A stretch of DNA of 64,000 nucleotides, taken from assembly GCA_041658225.1 (NCBI GenBank), contig JBBAAN010000003.1:18969-82968 (forward strand). Reading direction: 5' to 3'. Made by a program: the position numbers and the translations under genes. This DNA is from Actinomycetota bacterium. GTDB lineage: Bacteria; Actinomycetota; CALGFH01; JBBAAN01. Numbering within the stretch: the first letter of the stretch is position 1; each line of letters begins with the position of its first letter. The notes under the pieces are model-generated. The model did no database searches. It saw only the letters and a list, made by a program, of their open reading frames with translations, and had not been told where the DNA came from. Shown piece after piece: positions 1 to 64,000 of this stretch.

Positions 1-865
1 TTCCGTTGCGCACCGTTCTCACAGGATCGAGGTTGCCGAGCAGGACCTGGCCGGGACCCATGGCCTCGCGCGCGAGAGCCGGATCCACCATGGAGTCCAG
101 GTCCACGATGTCGAAGCCGAGCTTGCCGATATCCGCGAGCAACGAGGTGATGTTGCCGCAGATATGCAACCGGGCCTTGGCCCCCATGTCGTGCAGCCCC
201 TCCAGCAAGCGCTTCTCGTAGGGCCATACGAACTCGCGATAGACCCGCGGTCCGACCAGAGAAGCCGCCGCGTCACCCACGCCGATCAGGTCGGCGCCGG
301 CCTCCACCTGGGCTCGTGCGAAGCGCAGGGCCATTTCCAGCGCGAACTCGAAGAGGTCCCGCACGAAATCCTCGTCGTCGAAGAAGTCGATCATCAGCCT
401 GTCCAGCCCCCGCAGGTCGGCTCCCTCGGCGCAAGGGCCCTCCACCCAGCCCTCGACCAGTAACTCCTCACCCACCCGCTCATCGAGCGCCGCCGCCGCC
501 AGGACACGGTCGTACATGCGAGCGCCACCCAGCGGATCGGGAAGCCCGAGCTTGGCCAAGTCGGCCTTGTCGGCCAGAAGGGAACGCGTGGCGCCGAGCG
601 CCGGCGGCTGGTCCTCAAAGAGCTCCAACACAGCTCCGCAATCAGCCGCCTCTCGCCCCGGGTCCGAGATGCAGGAGACGAAATCGATTCCGAACTCCTC
701 GGCCGTGCGAAGCTGGCCTTCCACGAGCAGGTCGTGGTCGAAGGCGTACTTGCCGTACTTCACTCCGATCATGTCCGCAGCGAACATCATCGTGATCGGC
801 ATGAACGGCACGTGGTCCACGGGCCGGCCTTCCAGCATTGCCAGGACTCTCTCGCGACCCTTCAC
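1..865 (-). CDS. Uroporphyrinogen-decarboxylase (URO-D) family protein (HemE/MtaA-like), 3' end truncated by the window edge; probable GTG start at 865
   Basis: Manual minus-strand translation in the GC3-rich frame gives VKGRERVLAMLEGRPVDHVPFMPITMMFAADMIGVKYGKYAFDHDLLVEGQLRTAEEFGIDFV...HICGNITSLLADIGKLGFDIVDLDSMVDP, typical of URO-D/methylcobamide:CoM methyltransferase-like folds. The ORF runs off position 1, so it is absent from the ORF track. Confidence 0.6.
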   Translation of the reverse strand, partial: MKGRERVLAMLEGRPVDHVPFMPITMMFAADMIGVKYGKYAFDHDLLVEGQLRTAEEFGIDFVSCISDPGREAADCGAVLELFEDQPPALGATRSLLADKADLAKLGLPDPLGGARMYDRVLAAAALDERVGEELLVEGWVEGPCAEGADLRGLDRLMIDFFDDEDFVRDLFEFALEMALRFARAQVEAGADLIGVGDAAASLVGPRVYREFVWPYEKRLLEGLHDMGAKARLHICGNITSLLADIGKLGFDIVDLDSMVDPALAREAMGPGQVLLGNLDPVRTVRNG

Positions 866-867
866 GG

Positions 868-1167
868 CTAGACGACGTCGTCCTTCTTCGCCAACTCCTC
901 CACGTTGACGTCACGGAAGGTCATGACCTTGACCTTGGTGACGAATCGCGCGGGGCGATACATGTCCCAGACCCAGGCGTCGGCCAGGACGACCTCGAAG
1001 TAGATCTCGCTGTTTTCGTTGCGCGGAATGACCTCCACGTGGTTGGCAAGGTAGAAGCGGCGCTCCGTCTCCACCACGTGCGAGAACATGGGCAGCACAT
1101 CCCGGTACTCACGGTAGAGCTGGAGCTCCATATCCGCCTCGTACTTCTCCAGGTCTTCGAGACTCAT
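868..1167 (-). CDS. DUF2469-family small protein conserved next to rnhB in Actinobacteria
   Basis: MSLEDLEKYEADMELQLYREYRDVLPMFSHVVETERRFYLANHVEV... Its ATG overlaps the rnhB stop (ATGA), and it occupies the conserved position after rnhB. Confidence 0.75.
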   Translation of the reverse strand: MSLEDLEKYEADMELQLYREYRDVLPMFSHVVETERRFYLANHVEVIPRNENSEIYFEVVLADAWVWDMYRPARFVTKVKVMTFRDVNVEELAKKDDVV

Positions 1168-1790
1168 CCCACGACCTCCAGTCCGGGCAGGACCCCCTGA
1201 CCGACCCGCGCAAACGATCGGCGGTGGGCCGGACACGGCCCCAGGGCGACCAACGCCGCCAGGTGCTCCTCAGTGCCGTACCCGGCATGCCGCTCGAATC
1301 CGTATCCAGGGTAGCGCGCCGCGAGCCTGGCCATAAGCCGGTCCCTTGTGACCTTGGCCACGATCGAGGCGGCGGCGATGCTGGCACAGACCCGGTCACC
1401 CTTCTTGACCGCCAGCACGGGAAACGGCGCTCCTCGAACAGGAAAGCCGTCACAAAGCCCGTAGTCGGGCGGCCCCTCCAACCGGGCGAGCGCCTGGCCG
1501 AGGGCCCAGAGGTTGCACGGCTGGATCCCCTCACGGTCGATGCGGCCCGGGGAGACTCTCACCACGGCCACACTCGCCGCAGCGAGGATCTCCTCGAACA
1601 GCGTCTCACGCCGTTGTCGCGAAAGAAGTTTGGAATCGCTCAGGCCCTCGATCGCATCGAGGTCGCGCAGCACCACGGCCGCGGCGACAAGGGGCCCGGC
1701 CAGCGCACCACGGCCGGCCTCGTCCGCTCCCGCTATCCGGCGAAACCCACCGGAGCGCAGCCGTTGCTCATAGTAGGTGCCGGCTCGCAT
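1164..1790 (-). CDS. rnhB: Ribonuclease HII
   Basis: IAGADEAGRGALAGPLVAAAVVL...DSKLLS...ASIAAASIVAKVTRD motifs, 208 aa. Confidence 0.9.
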   Translation of the reverse strand: MRAGTYYEQRLRSGGFRRIAGADEAGRGALAGPLVAAAVVLRDLDAIEGLSDSKLLSRQRRETLFEEILAAASVAVVRVSPGRIDREGIQPCNLWALGQALARLEGPPDYGLCDGFPVRGAPFPVLAVKKGDRVCASIAAASIVAKVTRDRLMARLAARYPGYGFERHAGYGTEEHLAALVALGPCPAHRRSFARVGQGVLPGLEVVG

Positions 1791-1919
1791 CCGCTCAGAA
1801 CCCGCTGACGGCCAAAAGTGGCATCACCGCCACCCAAGAGGGCGGCGGCTTCGACCTGAGGAATCCGTGGTGAGCCCTGGGAGCCCCGGCCCTGCTCAAA
1901 CCCCGGCCGGGTCCGAGGC

Positions 1920-2291
1920 TCATGACTGTGGCTGTGACGGCTCGCGCTTCTCGCGCTTCTCGCGGATCTTGGCGGCGCGGCCGACGCGCGAGCGCAGGTA
2001 GTAGAGCTTGGCGCGGCGCACGTCACCACGTGTGAGCAACTCCACCTTGGCGACGGTCGGCGAGTGCACCGGGAAGGTGCGCTCAACGCCCACTCCAAAG
2101 GAGATCTTGCGCACGGTAAAGGTCTCGCGCACGCCTCCGCCCTGACGGCGGATCACAGCGCCCTGGAAGACCTGGACGCGCTCACGGCCCGCCTCGACCA
2201 CTCGCACGTGTACCTTGACGGTGTCGCCCGGCCGGAAGTCCGGCAGGTCCTCGCGCAGGAGGGGCCTCTCTACGAGGTCCAACTTGTTCAT
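1920..2291 (-). CDS. rplS: 50S ribosomal protein L19
   Basis: MNKLDLVE...[60 protein letters not shown]. Confidence 0.95.
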
Positions 2292-2330
2292 GGCTGAAAA
2301 TGCTCCTTGCCGTGTCGGAATGCCCAGAAA

Positions 2331-3101
2331 CTATAGCACAGACCCTTGATGGTCCTCGGTTTCGCGCCGCTCTTCGGAGAGCCGGTCGAGCAACTCCCCC
2401 AACACGCGGCGGTCCTCGGGTGAGAGAACCGCTTCGGCCAGCAGATCCGGCCGGCGCCGAAGTGTGCGCTCGAGCGCCTGGTGCCGGCGCCATTCGGCCA
2501 CCGCCTCGTGGTCGCCCGAGCGCAGTATCTCGGGCACATCCAGGCCCCGGAACTCGGCAGGACGGGTGTAGTGGGGGTACTCGAGCAGGCCCTGCGAAAA
2601 GGACTCCTCCACCGTCGACTCCTCATTGCCCAACACCCCCGGCAACAGGCGGCTGACGACCTCGATCAGCACCAGAGCCGCCGACTCTCCACCGGCCAGC
2701 ACGTAGTCGCCGATCGACACTTCATCGGTGGCCAGGCTTCGCACACGCTCGTCCACGCCCTCGTAGCGCCCGCACATGAGCAGCAGCCTCGACTCTTCGG
2801 CCAGTTCCCATGCATAGGCCTGAGTCAGCACCCGGCCCGTCGGGCAGAACAGCACGGTGCGAACCGGCTCGTCCCCACGTATGGACTCAACCGCCTCGAA
2901 CCAGGGTTCGGGCTTCATTACCATGCCCGCCCCACCGCCATAGGGCTCATCATCCACCGTGCGGTGGCGGTCGTGGGTGTGGTCGCGCAGGTCGTGGAAT
3001 GCGACGTCCAACAGTCCTCGCTCGCCGGCTCTTCCCAGGAGGCTCGCCCTCAACGGGGAGTCGAAGAACTCGGGGAATATGGTCACTACGTCGATACGCA
3101 C
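2331..3101 (-). CDS. trmD: tRNA (guanine37-N1)-methyltransferase
   Basis: [13 protein letters not shown]...[17 protein letters not shown]...VLAGGE family signature. Confidence 0.95.
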
Positions 3102-3103
3102 GC

Positions 3104-3628
3104 CTAGCCCTCCTCAGCATCAGAAGGGTTGAACAGGCCCGGTATGGCGCGCACGACCACCCGGCCCTTCTCGAGGTCCACCTCGGAGATCAGCTCCGGG
3201 ACCGAGGGCACCATCACTTCATCCCCCCCAATCGTGCGAACGACCAGCATCGTGCTGGCCGGGTAGTCCAGGACCTCGCTCACTCGGCCCAGAGTCTCAC
3301 CGGCCTGGCCGACGACCTCCAACCCGACGAGCTGAAAGTCCCAGAACTCCCCTTCCGCAAGCGCGCGCGCGGTCTCGAGAGGAACCAACAGATCCGTCCC
3401 CTGGATCGCCTGCGCCGCCTCACGGCTGGCCACTCCCTCAAAGCAGACGAGCAGCCACTCACGGCCGGTGCGGCAGGCAGACACCTCCAGCTCGCGCATT
3501 TCCCCCGCTTCAGGATTGCCGGCGAGCAGACGGCTGCCCGGCGCGAAGCGAGTGGGCTCGTCGGAGAGAACCTCCACCCGCACCTCGCCATGGATGCCAT
3601 GGGGCTTTCCCACCCGCCCAACGACCAG
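3104..3628 (-). CDS. rimM: 16S rRNA processing protein RimM (start codon uncertain; probably non-ATG near 3628-3640)
   Basis: [38 protein letters not shown]... matches the RimM N-terminus (cf. MELVVGRV...). The upstream in-frame ATG at 3808 would overlap the KH gene by 165 nt, so an internal CTG/ATT/GTG start after the KH stop is more likely. Confidence 0.8.
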
Positions 3629-3642
3629 GTGAGTGGGAATGC

Positions 3643-4086
3643 CTACTCCACGATCTCCACGCTGGTCCGGTGTCCCGCCAGAGTGCCGGCGACCTTGGCC
3701 ATGGTCCGCAGCGCCCGGGCGGTCCGCCCGTGCCTGCCGATCACCTTGCCCACGTCCTCCGGGTGAACCCGCAACTCGTAGACCATTCGCCGGCTCTCGG
3801 GAACGCATGCCACCCGCACCTCTTCTGGATGCTCGACGATCGCCCGGGCGCAGTACTCGATCACTTCGAGCACCCTGTCGCCCGAGCCTTCGGAAAGCTC
3901 CTCGTCCGCTTCGCCGGCGAGCGCGCCGGCCACTTGGGCGTTTGGATCGACCTGGACAGCCTCGACACCCGGGGCCGTCTCTACCGCCTCAGGATCCTGG
4001 CTCGTCGGTTCGACCGCCTCAGGATCCTGGCTCGTCGGTTCGACCAACCCCGAGTCCGGGGCGTCCGGCCGATCTTCCGGTGTCAC
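3643..4086 (-). CDS. KH-domain RNA-binding protein (UPF0109/YlqC-like) of the rpsP-rimM operon
   Basis: C-terminal [28 protein letters not shown] motif; conserved position between rpsP and rimM. The N-terminal low-complexity region carries a perfect 30-bp tandem duplication. Confidence 0.8.
3985..4044. repeat. Perfect 2 x 30 bp tandem duplication (cgcctcaggatcctggctcgtcggttcgac) inside the KH-protein gene, encoding a repeated [10 protein letters not shown]
   Basis: Seen directly in the sequence. Confidence 0.85.
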
Positions 4087-4418
4087 TTCTCGGCCTTCTT
4101 CCCCGGATTCTTGGCCTTGGCCTTGTCCTTGTCCTTGGCCTTGGCCGCGGGGGCCGGCCGGGAAGCCTCGAACTTCTCCCAGATCCCGGCGATCTTCAGC
4201 AGGACCTGCACCTGAGCCGAGGGCTTCGCCCCGACGGACAGCCAGTACAGCGCCCGCGCCTCATCGATCTTTACGAGAGACGGTTCCTCTCTCGGCTGGT
4301 AGACCCCGATGGTCTCGATGAACCGCCCGTCGCGGGGAGAGCGGCTATCGGCCACGGTCACCCGGTAGGTCGGAGCCTTCTTGGCCCCCCCACGCATCAG
4401 CCTGATTCGAACTGCCAT
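4083..4418 (-). CDS. rpsP: 30S ribosomal protein S16 with Lys/Ala-rich C-terminal tail
   Basis: [42 protein letters not shown]. Confidence 0.95.
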
Positions 4419-4553
4419 TTCCTTGCCCCTTCTCTTCCGGCCGGCGGCCCGCCCCCGGTCCTGGGGTCTGCCTCTCCGGCCCTGGGCCCCAAAGGGCCCG
4501 ACCGTCCCCGGCTTTGCGCCGGGGCGCCCGCGGCTGCGGGCTATCCCGTTCCC

Positions 4554-5885
4554 CTAGAACGGAAGCTGCAACGGGCCCCGGCGCCCTTTGGCGCCGGCCC
4601 CGAGAGTCTTGAGCAGCTTGCGCGCGCCCTCGAACTGCCGCAAGAGCTGGTTCACCTCTTGGGTCGTGGTTCCCGACCCTCGAGCGATGCGCGCACGCCG
4701 CGAGCCGCTGATGATACGCGGATCCCGGCGCTCGTGCGGAGTCATGGAGCAGATGATGGCCTCCACACGCGCCATCTCGGTGTCGTCGACCTGAAGATCC
4801 TTGAGCTTGCCCACCCCAGGGAGCATCCCGAGGATCTGGGACAGAGGCCCCATCTTCTTCATCTGGCGAAGCTGCGATAGGAAGTCCTCGAGGGTGAAGC
4901 TGGCCTTGATCAGCTTCTCCTGCATCTTGGCCGCCTCGGCGGCGTCCATCGTCGCCTCGGCCTTCTCGATCAGAGTGAGCACGTCACCCATGCCGAGGAT
5001 GCGGGAGGCCATCCGATCGGGATGGAAGACCTCGAAATCGGCGAGCTTCTCCCCCACGCCGGCGAACTTCACCGGTTTGCCCGAGACGCTCGCCACGGAC
5101 AGAGCCGCACCGCCGCGCGCATCGCCGTCCAGCTTGGACAGAACGATCCCCGAGAAGTCGACTTCCTTGGCGAAGGCCACCGCCACGTTGACCGCGTCCT
5201 GACCGGTCATGGAATCCACGACCAGCAAGATTTCGTGCGGATGCGTGCGCTCCTTGATCGCGCGGGCCTGCGCCATCATCTCCGGGTCGATGTGCAAACG
5301 CCCGGCAGTGTCCAGGATCACCACGTCCCGGCCCTGACGATCCACTTCGCGCACGGCAGCCTCGGCCACCACCACGGGGTCCCCCTGACCCGTTCCCGGC
5401 TCCGGCGCGAAAACGGGAACACCGGCTTGCTCGCCCAGGATCTTGAGCTGCTGCACCGCGGCGGGTCGCTGAAGGTCGCAGGCCGCCAGCAGCGGGTGGT
5501 GACCCGTTGCCTTCAAATGGTGAGCCAGCTTGGCCGCGATAGTCGTCTTACCCGAACCCTGCAGTCCGGCAACCATCACAACCGTTGGGGGCTTGGGCGC
5601 GAAGATCAGCTTGGATTGCGCGTGGCCGAGGATGCCGATCAGCTCCTCGTTGACGATCTTGACCACCTGCTGAGCCGGCGTGAGGCTGGTCCGCACCTCT
5701 TCCCCGATGGAGCGCTCGCGCACGGCGGCCACGAAGTCCTTGACCACCTTGAAGTTGACGTCGGCTTCCAGCAACGCCAGGCGAATCTCGCGCATTGCGG
5801 CATCAACGTCCGCCTCAGTCAGGCGGCCGTGGCGGCGAAGCGACTTGAACACGCTCTCGAAGCGAGCGGAGAGATTGTCGAACAC
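4554..5885 (-). CDS. ffh: Signal recognition particle protein Ffh
   Basis: NG domain (GLQGSGKTT, DTAGR) plus Met-rich M domain, 443 aa. Confidence 0.95.
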   Translation of the reverse strand: MFDNLSARFESVFKSLRRHGRLTEADVDAAMREIRLALLEADVNFKVVKDFVAAVRERSIGEEVRTSLTPAQQVVKIVNEELIGILGHAQSKLIFAPKPPTVVMVAGLQGSGKTTIAAKLAHHLKATGHHPLLAACDLQRPAAVQQLKILGEQAGVPVFAPEPGTGQGDPVVVAEAAVREVDRQGRDVVILDTAGRLHIDPEMMAQARAIKERTHPHEILLVVDSMTGQDAVNVAVAFAKEVDFSGIVLSKLDGDARGGAALSVASVSGKPVKFAGVGEKLADFEVFHPDRMASRILGMGDVLTLIEKAEATMDAAEAAKMQEKLIKASFTLEDFLSQLRQMKKMGPLSQILGMLPGVGKLKDLQVDDTEMARVEAIICSMTPHERRDPRIISGSRRARIARGSGTTTQEVNQLLRQFEGARKLLKTLGAGAKGRRGPLQLPF

Positions 5886-6005
5886 TGAGTGTTCCTAGGG
5901 GATGCGCGGTCCGAGCCCGCCTACCGTACGGATCGCTCCCAAACCATGTCAACCCAACCCGTTACCAAGCCATGACCCTGGCGGGGCGGGTCCTACCTAT
6001 CCTGC

Positions 6006-7739
6006 CTATCCTGCCGCCCGCAATCTCACGACGAATCTCGCGCCGGTCGGCTGATCCGCTTCGTAGCTGATCCGCCCCCCAAGGACATCGGTCAGCCGTT
6101 TGGCGACCGCCAAGCCCAGCCCCGATCCCGGGATGCCCCGGGCGTTGTCCCCCCGGATGAACGTCTGGAAGAGGTGAGGAATGAGATTCTCCGGGACCCC
6201 GGGTCCGTCATCACGGACCGCCAGGATCACGCAATCGCTCTCCCGTATGGCCTCCAGACATATCTTCTGTCCCCCGTAGCGATAGGCGTTGACCAGCAAA
6301 TTGGCCAGGATTTGCTCCAAGCGCGCGGCGTCGGCTATGACCACCGCTCCGTCACCCAAGCGCACCTCTAAGGACTTGCCCGCCGGTGCGGGAAACGACT
6401 CAGCCACCCGGCCCATGCATTCCGCGACCGGGAAGGCCGCGAAGTTCAACTCCAGGCGACCCATCTCCACCTGGGAGATATCGAGGAGGTTCTGGACCAA
6501 GACGCGAACGCGCTCGCCCTGGCGCTCCAGAGCCGCCAGGCTCTCCTCGATCTGCTCCTCGGTCAGCCTACTCCAGTGTTTGGCGAGGGTGGCGGCGACA
6601 CCGGCGATCACCGTCAGGGGAGTGCGCAATTGGTGAGTCGCGTCGGCGATGAACTCGCGCTCGCGGGCAAAGAGCTGGCAGCGCTCCAGCGCCAGGTCGG
6701 CAAGGCCGGCGAGCATTCGCAGCAGGCGAAGCTCCTCGTCCCCGAACAGGGGTGCGAAAGGGCTGGTCCAGACCAGCAGGGCTCCGGACCGCACCGCCAA
6801 CCGCATCGGCACGGGAGCACCGGCGGGGACCGTCAGTTGGTCACCCTCCCCCACTGATGCCGAGGACATCTCCGACGCCAACTCGAGGGTGAGCCCATGA
6901 GCGCCGATCAGCTTGCCTCGCTGATCCATCAGGGCCACCGCCCGGCCGCCCGAGATGCCGGCAACCGCAGGCAGCAACCGTGCAGTAACCTCGCTCGCCG
7001 TGGTCGCCGAGATCAAATCGCCCAGAGCGGCCTGCATGGCGTCGTACTCAGGACGCCGCCAGGCTTCGCGTATGAACCTTGGAGGAGAGAACGCAAGGGC
7101 AAACAGAGCTGCGCCCAGGATCGTCAATGTCTCGATCCAGAACGTGGTTGTGTCGGATCGAACCCCCGATGTGCCCAGGCTGACCACAAGCGCCAAGTTC
7201 AACTCGATCGCGGAGATGCCCAGCAACCGCATCCGGCGTTGGGCAACTCCGGGTTCTCTCTGACCTCCGGCCAGGAAACCCACCGCGACTGCCACCAGCA
7301 GGACGGTCCACTGCACGGCCCAGGAGCTGATGAACAGAACCCGCCATCCCGAGAAAACTGTGGTTCTCGCTCCCACCCCCGGGACTAGGAAAGCCTCACC
7401 GGCGACAAGGACCGTGATCGACGCCCCTGTCCACTCCAGCCATCTACGCTGGGGGCGAAGGGCTGCCATGAACCGAAAGAGCAGGTAGGGGGCAATGACC
7501 ATCAAGGCCACGTCCACCTTCAGCGTCCAGGAGGCGGCACTCCCCTCCGGCAACCGCCGGACGACCACGTTGAGCACTTGGGCCGCAGCCGCCGCGGCGA
7601 AAGCAGACGCAACCCAACCCGCCGGCACTCCGCCGTGTCTGCGCCACAGCCGCAGTCCGATGACCGCCAGGCCGACGAAAGCCAGGGCTTCCAGGTACAG
7701 GGCGATCTCAGCGGCCAGATGCAATCCCGACTCCCCCAC
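6006..7739 (-). CDS. Membrane sensor histidine kinase (multi-TM N-terminal sensor, HisKA, HATPase_c); no response regulator adjacent
   Basis: H-box ADATHQLRTPLTVI; N/G boxes LLVNAYRYGG...DDGPGVPE...GSGLGLAVAKRL. Confidence 0.8.
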   Translation of the reverse strand: MGESGLHLAAEIALYLEALAFVGLAVIGLRLWRRHGGVPAGWVASAFAAAAAAQVLNVVVRRLPEGSAASWTLKVDVALMVIAPYLLFRFMAALRPQRRWLEWTGASITVLVAGEAFLVPGVGARTTVFSGWRVLFISSWAVQWTVLLVAVAVGFLAGGQREPGVAQRRMRLLGISAIELNLALVVSLGTSGVRSDTTTFWIETLTILGAALFALAFSPPRFIREAWRRPEYDAMQAALGDLISATTASEVTARLLPAVAGISGGRAVALMDQRGKLIGAHGLTLELASEMSSASVGEGDQLTVPAGAPVPMRLAVRSGALLVWTSPFAPLFGDEELRLLRMLAGLADLALERCQLFAREREFIADATHQLRTPLTVIAGVAATLAKHWSRLTEEQIEESLAALERQGERVRVLVQNLLDISQVEMGRLELNFAAFPVAECMGRVAESFPAPAGKSLEVRLGDGAVVIADAARLEQILANLLVNAYRYGGQKICLEAIRESDCVILAVRDDGPGVPENLIPHLFQTFIRGDNARGIPGSGLGLAVAKRLTDVLGGRISYEADQPTGARFVVRLRAAG

Positions 7740-8021
7740 TTGCTGCTTCGCCGGCGGTCACGACACCCGAGTGGACGGCCCACCCCACGCAAGCCAGTTT
7801 GACCTCTGAGCGGACATCACGCCAGAGCCGTGCAGACGGCCGATCCCTCCTGATGCCCACACTCGACGGAAGGGTTCCGCACCTCCTCGTTCCGACAACC
7901 TACGCGTCTTGAGACCGCGAGCGCCATCCGTGGATTCCTTTGGTGGTCTCGAGTGAACGGTGCGCGAACCGGCGCTCGCTGCCCGCGCACCCCCTGTCGG
8001 TCTCTCGAAGGCCGCCGTGGC

Positions 8022-8243
8022 CTATAGGAGCTTGCCGAACTCCTCGGAGGAAAGGCCCGCCTGTCGCAGGATCGACCAGAGAGTGCCCCGCGCCAGCTCG
8101 TCGTGGGCCGGAACGATCGCGATTCTCCCGTCGGGATGCCGGAGCTTGACGTGGCTGCCGCGTTGGCTGACTTGCCTGAAACCCGCTCTCACAAGCGCCT
8201 TGACGGTCTGCGCGCCCGATACGACAGGAAGGGCAGGGCTCAC
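8022..8243 (-). CDS. hicA: HicA-family mRNA interferase toxin
   Basis: TVKALVRAGFRQVSQRGSHVKLRHPDGRIAIVPAHDELARGTLWSILRQAGL (YcfA/HicA fold signature). Overlaps the hicB stop by 4 nt. Confidence 0.75.
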   Translation of the reverse strand: MSPALPVVSGAQTVKALVRAGFRQVSQRGSHVKLRHPDGRIAIVPAHDELARGTLWSILRQAGLSSEEFGKLL

Positions 8244-8440
8244 GCCGAGAGCTCGACGCTCGCGATGATTGGAGGCTCGATGGCCTCAGGGAGGGAAGCG
8301 TCCTCGAAGTAGAGCTCGAGGGCCTCCTTGAGGTTTGCCAGCGCTTCCTCGACGGTGCTGCCCTGGCTGGCCACCTCCACCTCGAGGGACCGGGCGACGT
8401 ACCAGGGCGGTTCGTGGGTGACCACGGCAGTGAATCGCAT
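8240..8440 (-). CDS. hicB: HicB-family antitoxin (UPF0150)
   Basis: MRFTAVVTHEPPWYVARSLEVEVASQGSTVEEALANLKEALELYFED, a typical HicB N-domain. Confidence 0.7.
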   Translation of the reverse strand: MRFTAVVTHEPPWYVARSLEVEVASQGSTVEEALANLKEALELYFEDASLPEAIEPPIIASVELSA

Positions 8441-8508
8441 GCTGCAAGTCTACGGCACGGTTCGCCCTCCGTCAGGTTGAATTCCTCAAGCGAGCACGTC
8501 ACGGACGG

Positions 8509-8584
8509 TGGTGGGCGCTACAGGACTCGAACCTGTGACCCCTTCCTTGTAAGGGAAGTGCTCTCGCCACTGAGCCAAGCGCCC
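8509..8584 (-). tRNA. tRNA-Val (anticodon TAC), CCA encoded
   Basis: Reverse complement GGGCGCUUGGCUCAGUGGCGAGAGCACUUCCCUUACAAGGAAGGGGUCACAGGUUCGAGUCCUGUAGCGCCCACCA folds as a cloverleaf. The anticodon loop is CUUACAA. Confidence 0.9.
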
Positions 8585-8796
8585 TTGCCTGAATCCTCTT
8601 GCCGGCCGCACGAGGATAGGGGCGCCCGCAAACAAGTGTCAATGAGTCGGCAGGCTAGGGATAGCGTCACCTCTGAGCCAGCAGAGCACCTGACCCGAGA
8701 TCCCACACCGAAAGGCGAAGGGCTCGTAGTGTCTTCTTGAGGACCAACCCAAGGAAGCGACCACGTGCCCGAGCTCACGATAGCGGTTTCGGCGTC

Positions 8797-10221
8797 CTAG
8801 CTCGCACCGGCCCTGCGAGTCCGGATGGCGAGCATCGCCGCGATCCCGATCATCACGAGGGTAAGCGGGGGCGCCGAGCCCGCGCCCGTAGCCGGCAGCG
8901 CCGTTCGCTTGCCGAGAACGCTCGACGGGGAAGGGGTGGCTTTCGTCCCGGCAGCGGTCGGTGCGCATGTGGTCGGAGCCGGACTGCCGGCGAAGCGGTC
9001 GTTCGCATATGCCAGCGCGCGGGGGATGAACCCTAGGATCGCCGCTTCAGTATGGTCGCCGAGCGGTCCCTGGTACTCAATCGGATCTCGGTAGTAGTCG
9101 AGCTGAGTTCCGCCCTCGCAGTAGCGCGCGGCGAGCTTGTCCGAGTCGCTCAGTGAGATCAGTTCGTCGTGCTGAGACACATAGAGAAACGTCGGCATGA
9201 TCGGGGCCGAGCTACCGAGTGCGTTGGCGGCGATCTCACGCGCGATGCGGGGCACGCCAAGTGGATCAGGGACCGTGGTCCAGTCCGCGATATGGTCCTG
9301 CCCGGATACGACCGGCGTGACACAGCCGGGTCCCTTCTCCATGCGAGCAGCGACGCTCCGGCCATAGTCATTGAGTAGCGAGGACCAACCAAGCGACGGG
9401 TAGGCGCGCTCCAGCGCGATCATCGCTCCCATCACCACACCCGAGCCCTCTCTCCCGTCGAAGTAGCGAAACGTCTCATCGTCGCCGGCCGGCGTCCCTC
9501 CGGCGGCCGCCCCAACAATCTTCAGTTCCGGCGCGTAGGTGTGCTGGAGTTCGGCGGCGGCCATCGTCTCGTGACCACCTCCGGAGTACCCGATCAGAAC
9601 GACCGGGGTGCGCACACCGTCGAGTTGCGCGGCCGGGAACCGTTCGGCGGCTCGGATCGAGTCGAGGATGGCGAAGGCCTCCATGCGCGTTACTAGAAAC
9701 TCTGATTGCGGGCCGTAGGGATCGGGGATCAACAGCGTGCGTCCCGCGGCAATCTGAGTGGGCGCCGCTGCGGTGAACTCCGCCAGCATGTCGGCGTTAT
9801 CCTGCTCGCCGACCTGCAACTGATACGAGGGGGCGCAGTTCGTCGTGAGGCTGTCCTCGGCGTCCTGGAGCGAGACCAGTTCGCGCCCGCCACTCAGCTT
9901 GGGGGCGATCGGCACAAGGAGCGTCGTCACGTTGGCGATCGGTCGGCTCTCGGGGTCGTTGGTCCGATACAGGAGCTGGTAGGACTTGGCGCCGAGCACC
10001 GACGTCGGCAGCGGCCCGAGCGAGGTCTCGACTTCCCGCGAGCGAATGATCGCTCCGGGAGCGTAGGACGCCAGCGAAGCCGGTGGCCGGTAGAACGGAT
10101 CGGCGTCCGGCATCAAGGGAGCCGCTTCAGCCGCGCCCGACAGCACCATCACCATCAGCGCCAACACAAGCCCGGCGATGAGCGCCTTGGCGCCGATGAC
10201 CGCAAGGAAGCCTCTCTTCAT
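8797..10221 (-). CDS. Secretory lipase (LIP family) with signal peptide and C-terminal LPATG sortase-anchoring signal
   Basis: The ORF-track ORF has a long spurious N-extension. A likely start is MKRGFLAVIGAKALIAGLVLALMVMVLSGAAEA at 10221, with a GAGAGG RBS. GYSGGG nucleophile elbow. C-terminus ends LPATG, then hydrophobic stretch, then RTRRAGAS. Confidence 0.8.
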   Translation of the reverse strand: MKRGFLAVIGAKALIAGLVLALMVMVLSGAAEAAPLMPDADPFYRPPASLASYAPGAIIRSREVETSLGPLPTSVLGAKSYQLLYRTNDPESRPIANVTTLLVPIAPKLSGGRELVSLQDAEDSLTTNCAPSYQLQVGEQDNADMLAEFTAAAPTQIAAGRTLLIPDPYGPQSEFLVTRMEAFAILDSIRAAERFPAAQLDGVRTPVVLIGYSGGGHETMAAAELQHTYAPELKIVGAAAGGTPAGDDETFRYFDGREGSGVVMGAMIALERAYPSLGWSSLLNDYGRSVAARMEKGPGCVTPVVSGQDHIADWTTVPDPLGVPRIAREIAANALGSSAPIMPTFLYVSQHDELISLSDSDKLAARYCEGGTQLDYYRDPIEYQGPLGDHTEAAILGFIPRALAYANDRFAGSPAPTTCAPTAAGTKATPSPSSVLGKRTALPATGAGSAPPLTLVMIGIAAMLAIRTRRAGAS

Positions 10222-10487
10222 CGCGCCACATCCTCTCGGGTCAGCCAGAGCGCGGGTCCGTACAGAGCGCATGGCTCCCGCGAGTCGATTCGGTCGCCTT
10301 GCCCACCGATGCACCCCCCTTCGCTCCCTTCTCTTGGCGGCGATTATGCACTCTCGGGTCCTCAGTTGTCGGCCGATCTGCCGTAGCGCTCCCCAATACC
10401 TCGGATGACGCATGAGCTTCCCCCGGCGAACGAGTCCGCGCGTGCTCTTGGACGGCCCCGCCGCCTGCGCCAGCCCTGCAACCGGCC

Positions 10488-10847
10488 CTACGTCACGACC
10501 AACGTGTAGGCGCGCTCACCCGTTTGCCCGGAGACGTTCGTGCCCAGACACCACGCGGCCACGGTGAACGCGTATCGTCCGGCGGCCCTGGGCGTTCCGC
10601 TGAGGGTCGCAGCGTTGTCGCCCCGTTGGTACGCCAGCGTCAGTCCCAAAGGCAGCTTCCCCTCGGCGACATAGATGGAGCCGACGGGAGTCTGGTTCTT
10701 GGAGACGACCAGGCTGACCTCGTAGGGTTGCCCAGCCTGGGCCGCTGGAAGTCGAGCAGGAGAGAACGCGAGCCTCGGTCGCGCATGGCACGCCGGAACC
10801 GATAGCCCCAGGACAACGATGACCACCATGAGTGTGTAGCGCCGCAT
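10488..10847 (-). CDS. Small secreted protein (signal peptide; putative Ig-like beta-sandwich) immediately downstream of the S8 peptidase
   Basis: MRRYTLMVVIVVLGLSVPACHA signal peptide; 119 aa; no recognizable catalytic motifs. Confidence 0.45.
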   Translation of the reverse strand: MRRYTLMVVIVVLGLSVPACHARPRLAFSPARLPAAQAGQPYEVSLVVSKNQTPVGSIYVAEGKLPLGLTLAYQRGDNAATLSGTPRAAGRYAFTVAAWCLGTNVSGQTGERAYTLVVT

Positions 10848-10883
10848 CCGGGAAGCTCCTCGCAGGCGTGGTTCCCTCCGCGA

Positions 10884-13800
10884 TCAGGCGGGCGGAGTGT
10901 TGGCAGGGGGATCCTTTGGATGGATGTTGAGGGCCACCGGACCGTCGATAGCGGCCTGGGACCCGTTGATCACAAGCCGGGCGTAGAGGTCGTACAGGTC
11001 CTTCTCCAATCCCCCGATGGTCAACTGCGCGGTCCATGAGGACCAGTCGCCGCCAGCGCTCGTGTCCACGGCCGCGACCCATGCCCCCTCGGCTGGTAGC
11101 TGACCGGCCGGCACGAGCTGGACCTGGACTTGCGGTCCCGTGGCGACCGTGCGCTTGACCACGATCGACACATGATCCGCGGGGCTCGTCTCGGCGCCGG
11201 CGACCGCGCGTGCGTAGACGGTGTGCCCACCATCGGCGAGGGCCGTCATGTCCAGCGTGGCCCCCCAGACTCCTTCCGCACCCAGGCTGGCGGGCACGGG
11301 TGAGGCGAAGTCGGCATCATCCAGGCTGACCTCCACCCTCTGGTCGCCACCCCCACCGGCGGCAAGAGGCAGGTCCACATAGCTGGCGGGGCTGTCCAAC
11401 TCGGTCCAGGTGAGCGCCTGGCTGTTCTCCACGACGACGGTCAAGCTCACGTCGGCCAGTGACACACCGGCGTATTGATCCCCCACGGGGAAGGAGAAAG
11501 CAAAGGGCGTTGGACCGACCAGGCCGAGAGCGTTGACAACCGCCCCCGCAACGCGCTGGCTTCCTATCACCTGAGGCATGCCGGACTTCATGGTGGTCAG
11601 CTTCACGGTGATCTCGTGCAGCGGCGACGCACCATCGGTGTCCACGTACACGACGCCGCTGACCGGAGTCCCGCCCCCCAGGGTCATCGGGAGCGCGCCG
11701 GGCTCGGCCGGGTACTCGTCGGCGAACTCCACGACCCCCGCGCCAGCAAGGGGCTGGGCCAGGTTGGTGCAGCCATTCCCACCGTCAACGCCGTCTTCAC
11801 GGCTCAGCCGCAGATTGTCGTTAGTTTCGCCGCACCCTTCCCGCCGAAGGAAGAACTTCTGGGGCTGCCCGACGGGTTCTCCGAAGCCGGCGACCCCGGT
11901 CACGGGCAAGGTCGGCGTCACGGACGGGTCGACGATGGTGCCGTCGGCCGGGCTGGCGATCGTGGCGCTGAGATCTCCCCCGCCGCCTCCCCCGCCGCCC
12001 GTCGTCGCGATCGTGAAGAAGCTGGCATGCGGCTCTTCGTAGCCGAAGTACCAGGTGGCCGTTGTATCCAGCGCAAGAGACAGGGTCAGGGTCTCGCCCA
12101 CCGCGACCGGCTGCTCGGTGGTGAATTGGAACGGCAGGGCGGTCGCTCCTTCCTCGGTGAGCAAGATGTCTCCGACTCCGGCGCCAAGGACCATCTCGGA
12201 ACTGCCCTGGCCCACGAGGCGACCGCCGGCCATAAGGGTGGCAGTCATGGTCAGCGGGGCCGGCGCGTCGGTCGCGACGTAGACCACACCGTCCACCTCG
12301 GTTCCCGAGGGAACGGTAACGGCCGAGGGCTGCGTGGAGGAGAACGACTCGACGTCCATGCCCACAAGACCCCCGGCGCCCGCGGCCCCGCACAAGTCGT
12401 CGTCGCCGGTCGAATTGGCCAGGTCCATGAACGGGCCCGGGGTGGCTCCATCGACGCACCCGCCCAGGTGATGCAGCCAGTAGGTCACGCCTGTCCCCTC
12501 GGCCTGCGCCTCGGCCGCTTCCGTCAGGGCGTTGGAGTAGAACGGCCCGAACGTCGCTTCGAGCATTCGGAGTGCGCTCGAGACGGTTCTCACCGCGGAG
12601 GGGCTCACCCCGGCAAGGGGGTTGGCTCCGAGGCTCCCCATGGCGCCCTGCGGCGCGGCGGAGTTCGTGCCCCCGCCGTTCCAGTCGCCCCAAAGGGCGT
12701 CTCTCAACGACTCGTCGGCCGTGAAGAACTGGTCCTCGTTGGGCCGTTCCGGCAGGGAAGCCTGGCCCATCAGAACCTTGAGCGCCCGAGCGCCCGAGTC
12801 GGGCTCGACGATGCCGTATCCCTCCATCAAGTACTGGGCGGGGTTGCTCGGTGTCGTCGTGGGGTAGATGGCGAAGTCACTGTTCGTGTCGTGCTCGGCC
12901 GTCTTGAACACGGCTTCGGTGAGTTCCGCTCGCGTGAGAACCCCGTCGGACAGATAGGGACTCGATGCAACCGGCTTGCCGGTCGCGATGACTCCGTCGG
13001 TCAGGTTCCCAGGTGTGTGATCTCCGGCCAGGCCATCACCGAGCGCCTCGCGAACGGCGCCGAGCACGGTCCCGAACACCCCGGCCGAATACGGCGTGGC
13101 GGCCGACGTTCCACCGAAGTTCTGCGTGCCCGTCTCGCTATCGTATGCGGCGGCGGGTATGAGGCCGCTGCCCCACGAGGTGATGTCCACGGGCTTGCCC
13201 GTACCCACGATCGGCTTCCTCGAGGAGCGCTCCGCGGCCCCAACGCGCACGACCCACTCGGGGCCGAGCTCCTCAGACGCGTATGTCTGCTCGGTCACCA
13301 CAAAAGCGTTCTCGACCCCGTTTCCGGCGGCGTAGAGACCCAACTGCCCGCGTTCGGCCGACGCCTTCGGCTGGGCGGCGTCCCAAAGCAGGCCGAAAGT
13401 GCCCACGTTCCCGATCTTCCCGTAGGAGTTCGACACGATGTCGATCCAGGGCTGACGGTAGGGCCAACCGGCGTCGCCATTGATGTCCTCGTTGAAGACA
13501 AGCAGGCAAGTTGGGCAGAACCCGAACGTGTTGCCGACGGCGACGCTCGTGGCGCCGGTGCCGTGGGAGTTGTCGTCGATTATGGGTCTGGTGTCGGCCA
13601 CGAGCTGCTCGCCGGTATCGCCGTTATCGATGGCGCCGATGATCTTCGTGCCGGGTATCCAGAAGAGCTTGCCCAAGGGGATCTTGTCGTGATTCCAGAG
13701 ACCCGCATCCTCCGCGGGCACGTATCCCTTACCCAGGGTCACGGGAAGAGCCGGGGTGTCGGCCGGGTAGCCGGGGATGTACTCGCTCGGGTGGCGGGTG

Positions 13801-15107
13801 AAGTTCTGAGTCAGTTCCAGAACGCGAGGGTCGGGGTAGGTCGCCGCCGAGTACTCCCGATGGTAGGGGTTGACCCCGGAGTCCGTCACGCCAATGACCA
13901 CCAGGGGCGTGAATCCCGCGGTCGAACCCGGCTCCACCACCCGCACGGCAGTGGTCTCCCTCGCCTCGTAGCCCGCCGCGTCCGTCGCTTTGAAAGTCAC
14001 GAAGTAGCTGCCCACCGGGAAGTGGGTTTCGGCCTGAGTCCCGGGAGTCTCGAAGACCCCATCGGAATCCAGGTCCCACGCTCCGGCAACAGGTGCCGTT
14101 CCACCATTCACGGACGCGGACAAGCGCTGAGCCTGGCCGACCTCGTAGCGGAACGGCCCTTCGGTACTCACAGCGGGAACGGGGTTGGTGGGCTTGCTCT
14201 TGGCGGTGACCGTCAGGTGGTAGGTGTCGCCCGTGCTGAGATACGCCTTGACCACCGCGGCCCAAGCCCCCGAAGCCGGATCCTTGATCGTCATGTGTTC
14301 CGGCATCCGACTCGATGCCCCGTCGGCATCCGCGTCGTGGGCGTCGGAGGGGTCATCCACATACATGTCGAAGTCGTTGACGCCTGCCAGCGGCGACTCA
14401 TCCAGTGTGCCTTGCCCAACACCGGTGTAGGTCCCCCACTCCAGGTTGAGATCGAGCTGGAAGATCTCCTCGGAGACGGCGAATTCGAACCTCCGCGGAG
14501 GCAGGCCATCCGCCTCACCGCCGTTTCCGACCAATTCATCGGGAAGGGCGGCTCCCGTGCTCACCCGCTCATCGAGCAGCAAGAGATCCTGCACTTTGTA
14601 CAGGAACAGCCGGACGGTGTCGGTCGCCACAACTCCCCTGGCGTCGGTGACCGACAACGAAACCGTGAGCGGGCCGGGATTCAGCCCGGAAGTATCCAGG
14701 GTGCTCGTCTGAGAGTCCGGCTGCGCGAAGCGGCTGCTCGAGCCCCCCACCGACCAGGAGAACTCGTAGCCGGCTCGGCCGCCGAAAGCCAGGCCCGACA
14801 CGGTTGCCGTCTTTCCGATCTCCGCGTAGGACGAGTCACCGGCATCCGCGATAAGGGCCGGTGACGCCTGGGCCTGCCCCGACACGACCAGCGTGGCGCC
14901 CCTCACCTTGAGGGGCTTGCCCGACTCCCCCGCGGCAACCGTGTGGCCGTTCACGCCGGTGATCTTGACGGACAGCCCTCCCGCGCCCGCGGGCGCCGCC
15001 AGAAGTAGGACGGCGAGCAACCCGGCAATGCCGAGGCGCATCTGACGTCCAGCCATTCGAAGATGAGTAGATGCGGCCGACACAGCTGTTGAAGTGCTGG
15101 TTTTCAT
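10884..15107 (-). CDS. Large secreted subtilisin-like serine peptidase (S8 family) with extra beta-sandwich domains and a poly-Gly linker
   Basis: Asp/His/Ser motifs GVTDSGVN, DDNSHGTGATSVAVG, GGTSAATPYSAGVFG. The signal peptide MKTSTS...MRLGIAGLLAVLLLAAPAGA is preceded by a GGAAGGA RBS. GGGGGGGG stretch. The 1129-aa plus-strand ORF inside is antisense noise. Confidence 0.85.
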   Translation of the reverse strand: MKTSTSTAVSAASTHLRMAGRQMRLGIAGLLAVLLLAAPAGAGGLSVKITGVNGHTVAAGESGKPLKVRGATLVVSGQAQASPALIADAGDSSYAEIGKTATVSGLAFGGRAGYEFSWSVGGSSSRFAQPDSQTSTLDTSGLNPGPLTVSLSVTDARGVVATDTVRLFLYKVQDLLLLDERVSTGAALPDELVGNGGEADGLPPRRFEFAVSEEIFQLDLNLEWGTYTGVGQGTLDESPLAGVNDFDMYVDDPSDAHDADADGASSRMPEHMTIKDPASGAWAAVVKAYLSTGDTYHLTVTAKSKPTNPVPAVSTEGPFRYEVGQAQRLSASVNGGTAPVAGAWDLDSDGVFETPGTQAETHFPVGSYFVTFKATDAAGYEARETTAVRVVEPGSTAGFTPLVVIGVTDSGVNPYHREYSAATYPDPRVLELTQNFTRHPSEYIPGYPADTPALPVTLGKGYVPAEDAGLWNHDKIPLGKLFWIPGTKIIGAIDNGDTGEQLVADTRPIIDDNSHGTGATSVAVGNTFGFCPTCLLVFNEDINGDAGWPYRQPWIDIVSNSYGKIGNVGTFGLLWDAAQPKASAERGQLGLYAAGNGVENAFVVTEQTYASEELGPEWVVRVGAAERSSRKPIVGTGKPVDITSWGSGLIPAAAYDSETGTQNFGGTSAATPYSAGVFGTVLGAVREALGDGLAGDHTPGNLTDGVIATGKPVASSPYLSDGVLTRAELTEAVFKTAEHDTNSDFAIYPTTTPSNPAQYLMEGYGIVEPDSGARALKVLMGQASLPERPNEDQFFTADESLRDALWGDWNGGGTNSAAPQGAMGSLGANPLAGVSPSAVRTVSSALRMLEATFGPFYSNALTEAAEAQAEGTGVTYWLHHLGGCVDGATPGPFMDLANSTGDDDLCGAAGAGGLVGMDVESFSSTQPSAVTVPSGTEVDGVVYVATDAPAPLTMTATLMAGGRLVGQGSSEMVLGAGVGDILLTEEGATALPFQFTTEQPVAVGETLTLSLALDTTATWYFGYEEPHASFFTIATTGGGGGGGGDLSATIASPADGTIVDPSVTPTLPVTGVAGFGEPVGQPQKFFLRREGCGETNDNLRLSREDGVDGGNGCTNLAQPLAGAGVVEFADEYPAEPGALPMTLGGGTPVSGVVYVDTDGASPLHEITVKLTTMKSGMPQVIGSQRVAGAVVNALGLVGPTPFAFSFPVGDQYAGVSLADVSLTVVVENSQALTWTELDSPASYVDLPLAAGGGGDQRVEVSLDDADFASPVPASLGAEGVWGATLDMTALADGGHTVYARAVAGAETSPADHVSIVVKRTVATGPQVQVQLVPAGQLPAEGAWVAAVDTSAGGDWSSWTAQLTIGGLEKDLYDLYARLVINGSQAAIDGPVALNIHPKDPPANTPPA

Positions 15108-15255
15108 CCCCCGTCCTTCCGTTCGGCGCGACGAGTCCGCCTCGATGAGCGGCATGTACGCGGCTCTGGAATCCCCCCTGACCCGGCCAGACCGGCGTCT
15201 GGCATTCAGGCCAGACGCCAATGGAACTAGATGACAGGGCGCACGTCAAACGCGG

Positions 15256-17175
15256 CTAGGATACAGCTGGCTTTCTCGGGTGCCGCATGACTGCCCGTGA
15301 CCGGCGCGCGCGAGTCGCGAACACCGCCCAGGCCGCCGACGCCACGAGGCCCAGACCAACGGGGGTTGTCGACCCACCCGTGGCGGGCAGCCGGCGCCCC
15401 GTCCCCCCAGCAACGACAGAAGGCGCCTGCCCGCCCGCCGTCTCCTTCGACGCCGCTTCCGAGCGCGTCGGGAGTCTGAGGTCCACCGAGTCGAGAACCG
15501 CGGTGGACGGCATGTTGTCCGGCCGCCACATCGGTGCGTCCGCGTTGGCCACGTCGAGCAGGAGCCTGTGCCCGGCCCCAAACGTGTAGTGGTTGCCCTG
15601 CAAGGCGATCGTCACGTCCATGGCCCCCGGGGAGCCCTGCCATCGGAAGACCCCGCGGTCGACCAGCACCAGAGACCCGTCGGGTGCTTCGTCCCAGATG
15701 CGGGCCGCGTAGATCGCATCGGTCCCCGCGACCGTGCCCGTCAGGTGCACACTGCCAAGTCCAAGCATCGTCATGCTCTCGGTGAGCGGGACCTCGAACC
15801 TCGCCGCCGAGCCGGGCACCGTCTCAGACGCCGTCGGCCCCACCACGCCACTCCCCAAGGCATAGGACAGTAGCGAATCCGAGGCGATGCCCCCGGGGTC
15901 CGGCACGTTCACCAGGACCGCCGGCCCCGCGAAGTGCTTCTCGATGACATCGGTGGACAGAGACTCCAGCGTGGGTCCCGATACCGCATGGTCGAACTCA
16001 TACGGCTTGCCGGGGGCGCGCACCGCGACCGAGGTCACATCGAAAGCCGGACGCCTGCCCGATCCGACCAGCCAGTAGGCGAACCACCGCCTGGCCACAT
16101 CAAACGTGTAGTCGACGGCCTCATCCGACATCACCCCTCTGGGATGGCCGAACTCGGACAACAGCATGGCAATGGGCCAATCCGGGTCGATACCTTTGAG
16201 CAGCCGGTGCATCCTGAGGCCTTCCTCCGGCGGGCAGATGTCGTCGTTCCAACCCTGGATGTTCAGGATGGGTATCCGCAGCGAAGGGTCGGTATGCAGC
16301 CGGGCGATCCAGTCCTTCTTGCGCGCGATCGAACGGTAGGCGAAGTTCTCGATGCCCTCCTTCACGATGGGGTCGTCCATCGTGTAGGGCTCTCCGGCCG
16401 TCAGCCGCGTCCACACCGTGGTGATCCAGTCTTCGTAGCGCATGTACGGCCGATCGGGACGCGTGCCCGTTACCGGCCCCCCTCCCCACAGCAGCCACAT
16501 GATCGAGAGCTTCATCGCACCGATGGGAGACATGGCGTCGGGCCGCCCGTTGGGGATGAAGGCACTCAAGATGTCGGTGGCGGGAATCACCGGCACGATG
16601 GTCAGAACCTTGACTCGCCTACCTTTCGGGGTTGTCCAGACCGGCTTCTCCATGGCGAGCCAACTGATGATCCCGCCTTGCGAAGTGCCCCAGAGACCGA
16701 CGCGCGAGGAGTCTATCGGGAGTCCGGAATCATCGACCACGTCGGATATCAGCGCCCTGAGGTCGGCGACCTCGTGGTCGGGATCCATGACGTGAACCCG
16801 CCCCCACGACTCCCCCCAACCCCGGACGGAGTAGCGCATCAACGCAATCCCGGCATCGGTGAACCGCCGATCCAGGTCGCGAGTCCAGGGGATGGCCGGG
16901 GTCCCGCCCACGACATCCTTGTTTGCACTCCATCCGTGGGTCCGCGCCAGGAGCGGCCAGGGCCCCCGACCGGACGGCAAGGAGAGACTGACGTCCAGCG
17001 CGACGCCGTCGGAGCCGGGAAGGAACCCGGTACAGATCGAGCCGGCGGAATCCTTGGAGCAGGCCAGGGGCGAGGTCGTGCCCATGGGCTCGGGCACTGC
17101 CGTCTGAGCCGTCGCCGCAACCGCGGGCGCGAGGACCAGAACCACAGCGACGAGAAGTGCCGCAGCGCGACGCAT
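15256..17175 (-). CDS. CocE/NonD-family (S15, X-Pro dipeptidyl-peptidase-like) alpha/beta hydrolase with signal peptide and C-terminal LPATG anchor
   Basis: MRRAAALLVAVVLVLAPAVAATA signal; WGTSQGG nucleophile elbow. C-terminus ends RLPATGGSTTPVGLGLVASAAWAVFATRARRSRA. Confidence 0.8.
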   Translation of the reverse strand: MRRAAALLVAVVLVLAPAVAATAQTAVPEPMGTTSPLACSKDSAGSICTGFLPGSDGVALDVSLSLPSGRGPWPLLARTHGWSANKDVVGGTPAIPWTRDLDRRFTDAGIALMRYSVRGWGESWGRVHVMDPDHEVADLRALISDVVDDSGLPIDSSRVGLWGTSQGGIISWLAMEKPVWTTPKGRRVKVLTIVPVIPATDILSAFIPNGRPDAMSPIGAMKLSIMWLLWGGGPVTGTRPDRPYMRYEDWITTVWTRLTAGEPYTMDDPIVKEGIENFAYRSIARKKDWIARLHTDPSLRIPILNIQGWNDDICPPEEGLRMHRLLKGIDPDWPIAMLLSEFGHPRGVMSDEAVDYTFDVARRWFAYWLVGSGRRPAFDVTSVAVRAPGKPYEFDHAVSGPTLESLSTDVIEKHFAGPAVLVNVPDPGGIASDSLLSYALGSGVVGPTASETVPGSAARFEVPLTESMTMLGLGSVHLTGTVAGTDAIYAARIWDEAPDGSLVLVDRGVFRWQGSPGAMDVTIALQGNHYTFGAGHRLLLDVANADAPMWRPDNMPSTAVLDSVDLRLPTRSEAASKETAGGQAPSVVAGGTGRRLPATGGSTTPVGLGLVASAAWAVFATRARRSRAVMRHPRKPAVS

Positions 17176-17388
17176 GCCTCCCCCCGAAAGCTCTCCAGCC
17201 GGCGGTCCTAGCCTTTCATCTCGCCGACCGGGCGATCATACCGCCGCGCCGTCCACGGAACGTTGCGACGCTCAAGGCTCACCAGGACGAGGCGACGACG
17301 AAGGACCACACCTCCGAGCCCGGGAGACCATGCCGCCCGTCCGTCCTCGGACGACCTCGAGACGCCCAACCGCAGAACATCAGGACTT

Positions 17389-19350
17389 CTAGCTGCGGGG
17401 CACGCCTCCGAGGCGCTCCACGATGCGCGAGGCCGTACGCGTGGCAAAAGCCATGATCGAGATCTGCGGGTTCACCCCGGTGCACGTCGGGAAGACGCTC
17501 CCGTCGGCCACGTACAGCCCGGGCACCTCGTGCGCCTCGCCCCAGGAATCCACCACACTGGTCTGCGGATCCGAGCCCATCCGCGCGGTGCCCATGGGGT
17601 GAAACGCCATGAGCTTGAACACCCCGGGTGAGAAGCGGGCTTCCCGCAGCGCCTGAAGATCCGCCTGTGACTTCACCGTCGGGAATCCGGGAAGGCCGGT
17701 CAGCACTTCCTTCGCCCCCGCGGCCAGGAAGATCTCCGCGATGATCCCCATGCCCTTGGCGGTGCGATCGGCGTCGTTGCGATTCAGCGAGTAGGAGATC
17801 AGCGGTCCGCCGATACCCCTGTGCACGGTGCCCTTGGAGGTGTCCGAGACCATCAGCCCGCACGAAGCGAGGTAGCGGTAGCGGGACAGGGCCTCCTTGT
17901 AGGCATGACCGACGCCCGGCATGATCCCCGAACTCACACCCGGGTAGCTGGATGTGACCTCGAGCATGATCTCGTCGCTCTCGGAAAACTCATCCACCAT
18001 GAACGGCTGAAGCGTTCCGCGCCAGGGGAATACGGGCTCGTCGAAAACCGCCCCGATTCCCGCGGCCGGGTGCATGCGCAGGTTCTTGCCCACCTGGCCC
18101 GACCCCAGCGCGAGCCTGCTCTGCTTGAGCAGCAAGGGAGTCATCGGAGCGCCGGCCGCCGCGACCACTGCCCTGGCGTGGACGGTCAGCTTGGCCTGCG
18201 GCTTGCCCGACTCGTCCAGCAGCCTGGCGACCACGCCGGTCGCCTGGCCCACCTCCTCGACTATCTGCTCCACGCGGGTCCGGCAGTAGATTACGGCCCC
18301 GGCCGCCTCCGCCAGCGGCAAGTAGGAGATGTTGGTCGACTGCTTGGCGTCCGATGGACAGCCGTAGGCGCACTCGCCGCAGCCCCGGCAGCCGATGATC
18401 CCTCGTGGGATCGGCCCACAGGAGTACCCGAGAGCCTTGGCGCCCACCTCGAAGCGGAGCGCGTTCTCGCCCAGAAGGTGACGCGGCGCGGGCTCTACGT
18501 GGCAGATCTCTTCCACCCGGTCAAAGAACGGCTTCATCGAAGCCGGGTCCGCGCCCTGAACTCCGCACTCCTTCCCCCAGTTGTCGAGCACGCGGTCGGG
18601 AGTGCGGAAGCAGGTGCCCGAGTTCACGGTCGTGGTTCCCCCGACGGTCTTGCCCAGAGGAACAGCGATGATCGGACGGCCGGCGGCCGCAGTAGTGCCG
18701 TTGCCGCGATAGAAGCGCCGGAAGCGCTCCCAGACCGGGCCCTCGAAATCGTCGCGGGTGAAGTAGTCGCCTTCCTCTATCACAAGCACCGACAACCCGG
18801 CCTCGGCGCATTCCTTGGCCACCGTCGCACCACCGGCGCCGGAGCCCACGATCACCACGTCGCACTGCTCGACGCAGTCGCGGGAGACCTCGGGGTAGGA
18901 GCGAGGGTGCAGACGCGGCGCCGAACGCGGCGGGTCATCGACCATGCAGTGACGGCCGTCCACGCCGATCGCCTTGCCCACCTCGGGGATGGAGCAGTAG
19001 CTGTTGCCAATCATGTACTTCAGCAGCATCACCAGGGCCCGGGTGGTCAGCAGCGGGCTGTGCTCGGCAGCCGTGAGGAATTCGGTGCGCTCCCGGGAGG
19101 TCAAGCGGGTGAAGAAGTCGAAGTACCGCGACCCGAAGGGCGCCGCTTCCAGAGCCAGGATCGCGCCCTGGACCTCAGCCCGCGTCGTTGGCTCGCAGGC
19201 GGCCAAGTAGGCGTCAACCTTCGCGGCGAGGTCCACGTCCTTCGCCCCCGGGGCGATCGCCCCCCCCGGCGGCAGCAGGGTTTCGCAGATCGCCTCGAGT
19301 GCCCGAAACGCCCGCGGCAACAGGGCCCTGGAACCGTTAGCCTTTCCCAT
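17389..19350 (-). CDS. GMC-family FAD oxidoreductase fused to an N-terminal gluconate-2-dehydrogenase-subunit-3-like domain
   Basis: VIVGSGAGGATVAKECAEAGLSVLVIEEG Rossmann motif and a GMC C-terminal region. The N-terminal ~150 aa resemble the small subunit of gluconate dehydrogenase. Confidence 0.8.
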   Translation of the reverse strand: MGKANGSRALLPRAFRALEAICETLLPPGGAIAPGAKDVDLAAKVDAYLAACEPTTRAEVQGAILALEAAPFGSRYFDFFTRLTSRERTEFLTAAEHSPLLTTRALVMLLKYMIGNSYCSIPEVGKAIGVDGRHCMVDDPPRSAPRLHPRSYPEVSRDCVEQCDVVIVGSGAGGATVAKECAEAGLSVLVIEEGDYFTRDDFEGPVWERFRRFYRGNGTTAAAGRPIIAVPLGKTVGGTTTVNSGTCFRTPDRVLDNWGKECGVQGADPASMKPFFDRVEEICHVEPAPRHLLGENALRFEVGAKALGYSCGPIPRGIIGCRGCGECAYGCPSDAKQSTNISYLPLAEAAGAVIYCRTRVEQIVEEVGQATGVVARLLDESGKPQAKLTVHARAVVAAAGAPMTPLLLKQSRLALGSGQVGKNLRMHPAAGIGAVFDEPVFPWRGTLQPFMVDEFSESDEIMLEVTSSYPGVSSGIMPGVGHAYKEALSRYRYLASCGLMVSDTSKGTVHRGIGGPLISYSLNRNDADRTAKGMGIIAEIFLAAGAKEVLTGLPGFPTVKSQADLQALREARFSPGVFKLMAFHPMGTARMGSDPQTSVVDSWGEAHEVPGLYVADGSVFPTCTGVNPQISIMAFATRTASRIVERLGGVPRS

Positions 19351-20017
19351 CCCGGATTCTCCTTCCCGTCCCCGCCGGCCGGCTCCGCATGCCCAGCCTC
19401 TTCCTGGTCGACAGTCCTCTGACGGTCTTGGTGACGTAGTGCTCCAGCACGCGATCCACCTCCAGGCGCGGATCGCGCCTGCCGAATAGCTCTCGCTCGA
19501 TGAAGATGGCCAGCAGGAAGTTGGCGTACTCCCATCCCGCCACGTACGGGTCGTGCTCGATGAACTCCCCGCGCTCCATGCCGCGCGCGAAGAGCCCCGC
19601 CAGACCCGCGGTCCACACGTCCATGACCTGGGCGAGGATGACCTCCGCCTCGGCCTTGTCCATCTCGGACTGCACGATGAGGAAGCGCACGAAATCGCGG
19701 TTGGTGTGCATCAGCTCGAGCGAGGCGAGCCCAACGTCGTGCAACCCGCTTGCGGCATCTGCCTCTCCGGCCTTCTCGGCCAGTTCCCCGATCGCACTGA
19801 TCAGGTCCCCGCGCTCGAGCAGCGCGTGGAAGAGGTCCTGCTTGGTCCGGAAGTAGTGGTGGATCAGGCCACGAGTGATGCCCAACTCCCCGGCGACGTG
19901 GTCAAGGTTGGTGGCTTCGACCCCGCGCCTGGAGAAGATCCGCAGGGCGGCATCGAGGATCTCGCCTCGGCGCGCATAGGCTTGCCGGGCGCGGGCCGTG
20001 GTCGGGCTGATGGCCAT
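19337..20017 (-). CDS. TetR-family transcriptional regulator (overlaps the GMC gene start by 14 nt; probable operon)
   Basis: N-terminal HTH ...GVEATNLDHVAGELGITRGLIHHYFRTKQDLF. Confidence 0.85.
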   Translation of the reverse strand: MAISPTTARARQAYARRGEILDAALRIFSRRGVEATNLDHVAGELGITRGLIHHYFRTKQDLFHALLERGDLISAIGELAEKAGEADAASGLHDVGLASLELMHTNRDFVRFLIVQSEMDKAEAEVILAQVMDVWTAGLAGLFARGMERGEFIEHDPYVAGWEYANFLLAIFIERELFGRRDPRLEVDRVLEHYVTKTVRGLSTRKRLGMRSRPAGTGRRIRDGKG

Positions 20018-20031
20018 GCCGGGAGTCTATT

Positions 20032-20053
20032 ATTGACTGACGCGCCAGTCAAT
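20032..20053. promoter_or_regulatory. Perfect 8-6-8 palindrome ATTGACTG-acgcgc-CAGTCAAT in the tetR upstream region; candidate TetR operator
   Basis: Seen in the sequence, 15 bp upstream of the tetR start codon and about 45 bp upstream of the ncRNA -35. Confidence 0.45.
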
Positions 20054-20097
20054 CAACTTCTCGGGCAACGCAGAAAGAATCCCAGAAAATATCCCTC

Positions 20098-20126
20098 TTG
20101 ACAGCCCCCTTGCGCTCACCTATCTT
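20098..20126 (+). promoter_or_regulatory. Near-consensus sigma70-type promoter: TTGACA, 17-nt spacer, TATCTT
   Basis: TTGACAgcccccttgcgctcaccTATCTT; predicted TSS about 20133-20135 on the plus strand. Confidence 0.5.
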
Positions 20127-20133
20127 TTCGCTC

Positions 20134-20471
20134 GTCGGCGGCATCCATCCGCGAGGAAGGACCGGCCGAAAGGGACGGTGCAAGGCCCCTCGGGGTCGTG
20201 GGCTGATAGCGTCGCGGGTCTTCTTTCGGGGAGGCCACCCCTTCGGGGGTAGTGCACGTGAGAGCCAAGTGCCGGACCGAGGATGGGGTCCCGAGAAGGA
20301 CCGAAGGCGGAAACGCCGGCGGCCTACTCGGGGCCCTTCCTTTTGCACGGCTATCTTGGGAAGCCCGGCCCGTGGACACCGCCGGTCACGCGCCAGCGCC
20401 CGTTCCGCTTCCACCGGGCGGAGTCCCCCGGCCCACCTGCTCCTCACGAGGCCCTTCAGGTCGGGGCCTTT
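20134..20471 (+). ncRNA. Candidate ~340-nt structured non-coding RNA of unassigned class
   Basis: A 430-bp gap between convergent genes holds no plausible ORF (the track ORFs are Arg/Pro-rich junk). It contains several stable tetraloop hairpins: CCCC-UUCG-GGGG at 20239-20250, GCG-GAAA-CGC at 20307-20316, and GGCCGAAAGG. A long-range complementarity pairs GGACCGGC (20159-20166) with GCCGGUC (20382-20388). It has its own promoter and ends at a GGCCC-N8-GGGCC-UUU hairpin. Confidence 0.45.
20450..20471. terminator. Bidirectional intrinsic terminator-like hairpin (GGCCC uucagguc GGGGCC UUU) between the convergent ncRNA and ACT gene
   Basis: Seen in the sequence; U-tract only on the plus strand. 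Confidence 0.4.
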
Positions 20472-20473
20472 GG

Positions 20474-20868
20474 CTACGCCGGTTGCCCTCCGACGGCCCG
20501 CCGCGCGCCGGCCACGTCGTCAACGCCGATGATGAGGTGCTTCTCGCCCGGCCGCTCTCCGGCCATGTACAGGGAGCGGATGTTCACCCCCGCATCCGCC
20601 AGTTGGCGCGCGTACGAAGCCAGCGCCCCCGGCTCATCGTCGAGGCTCACCAGTAGCACCTCGCGGCACTCCTGCACCTTGGCCTTGGCTTCCCTCAAAG
20701 CTTTGAGCGCGGTGTCCGGGTCGTCCACCACCACGTGGACCTGGCCCTTTCCCGAACGAGTGGTGACGGCGGCTGTTCTTATATCCACGCCCGCTCTGCC
20801 GAGCGTCTCGGCAAGTTGGGCGAGGGTGCCCGGTCGATCCTGGATGGAGACTACGATCTCGCACGACA
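20474..20868 (-). CDS. Tandem ACT-domain protein
   Basis: MSCEIVVSIQDRPGTLAQLAETLGRAGVDIRTAAV... plus a second ACT repeat (LVSLDDEPGALASYARQLADAGVNIRSL). GGAGG RBS upstream of the ATG at 20868. The ORF-track N-extension is spurious. Confidence 0.75.
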
Positions 20869-21108
20869 TGGTGAGCCTCCGGCGGCCGATGAGCCAGCAA
20901 GACAAACGTATGCGCACCGGAGGCGAACGGCAAGCCTTCCCTTGGGACCTCACCCATTCCGATCCCGGCATCCGCTGTCCGGCCAACCCAGCATCGCAAA
21001 GAGTCCGACACCGCGGCCATCGGGGTCGCCCGCGCAACCGTACGAGTTGGGAGGTCAGAAACCGCTCCGGTAGACTGGCTCCCGATCACCCCGAACGGAG
21101 GCCGGCCA

Positions 21109-23259
21109 ATGCCCGACGTCGTCCAAGCGCACTCAGAGCGTGAGCAGCTCTCAGCACACCTACAGCGCTTCATCAGCGCCAAGTCCTTCGCACTGATCGG
21201 CGCATCCAACGATCAGGCCAAATGGGGCTTTCGGATACTCAGCAACCTGATCGGCGGCGGTTTCCAGGGGCGCGTGTACCCGGTCAACCGGAAGGAAACC
21301 GAGATCCTCGGCCACAAGGCATACCCGGACATCGCATCCCTTCCCGAGGTCCCCGACATAGCGCTCATCGCGCTGCCCGCCTCACAGGCGGTCCAGGCCC
21401 TCGATGAGATAGGCCGCTTTGGCGTTCGCTCGGTAGTGGTGATCACCGCCGGCTTCGCCGAGGCCGGCAATCGCCAGGGAGAAGAGGACCTCGTCGCGGT
21501 GTCCCGCAAGTGGGGAATGGCTCTGGTGGGCCCCAACTGCATGGGTTTCTTCTCCTCGCGCGCCAATATGCACGCTCTGATGTCCAACTGCCGCCCCAAC
21601 CACGGCGGAGTCTCGTTCGTCTCCCAAAGCGGCAACGTCGGCACTGAGGCCATGCTGCGCAGCCACCTCCATGGAGTGGGTTTCTCGCTGATGTTCTCCA
21701 TGGGCAACAGCGCGGTCCTCGACTCCGACGACTACCTGCACTTCCTGGCCGACGACCCCGGAACCCAGGTCATCGCCATGTACCTGGAAGGGGTGCGCCA
21801 CGGCGAGGACTTCCTCGACGCCCTGAGATACGCCGCGCGCCGCAAGCCCGTGGTGGTGACCAAGGGCGGGCGTTCGGCTCCGGGCTTCCGGGCGGCCAGC
21901 TCTCACTCGGCGGCCCTGGCCACCCCAGAGGCGATCTTCTCCAGCCTGGTGAGGCAGGCAGGGGGGACACTGGCCGGAACGGTCGAGGAGATGATGGACG
22001 TCGCCACGGCCCTGGACCTCGCTCCCCTGCCACGCGGCTCTCGGGTGGGCATCCTGACGTGGGGTGGGGGCTGGGGTGTGCTCGCCGCCGACGCCTGCGC
22101 CGACAACGGCATGGAGGTCCCTCCTCTTTCCGACGCCACGCGCGCGGCGCTGGACCAACTGCTGCCTTCGTTCTGGAGCAAGGACAACCCCGTCGATCTG
22201 GTCGGCAGCCTGGATCACACGGCGCACATGAAGATCCTCAAGGTGATGGCCGAGGCTGAGGAGTTCGACGCGCTGATCGTCCTGGGACTACTAAGCTCGC
22301 CCGACCCCTATAACCCGAATCCAAACGATCTGATGGCCGCCGTGCATATGTACTGGGGGGCGGAGGTAACCGAGGAAATGGTCAGGCTTGCCAAGGAGTT
22401 GGGCAAGCCCATGATCGGTGTGACCATCTCCGGCGGAATGGCTCCTCCTCCGGAGGCCGAAGGCCGGCTTCCCGTCTACCCGACGCCCGACCGGGCCGTG
22501 AAAGCCGCCGCGCGTCTGGTCGACTACTCCCGCTACCTCGCCCGCAAGAGCGAGCCGCCCGCCGAGATCGCGGTTGACCGCGACAAGGTCGCGGCCCTGC
22601 TCGCCTCCGCGCCCTCCGGCACCAAGCTCTCCGAGAGGGAGTCGCTCGAGATTCTTGCCGCCTACGGTATTCCCACCGTGTCATGCGAGCTTGTCGACTC
22701 GGAGCAGCAGGCCATGGAGGCCGCGCGCCGCCTGGGATTCCCGGTGGTGCTCAAAGCCGGCGGGCGCGGTATCGCCCACAAGACCGAGCGTGGGCTGGTG
22801 GCTGCCGGTATCGCCGACGCGGGTGGGCTTTCCGCAGCCTGGGCTTCGATCAATTGCAGGCTCGGCCCGGGCGAGAAGGCCGAGGGCCTCATGATCCAGC
22901 CGATGCTGTCTTCCACCCGCGAGTTCACGCTCGGGGTGGTGCGTGACCCTGCCTTCGGCCCGTGCGTGATGTTCGGCATGGGCGGCATCTACGCGGAGGC
23001 ATTGAAGGACGTCGCGTTCCGGCGGGCGCTTCTCAGTCTCGAGGACGCGCAGGACATGATGGACGAGGTCCGGGCGGGGGCCCTCCTGAGCGCGATGAGA
23101 GGCCAGCCCGCAGTGGATTGCGAAGCGCTGGCCTGGGCGTTGGTCAGGCTTGGGAAGCTGGCCCTGGACTTCCCGCAGATCGCGGAGTTGGACGTCAACC
23201 CCATCCTGGTGCCCGAAGGCCGCCCGGTTGCCGCCGACGCGCTGATCGTCATCGGCTAA
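21109..23259 (+). CDS. Acetyl/acyl-CoA synthetase (ADP/NDP-forming), fused alpha-beta (CoA-binding, succinyl-CoA-synthetase-like and ATP-grasp domains)
   Basis: 716 aa: FALIGASNDQAKWG CoA-binding N-terminus and C-terminal ATP-grasp region. GGAGG RBS. Confidence 0.85.
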   Translation: MPDVVQAHSEREQLSAHLQRFISAKSFALIGASNDQAKWGFRILSNLIGGGFQGRVYPVNRKETEILGHKAYPDIASLPEVPDIALIALPASQAVQALDEIGRFGVRSVVVITAGFAEAGNRQGEEDLVAVSRKWGMALVGPNCMGFFSSRANMHALMSNCRPNHGGVSFVSQSGNVGTEAMLRSHLHGVGFSLMFSMGNSAVLDSDDYLHFLADDPGTQVIAMYLEGVRHGEDFLDALRYAARRKPVVVTKGGRSAPGFRAASSHSAALATPEAIFSSLVRQAGGTLAGTVEEMMDVATALDLAPLPRGSRVGILTWGGGWGVLAADACADNGMEVPPLSDATRAALDQLLPSFWSKDNPVDLVGSLDHTAHMKILKVMAEAEEFDALIVLGLLSSPDPYNPNPNDLMAAVHMYWGAEVTEEMVRLAKELGKPMIGVTISGGMAPPPEAEGRLPVYPTPDRAVKAAARLVDYSRYLARKSEPPAEIAVDRDKVAALLASAPSGTKLSERESLEILAAYGIPTVSCELVDSEQQAMEAARRLGFPVVLKAGGRGIAHKTERGLVAAGIADAGGLSAAWASINCRLGPGEKAEGLMIQPMLSSTREFTLGVVRDPAFGPCVMFGMGGIYAEALKDVAFRRALLSLEDAQDMMDEVRAGALLSAMRGQPAVDCEALAWALVRLGKLALDFPQIAELDVNPILVPEGRPVAADALIVIG

Positions 23260-23273
23260 CCGGCGGCCGTCAC

Positions 23274-23939
23274 CTAACCTCGCTTGAAGTCCGCGAACGA
23301 TATCGTCTGGCCCGGTTGAGCGACGACGAACTCCTCGTCCCAAGGCCCGTTGATCATCTTCTCGATCAGAGCATGTGACCCGGGTATCTCCTCATAGCGC
23401 AGGTTGAACCTCTCGCCCGCCCTGCGCGCGAACTCGCGGTAGCGGTCCTGATCTCGCACCCCGGTGTCGATGTAGACCACCCGTGTGTAGTTGCCCAGCA
23501 TCATCTCCACGATGGCGTCGGCCTTCTCCCGGCCGTAGTGCTCAACGAGGCGCTCGTACTCCTGGAAGGGGCTGTCACCGACCTCGATCCAGCCCTTGGT
23601 CAGGTAGTAGGTGCCGGGTTCAGTCCTGGACTGCGAGTCATAGCTGGCGCGCGAGCCGAGAAACAGCGCGATGCAGTCGTCCACCTTGGGTATGACCAGG
23701 GTGCAGTCCGTGGCCTTGAGCCCGACCGCAGCCATGGAGCACAGCCCGTATCCCAGAACGATCACGTCGGCTTCCCGCGAGGAGGAATCGATAGCCTCCT
23801 GTAGTTGCCGCCTGAGCTCGTCGGGAACCAGGTGCAGCCCGAAGTGGAACTCCTGGTGGGTCATCCCCGGCCGCATCAAGGGAAGCATCTCCTCGATGAC
23901 CGTGGCACATGCGATGACCTTCACTCGTTGCCGGTCCAT
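23274..23939 (-). CDS. DUF1638-domain protein
   Basis: 221 aa; full-length similarity pattern to DUF1638, a family usually found beside corrinoid-dependent methyltransferase systems. Confidence 0.65.
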   Translation of the reverse strand: MDRQRVKVIACATVIEEMLPLMRPGMTHQEFHFGLHLVPDELRRQLQEAIDSSSREADVIVLGYGLCSMAAVGLKATDCTLVIPKVDDCIALFLGSRASYDSQSRTEPGTYYLTKGWIEVGDSPFQEYERLVEHYGREKADAIVEMMLGNYTRVVYIDTGVRDQDRYREFARRAGERFNLRYEEIPGSHALIEKMINGPWDEEFVVAQPGQTISFADFKRG

Positions 23940-23949
23940 ACGCGCTCCG

Positions 23950-24750
23950 TCAGGAGGTGCGCACGATCAGCACGTCACATGGAGCATTGTGGGCGACCTT
24001 GTCCGGCACGCTTCCCAGCAGGAAACGTGCGGCGCCCGTCATGCCCTTGTTGCCCACGACGATGAGATCCGCGTTCTCGGTCTGGGCCACTCCGATGAGG
24101 GCTTCCGCCGGTTCGCCCTCGACAACCCTCTTCTCGAACTTGGTCTCGCCGATCACGCCCGCGACATCCTTCAAGACCTGCGCGCCCCGCGCGGCCTCTC
24201 CCGCATAGACGACCAGCAGAGAGGCGCCCGTAGCCCCGGCCATCTCCGCCGCGGCCGTCAGCGCCCTGCCGGCGCGCTCCGAACCGTCGGTTCCGACCAC
24301 TATCCTCCGGTAGGCAGGCAGATCATCCCCGGACGTTGTGTCTACGATCAACGCGCTGCATGGAGCGTGGTGGGCGACCTTGTCGGGTACGTTGCCGAGT
24401 GAGAACCGTCCCGCGCCGCCCAGGCCGCGGTTGCCGGTGACGATGAGGTCGACCCCTTCTTCCTCGGCCAGTTGGCAGATCCTGTCGGCGGGGTCCCCGA
24501 CTTCCAGCATCGTCTCCAGGAGCACGCCCTTGCCTCCATAGTGGAGCTCGACGTTGAGGAGTATCCCCTCGCCCACCCTTCGCGCGGAGGCCTCGTGCGG
24601 ACCGAAATGCGAGCCCTGGAGATCGGATGCGGAACACACACTGGTCACCGTCAGGCGAGCGCCGAGCCGACCGGCCAACTCGACCGCTCGCTTGACGGCC
24701 AGATCGGCTGAGGTCGAGCCATCGGTGCCGACGAGCAGACGACTGATCAT
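23950..24750 (-). CDS. Universal stress protein, tandem UspA domains
   Basis: Two repeats with ...LIVTGNRGLGGAGRFSLGNVPDKVAHHAPCSALIV and ...LIVVGNKGMTGAARFLLGSVPDKVAHNAPCDVLIV. Confidence 0.85.
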   Translation of the reverse strand: MISRLLVGTDGSTSADLAVKRAVELAGRLGARLTVTSVCSASDLQGSHFGPHEASARRVGEGILLNVELHYGGKGVLLETMLEVGDPADRICQLAEEEGVDLIVTGNRGLGGAGRFSLGNVPDKVAHHAPCSALIVDTTSGDDLPAYRRIVVGTDGSERAGRALTAAAEMAGATGASLLVVYAGEAARGAQVLKDVAGVIGETKFEKRVVEGEPAEALIGVAQTENADLIVVGNKGMTGAARFLLGSVPDKVAHNAPCDVLIVRTS

Positions 24751-24954
24751 CGCAATCCCCCTTGCCCTACTGGCCCTGAGCGTGCAGGAAGCCTATCCGA
24801 CCGATTCCCCCTTCGGTAGCCCGCAGCCGAGCCCCCGGCCGGAGGGCCGTTCCGCGGGCAGCGGATAGCGGCCTTTCTCCGCTTCGCCCTGGGGCGTTCA
24901 TCGTTCTACAACAGAATCCGGTTCCGCCGGCAATTGACGGCAGCCCCTCGCGAC

Positions 24955-26130
24955 CTACCGGTCGTCGAAGACCATGATCGAGCCCGAATAGCAGGCGACC
25001 CATACCCTGTCGGTCCCCCGGTCGTAGGTGATTCCGATCGGGTGCTCGGCCGTCTCCACCGTCTGGAGAATCTGCAAGTCGGCGGCGCGCAGTTTCGTGA
25101 CGGTCTTGGACTCGTGGTTGACGACATACAGGGACGCCCCGTCGGGGGCGATTGCCATGCTCCGAGGAGCCTGGCCGGTGGTCACCCGCCCCGTGACCCT
25201 CTCTGTCGAAAGGTCGATCTTCACGACCCGCCCGTCGCCGTTCGTCGTCGCGTACAGGTAGCGCCCGTGCGGGTCGAGCACGACGTGGCGCGGGCTGTTG
25301 CCGACGCCGCGGATCCAGCTCACGGTGAAGTCGGCCAGCGAGACCTTGGCGATGTCGTAGGAGCCCATCACAGCGACATAGGCGACGGTCGACCGGGCAT
25401 CAACCGCGATGCCCCGCGGATAGGCCCCCAGCCGAACTCGCCGGATCTCACGCCCGGTGCCGACATCGGCCACGCTCAAGTCATATGAGCACCAGTTACT
25501 CGCCAGCACGTAGCGACCATCAGGTGTGACCGCCACGTACTTGGGCACCGACCCGACGGCAATAACCTGGTCGATCTCCATCGAGGCAAGGGCGATTCGG
25601 TAGAGGTAGCTCGAGTCGAAGCCGTCGGAAGGGAAGCACTTGTCGTCACCCGGATGGTCGAATCCCGGGCCGAACATCGCGTAGTTGGACACGTAGACGG
25701 ATGAGCCATCGGCGCTGAAGGCCGCCTCCACCGGAGCGCCTCGAAACGTGCCCGGGTGCTCCGGATAACCGAAGTCGGATAGCCGAACCGTGTCGGGGAT
25801 GGTGCTCACGAGGTTCCCATCGGCGTCATACACGGTCACCGTGTGCCGGTACATCATGTTCTGGGCGAAGACCAGACCCCGTCCGGAAGCGACCACCGAC
25901 TTGGGAGAGATCGCCCCGCCGATCGTTCGCACCAGGCGCAGACTCCGGTCCGAGGAAAACACGGTCGGTGAGGGTGACGGCGTTGGAGTAGGAGTCGGCC
26001 TCGCGACAGCCATCCTCGCCGGTCGCCGGCGAGGCTCGCGGGCAGTGCCGCCCCCGCGGGGCTCCGCCGCACATCCAACAGCCGCACAGCAGAGGGCGAC
26101 CACGCCGGCCACGGTGCGACCCAGCCTCAT
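24955..26130 (-). CDS. Secreted YVTN-type beta-propeller repeat lipoprotein
   Basis: Signal peptide with lipobox AAVGC; Pro/Thr linker; repeated ...DGRYVLASN... / ...DGASLYVVN... blades. Confidence 0.7.
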   Translation of the reverse strand: MRLGRTVAGVVALCCAAVGCAAEPRGGGTAREPRRRPARMAVARPTPTPTPSPSPTVFSSDRSLRLVRTIGGAISPKSVVASGRGLVFAQNMMYRHTVTVYDADGNLVSTIPDTVRLSDFGYPEHPGTFRGAPVEAAFSADGSSVYVSNYAMFGPGFDHPGDDKCFPSDGFDSSYLYRIALASMEIDQVIAVGSVPKYVAVTPDGRYVLASNWCSYDLSVADVGTGREIRRVRLGAYPRGIAVDARSTVAYVAVMGSYDIAKVSLADFTVSWIRGVGNSPRHVVLDPHGRYLYATTNGDGRVVKIDLSTERVTGRVTTGQAPRSMAIAPDGASLYVVNHESKTVTKLRAADLQILQTVETAEHPIGITYDRGTDRVWVACYSGSIMVFDDR

Positions 26131-26265
26131 GGTCCTCCTTCGATGCGCGCTGCAGTGGGATGCCTGCGGCGGCGCGTCCGAGTCTACGGTCGGGTCACGG
26201 ACGACTCAAACACCGACCGGTCCGCCCTTGCCCGGTTGGCCTCCGGCAGGGTCGGCTGAGGACGC

Positions 26266-27093
26266 CTACCTGGGCTGCCTCGCCGCTCTCGACACGACCC
26301 GGGCGGTCCACCGGTCCGTGATCCCGGGGGCGGCGGAAACCACTCGGGCGAGCAGTGGCGTGGAGCGTCCCGGGAACACGTAGCGCTTGCGGGTGGCGAC
26401 GGCCCGGAGCATGGCGTCGGCGACAGCCTCCGGACTGAGAGGCTTGACGGTGCCGGACAGCGCGCGCGTCTCCGGAGGTTTCATGGGCTCCTCGGCGGCG
26501 AGCAGTGGCGTGTCGACATCGGGCGGGAACACGCACGCCACGTGGATGCCGTGAGGACGCAGCTCGCTTCGCAGAGTGTCGCAGAGCCCCCTGACGGCGA
26601 ACTTGGTCGGTGCGTAGGCGGTGTAGCCGAACACCCCGAGGATTCCCGCGAATGACGAGATGGCGATGATGCTGCCCGTGTGGCGCGCCTTCATCGAAGG
26701 CACGACTGCCCGTATCGCCCAGAGCGTCCCGAAGTAGTTGACGCGCATCTGTCGCTCGAACTCGCCGTCCTCGATTTCCTCGAAGTATCCCGGGCCGGTG
26801 ACGCCGGCGGATGTGACGAGCAGGTCACACGGGCCGCTCTGGCGTTCGCAGTCCGCGACCGCGGCCTGGAGCTCGCGCCGGTCTCCGACATCCGCCCCCA
26901 GCGCCAGAACCGGGTGGCGTCCGGGTGGGGGCTGCGACGCGAGGCGTCGAAGGTCGGCGTCCTCGAGGGCAATCACCGAGACCTTCGCGCCGAACGCGGC
27001 CAGGCGTCTGACAAGGGAGAGCCCGATCCCGCTCGATCCTCCGGTCACGATGGCGTGGCGATTGACGAAGTGCTTACTGAAGTCATGGGCCAT
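26266..27093 (-). CDS. Short-chain dehydrogenase/reductase (SDR)
   Basis: AIVTGGSSGIG cofactor motif; catalytic Y...K region. Confidence 0.85.
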   Translation of the reverse strand: MAHDFSKHFVNRHAIVTGGSSGIGLSLVRRLAAFGAKVSVIALEDADLRRLASQPPPGRHPVLALGADVGDRRELQAAVADCERQSGPCDLLVTSAGVTGPGYFEEIEDGEFERQMRVNYFGTLWAIRAVVPSMKARHTGSIIAISSFAGILGVFGYTAYAPTKFAVRGLCDTLRSELRPHGIHVACVFPPDVDTPLLAAEEPMKPPETRALSGTVKPLSPEAVADAMLRAVATRKRYVFPGRSTPLLARVVSAAPGITDRWTARVVSRAARQPR

Positions 27094-27150
27094 GAGAGGC
27101 TCCGATCAGGGCAGTGCGCTGCGAACGTCTCGTTTCACTCGACCTCTGCA

Positions 27151-27579
27151 TCAGGCGAAACGGGCGAACAAGAGCACGGCGAGCACGAGGACGGCGCCGA
27201 CGATGAGAGCGTTCGGCACTCCTTCGCGATCACGGCGGAACATCCCCTCTCGGGCGAAGTAGGCCAGGTCGATGATTCCGAGGAACGTGAGCATGCCGGC
27301 GCTGACCAGGGCGAGCGAGTTGCCGACGCTTCGCTCGAGGACCTGGAGGACCGCGCCGGTCACCAGCAGGACCGCGAGCACGCTGTCCGTGAACACGAAC
27401 GCTCGCTCGTGCTCGACATAGCCGGGCGGCAACCATGACTGAGTGTGGGGCTCGCGAAACCAGGTCACCCAGTAGAGGGCGACTATGACCGCCGCGAGCG
27501 CTTGCAGAGCGGCGAAGAACCACACCACAGCGTTGTCCGTCAACTGATCTTCACCTCCGCCGCCGATGCGGCCAGCCAC
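27151..27579 (-). CDS. Small 4-TM membrane protein (start ambiguous: ATG at 27579, or a TTG at 27543 forming a TTGA overlap with the upstream stop)
   Basis: Hydrophobic helices VVWFFAALQALAAVIVALYWV, AVLLVTGAVLQVL and others. Confidence 0.5.
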   Translation of the reverse strand: MAGRIGGGGEDQLTDNAVVWFFAALQALAAVIVALYWVTWFREPHTQSWLPPGYVEHERAFVFTDSVLAVLLVTGAVLQVLERSVGNSLALVSAGMLTFLGIIDLAYFAREGMFRRDREGVPNALIVGAVLVLAVLLFARFA

Positions 27580-29135
27580 TCCGGGATGCGGTCACGAGCG
27601 TAGACGTCGTCGATCCTCTCGGCGCTCTTGATGATCTCGGCCCGGTCGCCCTTCACGAGCACACTGGCCGGCCGAGGAAGAGCGTTGAAGTTCGACGCCG
27701 ATGACTCCTGGTAGGCGCCGGCTTCGAGGATCGCGATCACGTCCCCCGGCACGACCTCGGGCAGATGCGCCGCCATCACGATCTGGTCCGCGTAGCAGGA
27801 GTGCCCAACGATGTCGGCCGTCAGCGTCAGCGGCTCCTCGGCCTTGTTCGCGACGATGAACGGATGGCGGTTGTGCTCGAGCACGCCTCCCGCGAGGAAG
27901 AAGTAGGTGGTGTCGGTGAGCACCCAGACGTACGGGAACGGTCGCGTCTGTCGCTTGACTACCTTCACCCGCGCAAGATGGATACCCGCATCGCCGTAGA
28001 GTCCCCGACCCGGTTCCGCCTGGAGGCGCACTCCGGTGGCGTCGACTCCCTCTCGTCGCAGCCCCTCCCGCAACGCGGTCGAGATCGTCCTGCCGTACTC
28101 CTCGATGGTCGGCGGGCGCTTCGGCTCCGCGTGCTCCGTGAGCAGCGGGAGCGCTCGTCCCAGGATCCCGTGGTAGGCGCGCTCGCCGAGCCCTCGGAGT
28201 CCGGCCAGAAGGGGATAGCCGAGTGCCATGAGAACGAACTCGGAGCGGGCAAGCTCCTTGTTCATGGGATCGCGGGGGCTGGCCATCCCGCCGCCGACAT
28301 CAATCTCCAAGGGGCGCCATCCGTTCCACGCCCGGCAGAGCTCCCCGATCATGCGCGCGTAGCGATCCATCAAGCCGCGCCAGTACCAGAGGCTCGGATG
28401 ATGTCGACCCGCGTGCAAGTGCAGCCCAACCAGCTCTACGTGCTCCATCCGCAAGACCCGCCGACCCATGTCGACCAGGTACTCGGGAGGGATCCCGGAC
28501 TTGTAGATCTGGACGCCGACGTCGATGGGGACCGACATCTGCGAGAAGTCCGTCCGCCGCCAGAGATTGGGGACGGTGGGCTTCACGCGGAATCGGATCC
28601 GTGCTTTGGCGCCCACCTCGGCCGCGGCCTGCTCGATCAGGTCGATCTCGTGAACATCCTCGACCGTGATCCTGACGCCGGCCTGGATGCACGTCTTCAG
28701 GTAGTCGGGGCTCTTGCCGCCGCCGTTCACCGAGACGCGCTCCGGCTCGATGCCCGTTGCGAGGACTCCGGCGAGCTCTCCAGGGGAGTAAATGTCCGCG
28801 CCGGCTCCTTCCTGCGAGAGAATATGCCGGGTGGCGAGCATCGTGTTCGCCTTGAAGGCCGGCAGTATGTCCACCGGCCCATCCGGCCAGCCCGCCCGGA
28901 GGGCCTCACGGTAGCGTCGCAGGTTCTGACGCAACTGGGAGTCGGACATGACGAAGATCGGGGATCCGAACTGCTCCACAAGGTCCGTCGCATCTCGCTC
29001 TTCCGCGAACAGGCGCCCGTGGCGAACGGACAGGAAATCGGCGGTGGTGGACGCCGGATCCACAGCCGGCCTCCTGGGTCGTCGGCCCAAGTGCGTCTCC
29101 TGTTCGGGTGGCAGCGCTGCGCGCGCGTGCATCAT
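27540..29135 (-). CDS. PLP-dependent decarboxylase of the Orn/DAP/Arg decarboxylase (alanine-racemase fold) family, with a large insertion
   Basis: LVEQFGSPIFVMSDSQLRQNLRRYREAL N-terminal signature; C-terminal ...CYADQIV...LEAGAY.... The likely start is MMHARA at 29135. The ORF-track extension is spurious. Confidence 0.8.
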   Translation of the reverse strand: MMHARAALPPEQETHLGRRPRRPAVDPASTTADFLSVRHGRLFAEERDATDLVEQFGSPIFVMSDSQLRQNLRRYREALRAGWPDGPVDILPAFKANTMLATRHILSQEGAGADIYSPGELAGVLATGIEPERVSVNGGGKSPDYLKTCIQAGVRITVEDVHEIDLIEQAAAEVGAKARIRFRVKPTVPNLWRRTDFSQMSVPIDVGVQIYKSGIPPEYLVDMGRRVLRMEHVELVGLHLHAGRHHPSLWYWRGLMDRYARMIGELCRAWNGWRPLEIDVGGGMASPRDPMNKELARSEFVLMALGYPLLAGLRGLGERAYHGILGRALPLLTEHAEPKRPPTIEEYGRTISTALREGLRREGVDATGVRLQAEPGRGLYGDAGIHLARVKVVKRQTRPFPYVWVLTDTTYFFLAGGVLEHNRHPFIVANKAEEPLTLTADIVGHSCYADQIVMAAHLPEVVPGDVIAILEAGAYQESSASNFNALPRPASVLVKGDRAEIIKSAERIDDVYARDRIPEWLAASAAEVKIS

Positions 29136-29367
29136 GCCGGCATCGTTCGGCCGCATGATAGACGGTGGCGAACGGCAGGTCGAGGGTACTGAGGGGGAGT
29201 CCCCCACTAGGGCCGGACTTGCCCACGGAACTTGCCCCGTGGCAGGGGGCACTCGATTGAGCAGTGTAGGTTGATGTATGGGTTTGCCCTGTTCGCCAAC
29301 GAGGAACTCGTCGCACCCCCCTTGCTCTGGTCTGAGTCACCCTCCACATGAGCGGCCAAGGCACATA

Positions 29368-30942
29368 ATGAAAGCCCAAGACTTGGACCGGACTGAAGGC
29401 GGCATGCCAAAGGACGCCTCGAAACCTCGCGTAGCCCGCCCACTTCCACCGGTAGAGTGGATCGCTGCGGTGGAGGAGGCACAGGCCTGGCTGGCGGCCA
29501 TCGTGGAGTCCTCTGACGACGCGATCATCGGAGTGACGCCGGACAAGATGGTTCTCACCTGGAACGCGGCAGCCGAACGGCTGTATGGCTACACCGCGCA
29601 GGAGATGATCGGCCGGTCGGTCGCGGTACTGGTGCCGCTCGATCGCCAGGACGAAGTCCCCCGGATCATGGAACTGATGCGACGAGGTGAGCGGACCGAG
29701 CACTTCAGGACAGTGCGCGTCCACAAGGACGGACGGCCTATCGACGTATCCATAACCGTCTCGCCCATCAGAGATCGCTCAGGCGGAGTGGTTGCCTCCT
29801 CGATCACGGCCCGGGACATCACCGAGCGCGTGCGGACGGAGAGGGCGCTGGAGGAAAGCGAGGAGCGATATCGCACGATTGTCGAGGCGGCCAACGAGGG
29901 TGTGTGGATGATCGACACGAACTCGAACACCACCTTCGCAAACACCAAGATGGCCGACATGCTCGGCTACACACCCGAGGAGATGGTCGGCGCTTCACTG
30001 TTTCGGTTCATGGACGATGCGGGGCGAGCCATCGCGGCTGAGGACTTGGAGCGCAGACGCCGGGGGATCGCCGAGCAGCACGAGTTCAAGTTCCTTCGCA
30101 AGGATGGCTCCGTGTTGTGGGCGCTGCTGGGCACCCAACCGCTGACTGACGCGGCGGGCGAGTATGCGGGGGCCCTGGCGATGGTCGCCGACATCACCCA
30201 ACTCAAGCGGGCAGAGGAGGCGCGCCAACAAGCGCTCGAGCGCGAGCGCGAATCCGCGGACCGCCTTCGGGCACTCGATGAGACCAAGAACACGTTCCTT
30301 CGCGCCGTTTCCCACGACCTGCGAACACCCCTCACGGTCATTCTGGGCCTGGCGGAGACCCTGAAGCTGCACGGCGCTCGCCTCTCGCACGAGGACGCGG
30401 TGCGCATCACTGAGAGAATCGTGGCCAACGCCGGGCGCATGGAACGAATGATCAGCAACCTCCTGGACTTCGACCGCCTGTCTCATGGAGAGCTTGCGCC
30501 GGACCGACGCCCGGTCGACATCGGGTCCCTTGTGCGAGAGGCGGTTGCTGGGACTGATTCGGAGGGCCGGCCCATCCAAGTGGAGGTGGAAGAAGAAGCG
30601 CTGGTGACCTTCGTCGATCCCGCCCAGGTCGAACGGATCATCGATAACCTGCTTGGCAACGCGCTCCGGTACTCACCTCCCGAGACGTCCATCCGGATTC
30701 GGGTCTGTCGCCGCGACGGCGGGGTGCTCCTCGCTGTCGAAGACTCCGGTCCCGGCGTTCCGGACCACCTCAAGGAGGCAGTATTCGACCTCTTCCGGCA
30801 CGGCGAGGACGTCCGCCCGAAGGGGGCCGGGATCGGTCTGTCCGTGGTGGCCCGGTTCGCGGAACTCCACGGAGGCCGTGCCTGGGTCGAAGACCGCCCC
30901 GGAGGCGGCGCATCGTTCCGAGTCCTCCTGCCCGAGGCTTGA
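29368..30942 (+). CDS. Cytoplasmic PAS-PAS sensor histidine kinase
   Basis: Two PAS domains (IIGVTPDKMVLTWNAAAERLYGY...; VWMIDTNSNTTFANTKMADMLGY...); H-box AVSHDLRTPLTVI; HATPase N/G boxes. Confidence 0.85.
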   Translation: MKAQDLDRTEGGMPKDASKPRVARPLPPVEWIAAVEEAQAWLAAIVESSDDAIIGVTPDKMVLTWNAAAERLYGYTAQEMIGRSVAVLVPLDRQDEVPRIMELMRRGERTEHFRTVRVHKDGRPIDVSITVSPIRDRSGGVVASSITARDITERVRTERALEESEERYRTIVEAANEGVWMIDTNSNTTFANTKMADMLGYTPEEMVGASLFRFMDDAGRAIAAEDLERRRRGIAEQHEFKFLRKDGSVLWALLGTQPLTDAAGEYAGALAMVADITQLKRAEEARQQALERERESADRLRALDETKNTFLRAVSHDLRTPLTVILGLAETLKLHGARLSHEDAVRITERIVANAGRMERMISNLLDFDRLSHGELAPDRRPVDIGSLVREAVAGTDSEGRPIQVEVEEEALVTFVDPAQVERIIDNLLGNALRYSPPETSIRIRVCRRDGGVLLAVEDSGPGVPDHLKEAVFDLFRHGEDVRPKGAGIGLSVVARFAELHGGRAWVEDRPGGGASFRVLLPEA

Positions 30943-31181
30943 GCCGCGACAGACTCCAGGATCTTCGGGTCCCCCAACTGCGCGGCGGCGTGGGCAGCAA
31001 ATGCGGCGGCGCGCGCCTCGCTCAAGGCTATCTCACCACGCACCCAGGCACGCCCTGCTTCGACAGCCTTCCGAGGTCGGTTGCCTTTCGGGTACTTCTC
31101 CTCGAAACACGGGAGTACGTGCTCGGCGCAGTCTGTGGCCCAGAGCACCAACGACCCGTGGTCCCGCTTGTCCGGCCTCAT
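30943..31181 (-). pseudogene. N-terminal fragment (~79 aa) of an Imm-like helical-repeat protein; the reading frame continues antisense into the PAS-kinase 3' end, so the gene looks truncated or remnant
   Basis: MRPDKRDHGSLVLWATDCAEHVLPCFEEKYPKGNRPRKAVEAGRAWVRGEIALSEARAAAFAAHAAAQ resembles the N-terminus of a conserved actinobacterial family of small alpha-helical proteins. It then diverges where the kinase coding sequence begins. Confidence 0.3.
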
Positions 31182-31337
31182 TCCTCTTCCTCTTTCTTCT
31201 CCATCTGCCCTCTATGGGGTGTCGGCCAACGCCGGGCTGCGGCCCCCTCGCGACCCCCCACTCCGAGAAGGTGTCGGCGACGACGGAGCACCGGCGGCCT
31301 TCAAGGCCGCGACCAACGCTCGAAACGCCGACCAAGT

Positions 31338-31373
31338 CCCAAGCGAACGCCCAAGCGAACGCCCAAGCGGACG
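31338..31373. repeat. 3 x 12-bp tandem repeat (cccaagcgaacg) in an intergenic region
   Basis: Seen in the sequence. Confidence 0.5.
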
Positions 31374-31690
31374 GCGCGAAGGCGTGGCGGTCAGGTGAAG
31401 GTCAGAGCCGCATACGGGATGGGGCCCCAAGCGTCCCACACGCGGGCTCCTCACAGGAGGCGCCGTTCGGGTCGATGGTGAACAGCAGAGGCGCCGATCG
31501 CGAAGCGGCAGAAGACCGCACAGGCCATGCCTTTGGCCTGCCGTTCTGTTTGTGGACCCAGCTTCCCATAATACGAACCTTTCTGAGGGGCTCGGCCTGG
31601 CCGCTCCGCCACTGCGTGTGGCCTGGACAGACGGCCGACGCGTCTAAGCGAACTGACTAGCGGCGTGGCCACACCCTCCTCCGGACTCTA

Positions 31691-31719
31691 CTTGATCTGT
31701 ACGCCCATGGTGCGTACAC
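31691..31719 (+). promoter_or_regulatory. Putative tacA promoter (TTGATC, 17-nt spacer, TACACT) overlapping a GTACGC-N7-GCGTAC inverted repeat (candidate antitoxin operator)
   Basis: Seen in the sequence, 30 nt upstream of the tacA ATG and its GGAGG RBS. Confidence 0.4.
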
Positions 31720-31749
31720 TCGGTGCCGGGACGACGTATGGAGGGAATC

Positions 31750-32040
31750 ATGACACCGCGAAGCCCACACGCCCTGAAAGCCGAGCGCCTGCATCTGCGT
31801 GCCACCGAGGATCAGGCAGAAATGATCGAAAGAGCGGCAGAGGCAACCGCCAAGACCGTCAGCGCCTTCGTGCTCGACGCCGCCGGCCTTGAGGCTCAGC
31901 GTGTCCTCGCCGACCGTCGCCGCTTCATGCTGGATCCCGAGCAGTGGAAGCGCTTCGTGGAACTCCTGGACCGTCCGGCGACCCCCAAACCGCGCCTGCA
32001 CCGGCTTGTTCGCCAGCCAGGCGCGCTCGACCAGACGTGA
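31750..32040 (+). CDS. DUF1778 (RHH) antitoxin of a TacA/TacT-type module
   Basis: MTPRSPHALKAERLHLRATEDQAEMIERAAEATAKTVSAFVLDAA...; GGAGG RBS 5 nt upstream. Confidence 0.75.
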   Translation: MTPRSPHALKAERLHLRATEDQAEMIERAAEATAKTVSAFVLDAAGLEAQRVLADRRRFMLDPEQWKRFVELLDRPATPKPRLHRLVRQPGALDQT

Positions 32041-32540
32041 GTTCCGTCTCCGCGGTCGAGCCCCTGAACGACAGCCACAGAACGGACGCCTTCGATTGCG
32101 GCAAACCAGAACTGACCATCTGGCTTCGCCGACACGCCTTGAACAGCCAGCGGGCGGAGACCGCACGTACATATGTCGTGCACCGGGACCTCAGGGTGGT
32201 CGGCTACTACTCGCTTGCCGCCGGAAGCGTCGAGCACGCACGGGCACCGGCGCGTGCGGCCAAGGGCATCGCCCGGCACCCGATCCCAGTGATCCTTCTG
32301 GCCCGCCTGGCGGTGGACACCGCAGAGCAGGGCCGAGGGCTGGGAGCTGCACTGCTCAAGGACGCACTCATCCGAGTGGCCGGCGCGGCGGACGAGATCG
32401 GTGCTCGGGCGCTTTTGGTTCATGCCCAAGATGAGGAAGCGCGGTCCTTCTACGAGCGGTTCGACTTCGACCCCTCCCCCGCAGATCCCTTGCACCTTCT
32501 ACTGCTGATGAAGGACCTCCGGAAGGCAATCGGCCGCTGA
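32037..32540 (+). CDS. GNAT-family acetyltransferase toxin (TacT-like)
   Basis: The GTG start overlaps the antitoxin stop (GTGA). ...PLNDSHRTDAFDCGKPELTIWLRRHAL...RTYVV... is a typical TacT N-terminus. Confidence 0.75.
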   Translation: MSSVSAVEPLNDSHRTDAFDCGKPELTIWLRRHALNSQRAETARTYVVHRDLRVVGYYSLAAGSVEHARAPARAAKGIARHPIPVILLARLAVDTAEQGRGLGAALLKDALIRVAGAADEIGARALLVHAQDEEARSFYERFDFDPSPADPLHLLLLMKDLRKAIGR

Positions 32541-32649
32541 GGCCAAGAGCAGGAAGGGGCGGACGTCGTCCAGGCCGAGACGGCGCACTCCCTTCGTTGT
32601 TCCTGCTCGGTGGCCTGCGTGTTCCAAATTCGTGTTATGGCCTGTTGGG

Positions 32650-32723
32650 TGGGCCCGGCAGGGATCGAACCTGCGACCGGCGGATTATGAGTCCGCTGCT
32701 CTTACCAGCTGAGCTACGGGCCC
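32650..32723 (-). tRNA. tRNA-Met (CAT anticodon; elongator-type, or tRNA-Ile2 if lysidinylated), CCA not fully encoded
   Basis: Reverse complement GGGCCCGUAGCUCAGCUGGUAAGAGCAGCGGACUCAUAAUCCGCCGGUCGCAGGUUCGAUCCCUGCCGGGCCCA gives a perfect cloverleaf. The anticodon stem lacks the 3 G:C pairs of an initiator. Confidence 0.85.
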
Positions 32724-32728
32724 GGCGA
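32683..32728. repeat. Direct repeat copy 1 (46 bp; 5' half of tRNA-Met plus 5 nt upstream)
   Basis: Matches 36802-36847 at 45 of 46 positions. Confidence 0.6.
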
Positions 32729-33030
32729 ACGCATTATGCCTGCCCAGATGGCGTATGTGCCATCCCACAGCGAAGACTCCTGCCCCTCCAAGCTCTCGGC
32801 CGCGTCTGCGCCTTCTCGGGCACCTGCCATCGCACGAAAGGCCATCGAAGAAGCCGGACCTTGACATACCTGGGACAGCGGGCGCGATCTCCGGCCCCTT
32901 CCTCGCGGCGGACTGACTTTCCCTCCCCGCTGCTGCTTCCCTAGTGAAGTAGCCACGACGCCAAACGGCTTCCCGGCGTCAACATGACCGAGGGGGTCTC
33001 GGCGCTGCGCAGGTGGTGTCCAGGGTGCCT

Positions 33031-33813
33031 CTATTGCGTGTTGTCGCCGGACCTCAATTGCCAGGCCGTCACAGCGACGCCCGCCGCGAATGTCAGCACC
33101 AGCACCATCAGGCTGCCGATTGGCAGCCTCTCGACCCTCGGCCCCGCCACACCCGCGAACAGCGGCACGATCGACCAAGGGACCCACTTTCCCCACCCCG
33201 TCGCGCCGAAGACCATGCCCAGCACCAGCATGAAGATGGTGAAGCCCAGCGGTGCCAAGTAGCCTCGGCCGACGGTCGCGACCCAGGCCACGACCGGCAC
33301 GAGCAGCCAGGCACCAAGCGCCGCAAGGAGTATGTCGGCAACCGACGTGACCGCGAGCGACGCGGAGAGGCCCGGAAGTCCCATGAGCAGGCAGACCACG
33401 AAGCCCTCGACGATGAGCCACACGGTCAGGATCCCGAACCACACGAGCACCACCGCAAGTTTCGCGACGGCGAACCAGTGCCGGCCGACCGGCAGCGCAA
33501 GCAGGTTCTTCGCGGTACCTTCAGAGTACTCGCGCCCGAAGACGTAGGCCGCAATCACCGAAACCAGGATCATCCCGCCAATCCCCGTCGTCTGCAGAAG
33601 AAGCTTGAAGAAGCTCGGCCAGTCGGCGGTGAAGCCCGCGAACTGCGTCTTCTGGCCCAACAGCCCGAGCTTCGCGGCGCGCTCAGGCTCTCTCACGATC
33701 CACATGAACAGCGCACCGACCAGCGGGATGATGGAGAGGGCGACCCAGGACAGCCATGTGATCAGACTGCGTCGCAGCTTCAAGAACTCGGTGGCCAGGA
33801 CTCGCGCGAACAT
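33031..33813 (-). CDS. ABC-2 family transporter permease
   Basis: Six hydrophobic helices; the ATG overlaps the ATPase stop (ATGA). Confidence 0.75.
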   Translation of the reverse strand: MFARVLATEFLKLRRSLITWLSWVALSIIPLVGALFMWIVREPERAAKLGLLGQKTQFAGFTADWPSFFKLLLQTTGIGGMILVSVIAAYVFGREYSEGTAKNLLALPVGRHWFAVAKLAVVLVWFGILTVWLIVEGFVVCLLMGLPGLSASLAVTSVADILLAALGAWLLVPVVAWVATVGRGYLAPLGFTIFMLVLGMVFGATGWGKWVPWSIVPLFAGVAGPRVERLPIGSLMVLVLTFAAGVAVTAWQLRSGDNTQ

Positions 33814-34730
33814 CAGGTCCGGCCCCCTGTCTGCCGCATGAAGTGCGCCTCGAGGTCCTCTTCTGTAAGACACAGACGCGTCAGATCGAGGCCATCCTCG
33901 ACGAGAGCCCGTGCGATTGCCGCAGTGCGATCCAGGCCGTCGAGCACGCGAAGACTACCCTCCGCTGTGCGCTCCACCTGCTTCATCCCGAGGCGCTCAG
34001 CAAGCAGCGTCACGGCCCGGTCCGTGTTTGACACGACAATATCCAGGTACGTGCGGGACCGTGCGCGCAGTTCCTCATAGCCAAGATCCTCGATGAGCCG
34101 CCCGGCGTGCACGATACCGATGCGATCGGCAAGATGCGCCACTTCCGCGAGGATGTGGCTCGACAGGAAGACGGTGACGCCGTGCTCGTCGGCTAGACAC
34201 CGCAAGAGATCGCGGACCTCGACGATACCGGCAGGGTCCAGCCCGTTGGCTGGCTCATCCAGCACCAGCACATCGGGACGATGCAGGAGCGCTCGGGCGA
34301 GCGCGAGCCGCTGCTTGTTGCCAAGTGAGAGATGTCCGGCGCGGCGGTCCGCGTACTCCTCGAGACGCATGAGCCCGATGGCCTCGGCGACGGCTTCGCG
34401 CGGCGCGCGGGTCAGGCGGCGCTGGATGTCGAGGTTCTCGCGCACGGTGAGGTTCGGGTAGGCGGTTGCCGTCTCGACCAGAGCGCCGACGCGTCCGAAC
34501 ACGATCTGTTCGCCTCGCACGACGCGGGTGCCCAGCATCGTGACCTCGCCGGCGGACGGCTGGATGAGGCCGAGCAGCATGCGGATGGTCGTCGTCTTGC
34601 CCGCGCCGTTTCGACCCAGGAAGGAGTAGATCTCACCGCGGTGAACGCTCAGATCGATCCCGTCCACGGCGCGCACATCCCCGTAGTGCTTGGCCAGGCC
34701 GTGAGTAGCGATCACGGTCTCAGCCGGCAC
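33813..34730 (-). CDS. ABC transporter ATP-binding protein (ABC-2/drug-export type)
   Basis: Walker A GRNGAGKTT; signature LSLGNKQRLALA; Walker B LVLDEP. Confidence 0.9.
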   Translation of the reverse strand: MPAETVIATHGLAKHYGDVRAVDGIDLSVHRGEIYSFLGRNGAGKTTTIRMLLGLIQPSAGEVTMLGTRVVRGEQIVFGRVGALVETATAYPNLTVRENLDIQRRLTRAPREAVAEAIGLMRLEEYADRRAGHLSLGNKQRLALARALLHRPDVLVLDEPANGLDPAGIVEVRDLLRCLADEHGVTVFLSSHILAEVAHLADRIGIVHAGRLIEDLGYEELRARSRTYLDIVVSNTDRAVTLLAERLGMKQVERTAEGSLRVLDGLDRTAAIARALVEDGLDLTRLCLTEEDLEAHFMRQTGGRT

Positions 34731-35367
34731 GGCGCCTCTCCGCTACCCTCTTGCGGGTGGCCGGGACCGGCGTCGGCTTGGCGTGTCCGAGGGTGCGCAG
34801 CGCGCACTCCATCGCAGCCGCAGCAACGGCACGTTGACCGGCAAGATCGGTGAAACCACGCTCGAAAGCGTGCAGTCCGCCAAGGACAAACCAGGCCGCG
34901 ACGCGCGGGTTGTCGGCGACGAAGACACCTTCCGCCACACCCTGCTTCACGATCTCCTCGACTAGAGGTGCGAGCCGAAGTGAGATCCGCTCGGCCATCT
35001 GGTCGTGAACTTCGCGGTTCTCAGGGCCGTGATAGGCGCCGGCGATTTCCCGTGCCGTCGGGTCCTCGGCAGTGACCAGCAGGGCGTCGCGCAGCACGAG
35101 CAACTTGGCGACGGCCCCCGCGCGGGCCGCGGCCACGGAACGCTCGATCGCACCGACCATTTCATCGCCTATGTGCTCGGCCACGGCGTTGACGATGTCA
35201 GCCTTGCTGTCGAAGTAAAGGTAGAAGGTCCCCTGCGCCACGCCGGCTGCCTTGACGATGTCGCTCACCGCGGCCTTGGCCACCCCCTTCTCCACGAAGA
35301 TCTTCGCGGCTGCGGCAACCAGTTCGCCTCGTCGTGCTTCAGGATCTGTTCGTCGTTTGGTACTCAC
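34720..35367 (-). CDS. TetR-family transcriptional regulator
   Basis: ...AVSDIVKAAGVAQGTFYLYFDSKADI... HTH. Confidence 0.85.
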   Translation of the reverse strand: MSTKRRTDPEARRGELVAAAAKIFVEKGVAKAAVSDIVKAAGVAQGTFYLYFDSKADIVNAVAEHIGDEMVGAIERSVAAARAGAVAKLLVLRDALLVTAEDPTAREIAGAYHGPENREVHDQMAERISLRLAPLVEEIVKQGVAEGVFVADNPRVAAWFVLGGLHAFERGFTDLAGQRAVAAAAMECALRTLGHAKPTPVPATRKRVAERRRAG

Positions 35368-35564
35368 CGGCGCTCCACAAAGAGGGCTGACTGATCGTCA
35401 GTCAGCGTACTCGACCCCCCGGAGCCGGTCAAGAAGTCAGCCATCGACTCCCAGGGAGCGCGGGGGCGCAAAGCCCAGACCCGCTGCTGCCAGGCGAACT
35501 CAGGTACCAGCACGCGTGGGCTGCAGTCTGTAGGCGTCGAGAGGAAGCCGCCCGCTTTCGGCAA

Positions 35565-35616
35565 GTTGTTCGGAACAATTAGATGGCCTTGAACCGAACA
35601 ACTCTCGTGATACTAT
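35565..35616 (+). promoter_or_regulatory. fic promoter (TTGAAC, 16-nt spacer, TACTAT; leaderless, ATG at 35624) overlapped by the inverted repeat GTTGTTCGG-N20-CCGAACAAC
   Basis: Seen in the sequence, in the divergent region between tetR and fic. Confidence 0.4.
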
Positions 35617-35623
35617 CCAAGTC

Positions 35624-36622
35624 ATGAAGAAGCCCGGGCGCCCCCGGCGAGACGAGGTCTACAAGCGGCTGGAGGCAGCCGTAGAAGAGCTTCGTCATCG
35701 GTTCGGGGGGCTCCCATCGCCGACAGAAGCCCCCGACATCTGGAAGGACATCTGGTTCCAGGAGGCTCACAACTCCACCGCGATCGAGGGCAACACCCTC
35801 GTGCTCAAGCAGGTCGCGGCGCTTCTTACAGAGGGACGAGCGGTGGGCAACAAGCAGCTCGGAGAGTATGTGGAGGTCCGCGGATACGCGGATGCTGCCC
35901 AATGGGTGTATGGACAGGCGATTGAACCCGATTCCCGGACCGGCGGCCATCTGCTGACCCTTGCGGAAATCAGGCACGTGCACCACATCGCGCTTCAGCC
36001 AGTCTGGGACGTCGCTCCCCACCCGGATGCCACTGAGCGCGAGAGGCCCGGCAGCTTCCGAGAGCACGACATCCAGCGCTTTCCGGGCGGGATGGCGCCG
36101 CCGCCATGGACCGACGTGCCGGCCTTGATGAAGGACTGGCTGGACGATGTGAGAACGCTGCGGAAGCGCACGGGCCAAGAAGTCGAGCGTGTGGCGGATC
36201 TGCATGCGCGGTTCGAGCGTATCCACCCCTTCCTCGACGGAAACGGAAGGGTGGGAAGGCTCGTCACGAACCTCGTCTTGATTCGAACCGGGTATCCGCC
36301 GGCCATCGTTCTCAAACGAGACCGAATCCGGTACCTGGCCGCGCTCCGCCGCGCAGACTCCGGTGACGCGGGCGCCCTCGGCGAGCTCCTCGCGCGCGCC
36401 ATCATCGACAACCTCTACCGGTTCATTGTGCCTGCGGTGGCCGGCCCAGCGCGGCTGGTTCCACTCGCGGCGCTTGCCGACAAACGAGCCAGCTCAAACG
36501 CGCTGCGTGTGGCCGCGATCCGAGGCCGACTCCGCGCCCAGCGAGGCACCGACGGCCAGTGGAGGAGTTCGCGACGTTGGGTCGACGAGTACTTGAGAAC
36601 GCGCTACAAGCGCGAGCCATAG
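35624..36622 (+). CDS. Fic/Doc-family protein (adenylyltransferase-type; HPFxDGNGR motif)
   Basis: HPFLDGNGRVGRLVTNLVL core motif; 332 aa. Confidence 0.85.
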   Translation: MKKPGRPRRDEVYKRLEAAVEELRHRFGGLPSPTEAPDIWKDIWFQEAHNSTAIEGNTLVLKQVAALLTEGRAVGNKQLGEYVEVRGYADAAQWVYGQAIEPDSRTGGHLLTLAEIRHVHHIALQPVWDVAPHPDATERERPGSFREHDIQRFPGGMAPPPWTDVPALMKDWLDDVRTLRKRTGQEVERVADLHARFERIHPFLDGNGRVGRLVTNLVLIRTGYPPAIVLKRDRIRYLAALRRADSGDAGALGELLARAIIDNLYRFIVPAVAGPARLVPLAALADKRASSNALRVAAIRGRLRAQRGTDGQWRSSRRWVDEYLRTRYKREP

Positions 36623-36801
36623 CCTCCCTGGCCAAGAGCTCCTGCCTTGAGCAGCGGTGGGAAGGCGGACCGTTTGGGGGCCGCGCCAGGGCCGCATGAG
36701 AGCGTCGAACGCTGCAAACCAACGACAGTCCTCCAACCCAGAACGCCAGGCCAGAGGCCCTTTTCGATCGGAATCCCTACCCTCGCGAGTCACCCTGCCC
36801 A

Positions 36802-36847
36802 GATTATGAGTCCGCTGCTCTAACCAGCTGAGCTACGGGCCCGGCGA
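36802..36847 (-). repeat. Degenerate partial tRNA-Met copy (5' half only; direct repeat copy 2). This is a pseudo-tRNA that cannot form a cloverleaf
   Basis: gattatgagtccgctgctctaaccagctgagctacgggcccggcga matches copy 1 with one mismatch. The downstream sequence lacks the anticodon-stem 3' side, the T-arm and the acceptor 3' strand. The ~45 nt upstream are about 70% similar to the region upstream of the intact tRNA. Confidence 0.6.
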
Positions 36848-37069
36848 TTCCACTATGCCTGCTCAGAGGGGGTGTGCGCCATTTCGGAACCCGGTCACCG
36901 TGTCCCCTTCCCATCCGCGTGGGCCGCATTTGGGCCGCGACAACTCGCCGCCCGCTTTTTCGAGGCGACTTGCTCGGAACCCCAGCGCCCCAACGGTTTC
37001 ACGCAACCTGCCTCCCAGCACACCCGCCTCTAGGGTTCCGAGGTCCGATGCGCTTCCGGCGCGAGTCGG

Positions 37070-38251
37070 TCAGCTCCCGGCCAACCGCACGCGCTTGAGG
37101 GCCAAGTGGACCGCGAGCCTCTTGTCGGGCGAATCGAGGGAAGAGCCAAGCAACCCGCGGATCCAGCGGAGCCGGTAGCGGACCGTCTGCTCGTGCAGGT
37201 ACAGACAGCGAGCTGCCTCGGCCACGCTGCCGTTGTTGTCCAGGAGCGCCTCCAGCGTCTCCTCGCACACCCCTCGCTTGGCTGGGGTCAGGTTCCGCAG
37301 GGGACCGAGCACTTCTTCCGCCAACTCCTCGGCAGACGCCGATCCGAGCAGAAAGCGCTCCAGCCATACGTCTTCGAAGCGGACACTCTCTCGCGTCTGC
37401 CGGATCGCCATGGCCAGCGCCTCTCGAGCTTCGCTGTAGCTCGCGCCGACCCCCAAGGGGCCCGCGTGTGGGCGTCCGATGCCGACGAGCGCCCCGGGTA
37501 CGGGGCCTTGAAGATTGTCGGCCACTCCTCGTGCGTCCAACACCACCAGTACACGTCCCTCGGTGGGTGCTACCAGGACCGGCCCGGCTGCCGCGAAGAT
37601 TCTCCTCATTCGCGACACCAGATCAGCGAGGGCGTCTAAGGGGTGGGAATCTTGTTCTCGGGGCTTTGCGAGCAGAGCCTGCCAGGTTCCTGCCATGGGT
37701 ACGTCCAGTATTCGCGAGATCCGGCTTGCTTCCTCCAGGCGCGGCGGGCTGGCTATGAGGGCATCGATCAGTGCGCGCTCCGCATCTCCCAGGCGCTCGC
37801 CGCGCTGTTTCTCCGCCTCCAACATGCTGTGTGTCAGCGCGGTGCTCAGGTCGTTCAGATACTGGATGCCGACCGGTACCGCTTCCAACGGGAACCGGCG
37901 GTCCAGACGTCGGTGGAGCAGAGCGAGGCTGCCGAAACTCCGCCAGAAGACCTCAGCGGCGATCCGGTAGGCCTGAAGCGTTTCCTCGAGGGTGATCCCG
38001 GTCTCCGGGGGCGGGATCCCGATCGTGGCCAGTCGGTCGATCTCCTCGGCACTCGCGCGGCGGGACTCTCGCCATAGCTGCACTAACTTCAGGTAGGTGC
38101 GCGTGACCACTGCCTCGACACCCGTCCAGATCGGCGGACCCGCCCGGCGATAGCCGTCGATGTCTCGCGCTATCTCCTCCGTGGACTCTCGCGCAATCGA
38201 GGCCGCGAGCCCACAGAGCTCATCGAGGAAGTGTGTCCTGGCATCGTTCAT
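37070..38251 (-). CDS. PucR/CdaR-family transcriptional regulator
   Basis: C-terminal HTH ...SVAEAARCLYLHEQTVRYRLRWIRGLLG...; probable start MNDARTHF at 38251. Confidence 0.7.
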   Translation of the reverse strand: MNDARTHFLDELCGLAASIARESTEEIARDIDGYRRAGPPIWTGVEAVVTRTYLKLVQLWRESRRASAEEIDRLATIGIPPPETGITLEETLQAYRIAAEVFWRSFGSLALLHRRLDRRFPLEAVPVGIQYLNDLSTALTHSMLEAEKQRGERLGDAERALIDALIASPPRLEEASRISRILDVPMAGTWQALLAKPREQDSHPLDALADLVSRMRRIFAAAGPVLVAPTEGRVLVVLDARGVADNLQGPVPGALVGIGRPHAGPLGVGASYSEAREALAMAIRQTRESVRFEDVWLERFLLGSASAEELAEEVLGPLRNLTPAKRGVCEETLEALLDNNGSVAEAARCLYLHEQTVRYRLRWIRGLLGSSLDSPDKRLAVHLALKRVRLAGS

Positions 38252-38435
38252 CGTGTCTCTATAGTACCGTGGCCGGACTAAACGCGAATGCAACGCCGAG
38301 CTGGTTTCAACCTTGTAGCTTTCCCACAATCCCGGATCTATGAATTGCTAGCAGGGCGACAGAGGGCCGGCAGGCGGTGTCGGCGAATCTAACCAGGGAT
38401 GGCCGCGGAGGCGTCCTCTTGAAGGGAGAAACGCG

Positions 38436-40241
38436 ATGCGCGCACGAATGGCCGCCTGGCTCGGGGGTCCAGAGGTGCGAGGGAAAGGGCAGGCTGCGAG
38501 GCGAGTCCGTGTGAGCCAGCACAAGAGTCGACGAGGCGTTCCTCGCATCCCGCTCGTGCTCATGGCGGTTGCCGTCGCCTCGACGCTGGCCGTGTCAGCC
38601 GGCGCCGACTCGGGCGGGCCGCCGCCGGACCCCGCACCCGGTAGCACCGAATGGCAAGCGCGAGACACGCAGAACATGCTCGACGCGACAGGCCGTCTGC
38701 AAGATCAGTACACCAATCCGGCGTTCCACAAGGAGAACGCCTCCAACATCCCGGGGGCCTACGGTGAGAACCTCAGCCGCCAGCTTGCCGATCCCACTCG
38801 CCCGACCGTTTCGCTCGGGCAGTCGCTCCCGGGCGCCAGAACCGCGGATCCGTTCAGGATCGACTGGCAGGAGCAGGGTCGCGGGATCCGCTACGACTTC
38901 ACGTTCCTCAACCGCTACGGCGCGAGACTTGCGGGGATCTTGTGGGCGCCGAACCCGGACGCCCCGAACCCCCTCACCGGCAAGCCGATGCATGCGCCCT
39001 ATCCCGCAGTGGTTATCACGGATGGATCGATCCAGGCGTACCAGGAACTGTACTTCTGGGCGGCTCAAGGTCTCGCGGAGGCCGGCTATCTGGTGATGAC
39101 GTTCGACCCACAAGGCCAGGGCGAGTCCGAGGTCTTCGGGCACGACTCGAAGGGCAACATCTGGTGCGACGGCCTCTCGTCCGAGACGCCCCCTCAGGCG
39201 CCGCCCTCCGGCGCCGAGCAGAACCCCTCGTGTCCCGGGTTCCCGTTCCAGCAGACGGCGAACTTCGTATATGGAACGGAAGATGCTCTGGGCTTCTTCT
39301 TCTCGACACGTAGCGCACCGTACCACTGGTACCGTCCTGACACGGGCACGCTTGCCTACAACCCCTGGGCGGCCCTGATCGACCGTGAGCACGTTGGGAT
39401 CGCCGGTCACTCGCTGGGCGCCGGTGCGGTTTCGATCATTCAGGCCTACGACAGGCGTGTCCAGGCCGTCGTTGCGTGGGACAACTTGTCGACCGGGGAG
39501 CCTGCCTCCGATGGCGGCGGGGGCGCCCCCCCCAGCCTTGCCCCATGGAGCGTGACGTCACGCGTGCCGGCGCTGGGTATTACCGCCGACTATGGGTTCA
39601 ACGTGCAGCAGACCTCCTCGCAGCCAGCGCCCAAGGACGGCGGATTCCAGAAGTGGAAGAAGGCCGGCATCGACACGATGGAAGTCTCGCTGGTTCACTC
39701 GACCCATCTCGACTTCAGCTACATACCGTTCATCTTGCCGGCGTCCAAGGACGGAGAGCGCGTCGCCTTCCACTACACCCTCGCCTGGTTCGACCGGTAT
39801 CTCAAAGGGGTGACTGACCCGACTCAGCGTGCCGACGCCACGCGCCGGCTGACCGCGGGAGTCTTCGACGCGAGCGCCGACACCAGCGCTATCGGCGCCG
39901 GAGCCTGGGATGTGGCGACCAACAGCAACGTGCCCTACAAGATCGCGGGTGACCCCGTCTGGGAGCATCTGTCCTTCTACCAGCCAAGCGAGTACTGGCT
40001 GGACAAAGGCAAACTGGCCTGCACGGACATGCGTCGGGACACCTCATGTGCCGCGAGAGCGTCAAAGGCCCAGGGTTCCACCAGCGTTCTCGGCGCCAGG
40101 TCACGGGCGATGGTCGGGGTCCTGCCCGCCACCGGCCCCCGCCTGCCAGCCGGCCTGCCCCTCGGACTCCTTGCGCTCGGCCTCGCGGCGATTCTCAGGC
40201 GGTTCCTCGTGGGGCCGAAAGCCGTGGGGCTCCACCAGTAG
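38436..40241 (+). CDS. Secreted alpha/beta-hydrolase (esterase/lipase-like) with C-terminal LPATG sortase signal
   Basis: N-terminal signal/TM; GHSLGAG nucleophile elbow. C-terminus ends LPATGPRLPAGLPLGLLALGLAAILRRFL. Confidence 0.75.
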   Translation: MRARMAAWLGGPEVRGKGQAARRVRVSQHKSRRGVPRIPLVLMAVAVASTLAVSAGADSGGPPPDPAPGSTEWQARDTQNMLDATGRLQDQYTNPAFHKENASNIPGAYGENLSRQLADPTRPTVSLGQSLPGARTADPFRIDWQEQGRGIRYDFTFLNRYGARLAGILWAPNPDAPNPLTGKPMHAPYPAVVITDGSIQAYQELYFWAAQGLAEAGYLVMTFDPQGQGESEVFGHDSKGNIWCDGLSSETPPQAPPSGAEQNPSCPGFPFQQTANFVYGTEDALGFFFSTRSAPYHWYRPDTGTLAYNPWAALIDREHVGIAGHSLGAGAVSIIQAYDRRVQAVVAWDNLSTGEPASDGGGGAPPSLAPWSVTSRVPALGITADYGFNVQQTSSQPAPKDGGFQKWKKAGIDTMEVSLVHSTHLDFSYIPFILPASKDGERVAFHYTLAWFDRYLKGVTDPTQRADATRRLTAGVFDASADTSAIGAGAWDVATNSNVPYKIAGDPVWEHLSFYQPSEYWLDKGKLACTDMRRDTSCAARASKAQGSTSVLGARSRAMVGVLPATGPRLPAGLPLGLLALGLAAILRRFLVGPKAVGLHQ

Positions 40242-40287
40242 AGCTGAGGGACAGCTCAGACTCGCATGGGGACATAGAAACCCGAAG

Positions 40288-40308
40288 CCACCACTGAGCT
40301 ACGGGCCC
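40288..40308 (-). repeat. Third, shorter tRNA 5'-end fragment (GGGCCCGUAGCUCAGUGGUGG), with upstream sequence homologous to that of the other two copies
   Basis: The first 15 nt are identical to the tRNA-Met 5' end and the rest cannot fold. Upstream, cactatcgctcgtgag resembles cactatgcctgctcag of copy 2 and cattatgcctgcccag of copy 1. Confidence 0.35.
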
Positions 40309-40588
40309 GCAGGGCGCACTATCGCTCGTGAGCCAGCTTCTCTGCTATGCCACTCCCTCCGCGGCCCCACCCCGCACGGCCGCGCTGTGGCGACGGAAGC
40401 CCCCCTTTGGGTTCTCCCCTCGATTCTTGCTGGCATCAGAAGGCGGAGATAGCATGCGTTCGTCGTTCGTCGAGGCAAGGCTCGGATCCCGCCTGGCCTG
40501 AAACCGACCGGCAGTGATCAGCAGCGACACGGGAAGCGGCTTCATATGCCGACCTCCCGATCCGCATTGACCATGGAGTCCGAACAAC

Positions 40589-41353
40589 GTGAACCCGCCC
40601 GGGCCATCCGCCGGAACGCGCCCCAAGGTCATCGTGGTGATGCCCGCATACAACGCCGCCAAGACGCTTCAGCGCACTCACGCAGAAATCCCGCCGGACG
40701 TGGTGGACGAGGTAATCCTCGTTGACGACGGCAGCAGCGACGAGACCGCGGAAGTCGCACGGAAGCTGCGGTTGCACGTGATTCGCCACCCCCACAACGT
40801 GGGCTACGGAGGCAACCAGCGTACGTGCTACATGGAGGCGCTTCGCCGCGGGGCGGACGTGGTGGTGATGCTTCACCCCGACGGGCAGTACGACCCTTCG
40901 GTCCTTGGGGATCTCGTAGCTCCCATCGCGGACGGGCAGGCCGACTTCGTGATCGGCTCTCGGATGAAGATCAAGGGGGGCGCTCGTCAGGGCGGCATGC
41001 CCCGGTACAAGTTCCTGGCCAACAAGTTCCTCACTTTCGTGGAGAACTTGGTTCTGGGCACCAGACTCTCCGAGTTCCACAGTGGCTACCGGGCTTTCAG
41101 TCGCCGTCTGCTCGAGACGGTGCCTTTCCTTCGCAACTCCAACGGCTTCGTGTTCGACCAGCAGATAGTCGCCCAGGCGGTGGCGTTCGGCTTCCGCATT
41201 CACGAGGTGCCGATCCGGACCCGCTACTTCCCTGAGGCTTCCTCAGCGAGCTTCGGCCAGAGCATGGTCTACGGGCTGGGGACTATCTGGACGATGTGGC
41301 GCTATCTGCTGCACCGGCTACGGCTCTGGCGCTCACCCCTGTTCTCGCCCTGA
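40589..41353 (+). CDS. GT2 glycosyltransferase, polyprenol-phosphate mannose/glucose synthase-like (DPM1/Ppm1-type)
   Basis: VIVVMPAYNAAKTL...VILVDDGSSDETAEV...DGQ motifs; GTG start in the track. Confidence 0.85.
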   Translation: MNPPGPSAGTRPKVIVVMPAYNAAKTLQRTHAEIPPDVVDEVILVDDGSSDETAEVARKLRLHVIRHPHNVGYGGNQRTCYMEALRRGADVVVMLHPDGQYDPSVLGDLVAPIADGQADFVIGSRMKIKGGARQGGMPRYKFLANKFLTFVENLVLGTRLSEFHSGYRAFSRRLLETVPFLRNSNGFVFDQQIVAQAVAFGFRIHEVPIRTRYFPEASSASFGQSMVYGLGTIWTMWRYLLHRLRLWRSPLFSP

Positions 41354-41447
41354 TCCGCACGCCCGCGGCTTGACCGGCTTCCGGCCCTGCCGCCCCTTGC
41401 CGCCCCCGCCGCAACGCACACGCGGCCGGTTATCCATCGCCGCGAGG

Positions 41448-42602
41448 CTACACGGCAGACGACGTGGCGTATTCCTGCGGAGAGCCAACCGCCGGGCTCT
41501 TCTCGCTTGCCAGAGCCAGAGGCAAGAGAACCAGGAGCGGCGCGAGTATCCGCCAGAGGTCCTTGGGGTATAGAAGCGCCCACCAGTCCAGCAGAGTGAA
41601 AAGCGCGGCGAAAGCCAGGAACACCGTGCCCGCAAGGCTCGGGTGGCGCAACGCCCGCACCACCCCAAGCGCACTCAAGGCAAGCAGCGCGGCAAGCAAG
41701 GGAATCTGGCCGAAGGCCAACTGCATCTGGTCCGGAGAGCCGAAGGCGTGGTCGGCGGCCATCCGCAACGTGCGCAAGATCCCAACGAATGGAGGGGCGA
41801 GACTGAAGCCTCCCTGCAACGCGGTTCCCGGAATGCGAGTCCGCAGGTACTGACTCCACACGGCGGGAACGAAGAAGGGCAGCAGGTAGGGTAGCAAGCG
41901 GTGCATCGGCCAGGCATTCCGGCGCTGCCATAGGTGATAGACCAGCAGCGCCAGGGCAACCAACACGAAGATCTCCTTGGTGAGCGAGGCCCCCGCCAGC
42001 CACAGCGCCGATGCCACGGGTCGCCCGCGCCTGTAGGCCAAGAGCCCCCAAACGCAAAACGCCATCGCCAGTGCCTCGCTGGTGTCCAGCGCGACCGCCG
42101 CTATGAGACCTGGAGACAACCCATAGACAACGGCCCACCGCGCGCGGCGGCCCTCTGCTTCCAGGAACCGCGCGGCGCCATAGGTGCCCATGAGCACGGC
42201 CAGCAAGTTGACGACAATCATCGTCCAGGCGATCAGGCCCGGACGTCCGAGAGCCAGAATCCAGGACAGAAACGGATAGCCCGCATGCTGGTAGCGGTAG
42301 GCCGGGAGTTCAAGAATCCCGGGGACTTGTCCCCTGGCAAGCGGGTCGTGGGCCACAGCGTAGAAGAACGCCCCATCGTAGTGGGCCGGGGCATCGACCT
42401 CGACGGTGCCTTCTCTCCAGGTAGTTGCCAGCCTTGTCAGCGCCTCTCCCCGTCCCAGGCGAACCAGGGCAGTCGGCTCCCACCGCGCACGGGAAAGAAT
42501 CCCCCCCCACGACGCAGAGGTTCACGACGAGCGCCAGCGCGGCGGCAACCAACGCCGCCAAGACCGACGACCGAGACTTCGCCTGGGATCTCATTGCCGG
42601 CA
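41448..42602 (-). pseudogene. Polytopic membrane protein (GT-C/DUF2029-like glycosyltransferase candidate) split by a frameshift at an 8-G homopolymer (42500-42507)
   Basis: N-terminal piece MPAMRSQAKSRSSVLAALVAAALALVVNLCVVGG (42310..42735 ORF frame, RBS GAAGG). The frame is lost exactly at the G8 run. The downstream frame is closed by a TGA 5 codons before the run, then reads ...ILSRARWEPTALVRLGRGEALTRLATTWREGTVEVDAPAHYDGAFFYAVAHDPLARGQ... continuously into ORF 41448..42356. A 9-G run would give one roughly 385-aa protein. Confidence 0.5.
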
Positions 42603-42658
42603 TGTTACCTTCGCATGCGGTGGAAAGAGGGCTGCGCGGCCCCCCGGGGCCGGACTCG

Positions 42659-44089
42659 TCAGAAGGAGCTTCTGAAGCCTCCGACCTGGTTCCAGTGGTC
42701 CCCGGCGATGCGGTACTCCGCGACATAGTTCGCACCCACCCGAACGCCAGGGCCGAAGCGCAGCGGACACCACGTCTGCGGCGCGATGTTCAAGGACTGA
42801 AAAGCTGACCGGAAGGTCTTGTAGCCGAGGTCCGAGCCGGCTGCCAGGAGCGCGGCGTGCATGACCTCGCCCACCCCCCAGCCGACCAGGCCGATGTCGT
42901 CGGGTTGATCGTTGGGGTCGGTGTAGGTCTCCCGGTAGGCGGCCTTGTAGGTGTTGGCTGCGGGGTTGGACAGCGCAACCCAGGCGGAGAACGCCCTTGC
43001 GCCCTTCAGGGCTCCGTTCGCGTTGCCTACTTGGGCGACCGTGTTGAAGCCCCAAGAGATGGAGTTGCCGAACCACACCGGGTCGTAGGAGACCGCGTGG
43101 CTTTGCTGGGCGAGCTTGATGAGCGGGGTGGGCGCACCGTAGTACCAGACCACCTGGGCGTCGGCCTTCTCTAGATTGAGCACCGTCTGGGAGAAATCGT
43201 TGTCGTCCCCCTTTACCCTCTCCTCAGCCACGAGATGGATGCCCTTCTCGGCCAGCCGCGCCTTGAGGGCCTCGACCGCCGGGATCAGATCGGGCACGTC
43301 TTCGCGGACGTAGGCGTACTTCTTGCCCGCCAGGTCGCCGTTGGTCCAGTAGTCGGCGATGAGCTTCCCCTGCATCCGGTGGTCGACGCTGATAGTGAAG
43401 CTGTTGGTCTGGTCGGGCGCGGCGGCGGAGACCGAGGCCTCCACCAGGACATGCGGCATCCCCTTGTCGTTGAGGAACTTGGCGATGGGTCCCTCCACGC
43501 CCGCACGGTCGAAGACTACGAAGGTGAAGGCACCTTGGTTGATGCATTCGCGGGCCGCGGACAAACCCGTGTCCACCTTGGAGTCGGTGTTCCCGACCAT
43601 GAGGGCGACATTGCGCCCATGGATCGTCCGGCCCTTGTCCTTGAGGTACTTCCAGTACAGGTTGGCGCCCTTGTCCCAACTGGTCGGGATCGGGGCAGCA
43701 CCGGTCAAGGCCACCAGGTAGCAGAGCTTGATCTCAGTGTCGCTCACCCCCGGGTGGGGGCCCGGATCGATCTTGGCGCTGCCGGTCCCGGAGCCTCCGA
43801 AGCCGCTGGGGCGAGGGGTCGAGACCCGGCCGGAAGCCTCCGAGGACCCCCCACCGGTGCCGGGTGAGAGAGTCCCCTCGGCGCCAAAGGAAACCCCTTC
43901 CCCGACCCAGGTGGTTTCCCCCGGGGTCCCCTCGGCAGCGGCAACTCGTTGCTCACCTTGGTCGGCTCGCAGTTCCTGTTCGGCCGGCCACCGCGCGCCG
44001 CAAGCCGGTCCCAGCAACGTCAGTGCCGCCGCCGCGCTTGCCCACCGAAGGGGAAAACCGATCCCGCGACTCCGCGCCCCACCGCGCAC
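42659..44089 (-). CDS. ABC-transporter substrate-binding protein (Leu/Ile/Val-binding, Peripla_BP_6-like) with signal peptide and Gly/Ser-rich linker
   Basis: 476 aa; the N-terminal hydrophobic segment has a Cys; the body resembles LivJ-type solute-binding proteins. Confidence 0.75.
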   Translation of the reverse strand: MRGGARSRGIGFPLRWASAAAALTLLGPACGARWPAEQELRADQGEQRVAAAEGTPGETTWVGEGVSFGAEGTLSPGTGGGSSEASGRVSTPRPSGFGGSGTGSAKIDPGPHPGVSDTEIKLCYLVALTGAAPIPTSWDKGANLYWKYLKDKGRTIHGRNVALMVGNTDSKVDTGLSAARECINQGAFTFVVFDRAGVEGPIAKFLNDKGMPHVLVEASVSAAAPDQTNSFTISVDHRMQGKLIADYWTNGDLAGKKYAYVREDVPDLIPAVEALKARLAEKGIHLVAEERVKGDDNDFSQTVLNLEKADAQVVWYYGAPTPLIKLAQQSHAVSYDPVWFGNSISWGFNTVAQVGNANGALKGARAFSAWVALSNPAANTYKAAYRETYTDPNDQPDDIGLVGWGVGEVMHAALLAAGSDLGYKTFRSAFQSLNIAPQTWCPLRFGPGVRVGANYVAEYRIAGDHWNQVGGFRSSF

Positions 44090-44328
44090 CTCTTACCCCC
44101 CTCGCCCCGAGACAGCCCCAACGAACCCGGCCCGCTCGCCACCCGCCCCAGGTCGCTATCCGCGAACGCCGGCAATCAGCAGGTGTCGCTGCGCGACGCA
44201 CGTAAGCTAGCACGTGGCTTTGCCCCCGTACATGAAGCGCCGCCCGGGGTCACCATGGCCTATCCGATGACACCGAAACCATCGCCGCTTGACAACAACC
44301 ACACCCGGGATGTCTAGTCCCGAACACC

Positions 44329-45513
44329 ATGTGCGACACGATGATTGTTGTCTCTCCCGAGCGGGTGCTCTTCGCCAAGAACTCGGATCGAGATGCCAAC
44401 GAGGCGCAGTTGCTCGACTGGCAGCCTCGGGGCACACACGCGCCGGGAGCGACGCTGCGGTGTACCTGGATCGAGATCCCGCAGGTCCCGGAGACCAACG
44501 CGGTACTACTCAGCCGACCCTTCTGGATGTGGGGGGCCGAGATGGGCGCGAACGAGCACGGCGTGGTCATCGGCAACGAGGCCGTCTTCACCAACCAGCC
44601 GTATACCAAGACGGGTCTCACCGGGATGGATTTGCTTCGTCTCGCGCTCGAGCGCGCGGCTACGGCCAGCGCCGCCGTCGAGACGATCACCGACCTGCTC
44701 GCCCGGTTCGGGCAGGGTGGCGGGTGCGGGTTCGAACACCCTCGCTTCACCTACCACAACAGCTTCCTCATCGCGGACCCCCGAGAGGCGTACGTGCTGG
44801 AGACCGCGGGAAGGCTGTGGGCGGTCGAGCGAGTCACGCAGGGGGCCAGAAGCATCTCCAACGGCCTGACGATCCCCGGCTTTGCCGAACAGCACTCCGA
44901 TTTCCTCAAGACAAAAGTCTCGGCCTGCAGGGCCAGACAGGCGCTCACCCAGCGCCGTGCCGAGGTGGCCAAGAGCGCCGGCGATCTGATGGCGATACTG
45001 CGTGACCACGGTGATGGAGGACCGCGCTACTCGTGGGTCAACGGAGCCCTGTCGGCTCCGTGCGTACACGCCGGAGGAATCGCCACCGGGTCGCAGTCGG
45101 TGGCTTCCTGGGTGGCCGATCTCACCCCAGCCGGCGTCCGTCACTGGGTGACCGGCACCTCAGCCCCGTGCACCGGCCTGTTCAAACCCGTGGAGGTTGG
45201 CCGCCCCCTGGACCTTGGCCCCGAGCCCACCGGCGTGGCCGATCCGGCGTCACTGTGGTGGCGGCACGAGCGACTGCACCGCCGGGCCCTGCGTGACCCG
45301 GAACGTCTGCTCCCGCTGTTCACCCCCGACCGCGACGCGATAGAACGGCGCTGGCTCGCCGATCCGCCGGAACCCCCGGAAGCCTTTCGCGTAGCCGACG
45401 GGTTGCTCGCCGAGTGGACGGACCGTTTGACACTCGTCCCCGATCGCCGCCCCTCCTACGTCCGCCGCTACTGGAAGGCCAGGAACCGCTCGGCGGGGAT
45501 GATTCTCCTCTGA
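44329..45513 (+). CDS. C69-family dipeptidase (Ntn-hydrolase; Cys2 nucleophile)
   Basis: MCDTMIV... N-terminus with Cys directly after Met; 394 aa. A possible leaderless promoter lies upstream (TTGACA at 44287; ATG about 12 nt past a TCTAGT -10). Confidence 0.8.
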   Translation: MCDTMIVVSPERVLFAKNSDRDANEAQLLDWQPRGTHAPGATLRCTWIEIPQVPETNAVLLSRPFWMWGAEMGANEHGVVIGNEAVFTNQPYTKTGLTGMDLLRLALERAATASAAVETITDLLARFGQGGGCGFEHPRFTYHNSFLIADPREAYVLETAGRLWAVERVTQGARSISNGLTIPGFAEQHSDFLKTKVSACRARQALTQRRAEVAKSAGDLMAILRDHGDGGPRYSWVNGALSAPCVHAGGIATGSQSVASWVADLTPAGVRHWVTGTSAPCTGLFKPVEVGRPLDLGPEPTGVADPASLWWRHERLHRRALRDPERLLPLFTPDRDAIERRWLADPPEPPEAFRVADGLLAEWTDRLTLVPDRRPSYVRRYWKARNRSAGMILL

Positions 45514-45937
45514 ACCCGGGGCCCGGGTGACGCTCCGCCGAACTGGTGTTCCGGGTGTTCCGGTGCGAGAGCGCCGAGGTCAACGGCGTGCCAGTCCCGC
45601 AGGCCGAGTGCTACGCCGACAAGTACATTGGCCTGCACGTCACGCCGATCAATGGCGGAAAGAGCCACACCCAGACCGGCAATGAGTCCCGGGCCCACTC
45701 GGCCGCGCCCGGCCGCGGCGTTGAAGGCCGACCGCACCAACCCCGCCGCTCAGAACTTCGACAAGAGGGTGAAGGGGCGAGCAGCCGCGACCCGAGCGCA
45801 AGAACTCGGCGATCCGCCCGTTGTACACGGAAAGGTGGTTGCGGGATCCGGGATCCGACGACCAGCGAGAGCCAGGAAGAAGACGGTAAAATGAATGCCA
45901 TCTTCCAGCCAGTTCCTCTTCACGAAAGGAAGACCAG

Positions 45938-46808
45938 CGTGCTCCATTCTCCGGGTATGAGACTCGTGCGCGGCATCACGGCCGTGGTGACCCTCCTCCT
46001 GGTACCGCTGCTTGTCATGACGACCTCTCCGGCCGCGGTTGCGGACCCTGCCTGGGCTCCGGCGGGGGCGGCCACCATCCATCCGGGCGTCCAGACGTTC
46101 AGCCTGCCGCCCGGCGGGAACCAGTGCACGGCCAACTTTATCTTCGCCGACGGCACCGAGGTCTATATCGGTCAAGCCGCTCACTGCTCGGGTACGGGCG
46201 GCAACACGGCCACCGACGGCTGCACCTCGCCGTCCCTGCCGCTCGGCAGCCAGGTGAAGGTCGAGGGTGCGTCCCGGCCGGGCGTGATGGTCTACAACTC
46301 CTGGCTCACCATGCAGGCGCTCAACGAAACGGACTCCGACACTTGCAGGTTCAACGATCTTGCCCTGGTCCGGGTCGATCCCGCCGACGTGGCCCGAGTG
46401 AATCCCTCGATCCCGTTCTGGGGCGGGCCCATGGGGCTGAACTCCGCCGGGACCACGCTCGGCCAGTTCGTCTACAGCTACGGCAACTCCGAGCTGAGGC
46501 TGGGAATCAGCCAGCTCAGCCCTAAGAAGGGAATCAGCCTCGGCGACGCCGGATCCGGATGGAGCCATAACGTCTCGACTGTGACGCCGGGAGTTCCGGG
46601 CGACTCGGGCAGCTGCTTCCTCGACACCGCCGGCAACGCCCTCGGCGTCGTGAGCACGCTCAACGTCGGCCTTCCCGGAGGGGTCTTCAACGGAATCGGC
46701 GACCTGTCCAGGGAGCTCGCCTACATGCACGCCCACACGTCGCTAACCGGCGTGCACCTCGTGCTGGGGGACGTGCCGTTCAACGGCAACCGACTGCCCG
46801 TCGGGTAG
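45938..46808 (+). CDS. Secreted trypsin/chymotrypsin-like serine protease (S1 family)
   Basis: GTG start preceded by an AAAGGAAG RBS; signal peptide MRLVRGITAVVTLLLVPLLVMTTSPAAVA; catalytic GVPGDSGSCFLD; AAHC histidine region. Confidence 0.8.
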
Positions 46809-46947
46809 AGTTCCCTCCTGCCGCGGCTCTTGCCTGGATATCAGCCGGACAGGCGGCGCGAAGGTGCTGCTGATTGTGCCGGCCCGTTGAGAAGCGAGGT
46901 CGCACTGTGTTCCGCACCGTCTTCCCCTGGGCGGCCTAGCTGACGCC

Positions 46948-48324
46948 CTATTCTGACCAGCCGGCGCGGCGGGAGACTACGGCAATGAGCCACACGCTGG
47001 CCAGGATCAGGATGGGGTCAACAGCCCCAACCCGGAATCGCACGTAGGGCAGGTGAGCAGCCAACACCACAAGAGGAACGACCGCCGCCGCGAACAGGAA
47101 CTTGCCGCACCGCCTGCCGCGCAAGGCAAGACCGCCGAGCCCACACAGACCCAGCACGACCAACGGGCCCGAAGTGAACCAGAGGACGGTCTTGCTCACG
47201 CCCGGGGTCAACTCCTCCCGGCTCACGCGACTTGGAGCGGGAGAGAGAATGGCAACGGTCTTGAGTACTGCCCGGCGCAGGAATCGTCCCGGAGCCGCTC
47301 GCACGTCCTTCACCATCAGCGACCGAAACCACTCGTCGCGCGCGGCTTCCGGCGCGGAGGCGAAATCGAACCCCTCGGAGGCGGCCCTGGCCTCGATACC
47401 CGGGAAGAACCGCCCATAGGTCGCGTACGTCTCGCTCCCCGGATAGAGGGGGTCGCTGTCGCTGTACACGTGCTTCAGATCCTTCGCGTCGGGCCGGTTC
47501 GCCGCCCATAGGGTGAACCCCTCGCTCGAAGTGACCGGCACGAAGCCCCCCAGCGCATGCGCGTTGCGCAGGGTCCAGGGCGCAAGCACGAGGAACGCCG
47601 CGAGAACCACGCTCCCGGCGATGACCAAGCGACGACCCAGCGGGCGTGCAAGGGCAATGACAACAACGCCCACCACGAAGGCGGCGAGCGCCGCCGGGCG
47701 GGCGAGAATGGCCAGGCCCCAGGCCGCTCCGCACAGCAACCCGGCCGACCACCTGGGGCGGTCCAGCGCAACAAGAGTCGCCCAAACACCGAGGACAAGG
47801 AGGGGGATCGCCAAGTTCTCTGAGAGTGCCTGGCTCGAGAAGTGCACAAAGGGCGGGTAGAGCGCCCCTGCCCACGCCGCCCCCAGCGCGGTCCAGATCG
47901 GTATCCGGAGCCGGCGGGCGGCGCCGAAGAAGAGCAGCGGCAGGGCGCCGCCGAGGAGCGCCTGGACCCCCTGGACACCCCGAATCCCGAGTCCCAGCTC
48001 TCGCAGCCCGGCCAGTAGCAAGACGTAGCCCGGTGGTCGCCAGGCCGTTGGTGTTCCCAGGTAGCTGAAGCCTCGACCGTGAGCGAGGTTGGTGGCGATC
48101 GCCCAGAAGCTGGTCTCATCGTCGGTGAGCCTTGGCCCGATCCCCCAGAAGGCGTAGGCAAGCCGCGCAGCGACGGCCGCGACCACCGCCCCGGCCAGGA
48201 CCACCCGCCAGCTTCTTTCAGTCGAATCGACCAGACGTTTAACGGATGTCCCCAGTCTCCCTGGGTGAGCGCGCCGACCGCCCTGGTCGTGCTCGCCGCG
48301 GCCAAGACCCCAAGCCGGCCTCAA
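46948..48324 (-). CDS. PMT_2/GT39-like (ArnT/protein-O-mannosyltransferase-type, GT-C) polytopic membrane glycosyltransferase
   Basis: About 12 TM helices; periplasmic loop-1 DE-type motif LTDDETSFW. Confidence 0.7.
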   Translation of the reverse strand: MRPAWGLGRGEHDQGGRRAHPGRLGTSVKRLVDSTERSWRVVLAGAVVAAVAARLAYAFWGIGPRLTDDETSFWAIATNLAHGRGFSYLGTPTAWRPPGYVLLLAGLRELGLGIRGVQGVQALLGGALPLLFFGAARRLRIPIWTALGAAWAGALYPPFVHFSSQALSENLAIPLLVLGVWATLVALDRPRWSAGLLCGAAWGLAILARPAALAAFVVGVVVIALARPLGRRLVIAGSVVLAAFLVLAPWTLRNAHALGGFVPVTSSEGFTLWAANRPDAKDLKHVYSDSDPLYPGSETYATYGRFFPGIEARAASEGFDFASAPEAARDEWFRSLMVKDVRAAPGRFLRRAVLKTVAILSPAPSRVSREELTPGVSKTVLWFTSGPLVVLGLCGLGGLALRGRRCGKFLFAAAVVPLVVLAAHLPYVRFRVGAVDPILILASVWLIAVVSRRAGWSE

Positions 48325-48376
48325 GGCTCTTGGCCGGTTGTACTCGACCCCAGACGTGGCAGGCGCCGACCGTGCC

Positions 48377-51343
48377 TCACCGGACGGCCCGTTCCCAGCA
48401 ACTAACTAGCTCCCCAGTGCACGCCGCGAGGGAGAAGCGCTCCTCGACACGGCGGCGCGCCGCGGCTCCCATGCGGTCCAGCCTCTCCTCGACCGTAACA
48501 GCCACCTCTTCAAGCGCGCACGAGAGCGCGGCCGCGTCGGCGGGCGGAACCAGCCAGCCGGTTTGCTCGTCCACCATCTCGGGAATCCCCACCTCCGCTG
48601 TCGCCACCACCGGCAGCCCCATGGCCATGGCTTCTTTCACGACCACCGGCTGGGAGTCTCGGTTGCCATCGGACGCCACCACGCACGGAAGACAAAAGAC
48701 AGAAGCTCCCTCCAGCGCCGCCCGAACCGCCGAAGGCGGCACGGACCCCTCAAGATAGACCGCCTGGCGCAGACCCAATTCCTCGATGAGCCGCTCCAGG
48801 GCCCCCCTTTCGGAGCCCTCACCGAGTATCCGGCACCGGAAGGATACGCCTCTGTCGCGCAGAAGCGCACACGCCCTGATGAGGTAATCGAAGCCCTTCT
48901 TCTCGACGAGCCGCCCCACCGCGACGATCGTGAAAGGATCTCGCCGGTAGGGTTGCATGCGGTAGAAGCGATCGACGTCCACGCCGCACGGGACTACCTC
49001 GATGTGGCCCAGCCCGGGCCAAGTAGTCTCGATGAACCGTCGGTTGTATTCGCAGACGGTCAGAGTCACGTCGGCCGCGCCGAGCTTTCGCTCCATGTCG
49101 AACGGACGCACGAACAGGTCGTAGGCGTGACCCGTGAAGGAGAAGCGTGACCCGAGCGCCGCCGCCGTGAGCATCGCGGTCGAGGCCGACACCAGCGCGA
49201 AGTGGGCGTGGATCCTCTCGGGCCGATCGGGGCCAAGCTCATCCAACAACAGGATGCTCTTTGTGAGGGCACGCATCTGTTGCCGGGAAGGGCGGCGCAG
49301 CGCGAGGGCGACGACGCGCGCCAGACGAGCGGGATGGCGAAAGGCGAGGCGCAGACTGGCCCCAAGGAACCGAACCGGGTGGTGAACGACCGAGACAAGG
49401 CACTGAAACGGAAGATCTGAAGCGTCCGTGTCCAAGTCCTGGTGCGCTCGGATGGCGAAGATGCGAGCAACCACGCCCAGCTTGCGAAGCTGGCGAAGCT
49501 CGCTCTGGATGAACGTCTCCGAACGCTCGGGGAAGCGTTCCAGTACGTACACGACTCCGCCGGCCGCACGGGAGGACGCTCCTTCGCTTGCGCCTACCGG
49601 GACATCGTCAGGGGAATTCTCCCCGCGGTGCAGAGAACCTGGGTCTGCATCCACCATGGGCTCGTCGTCGTCGGGCAAACCCAGCACCCCGTCCGGGGGA
49701 TCCTCCCGGCGCTCCAACAAACCCAGGTCTGCATCCACCATGGGCTCGCCGCCGTCGGGCAAACCCAGCACCCCGTCCGGGAAACGCCCGGCGCGGACAG
49801 GGAAACCCCCGGCGCGGACAGGGAAACCCGAAGCCCCGTCCCGTAGGTCGGGAGCTCCATCAGGCAAGCCCACCCGGGGAGGCTGCCGCGCGGCGGATGC
49901 CACAAGCTCCTTGACAAGCCAGCGCAGCAGTTCGCGATCCACTATCAGAAACATCAGGGCCGACAGCGCCACGAAGAGGACGACGACCCCCGCAAACCAA
50001 ACCACAGTCGTCGGTGGCCCAGTTGCCCAGCGAAGACCCAGGGCCAACAGCGCCGCGGTTCCCGACGCCAGGAACTCCCGCCGAGCATTCAAGAAGAGGT
50101 TGAGGCCGGGAAACAGCCTGCGCATCATCGCCTGGCGAGCGAACACCGCTATTGGGCCCATGGTTGCGATAGCCCAAGCCGCTCCCTTCAGGCCGCCAAG
50201 CACTACGACCGGAAGCAGGATGAGAAAGACCCAGGCAGTACCTATGGCGCTGATGACCAAAGTGGGCCGCGTCTCGGCGCGGGCCCTGAAGAACACGTCC
50301 CACGAATAGCCGACGCTCCCGACCGCGACCGCAAACCCCTGCGCGACAAAGAGCGCAACAGCGGGCTCCCACTTCGACCCGAGTATGAAGCGCACCAAGT
50401 CCGGAGCGAAGATCGCGAGTCCGAAACCTATCGGCCCGGCCCACATCACCGTGATGCGGTTGGTGACGGTGAACGCTCGCCGCTGGCCTTCGAGGTCCTC
50501 CGGCGCCCGGCACAAAGCCGGGAAGATCGTCTGTCCGATCAGCGAGTCCAGACGGAAGGCGCGCTGGGCCAGGGCCTGGGAAAGGGCGAAGTACCCCAGT
50601 GCGGAGATCCCCATGACCGCGGAGATCACGGCGGTTCCGCCCCACGCCGTCGCGATCCCCAGGACGCCCGCGATCCAAAGCGGCCAGCCGTAACGAATGA
50701 AACGCTGGGTGATGGCGCGGTTGAGCCGGATTCGCGGCCGAAGGGGAGCAGCCCAGGCGATGACTCCCCCGGAAGCCACGAGAGCGGCAACCGCACCCGC
50801 GATGGGGCTCCACACACCGGCCCCGGCAAGAGCCAGCGTCACCGTGACCGTGAAGTTAACCGCGGGCCCGATCGACGTGATGATGTTGCGGCGCCTGTAC
50901 TCCAGCTCCCTGAGATACAGCGCGCTCGGCAAGTTCAGGAACGCAGTCGTGTAGATCGTGAGGCCGAGTACGCAAATCATGGGCACGAGAGCCGGGCGAT
51001 GATAGAGGAAGGCAACCAAGGGGGAGAGTCCGGCTATCAGAAGGAAGACCGCCGTGGAGAAGAGCATCTCGAGCGTGAAGGCAACCGAATAGGCCAGCGG
51101 CAGATCGATTTCCCGCTCCTGAACAAGCTTCTCGTGGCTTCCGAACTCCCTGAGAGACTGACCGGCACCCACGGCAACGAACGCCAGTGTCAGCAGGCCC
51201 ATGCGCCCGGGACCCAACAACCGCGACACCAGAAGGGTCTGGACGAGCACCAACGCCTGAAGGGCAAAGTCGAACCCGAGATTGACGATGAGGCCGCGCC
51301 CCGCGGCTCTACGCATGTCGCCAAGCTTCACAGCGGCGCTCAC
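48377..51343 (-). CDS. Fusion protein: N-terminal Wzx/PST-family polysaccharide flippase (about 480 aa, about 12 TM), repeat-containing linker, C-terminal GT4 (group 1) glycosyltransferase
   Basis: A single uninterrupted 988-aa ORF. The C-terminal region carries GT4 hallmarks (...EGSVPPSAV...PVVATAEVGIPEMV...). The linker contains DNA tandem repeats. Confidence 0.7.
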   Translation of the reverse strand: MSAAVKLGDMRRAAGRGLIVNLGFDFALQALVLVQTLLVSRLLGPGRMGLLTLAFVAVGAGQSLREFGSHEKLVQEREIDLPLAYSVAFTLEMLFSTAVFLLIAGLSPLVAFLYHRPALVPMICVLGLTIYTTAFLNLPSALYLRELEYRRRNIITSIGPAVNFTVTVTLALAGAGVWSPIAGAVAALVASGGVIAWAAPLRPRIRLNRAITQRFIRYGWPLWIAGVLGIATAWGGTAVISAVMGISALGYFALSQALAQRAFRLDSLIGQTIFPALCRAPEDLEGQRRAFTVTNRITVMWAGPIGFGLAIFAPDLVRFILGSKWEPAVALFVAQGFAVAVGSVGYSWDVFFRARAETRPTLVISAIGTAWVFLILLPVVVLGGLKGAAWAIATMGPIAVFARQAMMRRLFPGLNLFLNARREFLASGTAALLALGLRWATGPPTTVVWFAGVVVLFVALSALMFLIVDRELLRWLVKELVASAARQPPRVGLPDGAPDLRDGASGFPVRAGGFPVRAGRFPDGVLGLPDGGEPMVDADLGLLERREDPPDGVLGLPDDDEPMVDADPGSLHRGENSPDDVPVGASEGASSRAAGGVVYVLERFPERSETFIQSELRQLRKLGVVARIFAIRAHQDLDTDASDLPFQCLVSVVHHPVRFLGASLRLAFRHPARLARVVALALRRPSRQQMRALTKSILLLDELGPDRPERIHAHFALVSASTAMLTAAALGSRFSFTGHAYDLFVRPFDMERKLGAADVTLTVCEYNRRFIETTWPGLGHIEVVPCGVDVDRFYRMQPYRRDPFTIVAVGRLVEKKGFDYLIRACALLRDRGVSFRCRILGEGSERGALERLIEELGLRQAVYLEGSVPPSAVRAALEGASVFCLPCVVASDGNRDSQPVVVKEAMAMGLPVVATAEVGIPEMVDEQTGWLVPPADAAALSCALEEVAVTVEERLDRMGAAARRRVEERFSLAACTGELVSCWERAVR
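49642..49822. repeat. Tandem repeats inside the flippase-GT4 linker: about 1.7 copies of an 84-bp unit (49642-49781) followed by about 2.5 copies of a 21-bp unit (aaacgcccggcgcggacaggg)
   Basis: Seen in the sequence; they encode the repeated PDGVLGLPDxxEPMVDADxG and FPVRAG peptides. Confidence 0.65.
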
Positions 51344-52296
51344 AGCAACAATGTCCGGTTGCGAATACTGGCCGCAACAAAAACGCCGACCTCGAACGCC
51401 TCGACCAGAGCTTCCTGCAGGAACCGAAGGAGCAGCCTCGGGACCGAGTCACCCCTGGCACGCTTCAAGATCAGATAGCCCAGGAAGGCGCCCGCTGCGA
51501 CCAGAGGGGCCAGCCAGTATCGCAGCAGCCCCGCCGCGACCAAGAGCGCCAGGAGACCAAGCAACCGAGCGTGCGAGGGCCGGAAGAAGTAGCGGTGGTA
51601 CACCAGTGCCCGGCTCCCCGGATGATGGCGCACCACCCGTACGACCTGTCCCCACCGGCGCCGATCCCTCAGGTACGCCCAGTACGAGGATTCCGAGACC
51701 GCGTGGTAGACAAGCGCCTCCGGCTCGTAGCAACTCCTGTAGCCGGCCTCCAAGGTCCGAAGAGCCAGTTCGGTGTCCTCCCCCGCCGCGTACGCGAACT
51801 CCGTGCGAAACCCCCCCACCCGCTCCAACGCCTCTCGCCGGTAGGCGATGTTGCACGTCCGATACAGCCCATCTTCGCGTTCGACCCGCAGCGTGCGCGA
51901 CCACGGCCCCAAGCGGTTGATCTGGTCGAGGCGAGGAAGGGTACGCCCCTGCACGATGTCCGCCCGGCCCTGTTCTATAGGAGACGCTATCGCCTCGAGC
52001 CAGCCCGGGGCCGGCAGACAATCGTCGTCGGTGAAGGCAACCACCGGCGCCCGCGCCGCTTCCCACCCGACCTGACGCGCGTACGCCGGGCCCCGCCGGG
52101 ATACCCGAATGGTCCGCACACCTCGATCCCGCAGCAGTTCAGGAGTCCCGTCCGGCGACTCATCGTCCACGACGATGAGCTCGAAGTCACGCCGCGTCTG
52201 GGACTCCAGCCCGTCCAGCATATCCGCCAGGAGGCCAACCCGGCCGCACGTGGCCACAACGACGCTGACGGCCGGGTCAGTTGGCGAGGTCTGCAT
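51340..52296 (-). CDS. GT2 glycosyltransferase
   Basis: VSVVVATCGRVGLL...ELIVVDDESPDGT...AFTDDDCLPAPGWL. Confidence 0.85.
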   Translation of the reverse strand: MQTSPTDPAVSVVVATCGRVGLLADMLDGLESQTRRDFELIVVDDESPDGTPELLRDRGVRTIRVSRRGPAYARQVGWEAARAPVVAFTDDDCLPAPGWLEAIASPIEQGRADIVQGRTLPRLDQINRLGPWSRTLRVEREDGLYRTCNIAYRREALERVGGFRTEFAYAAGEDTELALRTLEAGYRSCYEPEALVYHAVSESSYWAYLRDRRRWGQVVRVVRHHPGSRALVYHRYFFRPSHARLLGLLALLVAAGLLRYWLAPLVAAGAFLGYLILKRARGDSVPRLLLRFLQEALVEAFEVGVFVAASIRNRTLLL

Positions 52297-53383
52297 AAGT
52301 GGCCTCCAGGTCGGGGCCCACGCGCGACCAATCCCAACACCCCGCCGCAGCCCGGCAGCGGACGGCGGTCTCCGGGTCCTCCGCCATCTCGATCACCTCG
52401 ACCAACTTCCGGGCCAGCGCCTCGCCGTCATCGGGAGGAAAGAGGCGGCCGATGGAAGGATCGTCGATGACCTCAGGGATGGCCCCATGGTCCGCTCCCA
52501 CCACCGGAGTGCCGGCAGCCAGAGACTCGACCATCACCAACCCAAAGGCCTCATCGACTGATGGGAGCACGCTCACGTGCGCGGTGCGGTACAGCTCCGC
52601 AAGTGACCGCGCATCGAGTCCGGTCCGCACTTCGGCTCGGGCGCGGCTGGGGGCGTCAAGGCAATCGAGCATGCGCTCCGCCTCCTCGGCTCGAGGCGCG
52701 GCCAGCGCGAGGCGCGCGTTCGGGACCTCACGCAGCAGCAAGGGGAAGGCCCGCACCAGCACCTCCACGCGCTTGCGGGGATCCTCGGGTGCGGCGGCGC
52801 ACAGCACGAGCGGTTCCCCCGTTCTCGGCTTCGGGCCCTGGTAGAGTTCCGTGCGCACACCGGGAGGGACGACCTGGGACGCGACCCCGAACTCCTCCTT
52901 CAGGGCGCGGGCGGCGAAGCGGCTCAACGAGTGGATGCGCGCGGCGCCCGCCACACCGATCCGGAAAGCGGCCCAGTGAAGTGGACGGCCGGTGAACCTG
53001 GCACGCCTCGGGGCCCCCGGCACCCACATGACGTATGGGACCCGCCTCCCCAGCGTTCCGAGGCGCGCGGCAAACGCGTCCGCGTGGCCGTGGCACTGGA
53101 TCACGTCCGTGTCGAAGTCCCTCACGCCCCGGGCAATACAGGGCACGGTCCGCAGGAGCTCATCGACCCGGAGGGGTCCCCACCCGAAAGGCTTGCCCGG
53201 CAGGCGATAGCGAATGGTGACGCCCGGGACCGCAGCCTCGTCGCGGGCGGAGTCCGGAGCGGTGGTCGCGATCGTGACGACATGGCCCCGCCCCGCCAGC
53301 CACTCGGCCAGCTCGTGCAGGTACCTCTCCGCCCCACGCCATACGTACGGATGCGCATAGGGACTCGTAAGTCCGATCTTCAC
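52277..53383 (-). CDS. GT4 (group 1) glycosyltransferase
   Basis: C-terminal ...VLPSVDEAFGLVMVESLAAGTPVVGADHGAIPEVI... Confidence 0.85.
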   Translation of the reverse strand: MKIGLTSPYAHPYVWRGAERYLHELAEWLAGRGHVVTIATTAPDSARDEAAVPGVTIRYRLPGKPFGWGPLRVDELLRTVPCIARGVRDFDTDVIQCHGHADAFAARLGTLGRRVPYVMWVPGAPRRARFTGRPLHWAAFRIGVAGAARIHSLSRFAARALKEEFGVASQVVPPGVRTELYQGPKPRTGEPLVLCAAAPEDPRKRVEVLVRAFPLLLREVPNARLALAAPRAEEAERMLDCLDAPSRARAEVRTGLDARSLAELYRTAHVSVLPSVDEAFGLVMVESLAAGTPVVGADHGAIPEVIDDPSIGRLFPPDDGEALARKLVEVIEMAEDPETAVRCRAAAGCWDWSRVGPDLEATYADLAN

Positions 53384-53390
53384 GGCGACA

Positions 53391-54101
53391 TCATCGTTGG
53401 CGGACGACCTGGGCGGGGATGCCCGCTACGACGGACCCGGCGGGCACATCGTCCTTGACCACCGCATGAGCGGCGACCACGGCCTCATCCCCAATCGTGA
53501 CCCCCATGAGGACCGACGCTTTGGCGCAGACCCACACGTTTCGCCCGATGCGTATTGGGGCGGTCTGGACATTGTGATGGATGGGGCTGTGGGCCGCGTC
53601 GTGGAAATGCCGGGAGTCAACGATCGTCACGAACTCGGTGAGAAACGAGTGGCGGCCGAGCACAATGCGCTCCGCGCAATGGACGACGTTGTAGTAGCCG
53701 ATGACGTTCTCGCCCTCGAGCTCCAACTCGCCGGAGACCTTGAGAACGCTGCCGCGCCGGATGCTCGCGCCGGGTCCGAGCAGCAGCGTTCCTCCTCGCA
53801 TGAGTATGCGGACTCCGTCTTCGATCCGGCACCCGGGACCCGCAACGATGCGGTTTCTCGAACGGGATTCGACCAGGATCCGGACATCTCGCCCAAGCAC
53901 GAGGTCCGGCGCGGCCGAGAACTCGACCTTTGCGCCCTTCGCCGCCGCCTGTAGACGCAACCCGGCAACCAGGAGCCATCGGCGAAAGGACCTTCCCAGC
54001 CGCAGCAACGAACGCATGGCTGCCAGCCTGTTCATCCCGCCGGCTTGTCCGTCACCGGCCAGGCGGTCGCGGTCCGAAAGCAACGAACGCATAGTCATCA
54101 A
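53391..54101 (-). CDS. Hexapeptide-repeat (left-handed beta-helix) acetyltransferase, sugar O-acetyltransferase-like
   Basis: Repeating [LIV]GxxxxI hexads ...IGRNVWVCAKASVLMGVTIGDEAVVAAHAVV... Confidence 0.8.
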   Translation of the reverse strand: MMTMRSLLSDRDRLAGDGQAGGMNRLAAMRSLLRLGRSFRRWLLVAGLRLQAAAKGAKVEFSAAPDLVLGRDVRILVESRSRNRIVAGPGCRIEDGVRILMRGGTLLLGPGASIRRGSVLKVSGELELEGENVIGYYNVVHCAERIVLGRHSFLTEFVTIVDSRHFHDAAHSPIHHNVQTAPIRIGRNVWVCAKASVLMGVTIGDEAVVAAHAVVKDDVPAGSVVAGIPAQVVRQR

Positions 54102-55293
54102 CCTCGTGACCCGGTACGAGATGAAACCCGATCCCCGATCTGAGCTCGCTTTGCCTTCCCGGTGCTCTCAATCAACGTGGACAACTCCTCAGCCCTGCGC
54201 GTCCACGACTCGGACCGGACCCGCTCCACCCGCTCGAGCCGCACGGCAGGATCCTCGATGAGCCGACCACGTTCGCCCCAGATGCGATCCACCAGGCGAG
54301 CAAACTCCGCCGGACCGTTTGCCGTCATGACGTGGGGGGCCAGCTCCCGCGCGGCCGGAATATCAACCGATACGACCGGCAGGCCCGCGGCCATGTACTC
54401 CAGCAGTTTCAGTGGGCGCGACGGTTCGACGATGCCGCTGCGAAGATACGGAACCACCGCAATGTCAAAGCCCGCAAGCCACGAAGGCACCTGTTCGTAG
54501 GGCACCTCGTCCTCGAAGACGCACCCGGCGCGGCTGAGCCTACACATGTCGCGCCAGGGCAACCGGCGAGGCCCCAGGATTGTCACCGAGCCCCGGCCGG
54601 CCGCCATCGCGCAGACGGCATCCACGTCGAAGCGGCGTTCGGCCTTGCCGACGAATCCAATTCGAGGACGTGCCCGATGCTCCATTGCCGGAGCGGGCGT
54701 CACCTTGCCACGGGCAACCGGCTCGAAGATCCCCACGTCCACCCCGTGGGCAACATGGTGTGCCTCCACGCCGTAGCCACGAAGCCTCTCGGCAATCTCG
54801 GGCGTGCAGCCCACGGCGAAATCGGCCGACCGGAGGATCTTCCGCAGGAACGTCTCGTACTCAGGACGAAACCACGGGTAGTCCCAGAGCGAATCCGTCA
54901 GGTGAAGGAAGTGCACCGACGGATCGATACGAGGAGCCACGAGCGGGGAGTAGTAGACGGGGCAGGTGTTCCACAACACGGGCCGCTTCCATCCCAGTTG
55001 CCTGACGGCACACTCGACCGATTCCGCGTACGAACGCTGGTTCCACCAAGTGGTCAGGTGAAACCTCAAGGAGCCGGCGAAGGGTAGGTGCGGTGGCGGC
55101 TCCAAGCGCAGGATTCCGCCCCCCTCGTCGTGGAGACGCTCGCCCGGCGTGCCGGCCTGCCAGAGGTGTCGTGGAGGGTCCACGAAGAGGACTTCGTTCG
55201 TGCCGGCGAGGATGCGGGCAAGGTGATACCGACTGGTTCGCAGGAAGTCCCAGCGCAGCCAGGAGAGGCACACGATCTGCCGGCCCTCTATCA
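54098..55293 (-). CDS. GT4-type glycosyltransferase (TuaH-like)
   Basis: Probable start MIEGRQIVCLSW at 55293; C-terminal ...KLLEYMAAGLPVVSVDIPAARELA... Confidence 0.7.
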
Positions 55294-55313
55294 TGAGGCG
55301 ACTCCCGCGAGAC

Positions 55314-56679
55314 TCATGGCGGATCGCCGGCACAACAGCCGGACTGAGGGCCCGATCCCACGGACGCGACCGCACCCTCCGCCGGTCCGCCTTCCGCAGG
55401 GGCACGCCGGCACTCACGCAGAGCGATGGTGAAGTACCACCACCACGCGATGGCTCCCATCCACATCGTAAGCGCCACGCCCCACGCCGCACCCCGCGCA
55501 CCACCCGTCACGGCTCCGCTGATGCCGCCGACAGCCATCAAGGAGGCAGTGATGAGTCGGGCCTTCAGGCTTTGCCTCGCGGCGGCAAGGGCACGCAACC
55601 CGAACAGGGCCCCCGCCACAGCGCTTGACGCCACCAGGGCCACACCCATGGGAAGGACTACGGCTCTGGCCGTCACCCATGACTCCCCGAGAGCGAGCCT
55701 TCCGATTCGGTCGGGCAGCAGCAGCACTACGCTCGTCCACATCACGACACCGGCAGCGAGTGTCACGGACAGCAGGACCGTCACGGGCCTCAGCCTGGAG
55801 GGGTGGGCTCGGAAAAGCCCTACCGCCTCTGGAATCGCAGCCAGGGCCACTCCCACGAAGAGCACGTTGAGCGGTCCCATCAAGAGCCCGGCTCCCTTAT
55901 AGGCGCCCGCCGCCGAGAGCCCAGCCGCCGCCGCGACCCCGTAGAGGACGAACTCCAAGGCGAAGTTCATTGCCAGGAACTCCCCCAGATAACGAGGGGC
56001 AAGGTCTCGATGAGCGCTCAGCCATCGACCGGCCAGACACGGTCTCGGAATCGTGCCCGCCTGGAGGGCGCCGAGCGCGGCGGCCACAGCGGCGGACCCG
56101 GCCCACGCGAACACGAACCACGACACGGACGCCGCGCGCACCCGCGGGAGCAGCAACAGCGGAGCCAGCATCATCGCCCCTCGCGAGAGGTCGTTGAGGA
56201 ACGCCAGGTGCCCTTTGCGAATGGAGAAGAACGCGTCCCGCCACAGGTCCTGCAGTAGCAGGGCCGGCAGTAGAAGCCCCAGGGGCAAGAGCGCCTGGCG
56301 GAGCGGGCCGTGCATCGCCCACGCGGCCACCAGCACCCCCAGGCCCAGGATCGACCCGACCACCACGCTCGTGCCCGAGGCGGCACGCGCGGCGGCGCGC
56401 CAGGACTCCATGTCCGACCCGCTGTGTCGCACCAAGAGCGGTTCCGCCGCCAGCGCTCGCGAGGAGCCGAGAGCGAGAGTGCACCCGGAGAACGCCAGGC
56501 TGAAGGCGCCAAATTGCGACGGGGACAGTGTGCGAGCCACGAGGACGGCAAGCGCAAAGCTGGTGAGGCTGGAAAGCGACTGGTCGGCGAGTCCCCAACC
56601 GAAGCGTCCCGCGGTGGCCCACCCCCGCTCCGCGGACGGCCGCTCCGCCTGGCTTTCCGCCGCGGAGGGCACGCGCATC
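55314..56679 (-). CDS. Polysaccharide biosynthesis protein / oligosaccharide flippase (Wzx, PST family), 12-14 TM
   Basis: Continuous hydrophobic helices; probable start MRVPSAAE at 56679. Confidence 0.7.
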
Positions 56680-56908
56680 CGCAAACGACCCGGTCGTTCA
56701 GTGACTACGCTCAACGCCGTTCTCCCTTTGCGGCTGTTCATATGTTCAACGGAGCCGGTGCCGATTCCTCCCGGCTCGGCACTGATCTCAAGTCCCCCGC
56801 CGGGCAAGACTCGCCGTCTCGCGGCAGGAGACCCTGCCACCGGGCGAGCAAGCAGGTAGAGACCGGCGGACCCATTCCTCCCTCACCGCGCCTCACCGCG
56901 CCACCATG

Positions 56909-57730
56909 TCAGTCCCCACCCCGAGGCTCGGCTTCGATGACGATTACGCGCCCGAGCCGGCGCAGCGGTCCGCGACGGACCAGTCTGGAGGCGAGCCGGC
57001 CCTTCCAGCCCCGCGACCAGGCAACCGTGGCCCTGCGGCGTATCACGAGCGAAGGCTCGACCAGGCCTTCGAACTCCCGCCACCCGTATTCCCTCAAGTG
57101 GCTCGACGCGGCGAAGTATGCCGACGTGGGCCGCCGCCGGCCGCGCACCCAATCCCGGGCTCGCCAGCACAGAACCTGCAGGTTGTGCCGGTTGGGAGTG
57201 GCGACCACGACATGACCCCCGGCGGCTACCACTCTTGCGAGTTCCCGCACGCCCACTCGATCGTCGGGCAGGTGCTCGACGGTGTCGTCACACACGGCCG
57301 CGTCGAAAGCACCGGAACGAAACGGAAGTGCCTCCAGATCGCCGACGACGCCGCGAAGGGAAACCCCAGCGCGACCTGCGAACGCCCGGGCCAGCCGGAC
57401 GCTGCCGAGTGAGATGTCGAGTGCCACCATGGTGCACCCGGCCACCCGACCGAGTGCCAGGGACACGGCCGGGTTCGGGCCACAGCCTGCGTCCAGGATC
57501 AGCCCCCTCGCCTCGCTCAGCAGGTCGACCACGACCGGAAGGGTCTCCGGGAAAGAGAGCAGAGGCGGCGCCTCCGAGTCGCCCAGCGAGGACTCCAGCG
57601 ATCCGCCCAGTTCCACATACAGGGCCTTTATCGCGGCAGAGTCCCCAGTCGGCAGCACGCGGTCGACGTGAGCGCGGTGCTGGGTCAGGATGTCCTCCAC
57701 GCCCAACCGAGCGTCATCCCGGTCGGCTCC
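56909..57730 (-). CDS. Class I SAM-dependent methyltransferase
   Basis: Motif I ILDAGCGPN; ...VVCDDTVEHLPD...; probable start MGSEHP at 57730. The longer track ORF overlaps the plus-strand MTase remnant. Confidence 0.75.
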   Translation of the reverse strand, partial: GADRDDARLGVEDILTQHRAHVDRVLPTGDSAAIKALYVELGGSLESSLGDSEAPPLLSFPETLPVVVDLLSEARGLILDAGCGPNPAVSLALGRVAGCTMVALDISLGSVRLARAFAGRAGVSLRGVVGDLEALPFRSGAFDAAVCDDTVEHLPDDRVGVRELARVVAAGGHVVVATPNRHNLQVLCWRARDWVRGRRRPTSAYFAASSHLREYGWREFEGLVEPSLVIRRRATVAWSRGWKGRLASRLVRRGPLRRLGRVIVIEAEPRGGD

Positions 57731-57961
57731 TGACGGGTGCTCGCTCCCCATCCTGCCCCTTCCACGGGTACTCACGCGGATCCAGTGGGCCGCCAGCGGC
57801 GCCCTTGGTCCGCCCATGTTCCAGGTTCCAGGCGGATCCTCGAGAGACAAGATCCGGGTCGGCAGCCATTGTAGGGCGCGTAGACTACTCCCCTGTAGTG
57901 CCGGCGAACCGGACGACCGGTGTGAGGCAGGAGGGCTGCCACGCCTCCCAGTGAGGATCCC

Positions 57962-58662
57962 ATGCGCGCGTATTGGGACGAGCGCGCGCGGGTCAACGCC
58001 GTCTGGTACGTGGACACGAGCCTCGATTTCGACCACCCGGACCTGGAACGGTTCTTCGAGACCGGCCGGCGCATCGTCTCCGAGGCGCTGGACCACGCCC
58101 CAATTGCTCCGCCGGGGTCCTCGCTTGCCGTCGAGATCGGATCGGGCCTGGGTCGGGTGTGCCTCGCGCTGACCGAGCGGTTCAGCCGGGTCATTGGGGT
58201 GGACGTGTGACCCGAGATGGTGCGCCGCGCGCGCGCGAGTTCGCGCCGAATCCACGGATATCCTTCGAGGTGGGCGACGGAGCCAGCCTCGCGATGATCC
58301 CCGACGCCTCCGCCGACCTCGTGCTCTCGTTCACCGTGTTCCAGCACATCCCACACGTGTGGGTGACAGAGCGCTACATCGCCGAGGCTGGGCGGGTCCT
58401 GCGACCCGGCGGCATCCTCGTGTTCCAGTGGAACAACTCGCCGGGCGCGGTTCGCTGGGCCTTGCGGCGCGAAGTACTCTCGCTTCTAAGGCGAGCGGGG
58501 TTGGGGTTGGAGCGTTTCGACCGTCACGCCCCTGCGTTCCTCGGCAGCCGCGTGCCGCTGAGCCGGATACGGCGCTCCCTTGAAGGCGCCGGCCTCGCGC
58601 TTCGGGGCACGAGAGGGCTCGACACCCTGTTTGCCTGGGCATGGGCGGAGAGGGTCTCGTGA
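57962..58662 (+). pseudogene. Class I SAM-dependent methyltransferase disrupted between motif I and the rest: an in-frame TGA at 58208 plus a frame change within or near a (GC)5 run at 58226-58236
   Basis: The N-terminal frame MRAYWDE...VEIGSGLGRVCLALTERFSRVIGVDV stops at TGA, then reads PEMVRRARA. The downstream frame reads ...REFAPNPRISFEVGDGASLAMIPDASADLVLSFTVFQHIP.... The expected joined peptide GVDVSPEMVRRAREFAPNPRISF needs TGA to be sense and 2 nt removed from the (GC)n run. Alternatively one base is missing before the TGA. Confidence 0.55.
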
Positions 58663-59645
58663 TCACCGCCCCACGCGTATCGGTCATCGTGCCCGTCCGC
58701 AACCGGCGAGATCTCCTCGGGGCGCTCCTCGAGGCGCTTGCGCGCCAGACGCTGTCGGGCTTCGAGGTCGTCGTCGTGGACGATGGCTCCAACGACGGCT
58801 CGGCCGAAGAGGCGAACGCCTGGGCGGCGCGCGGCCTGACGCTGCGTGTCCTTAGAACCCAGGGCGTCGGCGCGGTAGGCGCGCGCCGACTCGGTGTGGA
58901 GGCCTCACGCGGCGACGTGCTGGCTTTCACCGACAGCGACTGCGTGCCGGAGCCGCGGTGGCTGGCCGAGGGGCTCGCCGCTATCGAGGCCGGGGTGGAC
59001 GTGGTCGAGGGCGCGACCCATCCCGTGCGCGAGATGCGTGCGTTCGAACACGCGGTCCGGGCGGGAGACGACGGCCTCTACAACACCTGCAACGTCTTCT
59101 ATCGCCGGGAAGCCTACGAGGCCGCGGGCGGCTTCGACGGGAACACCGGACGGCGCATGGGTTTCCGGCCGGGATCATTCGGGCGCGGTCTCGGCTTCGG
59201 GGAAGACACCCTGCTCGGCTGGCGCGTGCGCCGCGCCGGCCGAGCCGCATTCGCGCCGCTCGCCATTGTGCGCCACCAGGTCCTGCGATCCTCCCCGCGC
59301 GAGACGATCAACCGAACCTGGATGTGCGGCGGCTTCCCCGCGCTGGTCCGAGAGGTACCCGAACTTCGGGGAGCCCTTCTCAAACACCGGCTTTTCCTCG
59401 GGCGCAGGCGCGTGCCGCTGTACGTGCTGGTGGCCGCGCTGCTGCTGCGCCGGCGCAACGCCGCGCTGATCGCGGCGGCATGGTGGTTTGCTGCTCGCGC
59501 CCGCGATGTATCGCGTACGAACGGTGCCGGGCACGGGATCAAGCGAGGGCGGCTGCTCGATATTCCGGTCGAGCTCGCCCGCGATGTCGTGTCCGCGGCA
59601 GCCCTGCTGGCCGGCAGCGCCAAGACCCGGACACCCGTGCTGTGA
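58641..59645 (+). CDS. GT2 glycosyltransferase
   Basis: VSVIVPVRNRRDLL...VVVVDDGSNDGS...AFTDSDCVPEPRWL. Confidence 0.8.
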   Translation: MGGEGLVITAPRVSVIVPVRNRRDLLGALLEALARQTLSGFEVVVVDDGSNDGSAEEANAWAARGLTLRVLRTQGVGAVGARRLGVEASRGDVLAFTDSDCVPEPRWLAEGLAAIEAGVDVVEGATHPVREMRAFEHAVRAGDDGLYNTCNVFYRREAYEAAGGFDGNTGRRMGFRPGSFGRGLGFGEDTLLGWRVRRAGRAAFAPLAIVRHQVLRSSPRETINRTWMCGGFPALVREVPELRGALLKHRLFLGRRRVPLYVLVAALLLRRRNAALIAAAWWFAARARDVSRTNGAGHGIKRGRLLDIPVELARDVVSAAALLAGSAKTRTPVL

Positions 59646-59727
59646 TGTGCCGCCGCCGGTTCGCCCGCAGGTTCCTTCGCGGGGGCCATCGCGGCCCGGG
59701 TAGCGCGTCTCGCCCCGAGGCCCGACC

Positions 59728-60894
59728 TTGAGGAGCTCCCCGCCGAAAGTCGCCATCCGTGGCGCCGCCCGCTCGGCAGTCCCGGCGGGGCTGATCGCCG
59801 TGATCGCCTGGCCTGGAGTCCCGCTGCCAATGCGACTGGGCGCCGCCGGCGCCCTCTTCGCCTTCTGGGCCGCCGTCTACGCCCGCTACCGCGCCGCCGG
59901 TCGGCGCCAGACCCGGCACGAGTGGGAGCTGCTGCGCAGAACCGACCGGCAGGCCCTCCGGCGCCACTACGACGAACGCGTCCCCACGATGGAGCAGGAG
60001 TTCGAGCAGTGGGGACCCTACTACGCCTACAAACACCAAATGCGCTACAACCTCGTCGCGCGCGCCGTGCGCGACAACCTACCGCCCGGGGGACGCGTCC
60101 TCGACACCGGCTGCGGGGCCGCGCTCGTAGCCGCGCGCATGCTCGACCTTGACGCTGAATACCTCGGCTTGGATTTCGGCGGCCCACACATCCAGTACGC
60201 CGCAAGGAAGTTGCGCGAAGCAGACGGGCGGCTGCGAGTTCGATTCGTGCGCGCCGACGCCGAGCAGATACCCCTCATCGACGCCTGCGTGGACGTTGTC
60301 GTCATGAGCGAGGTCATCGAGCACCTCTTGCGACCCGACCGCGCCGTCTGGGAAGTAGCCAGGGTGCTACGCCCCGGTGGGACCTTCATAATGACCACCA
60401 ACAATGCCTGCGAGGTGCCACTGCGCTCGCCGCTTGCCAACCCTCTCGCGTGGTTCGAGAAGGCTCTCGGCACCGGGCATCCCTCGCTCATCTCGCACCG
60501 CCACTGGGTGTGGCCCGAGCCGGTCGACCGCGAACTGCTCCCGGCGCAGGCGGAGGATGTCTATGTTCCCCACACGCACCACATTCCAGCCGAGACCTGC
60601 GGGATGCTCGCCTCTGCCGGGCTCAAGACTCCGCGCTGGTCGACGTTCGAGTTCCCCCCGCCGCAAAGCGTCACGGCCGCGTTGCTTGCCAAGGCGGGCA
60701 GCGCCGGCCGGCGGCTGGCCGACGCCACCGAGTGGGTGGCCCAGCACGCACCGCTGGTCAACCGCCTGGGTACCCACCTCTTCATGCTCGCGCGCAAGAC
60801 AGGCGCGCCGGTCGCGGCGGACCCCCCGCCCGGCGTGTGGCCGGGTCCGGTTCCCCAGGTGCTCGGGCCCTTCCCCGACGATCTCAACTGGTAG
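59728..60894 (+). CDS. Class I SAM-dependent methyltransferase
   Basis: Motif I VLDTGCGAA; ...VVVMSEVIEHLLRPD... Confidence 0.75.
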   Translation: MRSSPPKVAIRGAARSAVPAGLIAVIAWPGVPLPMRLGAAGALFAFWAAVYARYRAAGRRQTRHEWELLRRTDRQALRRHYDERVPTMEQEFEQWGPYYAYKHQMRYNLVARAVRDNLPPGGRVLDTGCGAALVAARMLDLDAEYLGLDFGGPHIQYAARKLREADGRLRVRFVRADAEQIPLIDACVDVVVMSEVIEHLLRPDRAVWEVARVLRPGGTFIMTTNNACEVPLRSPLANPLAWFEKALGTGHPSLISHRHWVWPEPVDRELLPAQAEDVYVPHTHHIPAETCGMLASAGLKTPRWSTFEFPPPQSVTAALLAKAGSAGRRLADATEWVAQHAPLVNRLGTHLFMLARKTGAPVAADPPPGVWPGPVPQVLGPFPDDLNW

Positions 60895-60927
60895 TCTGGC
60901 CGAACCTGATCCACGTGCGGCCGGGAG

Positions 60928-62694
60928 GTGCGCGAAATGAGGTCTGCGGATGTCATCCGGGTTGGCGTCTCACACGTCGTCGGCGCGTTCGCTACCGGTG
61001 GCGATGATGGCCAGGCGGGCGTTGCCGATGCCGCGACGCAAAGGCTGCTGAGGTGGACGCAGGACACCGGCCGAATCCAAGCGAAGGCGCATCTCGCGTC
61101 CGGATGGTCCGAGAAAGCTAGGGCTGGGATAGCTGTGGCCGGCCCCATGGAAGCCGATGGCCAGCTTGCGGCCCCGAGCATCGTGGTATGGGGGCTGCCT
61201 CTTGGATCCTCCGGCGAGGCCTCGGACGACGAGATCCGAGAGGCCGTGCGAGCCCGAAGAGCCGACGAGCTCGATGGGGTCTTCGCTTTGTTCGCACTGG
61301 ATGCGGAAAGCATGTGCGTGCTTACCAGCACCTGGCCGGTCGGGATTGTCCGCGAAGTGTCGAACGGCCCACTGCGTGCTTGGGCGACGCGAGGCGGGGC
61401 GGCCCACGCGCTGGCCAACTCAAAGACACAGATCGCGGGCGAACGGGTGGCGGAACTCGTGACGCTTGACCATGTGATCGGAGCCGACGAATTGCTGGCC
61501 GGCACTGCGCTGCTCGAGGAGGGCTGCGCCGTCGAAGTCACGAGAAACGGCGTGAGGCGTTCGTCGCCCTCTCGGTCCGCTCTCTACGAGCCGGCTCCCA
61601 GGGCCGATGCTCGGTTATTGCGTGAGGTTGTTGGAGACAGCGCGGAACGACTTGTCGGCATTCGAGGAGCGCGGCTCGGACTCACAGGAGGCCGCGACAC
61701 TCGGCTGATTGTCAGTTGCCTGGCCGAGCGCGGGGTGATGCCCAAGACGTTCACCGTGGGCCACCCGGAGTTTCCGGACATGCGCGGTGCTCGCGCCCTC
61801 GCCGCCAAGTTTGGCTGGCAGCACGACGCGGTCGAACCGGCCGCCTACGATGGGACGCCGCTGGGAACACTGGCCGCGCAGAACCAGTGGATCCACCAGG
61901 CTAGTCAGGCCAAGCAGGCTGGGGCTGCGCTATTTGGCGTTCTGACCCGAGCGGCGCTGTGGACCGACGGACTCGGGCACCCACGCGCCGCTCTCGTGGG
62001 GCACCCCCAATTCCCTTGGGACGACACGGTGTGGGTCACCGGGCACGGAGCCGAGATCGGCCGCGCGTACTACTGGCACGGCCACCGGCCGCCGCTGGAT
62101 CCCGTTCCGGTACTGACCGACCGGTGGCGTTCGATCCTGTCGCCGAGCGCATGGGCGACTCTCCGCGAACGCGTCGCGGCCGAGATTGCCGAGACCCCGG
62201 GAAACGAGCCGGCAACCCGTCTCGATGTGTTCTACGCCCGCAACTGGATACGCAAGTACATCGGTCCCGCCCTCCCGGCCGACCGCAGACTCGCCGCCTA
62301 CTCCGCCATATACCTTTGCCGGCCCGCCATCAGCACGCTGCTCGCGTTACCCCAGGAAGACCGCGCCACCAGCCGGGCCTTTGGCGCCGCCATCTCCATT
62401 TGGAGTCCCGACCTTCACCGGAGCAGAGCTGCGGTAGTCGCGCGCTCGATGCTCGCGCGCGCAAGGCAACGCCTCCGGATTCCCGCACCATCGCCACTCG
62501 CGTCCGCCTGGCCATTGCTCGAAGCACTCCTGCGACACCTCGACCAAACCGGCTACCGTTATCGAGGCGTCTTTGACGACGCCTGGTGGTCGCGCGCTCG
62601 CCGAGATGGTGAGCGAAACCCTCGGCTCCGCCCTCCACTGTGGTGGTTGGTCGCGGCGGAAGCCGCGGCGGCGGCGGTTGAGCTGTCGGACTGA
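60928..62694 (+). CDS. Asparagine-synthetase-B-family amidotransferase-like protein (PP-loop)
   Basis: PP-loop-like LGLTGGRDTRLIV. The N-terminus lacks the Cys2 glutamine-hydrolysing nucleophile. Confidence 0.65.
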   Translation: MREMRSADVIRVGVSHVVGAFATGGDDGQAGVADAATQRLLRWTQDTGRIQAKAHLASGWSEKARAGIAVAGPMEADGQLAAPSIVVWGLPLGSSGEASDDEIREAVRARRADELDGVFALFALDAESMCVLTSTWPVGIVREVSNGPLRAWATRGGAAHALANSKTQIAGERVAELVTLDHVIGADELLAGTALLEEGCAVEVTRNGVRRSSPSRSALYEPAPRADARLLREVVGDSAERLVGIRGARLGLTGGRDTRLIVSCLAERGVMPKTFTVGHPEFPDMRGARALAAKFGWQHDAVEPAAYDGTPLGTLAAQNQWIHQASQAKQAGAALFGVLTRAALWTDGLGHPRAALVGHPQFPWDDTVWVTGHGAEIGRAYYWHGHRPPLDPVPVLTDRWRSILSPSAWATLRERVAAEIAETPGNEPATRLDVFYARNWIRKYIGPALPADRRLAAYSAIYLCRPAISTLLALPQEDRATSRAFGAAISIWSPDLHRSRAAVVARSMLARARQRLRIPAPSPLASAWPLLEALLRHLDQTGYRYRGVFDDAWWSRARRDGERNPRLRPPLWWLVAAEAAAAAVELSD

Positions 62695-62955
62695 CGGCTC
62701 ACTTCACTGCTCGGGCAACCGGTCACAGCCCGAAGGGAGCGCATCACTGACCCAGACGACCTTCCTGTGCAACCGTCTTCTTGGGTTCATGCGGAGAACC
62801 CCAGGATACCGGGTAAGATACCGTGGCCATGCTGGTTCCCCATCTTGGCGCAGCGGGTCGAGCCGTCGGCGTGCTCTGTCTATGACCGCTCCGCTGATCG
62901 CTGAGAGGGGCGAGGCAGCTCCGAGGTCCACTGAAGACCGCCGCGGGATACGCCT

Positions 62956-64000
62956 ATGTCTGATTGCCTGATCACGCCTCATGGCGGGGCCTTGGTCGAT
63001 CTCCTGGCCGACCCCGAGCGTGCGGCCGAGTTCCGTGCGGCCTCCCGGGACATGCCCTCCTGGGACATGACCCCTCGCCATCTCTGCGACCTCGAGCTCC
63101 TGTTGAACGGCGGATTCTCCCCGCTCCGGGGCTTCATGACTCGAGGGGACTACGAGAGCGTCTGCTCTTCGATGCGCCTATTGGACGGGACCTTGTGGCC
63201 GATCCCCATCACTCTCGACGTTCCGGAGGACCTGGCCCGGAACCTCGACGCCGGACGGGGCCTGGCGCTTCGCGACCCCGAGGGGGTCCTGCTCGCCGTG
63301 TTGTGGGTTGAGGAGGTCTGGAAGCCCGACCTCACGCTGGAGGCCCAGACGGTGTTCGGCACCGTCGATGAGGACCACCCCGGTGTGAGCCATCTCCTCC
63401 AGAGCACCCACAGTTGGTACGTGGGAGGCCGCATCGAGGGGATCCACCTGCCGATCCACTACGACTTCCGCTCCTTGCGGCTGACGCCCCGGCAGGTTCG
63501 CGCCGATCTCTCCCAGCGCTCGTGGGAGCGGGTCGTGGCCTTCCAGACGCGCAACCCGATGCACCGCGCTCACTACGAGTTGACGCTCCGGGCGGCTCGG
63601 GACACCGGGGCGAGACTGCTCGTCAACCCCGTGGTCGGCCTCACGAAACCGGGCGACGTGGACCACTACAGCCGCGTGCGCTGCTACCAGGCGGTGCTGC
63701 GCCGCTACCCGCCCGAGACCGCCATGCTCACCCTGCTGCCCCTGGCCATGCGGCTGGCGGGCCCGAGGGAAGCGCTCTGGCACGGCATCATCCGCAAGAA
63801 CTACGGCTGTACGCACTTCATCGTGGGGCGCGACCACGCCGGCCCCGGCGCCGACAGTCGAGGGACGCCCTTCTACGACCCTTACGAGGCGCAGGCCATG
63901 TTCCTGTCGCATCAAGACGAGTTGGGAATCGGCATGGTTCCGTTCAGGGAGATGGCCTACGTCCCCGAGTTGGACTCCTACCTGCCCGAGGACGAGGTCG
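62956..64000 (+). CDS. sat: Sulfate adenylyltransferase (ATP sulfurylase), 3' end truncated by the window edge
   Basis: Manual translation from the ATG at 62956: MSDCLITPHGGALVDLL...QTRNPMHRAHYELT...GRDHAGPG... (QTRN and GRD signature motifs). It is absent from the ORF track because no stop falls inside the window. Confidence 0.9.
   Translation, partial: MSDCLITPHGGALVDLLADPERAAEFRAASRDMPSWDMTPRHLCDLELLLNGGFSPLRGFMTRGDYESVCSSMRLLDGTLWPIPITLDVPEDLARNLDAGRGLALRDPEGVLLAVLWVEEVWKPDLTLEAQTVFGTVDEDHPGVSHLLQSTHSWYVGGRIEGIHLPIHYDFRSLRLTPRQVRADLSQRSWERVVAFQTRNPMHRAHYELTLRAARDTGARLLVNPVVGLTKPGDVDHYSRVRCYQAVLRRYPPETAMLTLLPLAMRLAGPREALWHGIIRKNYGCTHFIVGRDHAGPGADSRGTPFYDPYEAQAMFLSHQDELGIGMVPFREMAYVPELDSYLPEDEV

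Follow-up and report, generated by a model that had tools for sequence, protein, structure and literature searches.

The 456-bp gap between a tetR gene and an ACT-domain gene is, with slightly better than even confidence, predicted to encode a compact non-coding RNA of about 211 nt as a gene of its own. All coordinates refer to the window, i.e. the whole stretch of 64,000 nucleotides that was analysed. In the proposed model, a housekeeping-sigma promoter at 20098-20126, divergent from tetR, would initiate transcription near 20133/20134. The RNA would fold into a 5' stem-loop, a multi-branched domain in which UUCG caps two hairpins, and a long GC-rich hairpin capped by GAAA; the latter, together with its U-rich tail, would end transcription near 20344. 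Termination at this site (T1) would keep the transcript from entering the convergent ACT gene in antisense, and a minority of transcripts could read through to about 20471. Transcription as such, the exact ends and any function are all things that we infer. The features that generally mark an intergenic sRNA were found here through motifs and folding: a promoter and a terminator of its own, in the same orientation, within a non-coding gap. The central idea of an earlier sequence-only reading, a plus strand RNA of no known class running from promoter to terminator, is thus upheld by a rare promoter, a strong polar terminator and the lack of any Rfam match.

Locus and coding potential

The gap (20018-20473) is flanked by tetR (19337-20017) and the ACT-domain gene (20474-20869), both on the minus strand, with tetR and a GMC oxidoreductase gene on one side and ACT and an ADP-forming acetyl-CoA synthetase gene on the other. 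Public annotation calls zero genes inside it. The first plus strand gene downstream begins at 21109, the ACT gene being located antisense before it, and the plus strand upstream of the gap is without any gene that would need a terminator on that strand. The following features are located next to tetR:

20024-20052, minus strand: tetR promoter TTGACT-17-TAGACT, from a promoter scan and direct reading of the sequence
20032-20053, no strand assigned: palindromic operator-like site ATTGACTGACG / CGCCAGTCAAT (inverted repeat I7), overlapping the tetR promoter

The tetR transcript is predicted to be leaderless because 7 nt separate the end of the -10 box from the ATG at 20017. The palindrome is the sole exact copy in the 64-kb window and its centre lies 58 bp from that of the -35 box of the plus strand promoter; it belongs to the context of the RNA and is located outside of it. 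A search for a second TetR operator near the plus strand promoter found none.

The sequence-only reading had described the gap as 430 bp without a credible ORF; its length needs correcting, while its non-coding character stands. A frame-specific GC plot displayed no codon-position GC signal in 20018-20473, a Pfam search of the seven ORFs of the gap returned zero matches, and tblastn with the neighbouring genes of relatives detected no pseudogene remnants in it. A search of 1.84 billion proteins yielded no genuine homolog of a 144-aa ORF on the plus strand. The sole match (P0244, E = 1.9e-13), a eukaryotic protein with five near-identical repeats, was rejected as spurious, since the E-value results from one 31-bit match counted five times, without nucleotide similarity.

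Promoter and predicted start

Three features define the predicted initiation region:

20064-20097, plus strand: A/T-rich stretch GCAACGCAGAAAGAATCCCAGAAAATATCCCTC just upstream of the -35 box, a possible UP-element
20098-20126, plus strand: promoter with -35 box TTGACA (20098-20103), 17-nt spacer and -10 box TATCTT (20121-20126), a 10/12 match
20133-20134, plus strand: predicted transcription start, 7-8 nt past the -10 box, placed by promoter geometry

The near-consensus promoter TTGACA-17-TATCTT proposed earlier is indeed found at 20098-20126 on the plus strand, where it is one of the two best in the window: only two matches of at least 10/12 occur in the 128 kb of strand scanned (both strands of the 64-kb window). 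The other, TTGACA-18-TATCCT at 8642-8613, is located upstream of tRNA-Val, a stable RNA. Consensus scans over-predict promoters, and in an uncultured lineage they do not by themselves demonstrate function. A+T accounts for 60% of the 25 nt that precede the -35 box, to be compared with 67% G+C in the window, and the stretch 20064-20097 possibly acts as an UP-element; local G+C near the promoter falls to 48-57%. The promoter had also been said to face away from every gene. This has to be revised, since ACT shares the strand of tetR and the promoter consequently points at the 3' end of ACT. No start codon is present at or near 20133-20134, which makes a leaderless ORF unlikely.

Predicted structure of the RNA

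Folding predictions divide the transcript into the following elements:

20135-20169, plus strand: 5' stem-loop SL1, containing GAGGAAGGACCGG; MFE and centroid structures agree for both 20134-20346 and 20134-20278
20172-20278, plus strand: multi-branched junction domain with closing helices 20176-81/20269-74 and 20201-04/20263-66, from folding
20279-20344, plus strand: terminator T1, a long hairpin (20279-20342) with U-rich tail UUCCUUUU (20337-20344), from terminator scan and folding
20265-20359, plus strand: optional lower extension of T1, pairing CCAAG with CUUGG (20265-69/20355-59) and GCCG with CGGC (20271-74/20348-51), from folding

The unit 20134-20346 folds on the plus strand at -119.1 kcal/mol (z = -3.96), with identical MFE and centroid structures and an ensemble diversity of 9; the opposite strand reaches -91.7 kcal/mol (z = -1.35). 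The 5' 145 nt taken without the terminator (20134-20278) give a z of -1.56, not significantly above shuffled stability, and in these predictions the folding signal of the unit is derived mostly from the terminator hairpin. Within the full 347-nt stretch, only the segment 20230-20379 is significantly structured, with z between -3.9 and -4.5. GC skew is positive over 20140-20340 and reverses just past T1. The predicted 211-nt fold leaves almost no single-stranded run longer than 4 nt, and none of its pairs bridges more than 106 of 213 nt.

Within the junction domain, hairpins are predicted at 20184-20197 (CUCG loop), 20217-20236 (UUCG, 8 bp) and 20237-20250 (UUCG, 5 bp). The transcript had been described as dense in classic stable hairpins, and the two that were cited, C(UUCG)G at 20241-20246 and G(GAAA)C at 20309-20314, are both present, the 8-bp UUCG hairpin at 20217-20236 being an additional one. 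Their density is not unique, three special tetraloop hairpins per 350 nt corresponding to roughly the top 1% in the window. Two other elements of that description were not retained. The GNRA-like GGCCGAAAGG has a stem of only 2 bp and forms a hairpin in none of the predicted folds. The long-range helix 20160-66/20381-87 (7 bp) has an ensemble probability of zero, and complementarity of this kind is at chance level (4 such pairs compared with 4.6 +/- 2.7 in shuffles).

Terminator T1 is built on an 11-bp GC-rich core (20285-95/20327-37) topped by an upper part that is capped by the G(GAAA)C loop. The extended hairpin has a z of -6.35 and, at -42.2 kcal/mol compared with -22 to -30, is the strongest of the nine hairpin-plus-U-tail sites in the window. 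The core is formed with a pair probability of at least 0.99 in the short as well as the long form of the transcript, and three G-U pairs render the hairpin more stable on the plus strand. Because the U-tail and these G-U pairs are on the plus strand, T1 is not a canonical terminator of ACT. It is located about 210 nt downstream of the promoter and in the same orientation; that one of the two best promoter matches and the best terminator-like site of the window should be this close, correctly ordered and on one strand, has a probability of roughly 0.2-0.5% by position alone. The U-tail is partly able to pair with GAGGA (20279-83). With about 26 bp within 64 nt, T1 is unusually long for a terminator. 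Its optional lower extension, with a pair probability of about 0.87 in the 343-nt form, requires transcription past 20344 and competes with the helices that close the junction domain; these are absent from the predicted fold of the read-through transcript.

Downstream stretch and transcript length

Two features separate T1 from the ACT gene:

20345-20447, plus strand: C-rich unstructured spacer; GC skew -0.12 to -0.28, folding z > 0 on both strands
20448-20473, plus strand: weak hairpin T2 with 7 bp, a 9-nt loop and then UUUGG, from direct reading; pair probability about 0.67

The segment 20347-20473 is no more structured than shuffled sequence. The spacer could belong to ACT on the minus strand as its 3' UTR, or be a Rho-loading-like region acting on plus strand read-through, the role of Rho being conjectural. 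T2 adjoins the stop codon of ACT (20474-20476) and could just as well be the terminator of that gene. The sequence-only reading had ended the transcript in this hairpin, described as a GC-stem plus U-tract. The hairpin does exist on the plus strand (20448-20470 followed by UUUGG), but its tract holds just three U and T1 is a far better terminator. The extent of about 340 nt given to the RNA fares no better: folded as a whole, the 347-nt stretch shows no significant structure (z = -1.46), the G-rich unit that does have structure stops near T1 (about 20344), i.e. after about 211 nt, and the 130 nt that follow are rich in C and unstructured. The 340-nt boundaries are probably wrong, the predicted RNA being about 211 nt long and ending near 20344 rather than 20471.

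Comparison with known RNA families

At the gathering score, a scan of the whole window with Rfam gave no family match for the gap RNA. Rfam 15 cmscan of 651-nt and 273-nt segments with E <= 10 returned generic miRNA-type hairpin noise only, which bears out the earlier statement that the RNA could be matched to no RNase P RNA, tmRNA, SRP RNA, 6S RNA or riboswitch. ARAGORN found no tmRNA, and neither ARAGORN nor Rfam found the marks of a tmRNA, an SRP RNA or a tRNA-like RNA. A known riboswitch or cis-acting leader found no support either: no Rfam aptamer is matched and no gene follows directly downstream on the same strand, ACT lying antisense in between.

Faint echoes of the two RNase P P4 strands had been pointed out. 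With RNase P RNA of type A, the RNA does share short resemblances to CR-I and CR-V (GAGGAAGGACCGG; GAAGCCCGGCC) and a UUCG-capped hairpin; GCAAGGCC is also present in the E. coli M1 RNA. It differs from type A in having no S-domain and no equivalent of P15. No P1-P4 or CR-I to CR-V covariance match was obtained with the bacterial A and B, archaeal and type T models. The candidate 3' strand of a P4 helix (20358-20370) is located downstream of T1 and the 5' strand pairs locally in SL1. The echoes are at chance level, and their two strands are parted by a strong terminator.

6S RNA and its Ms1 counterpart required structural as well as sequence criteria. Ms1 is about 300 nt long and flanked by genes for a HAD-IB hydrolase and an 'oxidoreductase', and its homologs may share no sequence similarity with each other (PMC9130861). 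Because of this dissimilarity, sequence search alone is not decisive against Ms1. Rfam 6S models were unmatched and the predicted fold displays no rod with a central bubble; according to thermodynamic prediction, forcing the closing stem of such a rod (20154-63/20332-41) costs +15.4 kcal/mol relative to the MFE, with a probability of 0. The same closing-stem result, together with the z of the 347-nt form, speaks against an Ms1-like fold, i.e. a rod of about 300 nt with extra end hairpins. No HAD domain was found among the ten genes scanned, so a HAD-IB hydrolase flank is lacking. The possibility of Ms1, raised in the sequence-only reading, is hence not borne out by covariance models, by the closing stem or by flanking genes. 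The likeness to Ms1 and 6S is limited to general traits: those RNAs are stable and abundant, 180-300 nt in length, driven by strong promoters and encoded in intergenic stretches of more than 300 bp in Actinobacteria.

Search for relatives and strain comparison

The locus is an orphan: its only other copy was found in a 99%-identical strain, from an independent assembly and another sample. Scanning GTDB genomes and JGI metagenomes for the TetR protein yielded only partial relatives at 36-45%, and none at 50%-90% identity was found among 5.8 billion proteins. The best match of ACT is 45% identical and without common synteny. Relatives of the GMC oxidoreductase (about 55%) are located in an operon TetR-GPD-PrpD-GMC-AhpC, TetR being divergent from the operon in one of them; these loci contain no large gap and no similar RNA. 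For the gap RNA itself, searching 72,556 plasmids and 50,697 phages with blastn gave chance fragments only, an exact 24-mer search of viral contigs gave no hit, and neither nhmmer nor blastn revealed a homolog in 22 loci or elsewhere in the window. A weak 15-nt blastn match in one of these loci (L007) was dismissed, as it lies beside a tRNA gene. A covariance model of 20134-20278 (R1) had no match below E = 0.29.

In the 99%-identical strain the arrangement is the same and the fold is retained (base-pair distance 2). The gap differs by 5 changes in 473 nt and tetR by 7 in 681 nt, so that this two-strain sequence comparison gives no sign of extra constraint on the gap over tetR. Two of the five differences in this one strain keep pairing through G-U, two weaken pairs and one is in a loop. 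The first two, C20265U and A20267G, leave helix 20265-69/20355-59 paired through G-U on the plus strand only; G20450A and a deletion of G20463 weaken T2.

Alternative explanations

The unit could be a relic of a gene divergent from tetR that was lost in a rearrangement, with the promoter, the terminator and a 5' UTR in decay left over to make a functionless transcript. GPD and PrpD are missing here compared with the GMC relatives, which implies a rearranged locus, and the divergent TetR in one of these relatives, the conservation of the gap at no more than the level of tetR and the lack of significant structure in the 5' domain would all agree with decay. The gap, however, contains no remnant of the neighbouring genes of relatives, the near-consensus promoter and the best terminator of the window are both intact, and a fold as well defined as this one, with UUCG and GAAA caps, is unexpected in a decaying leader; we consider a relic unlikely. 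Somewhat less likely again is a chance arrangement without plus strand transcription, in which the hexamer pair arose in the A/T-richer tetR promoter region and the hairpin serves ACT or nothing. The over-prediction by consensus scans fits with it, as do the low local G+C, which raises the odds of promoter-like hexamers, and a tetraloop density that is merely in the top 1%. The ordered, same-strand spacing of the top promoter and the best terminator is nevertheless rare by position, and the polarity of T1 does not suit an ACT terminator.

A cis-acting regulator of ACT would use T1 as a regulated gate, read-through leading to antisense overlap ('cutoRNA') or to transcriptional interference. The order of elements (promoter, 145-nt structured domain, strong terminator and convergent ACT 130 nt further on) is suitable, the 3' strand of the helices closing the junction (20263-74) has two possible partners, one upstream and one at 20348-59, so that the fold depends on read-through of T1, and convergent overlapping RNAs are frequent in Streptomyces (PMC3765725). 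Like a riboswitch leader, the structured domain at the 5' end might respond to a signal. Riboswitch- or attenuator-gated antisense RNAs and cutoRNAs do share with the present RNA a promoter, a structured leader and a terminator facing a convergent gene; here, by contrast, no aptamer is matched and no pairing disrupts the T1 core, so that an antiterminator is not evident. The C-rich unstructured spacer, furthermore, resembles a second barrier to read-through more than a regulatory element, and the probability given to cis regulation is low. The same low probability is given to a founder of a new class in a deep, uncultured Actinomycetota lineage: a compact tetraloop-capped RNA that would be either a stable protein binder in the 6S/Ms1 niche, though of another architecture, or a leader sensing a ligand or signal, its terminator gating antisense transcription into ACT. 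The least probable is a single RNA of about 340 nt (20134-20471) related to RNase P, 6S or Ms1. The resemblance of GAGGAAGGACCGG to the CR-I/P4 5' strand of RNase P and of GGGAAGCCCGGCC to the 3' strand, a length near that of Ms1 (about 300 nt, PMC9130861), a strong promoter typical for stable RNAs and the two strain substitutions preserving helix 20265-69/20355-59, which requires a transcript of more than 211 nt, can be quoted in its favor. It is largely refuted on sequence and predicted structure by the Rfam 15 results over 273-651 nt, the insignificant folding of the 347-nt form, a 3' 'P4 strand' located past a near-certain terminator hairpin, the costly closing stem, the absence of a rod in the 211-nt fold and the lack of a HAD-IB hydrolase flank.

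Relation to other small RNAs

For the compact 211-nt RNA, a protein-binding or structural role in trans is favored because almost no single-stranded run exceeds 4 nt; on the predicted fold, we lean towards such a trans-acting role over that of a classical seed-pairing sRNA. Compared with most seed-pairing sRNAs, the RNA would be larger (about 211 nt) and more fully paired, with an unusually long terminator, and an accessible loop of C-rich or anti-SD type is not obvious. If transcribed, it would be a strongly expressed, well-folded RNA from a barely sampled actinobacterial lineage. At present it is one more lineage-specific sRNA candidate of a common sort, credible but ordinary. In well-studied actinomycetes, at least half of the sRNAs are confined to a single species. 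Its practical value lies in a corrected gene model, with the promoter at 20098-20126, the start at about 20133/4 and the end at about 20344, and in the lack of support for the RNase P, 6S and Ms1 leads. The scr/sar/svr sRNAs of Streptomyces are similarly intergenic and lineage-specific, with a sigma-70/sigma-A promoter of their own, two to three stem-loop domains and a terminator hairpin (PMC3765725); about half of the S. coelicolor sRNAs are absent from the other two Streptomyces species compared (PMC3765725).

Genomic context and coding potential

The gap between tetR and the ACT-domain gene (20018-20473, 456 bp) lies on a 106-kb contig of metagenomic origin, whose NCBI annotation reads "MAG: Actinomycetota bacterium"; the G+C content of the window is 67%. 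The neighboring genes are arranged as follows.

17389-19350, - strand: GMC oxidoreductase gene, downstream of tetR with a 14-nt overlap
19337-20017, - strand: TetR-family gene
20474-20869, - strand: ACT-domain gene (131 aa)
21109-23259, + strand: ADP-forming acetyl-CoA synthetase gene, divergent from the ACT gene

As tetR and the ACT gene both occupy the - strand, a + strand transcript of the gap would be divergent from the former and convergent with the latter. The GMC protein possesses an N-terminal Gluconate_2-dh3 domain. The tetR promoter (TTGACT-17-TAGACT, 20052-20024, -) stops 7 nt short of the start codon (ATG, 20017). A near-perfect 22-bp palindrome (ATTGACTGACG/CGCCAGTCAAT, 20032-20053), found once in the window, overlaps this promoter; tetR appears to be leaderless and autoregulated. 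A distance of 58 bp separates the center of this operator-like site, which covers tetR's own promoter, from the -35 box assigned to the candidate RNA, and a second copy is absent, so that TetR control of the RNA is not indicated.

The gap is non-coding, in agreement with the sequence-only reading, which had seen no credible ORF in it. GC content by codon position is flat over 20035-20300 and displays further on a weak pattern in the ACT shadow frame. None of the seven gap ORFs matched Pfam at E <= 10 and the public annotation calls no gene there. Comparison of the 144-aa + strand ORF with 1.84 billion representative proteins yielded no genuine relative. Its sole match (P0244, E = 1.9e-13) is a eukaryotic gene model made of five near-identical 51-aa repeats over 6.6 kb. 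It was rejected as a homolog because repeats inflate HMMER E-values, a single 31-bit match being counted five times here. The locus encoding P0244 (NCBI GCA_041146395.1, JBFNAD010000082.1; 44.6% G+C) has no nucleotide similarity to the gap.

Promoter, terminator and gene model

The best gene model runs from the promoter to the end of the strong hairpin T1 and predicts an RNA of ~211 nt, not the 340 nt initially proposed. Its elements are listed below.

20098-20126, + strand: promoter TTGACA-17-TATCTT
near 20133/4, + strand: predicted transcription start
20135-69, + strand: 5' stem-loop SL1
20172-20278, + strand: multi-branched domain with three capped hairpins
20279-20344, + strand: terminator T1
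20285-95/20327-37, + strand: T1 core stem
20310-13, + strand: upper part of the T1 hairpin, GAAA cap
GAGGA/UCCUU, + strand: flanking pairs of the T1 hairpin
out to 20265/20359, + strand: optional lower extension of T1

The near-consensus promoter is present exactly as first read. Only two sites of the whole window, both strands included, match at least 10 of the 12 consensus positions: this one and TTGACA-18-TATCCT (8642-8613, -), ~22 nt upstream of tRNA-Val(TAC). Consensus-grade promoters would therefore seem to mark stable-RNA genes in this genome. The promoter of the tRNA-Val region (8509-8642, -) has the same -35 box and the same TATC-T form of the -10 box.

The T1 core stem runs into UUCCUUUU (20337-44), the signature of a + strand intrinsic terminator. 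Among the nine hairpins with a U-rich tail found on both strands of the window, T1 is by far the strongest (-42.2 versus -22 to -30 kcal/mol). Its U-tail and three G-U pairs lie on the + strand, hence T1 does not qualify as a canonical ACT terminator. The hairpin previously taken as the 3' end (T2, 20448-70 followed by UUUGG) does exist, but it is weak and far inferior to T1. It lies directly beside the stop codon of ACT and may be part of that gene.

Folding of the predicted RNA

When the 347-nt region is folded as one RNA, its stability is not significant (z = -1.46; +0.19 for the opposite strand), which argues against a single ~340-nt molecule. In a sliding 120-nt scan, 20230-20379 alone stands out; z is -3.9 to -4.5 for the + strand and -2.6 to -2.9 for the - strand. 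The signal corresponds to a long, nearly perfect hairpin (z = -6.35). The unit 20134-20346 folds at -119.1 kcal/mol (z = -3.96, none of 200 shuffles as good), with identical MFE and centroid structures and an ensemble diversity of 9; its complementary strand reaches -91.7 kcal/mol (z = -1.35). Without the terminator hairpin, the first 145 nt reach z = -1.56, and the folding statistics thus rest mostly on that hairpin.

The C(UUCG)G and G(GAAA)C tetraloop hairpins reported earlier were recovered together with a further 8-bp UUCG hairpin, but GGCCGAAAGG forms no hairpin in any predicted fold, and a density of three per 350 nt ranks only among the top 1% in the window. The 7 bp of long-range complementarity at 20160-66/20381-87 are real, albeit at chance level and with zero ensemble probability.

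GC skew is positive across 20140-20340 and turns C-rich directly past 20345, from where the sequence is unstructured on both strands up to the ACT stop codon. The ~100 nt between T1 and this stop (20345-20447; ~75% G+C, + strand GC skew down to -0.28) have less structure on either strand than their shuffled counterparts. They could serve read-through transcripts as a Rho-loading-type site, or merely represent the 3' UTR of ACT.

Comparison with known RNA families

Rfam 15 gave no match to the gap at gathering score and, for stretches of 651 nt or 273 nt searched at E <= 10, miRNA-type hairpin noise only; ARAGORN found no tmRNA. The same program called a tRNA-Pro(AGG) at 4499-4586 (-, 88 nt, anticodon position 32), which the Rfam tRNA model does not report at gathering score and which long ORFs overlap; this call is probably a false positive.

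RNase P is not supported: no model matched, the 5' 'P4 echo' is sequestered in SL1 and the 3' echo (20358-70) is situated past T1, the core of which keeps a pair probability of at least 0.99 even in the read-through transcript. Hallmarks of Ms1 are flanking HAD-IB hydrolase and oxidoreductase genes, a rod resembling that of 6S but with additional hairpins at its ends, and binding to the RNAP core; its homologs can be devoid of mutual sequence similarity (PMC9130861). In contrast, no HAD gene is found near the candidate among the ten genes scanned, its predicted pairs span at most 106 nt, and forcing a closing stem (20154-63/20332-41) costs 15.4 kcal/mol with zero ensemble probability; 6S and Ms1 are likewise not supported. 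In view of these results the candidate is not filed under any of these families. The sequence-only reading had likewise not matched it to RNase P, tmRNA or 6S RNA; its suggestion of Ms1 is not supported.

Comparative evidence

Comparative evidence is the weak point of the case. A search of 5.8 billion proteins returned no TetR relative between ~50% and 90% identity, and the best ACT relative is 45% identical with unrelated neighbors. The GMC oxidoreductase has many ~55% relatives in Actinomycetota MAGs (L018-L022), within a conserved operon encoding TetR, a glycerol-3-P dehydrogenase-like protein (GPD), MmgE/PrpD, GMC and AhpC/TSA, which contains no large gap and no similar RNA. In the window, tetR and the GMC gene are directly joined by their 14-nt overlap, the middle genes GPD and PrpD being absent. 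No similar RNA was detected by blastn, nhmmer or a covariance model in plasmids, phages, viral contigs, the rest of the window or all fetched loci.

The sole other copy of the gap belongs to a 99%-identical strain (L006), an independent assembly from another sample with the same promoter-terminator arrangement. Five sites differ in the 473 nt upstream of tetR versus seven in the 681 nt of tetR, hence no sign of extra constraint on the gap. C20265U and A20267G keep G-U pairing on the + strand whereas the - strand pairs would break; G20285U removes a terminal G-U pair, and G20450A together with deletion of G20463 weakens T2. The fold is kept (base-pair distance 2). This two-sequence comparison is compatible with an RNA and does not constitute proof.

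Interpretation

One of the two best promoters and the best terminator-like site of the 64-kb window are found 210 nt apart, on the same strand and in the right order, within a non-coding gap, and no upstream + strand gene would otherwise need T1. We take this combination to reflect a real transcription unit. Chance features devoid of transcription are quite unlikely, as position alone would produce such a pairing in a few cases per thousand. We consider it somewhat probable that the unit is a small RNA gene in its own right, with strong transcription and efficient termination at T1. It seems unlikely that the promoter and leader are a relic of the rearrangement in which GPD and PrpD were lost. 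A cis-acting convergent or antisense regulator of ACT is decidedly doubtful: segment 20263-74 is predicted to pair with upstream sequence if transcription ends at T1 and with downstream sequence on read-through, but no antiterminator touches the T1 core. That the RNA is a 340-nt relative of RNase P, 6S or Ms1 is highly improbable.

As an independent gene, the unit would, by terminating at T1, also shield the convergent ACT gene from antisense transcription, and the C-rich unstructured spacer could act as a second, Rho-type barrier. In the predicted RNA, unpaired stretches of more than 4 nt are almost absent, which makes us lean towards a protein-binding or structural role over seed pairing; of all steps, this one is the least secure.

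In sum, the gap holds a candidate gene for an orphan sRNA that is both credible and well delimited. Lineage-restricted sRNAs are common in actinomycetes; in S. coelicolor, about half of them have no counterpart in the other two Streptomyces species compared (PMC3765725). The candidate is of modest note as it stands, and only detected expression, covarying homologs or an identified binding partner would raise its significance.

In an unrelated Actinomycetota population among the fetched loci, a HTH/Gp49 (HigA/HigB-like) pair is called at 4539-5376 in L007, L009 and L011, as opposed to L008 and L010, next to a tRNA gene (L007, 5947-6019). Should the DNA itself differ, and not just the gene calls, this would represent a variable insertion near a tRNA.

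Follow-up and report, generated by a model that had tools for sequence, protein, structure and literature searches.

How did a tRNA gene in an uncultured Actinomycetota lineage come to have two truncated copies of its own 5' half upstream of it, and did mobile elements bring in the genes that lie between them? We analysed this locus within a 64-kb stretch of DNA (64,000 nucleotides; the window), for which the original prediction had proposed tandem, integrase-less islets inserted at the tRNA. Serial site-specific integration is probably the best explanation of the locus, because one fragment ends at nearly the same boundary as other truncated copies, integrase-linked precedents exist and the mode of integration is known in the Islander collection. 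Other readings were weighed where the relevant evidence arises.

The tRNA(CAT) gene, its truncated copies and their flanks

The intact gene, with anticodon CAT, lies at 32648-32723 on the minus strand. It was called tRNA-Met(cat) by ARAGORN and reached an Rfam tRNA score of 73.3 bits at 32650-32723, though this tRNA(CAT), called Met, could be an Ile2 species. A repeat search returned an 81-nt direct repeat with 88% identity (32683-32763 versus 36802-36882), and blastn-short aligned 32683-32728 with 36802-36847 (45/46 identical, E=7e-19 within the window). This second copy, situated 4.1 kb upstream of the intact tRNA, contains fragment 2 (36802-36842, minus strand), which covers tRNA positions 1 to ~40 and consists of the acceptor strand, D arm, anticodon 5' strand and loop plus 2 nt. 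Its D loop reads GGTTAGAGC. With A in the D loop, the fragment matches without exception the consensus 5' half, which is widespread and also present in unrelated contigs. Fragment 2 was not called as a tRNA by ARAGORN and scored 22 bits in Rfam, below the threshold. Fragment 3 (40289-40309, minus strand) is the most decayed copy and, in the model favored below, the oldest. Positions 1-16 are exact at 40294-40309 (aligned with 32709-32724, 16/16 identical, E=0.002 within the window), with a possible 1-nt-gapped extension to around position 21, and the fragment ends in the D-loop region, which is not a canonical crossover position. All three copies are co-oriented on the minus strand, and both fragments, located upstream of the gene, begin with tRNA position 1 and are hence terminal, not internal. 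Repeat structure, orientation and boundary position can thus be read directly from the DNA, and the predicted arrangement of an intact tRNA with two upstream 5' copies was borne out.

The upstream flanks were likewise found to be homologous, as had been claimed. On the minus strand, the flank of copy 1 (32724-32763) is identical to that of copy 2 (36843-36882) at 31/40 positions, and the flank of copy 3 (40310-40353) matches those of copies 1 and 2 at 25/44 and 20/44 positions, respectively, compared with an expected identity of ~28%. Of the promoter that each element was expected to supply, only -10-like hexamers at a fixed distance could be seen; a consensus promoter scan called none of the three flanks. 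CATAAT is found at 32733-32738 in the copy 1 flank, CATAGT in the copy 2 flank and GATAGT in the copy 3 flank at the same offset as CATAGT, while CACTAT occurs at one offset in the flanks of both copies 2 and 3. Between copies 1 and 2, 1/41 positions of the tRNA part and 9/40 of the flank are changed (Fisher p=0.007), indicating that the flanks diverged while both tRNA parts were constrained. Judged by these substitutions, the pattern would fit independently evolved attP arms and not a recent local duplication decaying neutrally.

Could the repeats simply reflect chance similarity or an assembly artefact? Copy 3 is just a 16-mer with a weakly similar flank, and a 5' half common to many soil-metagenome organisms could in principle seed chimeric joins. 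We nevertheless consider this very improbable given the E-value of copy 2 and the fact that copy 3, besides its own E-value, is placed and oriented as expected, with a -10-like hexamer at a matching offset. Further, the repeats span 46-81 nt, less than the k-mer length of the final assembly step as suggested by the contig name (k141), and Logan contigs from a different assembler, which may share source reads, cross the tRNA and both fragments with 100% identity and span all junctions identically. The junctions are therefore not obviously an assembly artefact.

Integrase-linked copies of the same 5' half

Other copies of the 5' half were searched for using a 41-nt pattern with one D-loop position left free. 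Apart from this position, the 41-nt 5' half was unchanged across compositionally very different contigs. At least seven truncated copies were present elsewhere among the matches listed; six of these seven end 3 or 4 nt past the anticodon loop (loop +3/+4; L085, L165, L266, L089, L115 and L148), and L107 ends near position 65. A second, fragment-specific metagenome pattern recovered mostly intact tRNAs (~73 of the 80 matches listed), because the usual tRNA carries an A at the distinguishing position (G27-U43 pair), together with at least four loop-boundary fragments and at least one odd truncation. Scans of viral contigs with the tRNA 3' half of the window and with the copy-1/2 flank consensus gave no matches in either case.

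Integrases that use this same tRNA 5' half exist. At L085 and L165, whose integrases are 51% identical to each other, the TAG stop codon of the integrase gene is formed by tRNA positions 8-10 and followed by the 5' half only, an arrangement that, from its layout, looks like an attP. The nearest cultured-phage integrases are ~33% identical to that of L085. When the integrases of L216 and L219 are included, the stop codon lies inside the tRNA or a tRNA-like 5' end in three of four cases. In a 43.9-kb provirus (IMGVR_UViG_3300014501_000028), an intact tRNA-CAT at one end is preceded by a tyrosine integrase gene at a distance of 15 nt, and a co-oriented 5' fragment with a native-type flank lies at the other end. 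The end of fragment 2, at loop +2, is located 1-2 nt from the ends of the integrase-linked fragments.

This boundary bears on whether the locus could instead have arisen by decay of tandem paralogs. Here, two or three ancestral tRNA(CAT) genes, each with its own promoter, would have been present, and unrelated indels would have removed the 3' parts of two copies and brought in the intervening genes. Homology of all three upstream flanks is what such paralogs with promoters would show, and the non-canonical end of fragment 3 as well as the missing integrase and unremarkable composition described below are also compatible with decay. However, random truncation would reach the 1-2 nt interval around the integrase-linked ends at only ~5/76 positions, and each of the two losses would need to have taken away the 3' part and left the 5' part, with the same orientation both times. 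In addition, none of the 87 other 5'-half loci listed contained a second match to the 41-nt pattern within the sequence stretch examined per locus. Overall, we regard paralog decay as unlikely, if worth keeping in mind.

The enclosed segments and their surroundings

Islet A (32764-36801, ~4.1 kb) encodes an ABC-2 permease (33031-33813), an ABC ATPase (33813-34730) and a TetR regulator (34720-35367), all on the minus strand and assigned via Pfam, followed by a plus-strand Fic gene (35624-36622) recognized by its HPFLDGNGR motif and having TACTAT 7 nt 5' of its ATG. Islet B (36883-40288, ~3.4 kb) contains a PucR/CdaR-type regulator (37070-38251, minus strand; Pfam) and a 601-aa secreted alpha/beta hydrolase (38436-40241, plus strand; Pfam) carrying an LPATG sorting signal at its C terminus. 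Members of the hydrolase family are widespread; the nearest homologue is 59% identical and found in an unrelated, tRNA-free context. On the 3' side of the tRNA, 107 nt from its end, a TacA1 antitoxin (31750-32040; Pfam PF08681) and a GNAT toxin (32037-32540; Pfam GNAT) are encoded on the plus strand. Pfam and motif analysis thus agreed with the predicted gene content of both islets and of the TacA/GNAT pair. The first gene past the outermost fragment, a GT2 glycosyltransferase (40589-41353, plus strand; Pfam), forms the right boundary of the array. The P' sides of islets A and B share no homology, and comparison of islet DNA with plasmids yielded generic ABC-ATPase similarity only. No 3' fragments of tRNA-Met or tRNA-Val were found that would bracket the adjacent TA pairs.

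Further left, a histidine-kinase module was observed that recurs with 88-91% nucleotide identity on another contig, beside a large serine recombinase. The sole non-identical match of the histidine kinase (83%) is located in a different mosaic context without a tRNA.

The window contains no integrase, as the original prediction had stated: in Pfam analysis, the major ORFs of the 64 kb all lacked integrase, recombinase and transposase domains, and no trace of an integrase pseudogene emerged when 14 tyrosine integrases and the L212 serine recombinase served as tblastn queries. The sole tyrosine recombinase seen on the contig (106 kb visible) lies outside the window, behind dprA, and is XerC-like. 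Neither islet contains mobility genes. A compositional shift across 32729-40287, which had been put forward as a check, did not appear: islets and surroundings show no difference in GC, GC skew, GC3 (p=0.18), codon usage (p=0.57) or tetranucleotides (|z|<1.5).

No genus-level relative was present in the databases searched. With the next-nearest homologues of flank and cargo genes sharing 59-83% identity and residing in unrelated contexts, neither an empty site nor a differently occupied one turned up there in any relative. GT2 homologues (60-72% identical) occur across phyla without a nearby tRNA; the next-best match in a protein search was 72% identical, and a genome scan gave homologues of at most 71% identity, with no tRNA at the 30 Actinomycetota loci scanned, shared neighbors at 0 of 80 loci and hence no synteny. 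Exact-protein matches were confined to the source contig and 100%-identical Logan contigs and consequently provide neither structural variants nor independent evidence.

The native-like composition and codon usage of the islets may also point to a different history in which elements inserted, left the fragments behind and were then almost wholly lost. The genes now located between the fragments would in that case be native or have arrived by other routes and would not be cargo of these elements. The lack of mobility genes in both islets and the ordinary chromosomal context of the closest hydrolase homologue are in line with this. On the other hand, loss of an element that spares both att copies, followed by refilling, requires more events than deletion of an integrase module, while the occurrence of Fic, TetR-ABC and TA genes, which are typical island cargo, is a weak argument in the same direction. 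We consider att scars of this kind an improbable explanation. With regard to the proposed tandem islets, the fragment structure and the boundary near integrase-linked ends stand, whereas the status of the enclosed 4.1- and 3.4-kb segments as present or past mobile cargo is unproven.

Probable serial integration and its relation to known systems

In the favored model, two successive integrations into one tRNA(CAT) gene would have been carried out by tyrosine-integrase elements. The attP of each element would comprise the tRNA 5' half (positions 1 to ~40) and an upstream promoter-like arm, with the anticodon loop as the site of crossover. Each element would bring a new 5' half and arm that join the native 3' half, so that the tRNA stays intact, and the older 5' half and its arm would end up beyond the element. 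Islet B, the first to integrate, would have displaced the native 5' half, giving fragment 3, and islet A, the second, would have displaced the copy of islet B, giving fragment 2. The intact tRNA would then be attR-like, combining the 5' half of the last element with the native 3' half, which starts with CCGCCGGTCGCAGG, and fragment 2 would be attL-like. Accordingly labeled, the flanks of copies 1, 2 and 3 would represent the P arm of islet A, the P arm of islet B and the native promoter region, respectively. Later deletion of the integrase and any excision or transfer genes would leave two small, att-flanked, integrase-less islets of accessory genes, similar to CIMEs; these could probably no longer move unless a related integrase were supplied in trans. 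Arrival of these islets by integration, their order and the loss of the integrase are what we infer from the present arrangement. The configuration supports integration in that it agrees with the Islander configuration and orientation filters, and decay is greatest in the outermost fragment, as would follow from serial insertion. The hotspot-like neighborhood of the tRNA, with TacAT on its 3' side and the histidine-kinase module further left, also argues for integration. Against it weigh the missing integrase, the unremarkable composition of the islets, the lack of an empty or otherwise occupied site among relatives in the databases searched, the tRNA-free context of the nearest hydrolase homologue, the D-loop end of fragment 3 and the unrelated P' sides of the two islets. 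The P arms also count against it: they resemble promoters and not the 3' end of an integrase gene, which would place the elements in another family than the integrase-linked precedents.

The same promoter-like arms allow for a more speculative function, which we consider a long shot. Arm and 5' half might together form a self-sufficient attachment cassette for a family of tiny, integrase-less and still-mobile islets. An integrase acting at the 5' side of tRNA-CAT, whose gene would lie at another place in the genome or on an incoming phage, may capture these islets and move them in trans. Alternatively, the retained promoters may fire antisense RNAs led by the tRNA 5' half into the convergent Fic and hydrolase genes.

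If serial integration is correct, an uncultured Actinomycetota lineage has an integration hotspot at this tRNA(CAT) gene, and the drug-efflux-type ABC system, Fic protein, PucR regulator and cell-wall-anchored hydrolase are acquired accessory genes. The locus would then represent a further example of the uncommon mode in which the 5' half and promoter of a tRNA gene are replaced. Current views would be unchanged, as the mode, tandem arrays and integrase-less remnants are already documented. A more useful by-product of our analysis is the set of integrases targeting the 41-nt tRNA 5' half (L085, L165, L216 and L219).

Islander lists 5' fragments in 159 of 3919 tDNA islands (PMC4383910), and the mode is therefore a known one as well as a minority one, as originally stated. 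The collection further includes 2083 islands with anticodon-centred sites and 125 tandem arrays, and its rules call for a cognate, co-oriented fragment, with 5' fragments upstream and terminal, and an integrase per island (PMC4383910). The window shares with these islands the intact tDNA, the co-oriented terminal 5' fragments upstream and the tandem array. With respect to the boundary, for which anticodon loop and T loop are the known crossover sublocations, fragment 2 ends at loop +2 of the anticodon loop and fragment 3 in the D-loop region. Unlike Islander islands, both islets are without an integrase and very small (4.1 and 3.4 kb), and one fragment measures only ~16-21 nt.

In Prochlorococcus, tycheposon islands form by repeat integration at one tRNA, with older elements being pushed inward (bioRxiv 10.1101/2020.12.28.424599). 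Partial tRNAs and degenerate elements are left behind there as in the window (bioRxiv 10.1101/2020.12.28.424599), but the host phylum and integrase families are different, and tycheposons keep recognisable integrases or fragments of them while the window has none. The tRNA-CAT proviruses share the layout of intact tRNA, element, 5' fragment and native flank, and IMGVR_UViG_3300014501_000028, L085, L165 and L216 use the same tRNA 5' half, with boundaries at +3/+4 compared with +2 here. In these proviruses the integrase gene runs up to or into the 5' end of the tRNA, whereas the tRNA-proximal arm in the window is promoter-like, non-coding and without integrase homology.

CIMEs (cis-mobilizable elements), as defined in ICEberg 2.0, consist of accessory DNA between att-like repeats, have lost integration and transfer genes and occur in tandem with a related ICE or IME, whose integrase excises or mobilises them (PMC6323972). 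The islets are similarly flanked by att-like repeats, arranged in tandem at one site and devoid of integration and transfer genes; for islet A, the core shared by tRNA and fragment 2 is 45/46 identical and includes the whole anticodon loop, whereas in fragment 3, the outer site of islet B, damage is evident and the anticodon loop is gone. Unlike the CIMEs of that definition, the islets reside in an organism without a known helper ICE or IME or related integrase. CIMEs have been described in Streptococcus at the fda locus and are not known from the 5' side of a tRNA gene. Among the systems compared, the best match for the locus is a tandem array of CIME-type remnants that are att-flanked and without an integrase, and the locus is probably an ordinary decayed case of a known, uncommon integration mode.

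The tRNA gene and its partial copies

The window is part of a 106-kb metagenome contig (ENA ERZ27247322, k141_249857), and identical proteins at NCBI carry the label 'MAG: Actinomycetota bacterium'. The sole ARAGORN call with anticodon CAT lies at 32648-32723 on the minus strand and reaches 73.3 bits in Rfam. Positions 32683-32763 recur in direct orientation at 36802-36882, an 81-nt repeat with 88% identity. Of its first 46 nt, 45 are identical (E=7e-19 in a search within the window); this part takes in 5 nt of flank besides tRNA positions 1 to about 40. Read in tRNA sense, this second copy (fragment 2) ends in ...GCGGA CTCATAA TC, followed by tggg, and retains the anticodon-stem 5' strand, the entire 7-nt loop and 2 further nt. 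Fragment 3 (40294-40309) exactly matches tRNA positions 1-16 (E=0.002) and ends in the D loop, which would require a later deletion under serial integration. The original prediction of an intact tRNA with two upstream 5' copies and homologous flanks is thus structurally sound. Chance or artefact is a very improbable source of this pattern. Logan contigs, produced with a different assembler, cover all three copies with 100% identity, which argues against mis-assembly and is not independent biological evidence.

The ARAGORN label 'Met' cannot tell Ile2 (lysidine) from elongator Met. In the acceptor stem, GGGCCCG, C4 and C5 are present, and this tRNA(CAT) in its common form has a G27-U43 pair, presumably as in E. 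coli ileX, so that the gene may encode tRNA-Ile2. An 88-nt 'tRNA-Pro(agg)' called by ARAGORN at 4499-4586 overlaps the 3' end of ffh (SRP54, 4554-5885) and is probably a false positive.

Upstream flanks and gene content

Judged by identity, the upstream flanks of all three copies are homologous, with 31/40 matches between copies 1 and 2, 25/44 between 3 and 1 and 20/44 between 3 and 2 (expected ca. 28%). CACTAT is found at the same offset in copies 2 and 3. Between copies 1 and 2, mismatches number 1/41 in the tRNA part and 9/40 in the flank (Fisher p=0.007), so the flanks changed at a time when both tRNA parts remained under constraint. Such a difference is not what neutral decay of a recent local duplication would produce. 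The tRNA-proximal arms are non-coding and weakly promoter-like (CATAAT, CATAGT and GATAGT at a fixed distance), which suggests that any elements involved would lie outside the L085/L219 integrase family described below. A consensus promoter scan of the three flanks called none. The anticodon loop region includes the letters CATAAT, which also form the -10-like hexamer in the copy-1 flank. Further, an 11-mer (CCTGCCCAGAT) is shared by the copy-1 flank (32739-32749) and the junction left of fragment 2 (36794-36804), possibly by chance (E=2.3).

The predicted gene content was recovered. Islet A, between the tRNA and fragment 2, encodes an ABC-2 permease, an ABC ATPase, TetR and Fic, while islet B, between fragments 2 and 3, encodes a PucR/CdaR-type regulator and a 601-aa alpha/beta hydrolase with a terminal LPATG sorting signal. 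A TacA1/GNAT toxin pair is encoded 107 nt from the tRNA 3' end. As also predicted, no integrase was found: the major ORFs of the 64-kb window all lack integrase, recombinase and transposase domains, and 14 tyrosine integrases and a serine recombinase used as tblastn queries returned no remnant there. Only one tyrosine recombinase is present on the reachable contig, a XerC-like protein of 329 aa encoded after dprA, ca. 4-5 kb past the left end of the window. Relative to their surroundings, the islets showed neither a compositional shift nor the codon-usage shift proposed earlier as a check (tetranucleotide |z|<1.5, GC3 p=0.18, codon usage p=0.57). The fragments could be genuine att scars with the enclosed genes not being cargo of the elements, a reading we consider rather improbable. 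The top tetranucleotide outlier of the window (57000-61500, z up to 4.1) lies in a methyltransferase/glycosyltransferase stretch within the polysaccharide gene cluster.

A PAS histidine kinase/Imm5-like module (29357-31212; small Imm5-like ORF at about 30940-31181, minus strand) recurs with 88-91% nucleotide identity on L212, another contig of the same sample (window 29201-31212, L212 9954-12986). On L212 an intact HTH_17/PIN (VapBC-like) pair and a large serine recombinase of 490 aa come after it; the window retains only 22 aa of PIN (29280-29345), upstream of the kinase. The 3'-side neighbourhood of the tRNA is therefore mosaic as well and, with a TA pair 3' and the kinase module further left, looks like a hotspot. 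HicA toxin (8022-8243) and its DUF7387 partner (8240-8440), directly 3' of tRNA-Val (8509-8584, minus strand), mirror this TacAT arrangement. A search for 3' tRNA fragments bracketing either pair found none. The next-nearest homologues were 83% identical for the kinase (mosaic context), 72% for the glycosyltransferase GT2, the first gene past fragment 3 (40589-41353, plus strand), and 59% for the hydrolase (unrelated context). None of 80 GT2 loci from species-representative genomes shared neighbours with the window, and none of the 30 Actinomycetota loci scanned among them had a tRNA-Met.

Integrases at the 5' side of tRNA(CAT)

With one D-loop position left free, the 41-nt 5' half proved widespread in low-GC and high-GC contigs. 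Our comparison set comprised 87 other listed loci with this half or its one-base variant. The metagenome pattern was aimed at broken anticodon stems, and since the position it selected on is A in most intact tRNAs, longer fragments were not selected against. Seven loci carried truncated copies, fragments shorter than the pattern escaping detection. Six stop at loop +3 or +4 (L085, L165, L266, L089, L115 and L148) and one, L107, near position 65. In L107 (Ga0207657_10002568, ~4860-4960), an inverted copy of a conserved upstream flank motif of intact genes in that lineage stands in place of the 3' acceptor strand, starting near position 65. The three copies might alternatively be decayed tandem tRNA(CAT) paralogs. 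This is unlikely, and it is weakened by the lack of a second pattern match in the stretch examined at any of the 87 loci.

A tyrosine integrase adjoins three of the truncated fragments. On viral contig L085, the TAG stop of a 391-aa integrase (4344-5550; Pfam Phage_integrase, 4e-30) coincides with tRNA positions 8-10, and only a 5' half follows, which looks like an attP. Locus L165 (734-1885) has the same layout; its integrase is 51% identical and both proteins end in ...GP*. In L216 (3001-4160) the stop falls within a tRNA-like 5' segment. These stops suggest that attP overlaps the gene end. A profile built from the L085 and L165 integrases found seven relatives in viral contigs, at 43-58% identity. 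By sequence, the L085, L165, L216 and L219 (3001-4257, with L266 4264-4304) integrases are one family (43-58% identity) predicted to target the tRNA-CAT 5' side; the nearest cultured-phage integrases are ~33% identical. Both att ends are visible in one 43.9-kb provirus, IMGVR_UViG_3300014501_000028. Here, one of the seven relatives stops 15 nt short of an intact tRNA-CAT, and at a second site on this contig a co-oriented 5' fragment without a tRNA ends at loop +3, followed by a flank resembling native upstream flanks of intact genes. The resulting order (intact tRNA, integrase, element, 5' fragment, native flank) is that of the window, except for the integrase. GCGGGA(N3-4)TGCGGGA repeats lie directly 3' of the fragment in integrase-linked L085, L165 and L266, and G-rich direct repeats are also found in the element-side arm of the window (36765-36801, GCAGGGTGACTCGCGAGGGTAGGGA). 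They could represent arm sites of an integrase or mere GC-rich background.

Probable serial integration and known systems

Taken together, we favor, with moderate confidence, the islets being remnants of elements that would have integrated serially into the tRNA(CAT) gene. Configuration and orientation of the fragments are correct, the fragment 2 boundary is 1-2 nt from integrase-linked boundaries, the outermost fragment is the most decayed, and 1/41 versus 9/40 mismatches fit two independently evolved attP arms.

Targeting of the 5' half, described in the original prediction as the less common mode, is indeed uncommon and already known. Islander lists a 5' tDNA fragment in 159 of 3919 islands, an anticodon-centred attP in 2083 and tandem arrays in 125 (PMC4383910). 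The locus works like such a tandem tDNA-island array of the 5'-fragment, anticodon-centred type, although neither islet has the integrase that Islander requires of each island. The nearest named concept is the CIME, att-flanked DNA stripped of integration and transfer genes (PMC6323972). Islands built by tycheposons likewise have older, degenerate elements pushed inward and partial tRNAs scattered (bioRxiv 10.1101/2020.12.28.424599), the inward pushing being as proposed for the window locus.

Follow-up and report, generated by a model that had tools for sequence, protein, structure and literature searches.

A gene cluster in the 64,000-nucleotide stretch of DNA analysed here (the window) likely directs the biosynthesis of a decorated surface heteroglycan (an exopolysaccharide, a wall-linked glycopolymer or a glycoprotein glycan) and has its own sulfation module. 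Since a bifunctional ATP sulfurylase/APS kinase (Sat/CysC) and a sulfotransferase (ST) are encoded past the window edge, the product, in an uncultured member of the Actinomycetota, is probably a cell-surface glycan carrying sulfate, methyl and acetyl groups. Sulfated surface glycans are rare in bacteria outside cyanobacteria; the kind is already known. What we observe is the gene content, the folds of two proteins otherwise unassigned, and a linkage of ST genes to glycosyltransferase (GT) and methyltransferase genes that is conserved in relatives. The initial annotation had proposed a surface-glycan cluster with methyl and acetyl decorations; gene content bears this out, and Pfam and NCBIfam models recovered all the gene types it listed at or near the places it had assigned them.

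The source contig (ENA ERZ27247322 k141_249857, an Actinomycetota MAG) runs on beyond base 64000, and gene calls together with this extension define a coherent glycan cluster from 46948 to beyond 73058 (>26 kb). The cluster proper thus does not start at 40589, as first proposed; unrelated genes lie between. The left arm (46948–57751, minus strand) consists of GT-C, Wzx-GT4, GT2, GT4, acetyltransferase, GT4, second flippase and methyltransferase genes. The plus strand carries GT2, methyltransferase, AsnB-like, Sat/CysC and ST genes, separated by 82, 42, 261 and 60 bp, and 3′ of ST, up to the contig end, come GT4, methyltransferase, acetyltransferase, GT2-methyltransferase, MT_24 and GT2 genes; this downstream extension therefore adds three methyltransferase genes, one a GT2 fusion, and a second acetyltransferase. 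The two arms are divergently transcribed from 57752–58640. With eight minus-strand and five plus-strand genes spaced at −20 to +261 bp, the clustered arrangement is not due to chance. At least nine GT domains are encoded between 46948 and the contig end. Disruptions affect two genes within or beside the cluster (a methyltransferase at 57962–58662 and a GT-C gene at 41448–42356); the other ORFs are all intact, with GC3 of coding type. The Logan contig matches that of ENA at 100% identity; since both probably derive from one set of reads, the two assemblies do not count as independent confirmation. The initial annotation saw no polymerase or chain-length regulator, and between 46948 and the contig end we likewise found no priming phosphoglycosyl transferase, Wzy, PCP/Wzz, LCP ligase or nucleotide-sugar genes; the pathway is therefore not reconstructable from end to end.

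The first gene of the leftward operon encodes a class I SAM methyltransferase of 280 aa (56909–57751, minus strand; Methyltransf_11, E 5e-17), and the last a GT-C protein of the PMT_2 (ArnT/PMT-like) family (46948–48324, minus strand; PF13231, E 1.4e-7). The latter spans the membrane several times and has a DDE motif following TM1. It passes PF13231 (32.3 bits versus a cut-off of 26.1), falls under the cut-off of PF02366 and fails the true GT39 PMT model (16.7 bits versus 22.7); of its description as PMT_2/GT39-like, the PMT_2 part stands. Its gene call covers 46948–48204. The neighbouring gene (48377–51343, minus strand) encodes a 988-aa fusion of a MOP/Wzx-type flippase (residues 16–480; Polysacc_synt_3, E 2.1e-49) to a GT4 (residues 600–988; Glycos_transf_1, E 3.2e-29), with a linker encoded by tandem repeats at 49642–49829; its NCBIfam matches are an EpsE-like GT4 and a MOP flippase. 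Further along the minus strand are a GT2 (51340–52296; PF00535, E 2.5e-26) that overlaps its upstream gene by 4 bp, a GT4 (52277–53383; Glycos_transf_1, E 7e-23; Glyco_transf_4, E 9e-20), a hexapeptide (left-handed beta-helix) O-acetyltransferase (53391–54092; Hexapep, E 3.9e-10; WbbJ, 6e-17; WcaF family, 2e-16) and a GT4-like, TuaH-like protein (54098–55294; Glyco_trans_1_4, E 1.2e-11; TuaH, 4e-11). The earlier count of two to three GT4s resolves to three, that of the fusion included.

The second of the two expected Wzx flippases (55314–56807, minus strand) is a divergent member of the MOP superfamily; it has no Pfam match and was assigned by fold. Its AlphaFold model (pLDDT 89.6) retrieved MATE, WzxE and MurJ with Foldseek (TM 0.6–0.7, probability 1.0), BLASTP aligns it weakly and colinearly with the fusion’s Wzx domain, and its homologues carry the JGI name ‘O-antigen/teichoic acid export membrane protein’.

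On the plus strand, three-frame translation of 57962–58662 revealed a disrupted SAM methyltransferase, with an in-frame stop after motif I followed by a frameshift; its fragments match positions 1–29 and 56–95 of Methyltransf_11/25. Of three SAM methyltransferases proposed for the window, two (56909–57751 and 59728–60894) are thus intact. The GT2 at 58641–59645 (plus strand; PF00535, E 1.8e-28) is one of the three GT2s annotated (with 40589–41353 and 51340–52296; E 1.8e-26 to 1.8e-28), and is followed by a class I SAM methyltransferase of 388 aa (59728–60894, plus strand; Methyltransf_11, E 1.4e-20). The AsnB-superfamily ATP-dependent (PP-loop) protein at 60937–62694 (plus strand) was recognized by profile and fold. 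It misses the Pfam threshold (19.1 bits versus 21), but its family profile matched TsnB9 (3.9e-10), beta-lactam synthetase (2.4e-9) and AsnS (3e-7) in the PDB, and its AF2 model (pLDDT 92.2) matched TsnB9, beta-LS, AsnB and CarA in Foldseek (E 6e-15 to 3e-10). It has the PP-loop LTGGRDT; its N-terminus, MRSADV, lacks the glutaminase Cys nucleophile. The suggestion of amido decoration, based on an AsnB fold that lacks this Cys, is weakened; the protein is a candidate carboxylate-amidating or ligating enzyme.

The gene annotated as ATP sulfurylase at the window edge is real, and is the front half of a bifunctional enzyme: 62956–64000 (plus strand; PF01747, E 4e-72; PUA_2) holds the first 348 of 601 codons, and the gene ends at the extrapolated position 64761. 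The full protein passes the NCBIfam equivalog NF004040 (909 bits versus a cut-off of 669) and has the motifs QTRNPMH, HRAH, GRDHAG, the P-loop GLSGSGKS and DGD; both readable assemblies carry the ORF uninterrupted. In the NCBI annotation it seems to have no protein accession. Extension of the window favoured the idea of sulfation, with an APS kinase domain fused to sat and a sulfotransferase directly 3′; the genes after sat on the contig are not cysD, cysN or cysH, which the initial annotation had named as marks of a housekeeping gene. The ST (419 aa; L002 13886–15145, same strand, 60 bp 3′ of Sat/CysC) is of the PAPS type (Sulfotransfer_3, E 1.7e-31) and also matches Sulfotransfer_1. In an alignment of 25 orthologues the 5′-PSB ‘GARRSGT’, the 3′-PB ‘RDGRDVxxS’ and ‘GKW’ are invariant and His110 is near-invariant. 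It has no hydrophobic segment and, judged by their sequences, both the PAPS synthase and ST are cytoplasmic with intact catalytic motifs. ST shares 27% identity over 304 aa with the pSYSM-encoded sulfotransferase of Synechocystis that occupies the xssE position in the synechan cluster (pairwise E 2e-23), and 26% identity with NoeE of NGR234 (tblastn, pNGR234a); NoeE is also its top NCBIfam match (E 7e-12; 44.7 versus an equivalog cut-off of 500). The best PDB matches of its profile are the protein-tyrosine sulfotransferases TPST1/2 (E 1e-15) and, because these are the closest solved relatives, we assign its acceptor class from context rather than from sequence.

The only genomes to yield full-length ST orthologues (39–54% identity) were MAGs of Acidimicrobiales, Acidimicrobiaceae, Thermoleophilaceae, Solirubrobacterales and ‘Actinomycetes’; such orthologues appear to be restricted to uncultured Acidimicrobiia and Thermoleophilia. 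Nine of 12 loci place the orthologue among GT2, GT4 and methyltransferase genes, with two to seven GT-like genes within 10 kb. The recurring module consists of a GT2 (57–60% identity), a methyltransferase (55–61%), a GT4 (44–61%) and a methyltransferase (46–54%); right-hand genes g14, g15, g19, g20, g22 and g13 recur in this way (44–61%). Homologues of the GT2 at 58641 adjoin ST orthologues in L008 and L010, and those of the methyltransferase at 59728 lie in L008, L010 and L016, so that these two genes are conserved sulfotransferase partners in relatives. Left-arm GT2, GT4 and acetyltransferase homologues (33–46%) also occur in these relatives’ clusters; the GT-C and both flippases do not recur with ST, except for one separate Wzx in L013. 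The proposal of a single unit across relatives therefore holds for a core with GT and methyltransferase genes, but not for the flippases and GT-C. Sat/CysC lies within 10 kb of an ST orthologue only in L004 and L006, which also encode the closest Sat/CysC proteins among those compared (74% and 69%), both in clusters with three to six sulfotransferases. For Sat/CysC relatives, 44 metagenomic loci had 8 kb or more of flank; three of these carried an ST-like gene and two a GT-like gene. The relatives’ genes instead adjoin those for TauE/SafE permeases, CysQ-like phosphatases or an SLC13-type transporter. The linkage is thus not general, and Sat/CysC may also serve general sulfate activation.

From this gene content we infer an order of steps, together with the acceptor, the sugar composition and the arrival of sulfate on the glycan. 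Soluble or membrane-peripheral GT2 and GT4 enzymes would assemble an oligosaccharide on polyprenyl-phosphate at the cytoplasmic face, where the intermediate would be O-methylated by five intact SAM methyltransferase domains and O-acetylated by the two hexapeptide acetyltransferases; the AsnB-fold enzyme may amidate or ligate at a carboxylate. ST would sulfate the glycan with PAPS supplied by the adjacent Sat/CysC. One or both MOP-family flippases would then flip the lipid-linked unit with its decorations to the outer face, where the PMT_2-type GT-C may add a sugar from a polyprenyl-phosphate-sugar donor or transfer the glycan to its acceptor.

The two arms might instead be juxtaposed pathways, at least two in number, with the leftward operon making an unsulfated polymer or protein glycan and the right arm and downstream genes a separate sulfated, methylated oligosaccharide. 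The divergent transcription, the presence of two flippases and the recurrence with ST of right-hand genes only, with the GT-C and flippases absent bar the Wzx of L013, are consistent with such a division. We consider it somewhat unlikely: as far as the contig end no transporter gene lies in the right arm, left-arm homologues do occur in relatives’ clusters, and divergent operons under a shared control region are common in single glycan loci. A sulfated glycolipid or lipo-oligosaccharide in place of a polymer (cf. mycobacterial sulfolipids, sulfated glycopeptidolipids and Nod factors) would account for the missing Wzy and chain-length regulator and for the NCBIfam match of ST to NoeE; mycobacterial GPLs and NGR234 Nod factors are heavily O-methylated, acetylated and sulfated, as is predicted here. 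This product is improbable, given that the number of GT domains (at least nine) and the two MOP flippases indicate an exported polyprenol-linked glycan, and that neither the 64-kb window nor the extension contains a polyketide synthase, NRPS, Pap-type acyltransferase or MmpL transporter.

That Sat/CysC is a housekeeping enzyme and ST acts on a non-glycan, such as a secreted peptide or protein tyrosine (RaxST/TPST-like) or a small metabolite, seems quite improbable. The 261-bp gap 5′ of sat, the transporter- and phosphatase-rich surroundings of Sat/CysC relatives, their rare linkage to ST or GT genes and the TPST1/2 matches would suit it; nevertheless, ST lies 60 bp 3′ of Sat/CysC with GT and methyltransferase genes on both sides, its orthologues are within GT clusters in most loci, and its homologues include NoeE, a carbohydrate sulfotransferase, and XssE, whose cluster is proven to make a sulfated EPS. 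Moreover, the window and extension showed no RaxA/B-type export system or candidate peptide substrate, and no PAPS reductase or sulfite reductase adjoins sat, either here or in the inspected neighbourhoods of 14 relatives. It is very improbable that the locus is decaying and the sulfated product no longer made: the two frameshifted genes and the apparent lack of an annotated Sat/CysC protein could be taken as decay, but the remaining ORFs are intact with coding-type GC3, the Sat/CysC ORF is uninterrupted in both assemblies, and the motifs of both sulfation enzymes are complete.

The pairing of sulfate activation with a sulfotransferase in a glycan pathway, which we favour here, resembles rhizobial Nod factor sulfation, in which a dedicated ATP sulfurylase/APS kinase (NodP/NodQ) is encoded beside a carbohydrate sulfotransferase (NodH/NoeE), NoeE sulfating methylated fucose. 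NodPQ is, however, a heterodimeric CysDN-type sulfurylase rather than the Sat type, and the Nod pathway yields a lipochitooligosaccharide signal instead of a surface polymer. In the xss (synechan) cluster on megaplasmid pSYSM of Synechocystis sp. PCC 6803, whose sulfated product was shown chemically (Maeda et al., 2021, PMC8205485), sulfotransferase genes likewise lie among GT2/GT4 and Wzx flippase genes, our ST and the second xss sulfotransferase are homologues that share their PAPS-binding motifs, and sulfation is presumed to take place in the cytoplasm, at the stage of the lipid-linked repeat unit. The xss cluster encodes a Wzy (xssF) and a PCP (xssK) but no PAPS synthase (PMC8205485), whereas the present locus lacks Wzy and PCP and adds Sat/CysC, two flippases (one GT4-fused), a GT-C, five or six methyltransferases and the AsnB-fold enzyme. 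The host here is a Gram-positive-type actinomycetotan rather than a cyanobacterium, and its product is predicted from genes alone. By gene content, wps-1 of Actinoplanes missouriensis is likewise a polysaccharide cluster from an actinomycete and contains sulfotransferases and a methyltransferase; its sulfated polysaccharide is proposed, not chemically verified (AEM 2026, PMC13390465). It has a complete Wzx/Wzy/Wzz set, two STs of other subfamilies, a GH26 and a kinase-like protein, and a PAPS synthase, present here, is not reported in it (PMC13390465). Pontiella sulfatireligans F21, of the Verrucomicrobiota (Kiritimatiellae), makes sulfated exopolymers and has a putative sulfated glycosaminoglycan cluster similar in gene content, with GT2/GT4, a TuaB-type flippase, a methyltransferase, a PF13469 sulfotransferase, a GT-C-type membrane protein (YfhO) and an undecaprenyl-phosphate glycosyltransferase; it differs in its GtrA and transaminase, and no in-cluster PAPS synthase is described (PMC7356697).

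Two genes left of the cluster are peripheral. The GT2 at 40589–41353 (plus strand; PF00535, E 1.8e-26) is soluble, with no hydrophobic segment, and resembles polyprenyl-phosphate-sugar synthases (PpgS, 6.9e-25; AglJ, 2.2e-24), far under the equivalog cut-offs. About 5.5–5.6 kb separate it from the cluster start; 42659–46808 in this interval encodes a periplasmic binding protein, a C45/C69-type peptidase homologue and a weak trypsin-like ORF, which are not glycan genes. It is at most a candidate cluster member, and no homologue of it or of the GT-Cs at 41448 and 46948 recurs beside ST orthologues. The initial annotation had paired it with these GT-Cs as in O-mannosylation, and in mycobacterial PpgS (Rv3631)/GT-C and Ppm1/Pmt systems a soluble GT2 indeed makes a polyprenyl-phosphate sugar that a GT-C uses outside; the pairing here is an analogy only. 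The equivalog scores are low, the adjacent GT-C is truncated or frameshifted, and the intact GT-C lies behind unrelated genes and fails the GT39 model. The adjacent protein (41448–42356, minus strand; NF046093, E 5e-37) is an AZOBR_p60025-family/GT87-like GT-C with a weak GT87 match. It covers positions 70–229 of the 232 in NF046093 (127 bits versus a cut-off of 150), missing about the first 70, and is apparently 5′-truncated or frameshifted; an N-terminal TM helix lies upstream in another frame, at ∼42.5–42.65 kb.

The ATP sulfurylase gene that begins at 62956 runs over the end of the window, and the region past base 64000 was read by exact-protein look-ups to the contig end, with coordinates extrapolated along the same contig. 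The complete gene (62956–64761, plus strand; 12020–13825 of L002, the fetched record of the source contig) encodes a 601-aa bifunctional ATP sulfurylase/APS kinase, Sat/CysC, with PUA_2, ATP-sulfurylase and APS_kinase domains. It scores 909.2 bits against the NF004040 bifunctional equivalog (cut-off 669; model positions 5–570 of 572), its TIGR00339 and TIGR00455 domains both exceed their cut-offs, and all catalytic motifs are retained: QTRNPMH, HRAH, GRDHAG, the kinase P-loop GLSGSGKS and DGD. The next gene (64822–66081, plus strand; L002 13886–15145) encodes a 419-aa PAPS-type sulfotransferase, ST. The initial annotation had proposed looking past 64 kb for an APS kinase and a sulfotransferase, and both are there. 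The finding that it would have taken as refuting sulfation, cysD/cysN/cysH downstream of sat, did not turn up: ST is followed by genes for a GT4 glycosyltransferase (66236–67612, minus strand), a SAM methyltransferase (67625–68488, minus), a second hexapeptide acetyltransferase (68716–69474), a GT2–methyltransferase fusion (69467–71083), a Methyltransf_24/CmcI-like methyltransferase (71256–72056, minus) and a GT2 (72114–73058, minus), the last of these ending 277 bp from the contig end. No APS/PAPS reductase or sulfite reductase gene adjoins Sat/CysC, either upstream, where GT2, methyltransferase and AsnB-like genes lie, or downstream to the contig end. Because reductase genes are lacking and ST comes next, an assimilatory sat operon is rejected; Sat/CysC may nevertheless also feed assimilation in the host organism. 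The proteins flanking Sat/CysC carry consecutive NCBI accessions, MFA5785658 (AsnB-like) and MFA5785659 (ST), with none for the 601-aa product, so that the GenBank annotation apparently lacks a translated Sat/CysC; the ORF is intact in the DNA read.

ST matches PF13469 (Sulfotransfer_3; E 1.7e-31, 110.6 bits, cut-off 27) and PF00685 (Sulfotransfer_1; E 6.7e-10). Among 25 orthologues the 5'-PSB loop GARRSGT(N)W, the 3'-PB motif RDGRDVxxS and GKW are invariant and His110 is nearly so; the 5'-PSB and 3'-PB motifs align with those of TPST1 and of XssE, the sulfotransferase at the xssE position of the synechan (xss) cluster. In a tblastn search of plasmids, ST matched the Synechocystis pSYSM xss cluster and pNGR234a noeE. 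ST and the xssE-position enzyme are 27% identical over 304 aa (pairwise E 2e-23); the xssA-position enzyme matches much more weakly. Among curated families NoeE, a carbohydrate sulfotransferase, comes first, on a weak match. Residues ∼300–419, which lie beyond a variable, basic linker, form a conserved C-terminal domain of ∼120 aa, in which W343, R346 and G347 are invariant among the orthologues; this domain has no Pfam match and, in contrast to ST, XssE lacks it. ST appears to represent a distinct sulfotransferase subfamily.

The window has a G+C content of 66% (coding GC3 ∼0.8) and is identical to part of the ENA metagenome contig ERZ27247322:k141_249857 (a 106,382-bp record, in which window position x is found at 73336 − x). 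The same proteins are deposited at NCBI under ‘MAG: Actinomycetota bacterium’ as MFA5785647–MFA5785660, with locus tags in the range WDA71_014xx–015xx. Run SRR8449812, as assembled by Logan, matches the ENA contig at 100% identity over 25 kb; the two assemblies therefore probably derive from the same reads and are not independent evidence. All plausible ORFs in 38436–64000 were scanned with Pfam and NCBIfam models, which bore out the gene types listed in the initial annotation: GT2 at 40589, 51340 and 58641; GT4 in the C-terminal half of 48377–51343 and at 52277 and 54098; a Wzx-type flippase in the N-terminal half of 48377–51343 (Polysacc_synt_3, E 2e-49); a multi-pass membrane glycosyltransferase (GT-C) of the PMT_2 type at 46948; a hexapeptide acetyltransferase at 53391; and the ATP sulfurylase. 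Two of the three SAM methyltransferases counted there, at 56909 and 59728, stand. The third, a class I gene at 57962–58662 (plus strand), carries an in-frame stop straight after SAM-binding motif I and, further on, a frameshift, and gene callers give it as two pieces of 82 and 122 aa; it is either a pseudogene or a sequencing error common to two assemblies of the same reads.

The extent of 40589–64000 originally assigned to the glycan cluster needs revision at both ends. The interval is not a glycan cluster throughout, since 42659–46808 holds genes for a solute-binding protein (Peripla_BP_6) and a homologue of C45/C69 peptidases as well as a weak trypsin-like ORF; positions 1–38000 encode unrelated metabolism, regulators and proteases. 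Glycan genes run from 46948, and the pair at 40589/41448 is detached from the main cluster. Since glycosyltransferase, methyltransferase and acetyltransferase genes continue to the contig end, the cluster spans at least 46948–73058. Gene spacing fits two divergent operons meeting at 57752–58640, followed by further short operons. Promoter and terminator scans gave no signal above shuffled controls, and operon boundaries were therefore not drawn from them; an Rfam scan of the 21.7-kb extension returned a single sub-threshold chance match and nothing else. Outside the cluster, 38436–40241 (plus strand) encodes a 601-aa secreted alpha/beta-hydrolase-like protein with LPATG, then hydrophobic residues and finally RR at its C-terminus, a putative sortase-type cell-wall anchor consistent with a Gram-positive-type envelope.

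Two Wzx flippases had been proposed, and both are upheld. In 48377–51343, Wzx and GT4 are fused in a single 988-aa ORF, with a low-complexity linker encoded by tandem DNA repeats at 49642–49829 (84 bp × 1.9 and 21 bp × 2.4); in relatives they are separate genes (Wzx only at locus L013, GT4 only at L081 and L084). The 497-aa membrane protein encoded at 55314–56807 has no Pfam match even at E 5; JGI gives homologues of it the name ‘O-antigen/teichoic acid export membrane protein’. Its AlphaFold model (pLDDT 89.6) superposes on MATE, WzxE and MurJ with TM 0.6–0.7, which argues that it is a second MOP-family flippase; with this fold, which is not Wzy/O-antigen-ligase-like, identity as a Wzy polymerase is rejected.

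The suggested pairing of the GT2 at 40589 with GT-C enzymes, as in actinobacterial protein O-mannosylation, is not supported. This GT2, short and soluble, is matched best by polyprenyl-phosphate-sugar synthases, PpgS and AglJ among them, at scores far under the equivalog cut-offs. Convergent to it, 41448–42356 falls in the AZOBR_p60025 family (‘cell surface glycopolymer formation’) and gives a weak GT87 signal; the protein read over 41448–42660 (minus strand) lacks the first ∼70 family/model positions, and directly upstream of 41448–42356, in another frame, lies a plausible N-terminal TM helix (MPAMRSQAKSRSSVLAALVAAALALVVNL...), which suggests a frameshift in the gene. This GT-C is probably inactive. 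The GT-C at 46948 scores 16.7 bits against the GT39 PMT model PF02366 (cut-off 22.7), only the broader PMT_2 passing, and 5.6 kb of unrelated genes separate it from the GT2 synthase; homologues of neither partner recur near ST orthologues in tblastn of the fetched loci. With the PMT model below threshold and the proposed partners unlinked, a GT39 protein O-mannosylation system is rejected.

The 585-aa AsnB-like protein (60937–62694) misses the Pfam threshold, gives no match in the PDB by phmmer and has a single relative in a word-indexed homologue search. When HMMER was run exhaustively over 1.84 billion cluster representatives, 222 of them proved to be relatives, each of ∼550–590 aa, and their profile matches TsnB9, beta-lactam synthetase, asparagine synthetases and CarA; the model of the protein (pLDDT 92.2) has the two-domain fold of TsnB9, beta-lactam synthetase, AsnB and CarA. 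In a 39-member alignment G252 and D254 of the PP-loop, LTGGRDT, are invariant, and G86, T273 and H296 are further invariant residues of the family. The assignment as an AsnB-like amidotransferase holds for the fold and the PP-loop and fails at the N-terminal glutaminase Cys: the protein starts MRSADV, without the nucleophile at residue 2, and the alignment shows no conserved N-terminal Cys. In this it resembles beta-lactam synthetase and CarA, and we conclude that it is a putative ATP-dependent carboxylate-activating enzyme of that style, not a glutamine amidotransferase.

Metagenomes contain at least 756 ST homologues, the best of them 54% identical. Full-length orthologues in species-representative genomes (39–48% identity) were found only in Acidimicrobiaceae, Acidimicrobiales, Thermoleophilaceae, Solirubrobacterales and ‘Actinomycetes’ MAGs. 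In tblastn of the cluster proteins against all fetched loci, GT-like genes, two to seven each, accompany ST at 9 of 12 orthologue loci; the neighbourhoods of the orthologues at L007, L012 and L015 have none. A module recurs that consists of a GT2 (58641 type, 57–60%), a methyltransferase (59728 type, 55–61%), a GT4 (66236 type, 44–61%) and a methyltransferase (67625 type, 46–54%), occasionally with a GT2–methyltransferase fusion, a 56909-type methyltransferase or an acetyltransferase. The same search showed no recurrence at these loci of the GT-C, of either flippase, of the AsnB-like protein or of the 40589/41448 pair. Relatives thus keep an ST/GT/methyltransferase core and vary the rest, a pattern typical of glycan loci. 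At two relatives' loci with Pfam-annotated contexts, L004 (an ENA ERZ1758341 scaffold) and L006 (JGI 3300036851), Sat/CysC stands with GT2, GT4, hexapeptide, methyltransferase and PF00884 genes. These two clusters have three PF00884 (‘sulfatase’/LtaS/EptA superfamily) genes and three to six sulfotransferase genes by Sat/CysC, which hints that clusters of this type might make much more heavily sulfated or otherwise substituted polymers.

Relatives of Sat/CysC were also collected, from 80 metagenomic loci (52–73% identity). Flanking sequence amounts to 8 kb or more at 44 of these; an ST-like gene occurs at just 3 of the 44, and a GT-like gene at 2. The placing of Sat/CysC beside ST is therefore specific to the present locus and its closest relatives, L004 and L006. 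Among 14 loci inspected, immediate neighbours encode TauE/SafE permeases, CysQ-like phosphatases, an SLC13-type transporter, a CpsB phosphatase and one MOP flippase, and none has an adjacent PAPS reductase or sulfite reductase. At L093, L094, L099, L102, L137 and L167 a gene for a TauE/SafE permease or for a CysQ-like member of the inositol-monophosphatase family often comes after the Sat/CysC relative, or one for an SLC13/CitMHS+TrkA_C transporter before it. These neighbourhoods look like a module for sulfate uptake, activation and PAP recycling without reductases, and the family overall looks like a general PAPS supplier.

In the most economical model, the GT2 and GT4 enzymes would build a polyprenol-linked heteroglycan. 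In the cytoplasm it would receive methyl and acetyl groups, possibly amide groups, and sulfate from PAPS that the locus itself supplies; the MOP flippases would export the decorated glycan, and once it is outside the membrane the PMT_2-type GT-C would complete or transfer it. Sat/CysC, ST, all methyltransferases and the AsnB-like protein have no hydrophobic segments, and therefore act in the cytoplasm. The initial annotation had seen no chain-length regulator, polymerase, sulfotransferase or APS kinase; ST and the APS kinase lie past the edge, and the first two are still absent, as no family match to Wzy, PCP/Wzz or an initiating phosphoglycosyl transferase was found in 1–46947 or from 46948 to the contig end. 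These three may be encoded in other parts of the genome. The cluster also lacks a wall ligase gene and nucleotide-sugar genes.

Other explanations are that two pathways are juxtaposed here, that the product is a sulfated glycolipid, that ST has a non-glycan acceptor, or that the locus is decaying. On the integrity of the cluster the relatives speak both ways, since the ST/GT/methyltransferase core is kept and the flippases, GT-C and AsnB-like protein are not. As to a glycolipid, a sulfolipid locus of the SL-1 or GPL type is rejected for lack of PKS, NRPS, Pap acyltransferase and MmpL genes in the window and the extension. The nearest solved structures to ST by sequence are TPST1/2 and mycobacterial 2zq5, a likeness that does not settle the acceptor; a carbohydrate is predicted from context, namely the GT neighbours of its orthologues. 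Decay would be in keeping with the broken methyltransferase and the putative frameshift at 41448–42660, and is set against the intact PAPS synthase gene and the complete catalytic motifs of Sat/CysC and ST. Sat/CysC and ST adjoin each other within a stretch of over 26 kb that is rich in genes for glycosyltransferases, methyltransferases and acetyltransferases. A sulfated glycan from a single pathway, the reading we prefer, is a sequence-based prediction.

Dedicated PAPS modules in glycoconjugate pathways occur in rhizobia, with NodPQ/NodH/NoeE and sulfated LPS/KPS. Among bacteria, sulfated polysaccharides have been described as essentially restricted to cyanobacteria (PMC8205485), and xss is the sole genetically and chemically established bacterial sulfated-EPS pathway; it has also been moved into a heterologous chassis (PMC13125312). 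The present locus shares with xss a sulfotransferase, homologous to the xssE-position enzyme, within a GT/flippase cluster. Sulfated exopolymers are made by Pontiella, in which a locus similar-looking to the present cluster occurs (PMC7356697); a 2026 study proposed, without chemistry, that the wps-1 cluster of Actinoplanes missouriensis makes a sulfated polysaccharide (PMC13390465); and Shark Bay MAG surveys found PF13469 genes across several phyla (PMC9723792). A literature search on sulfotransferases and Acidimicrobiia found nothing relevant. The predicted sulfated-glycan cluster is therefore of a known but rare kind, previously undescribed in the present lineage, and its architecture is in some respects unusual: the in-cluster Sat/CysC, the Wzx–GT4 fusion, the many methyltransferases and the distinct ST subfamily.

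Many MAGs of Acidimicrobiia and Thermoleophilia have orthologous loci, which suggests that an abundant uncultured Gram-positive group is able to make sulfated surface glycans. We regard it as a serious possibility, if somewhat short of probable, that uncultured soil and sediment Actinomycetota of these classes are commonly coated with sulfated, heavily O-methylated polyanionic glycans, made by lineage-specific clusters around an undescribed ST subfamily (catalytic plus ∼120-aa C-terminal domain), some with as many as six sulfotransferases and a PAPS synthase of their own. If this is true, cyanobacteria have no near-monopoly on sulfated polysaccharides among bacteria, and Gram-positive bacteria add glycosaminoglycan-like polymers to soil and biofilm matrices. 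Confirmation would identify producers of the sulfated glycosaminoglycan-like polymers of environmental biofilms, provide new carbohydrate sulfotransferases for microbial production of sulfated polysaccharides, and add a sink to the organic sulfur cycle. A distant ST homologue (26% identity), with GT2- and GT4-like ORFs on its flanks, is present in Nonomuraea gerenzanensis (NZ_LT559118.1, 1698572–1699555; L172), a cultured actinomycete that is a possible experimental model.
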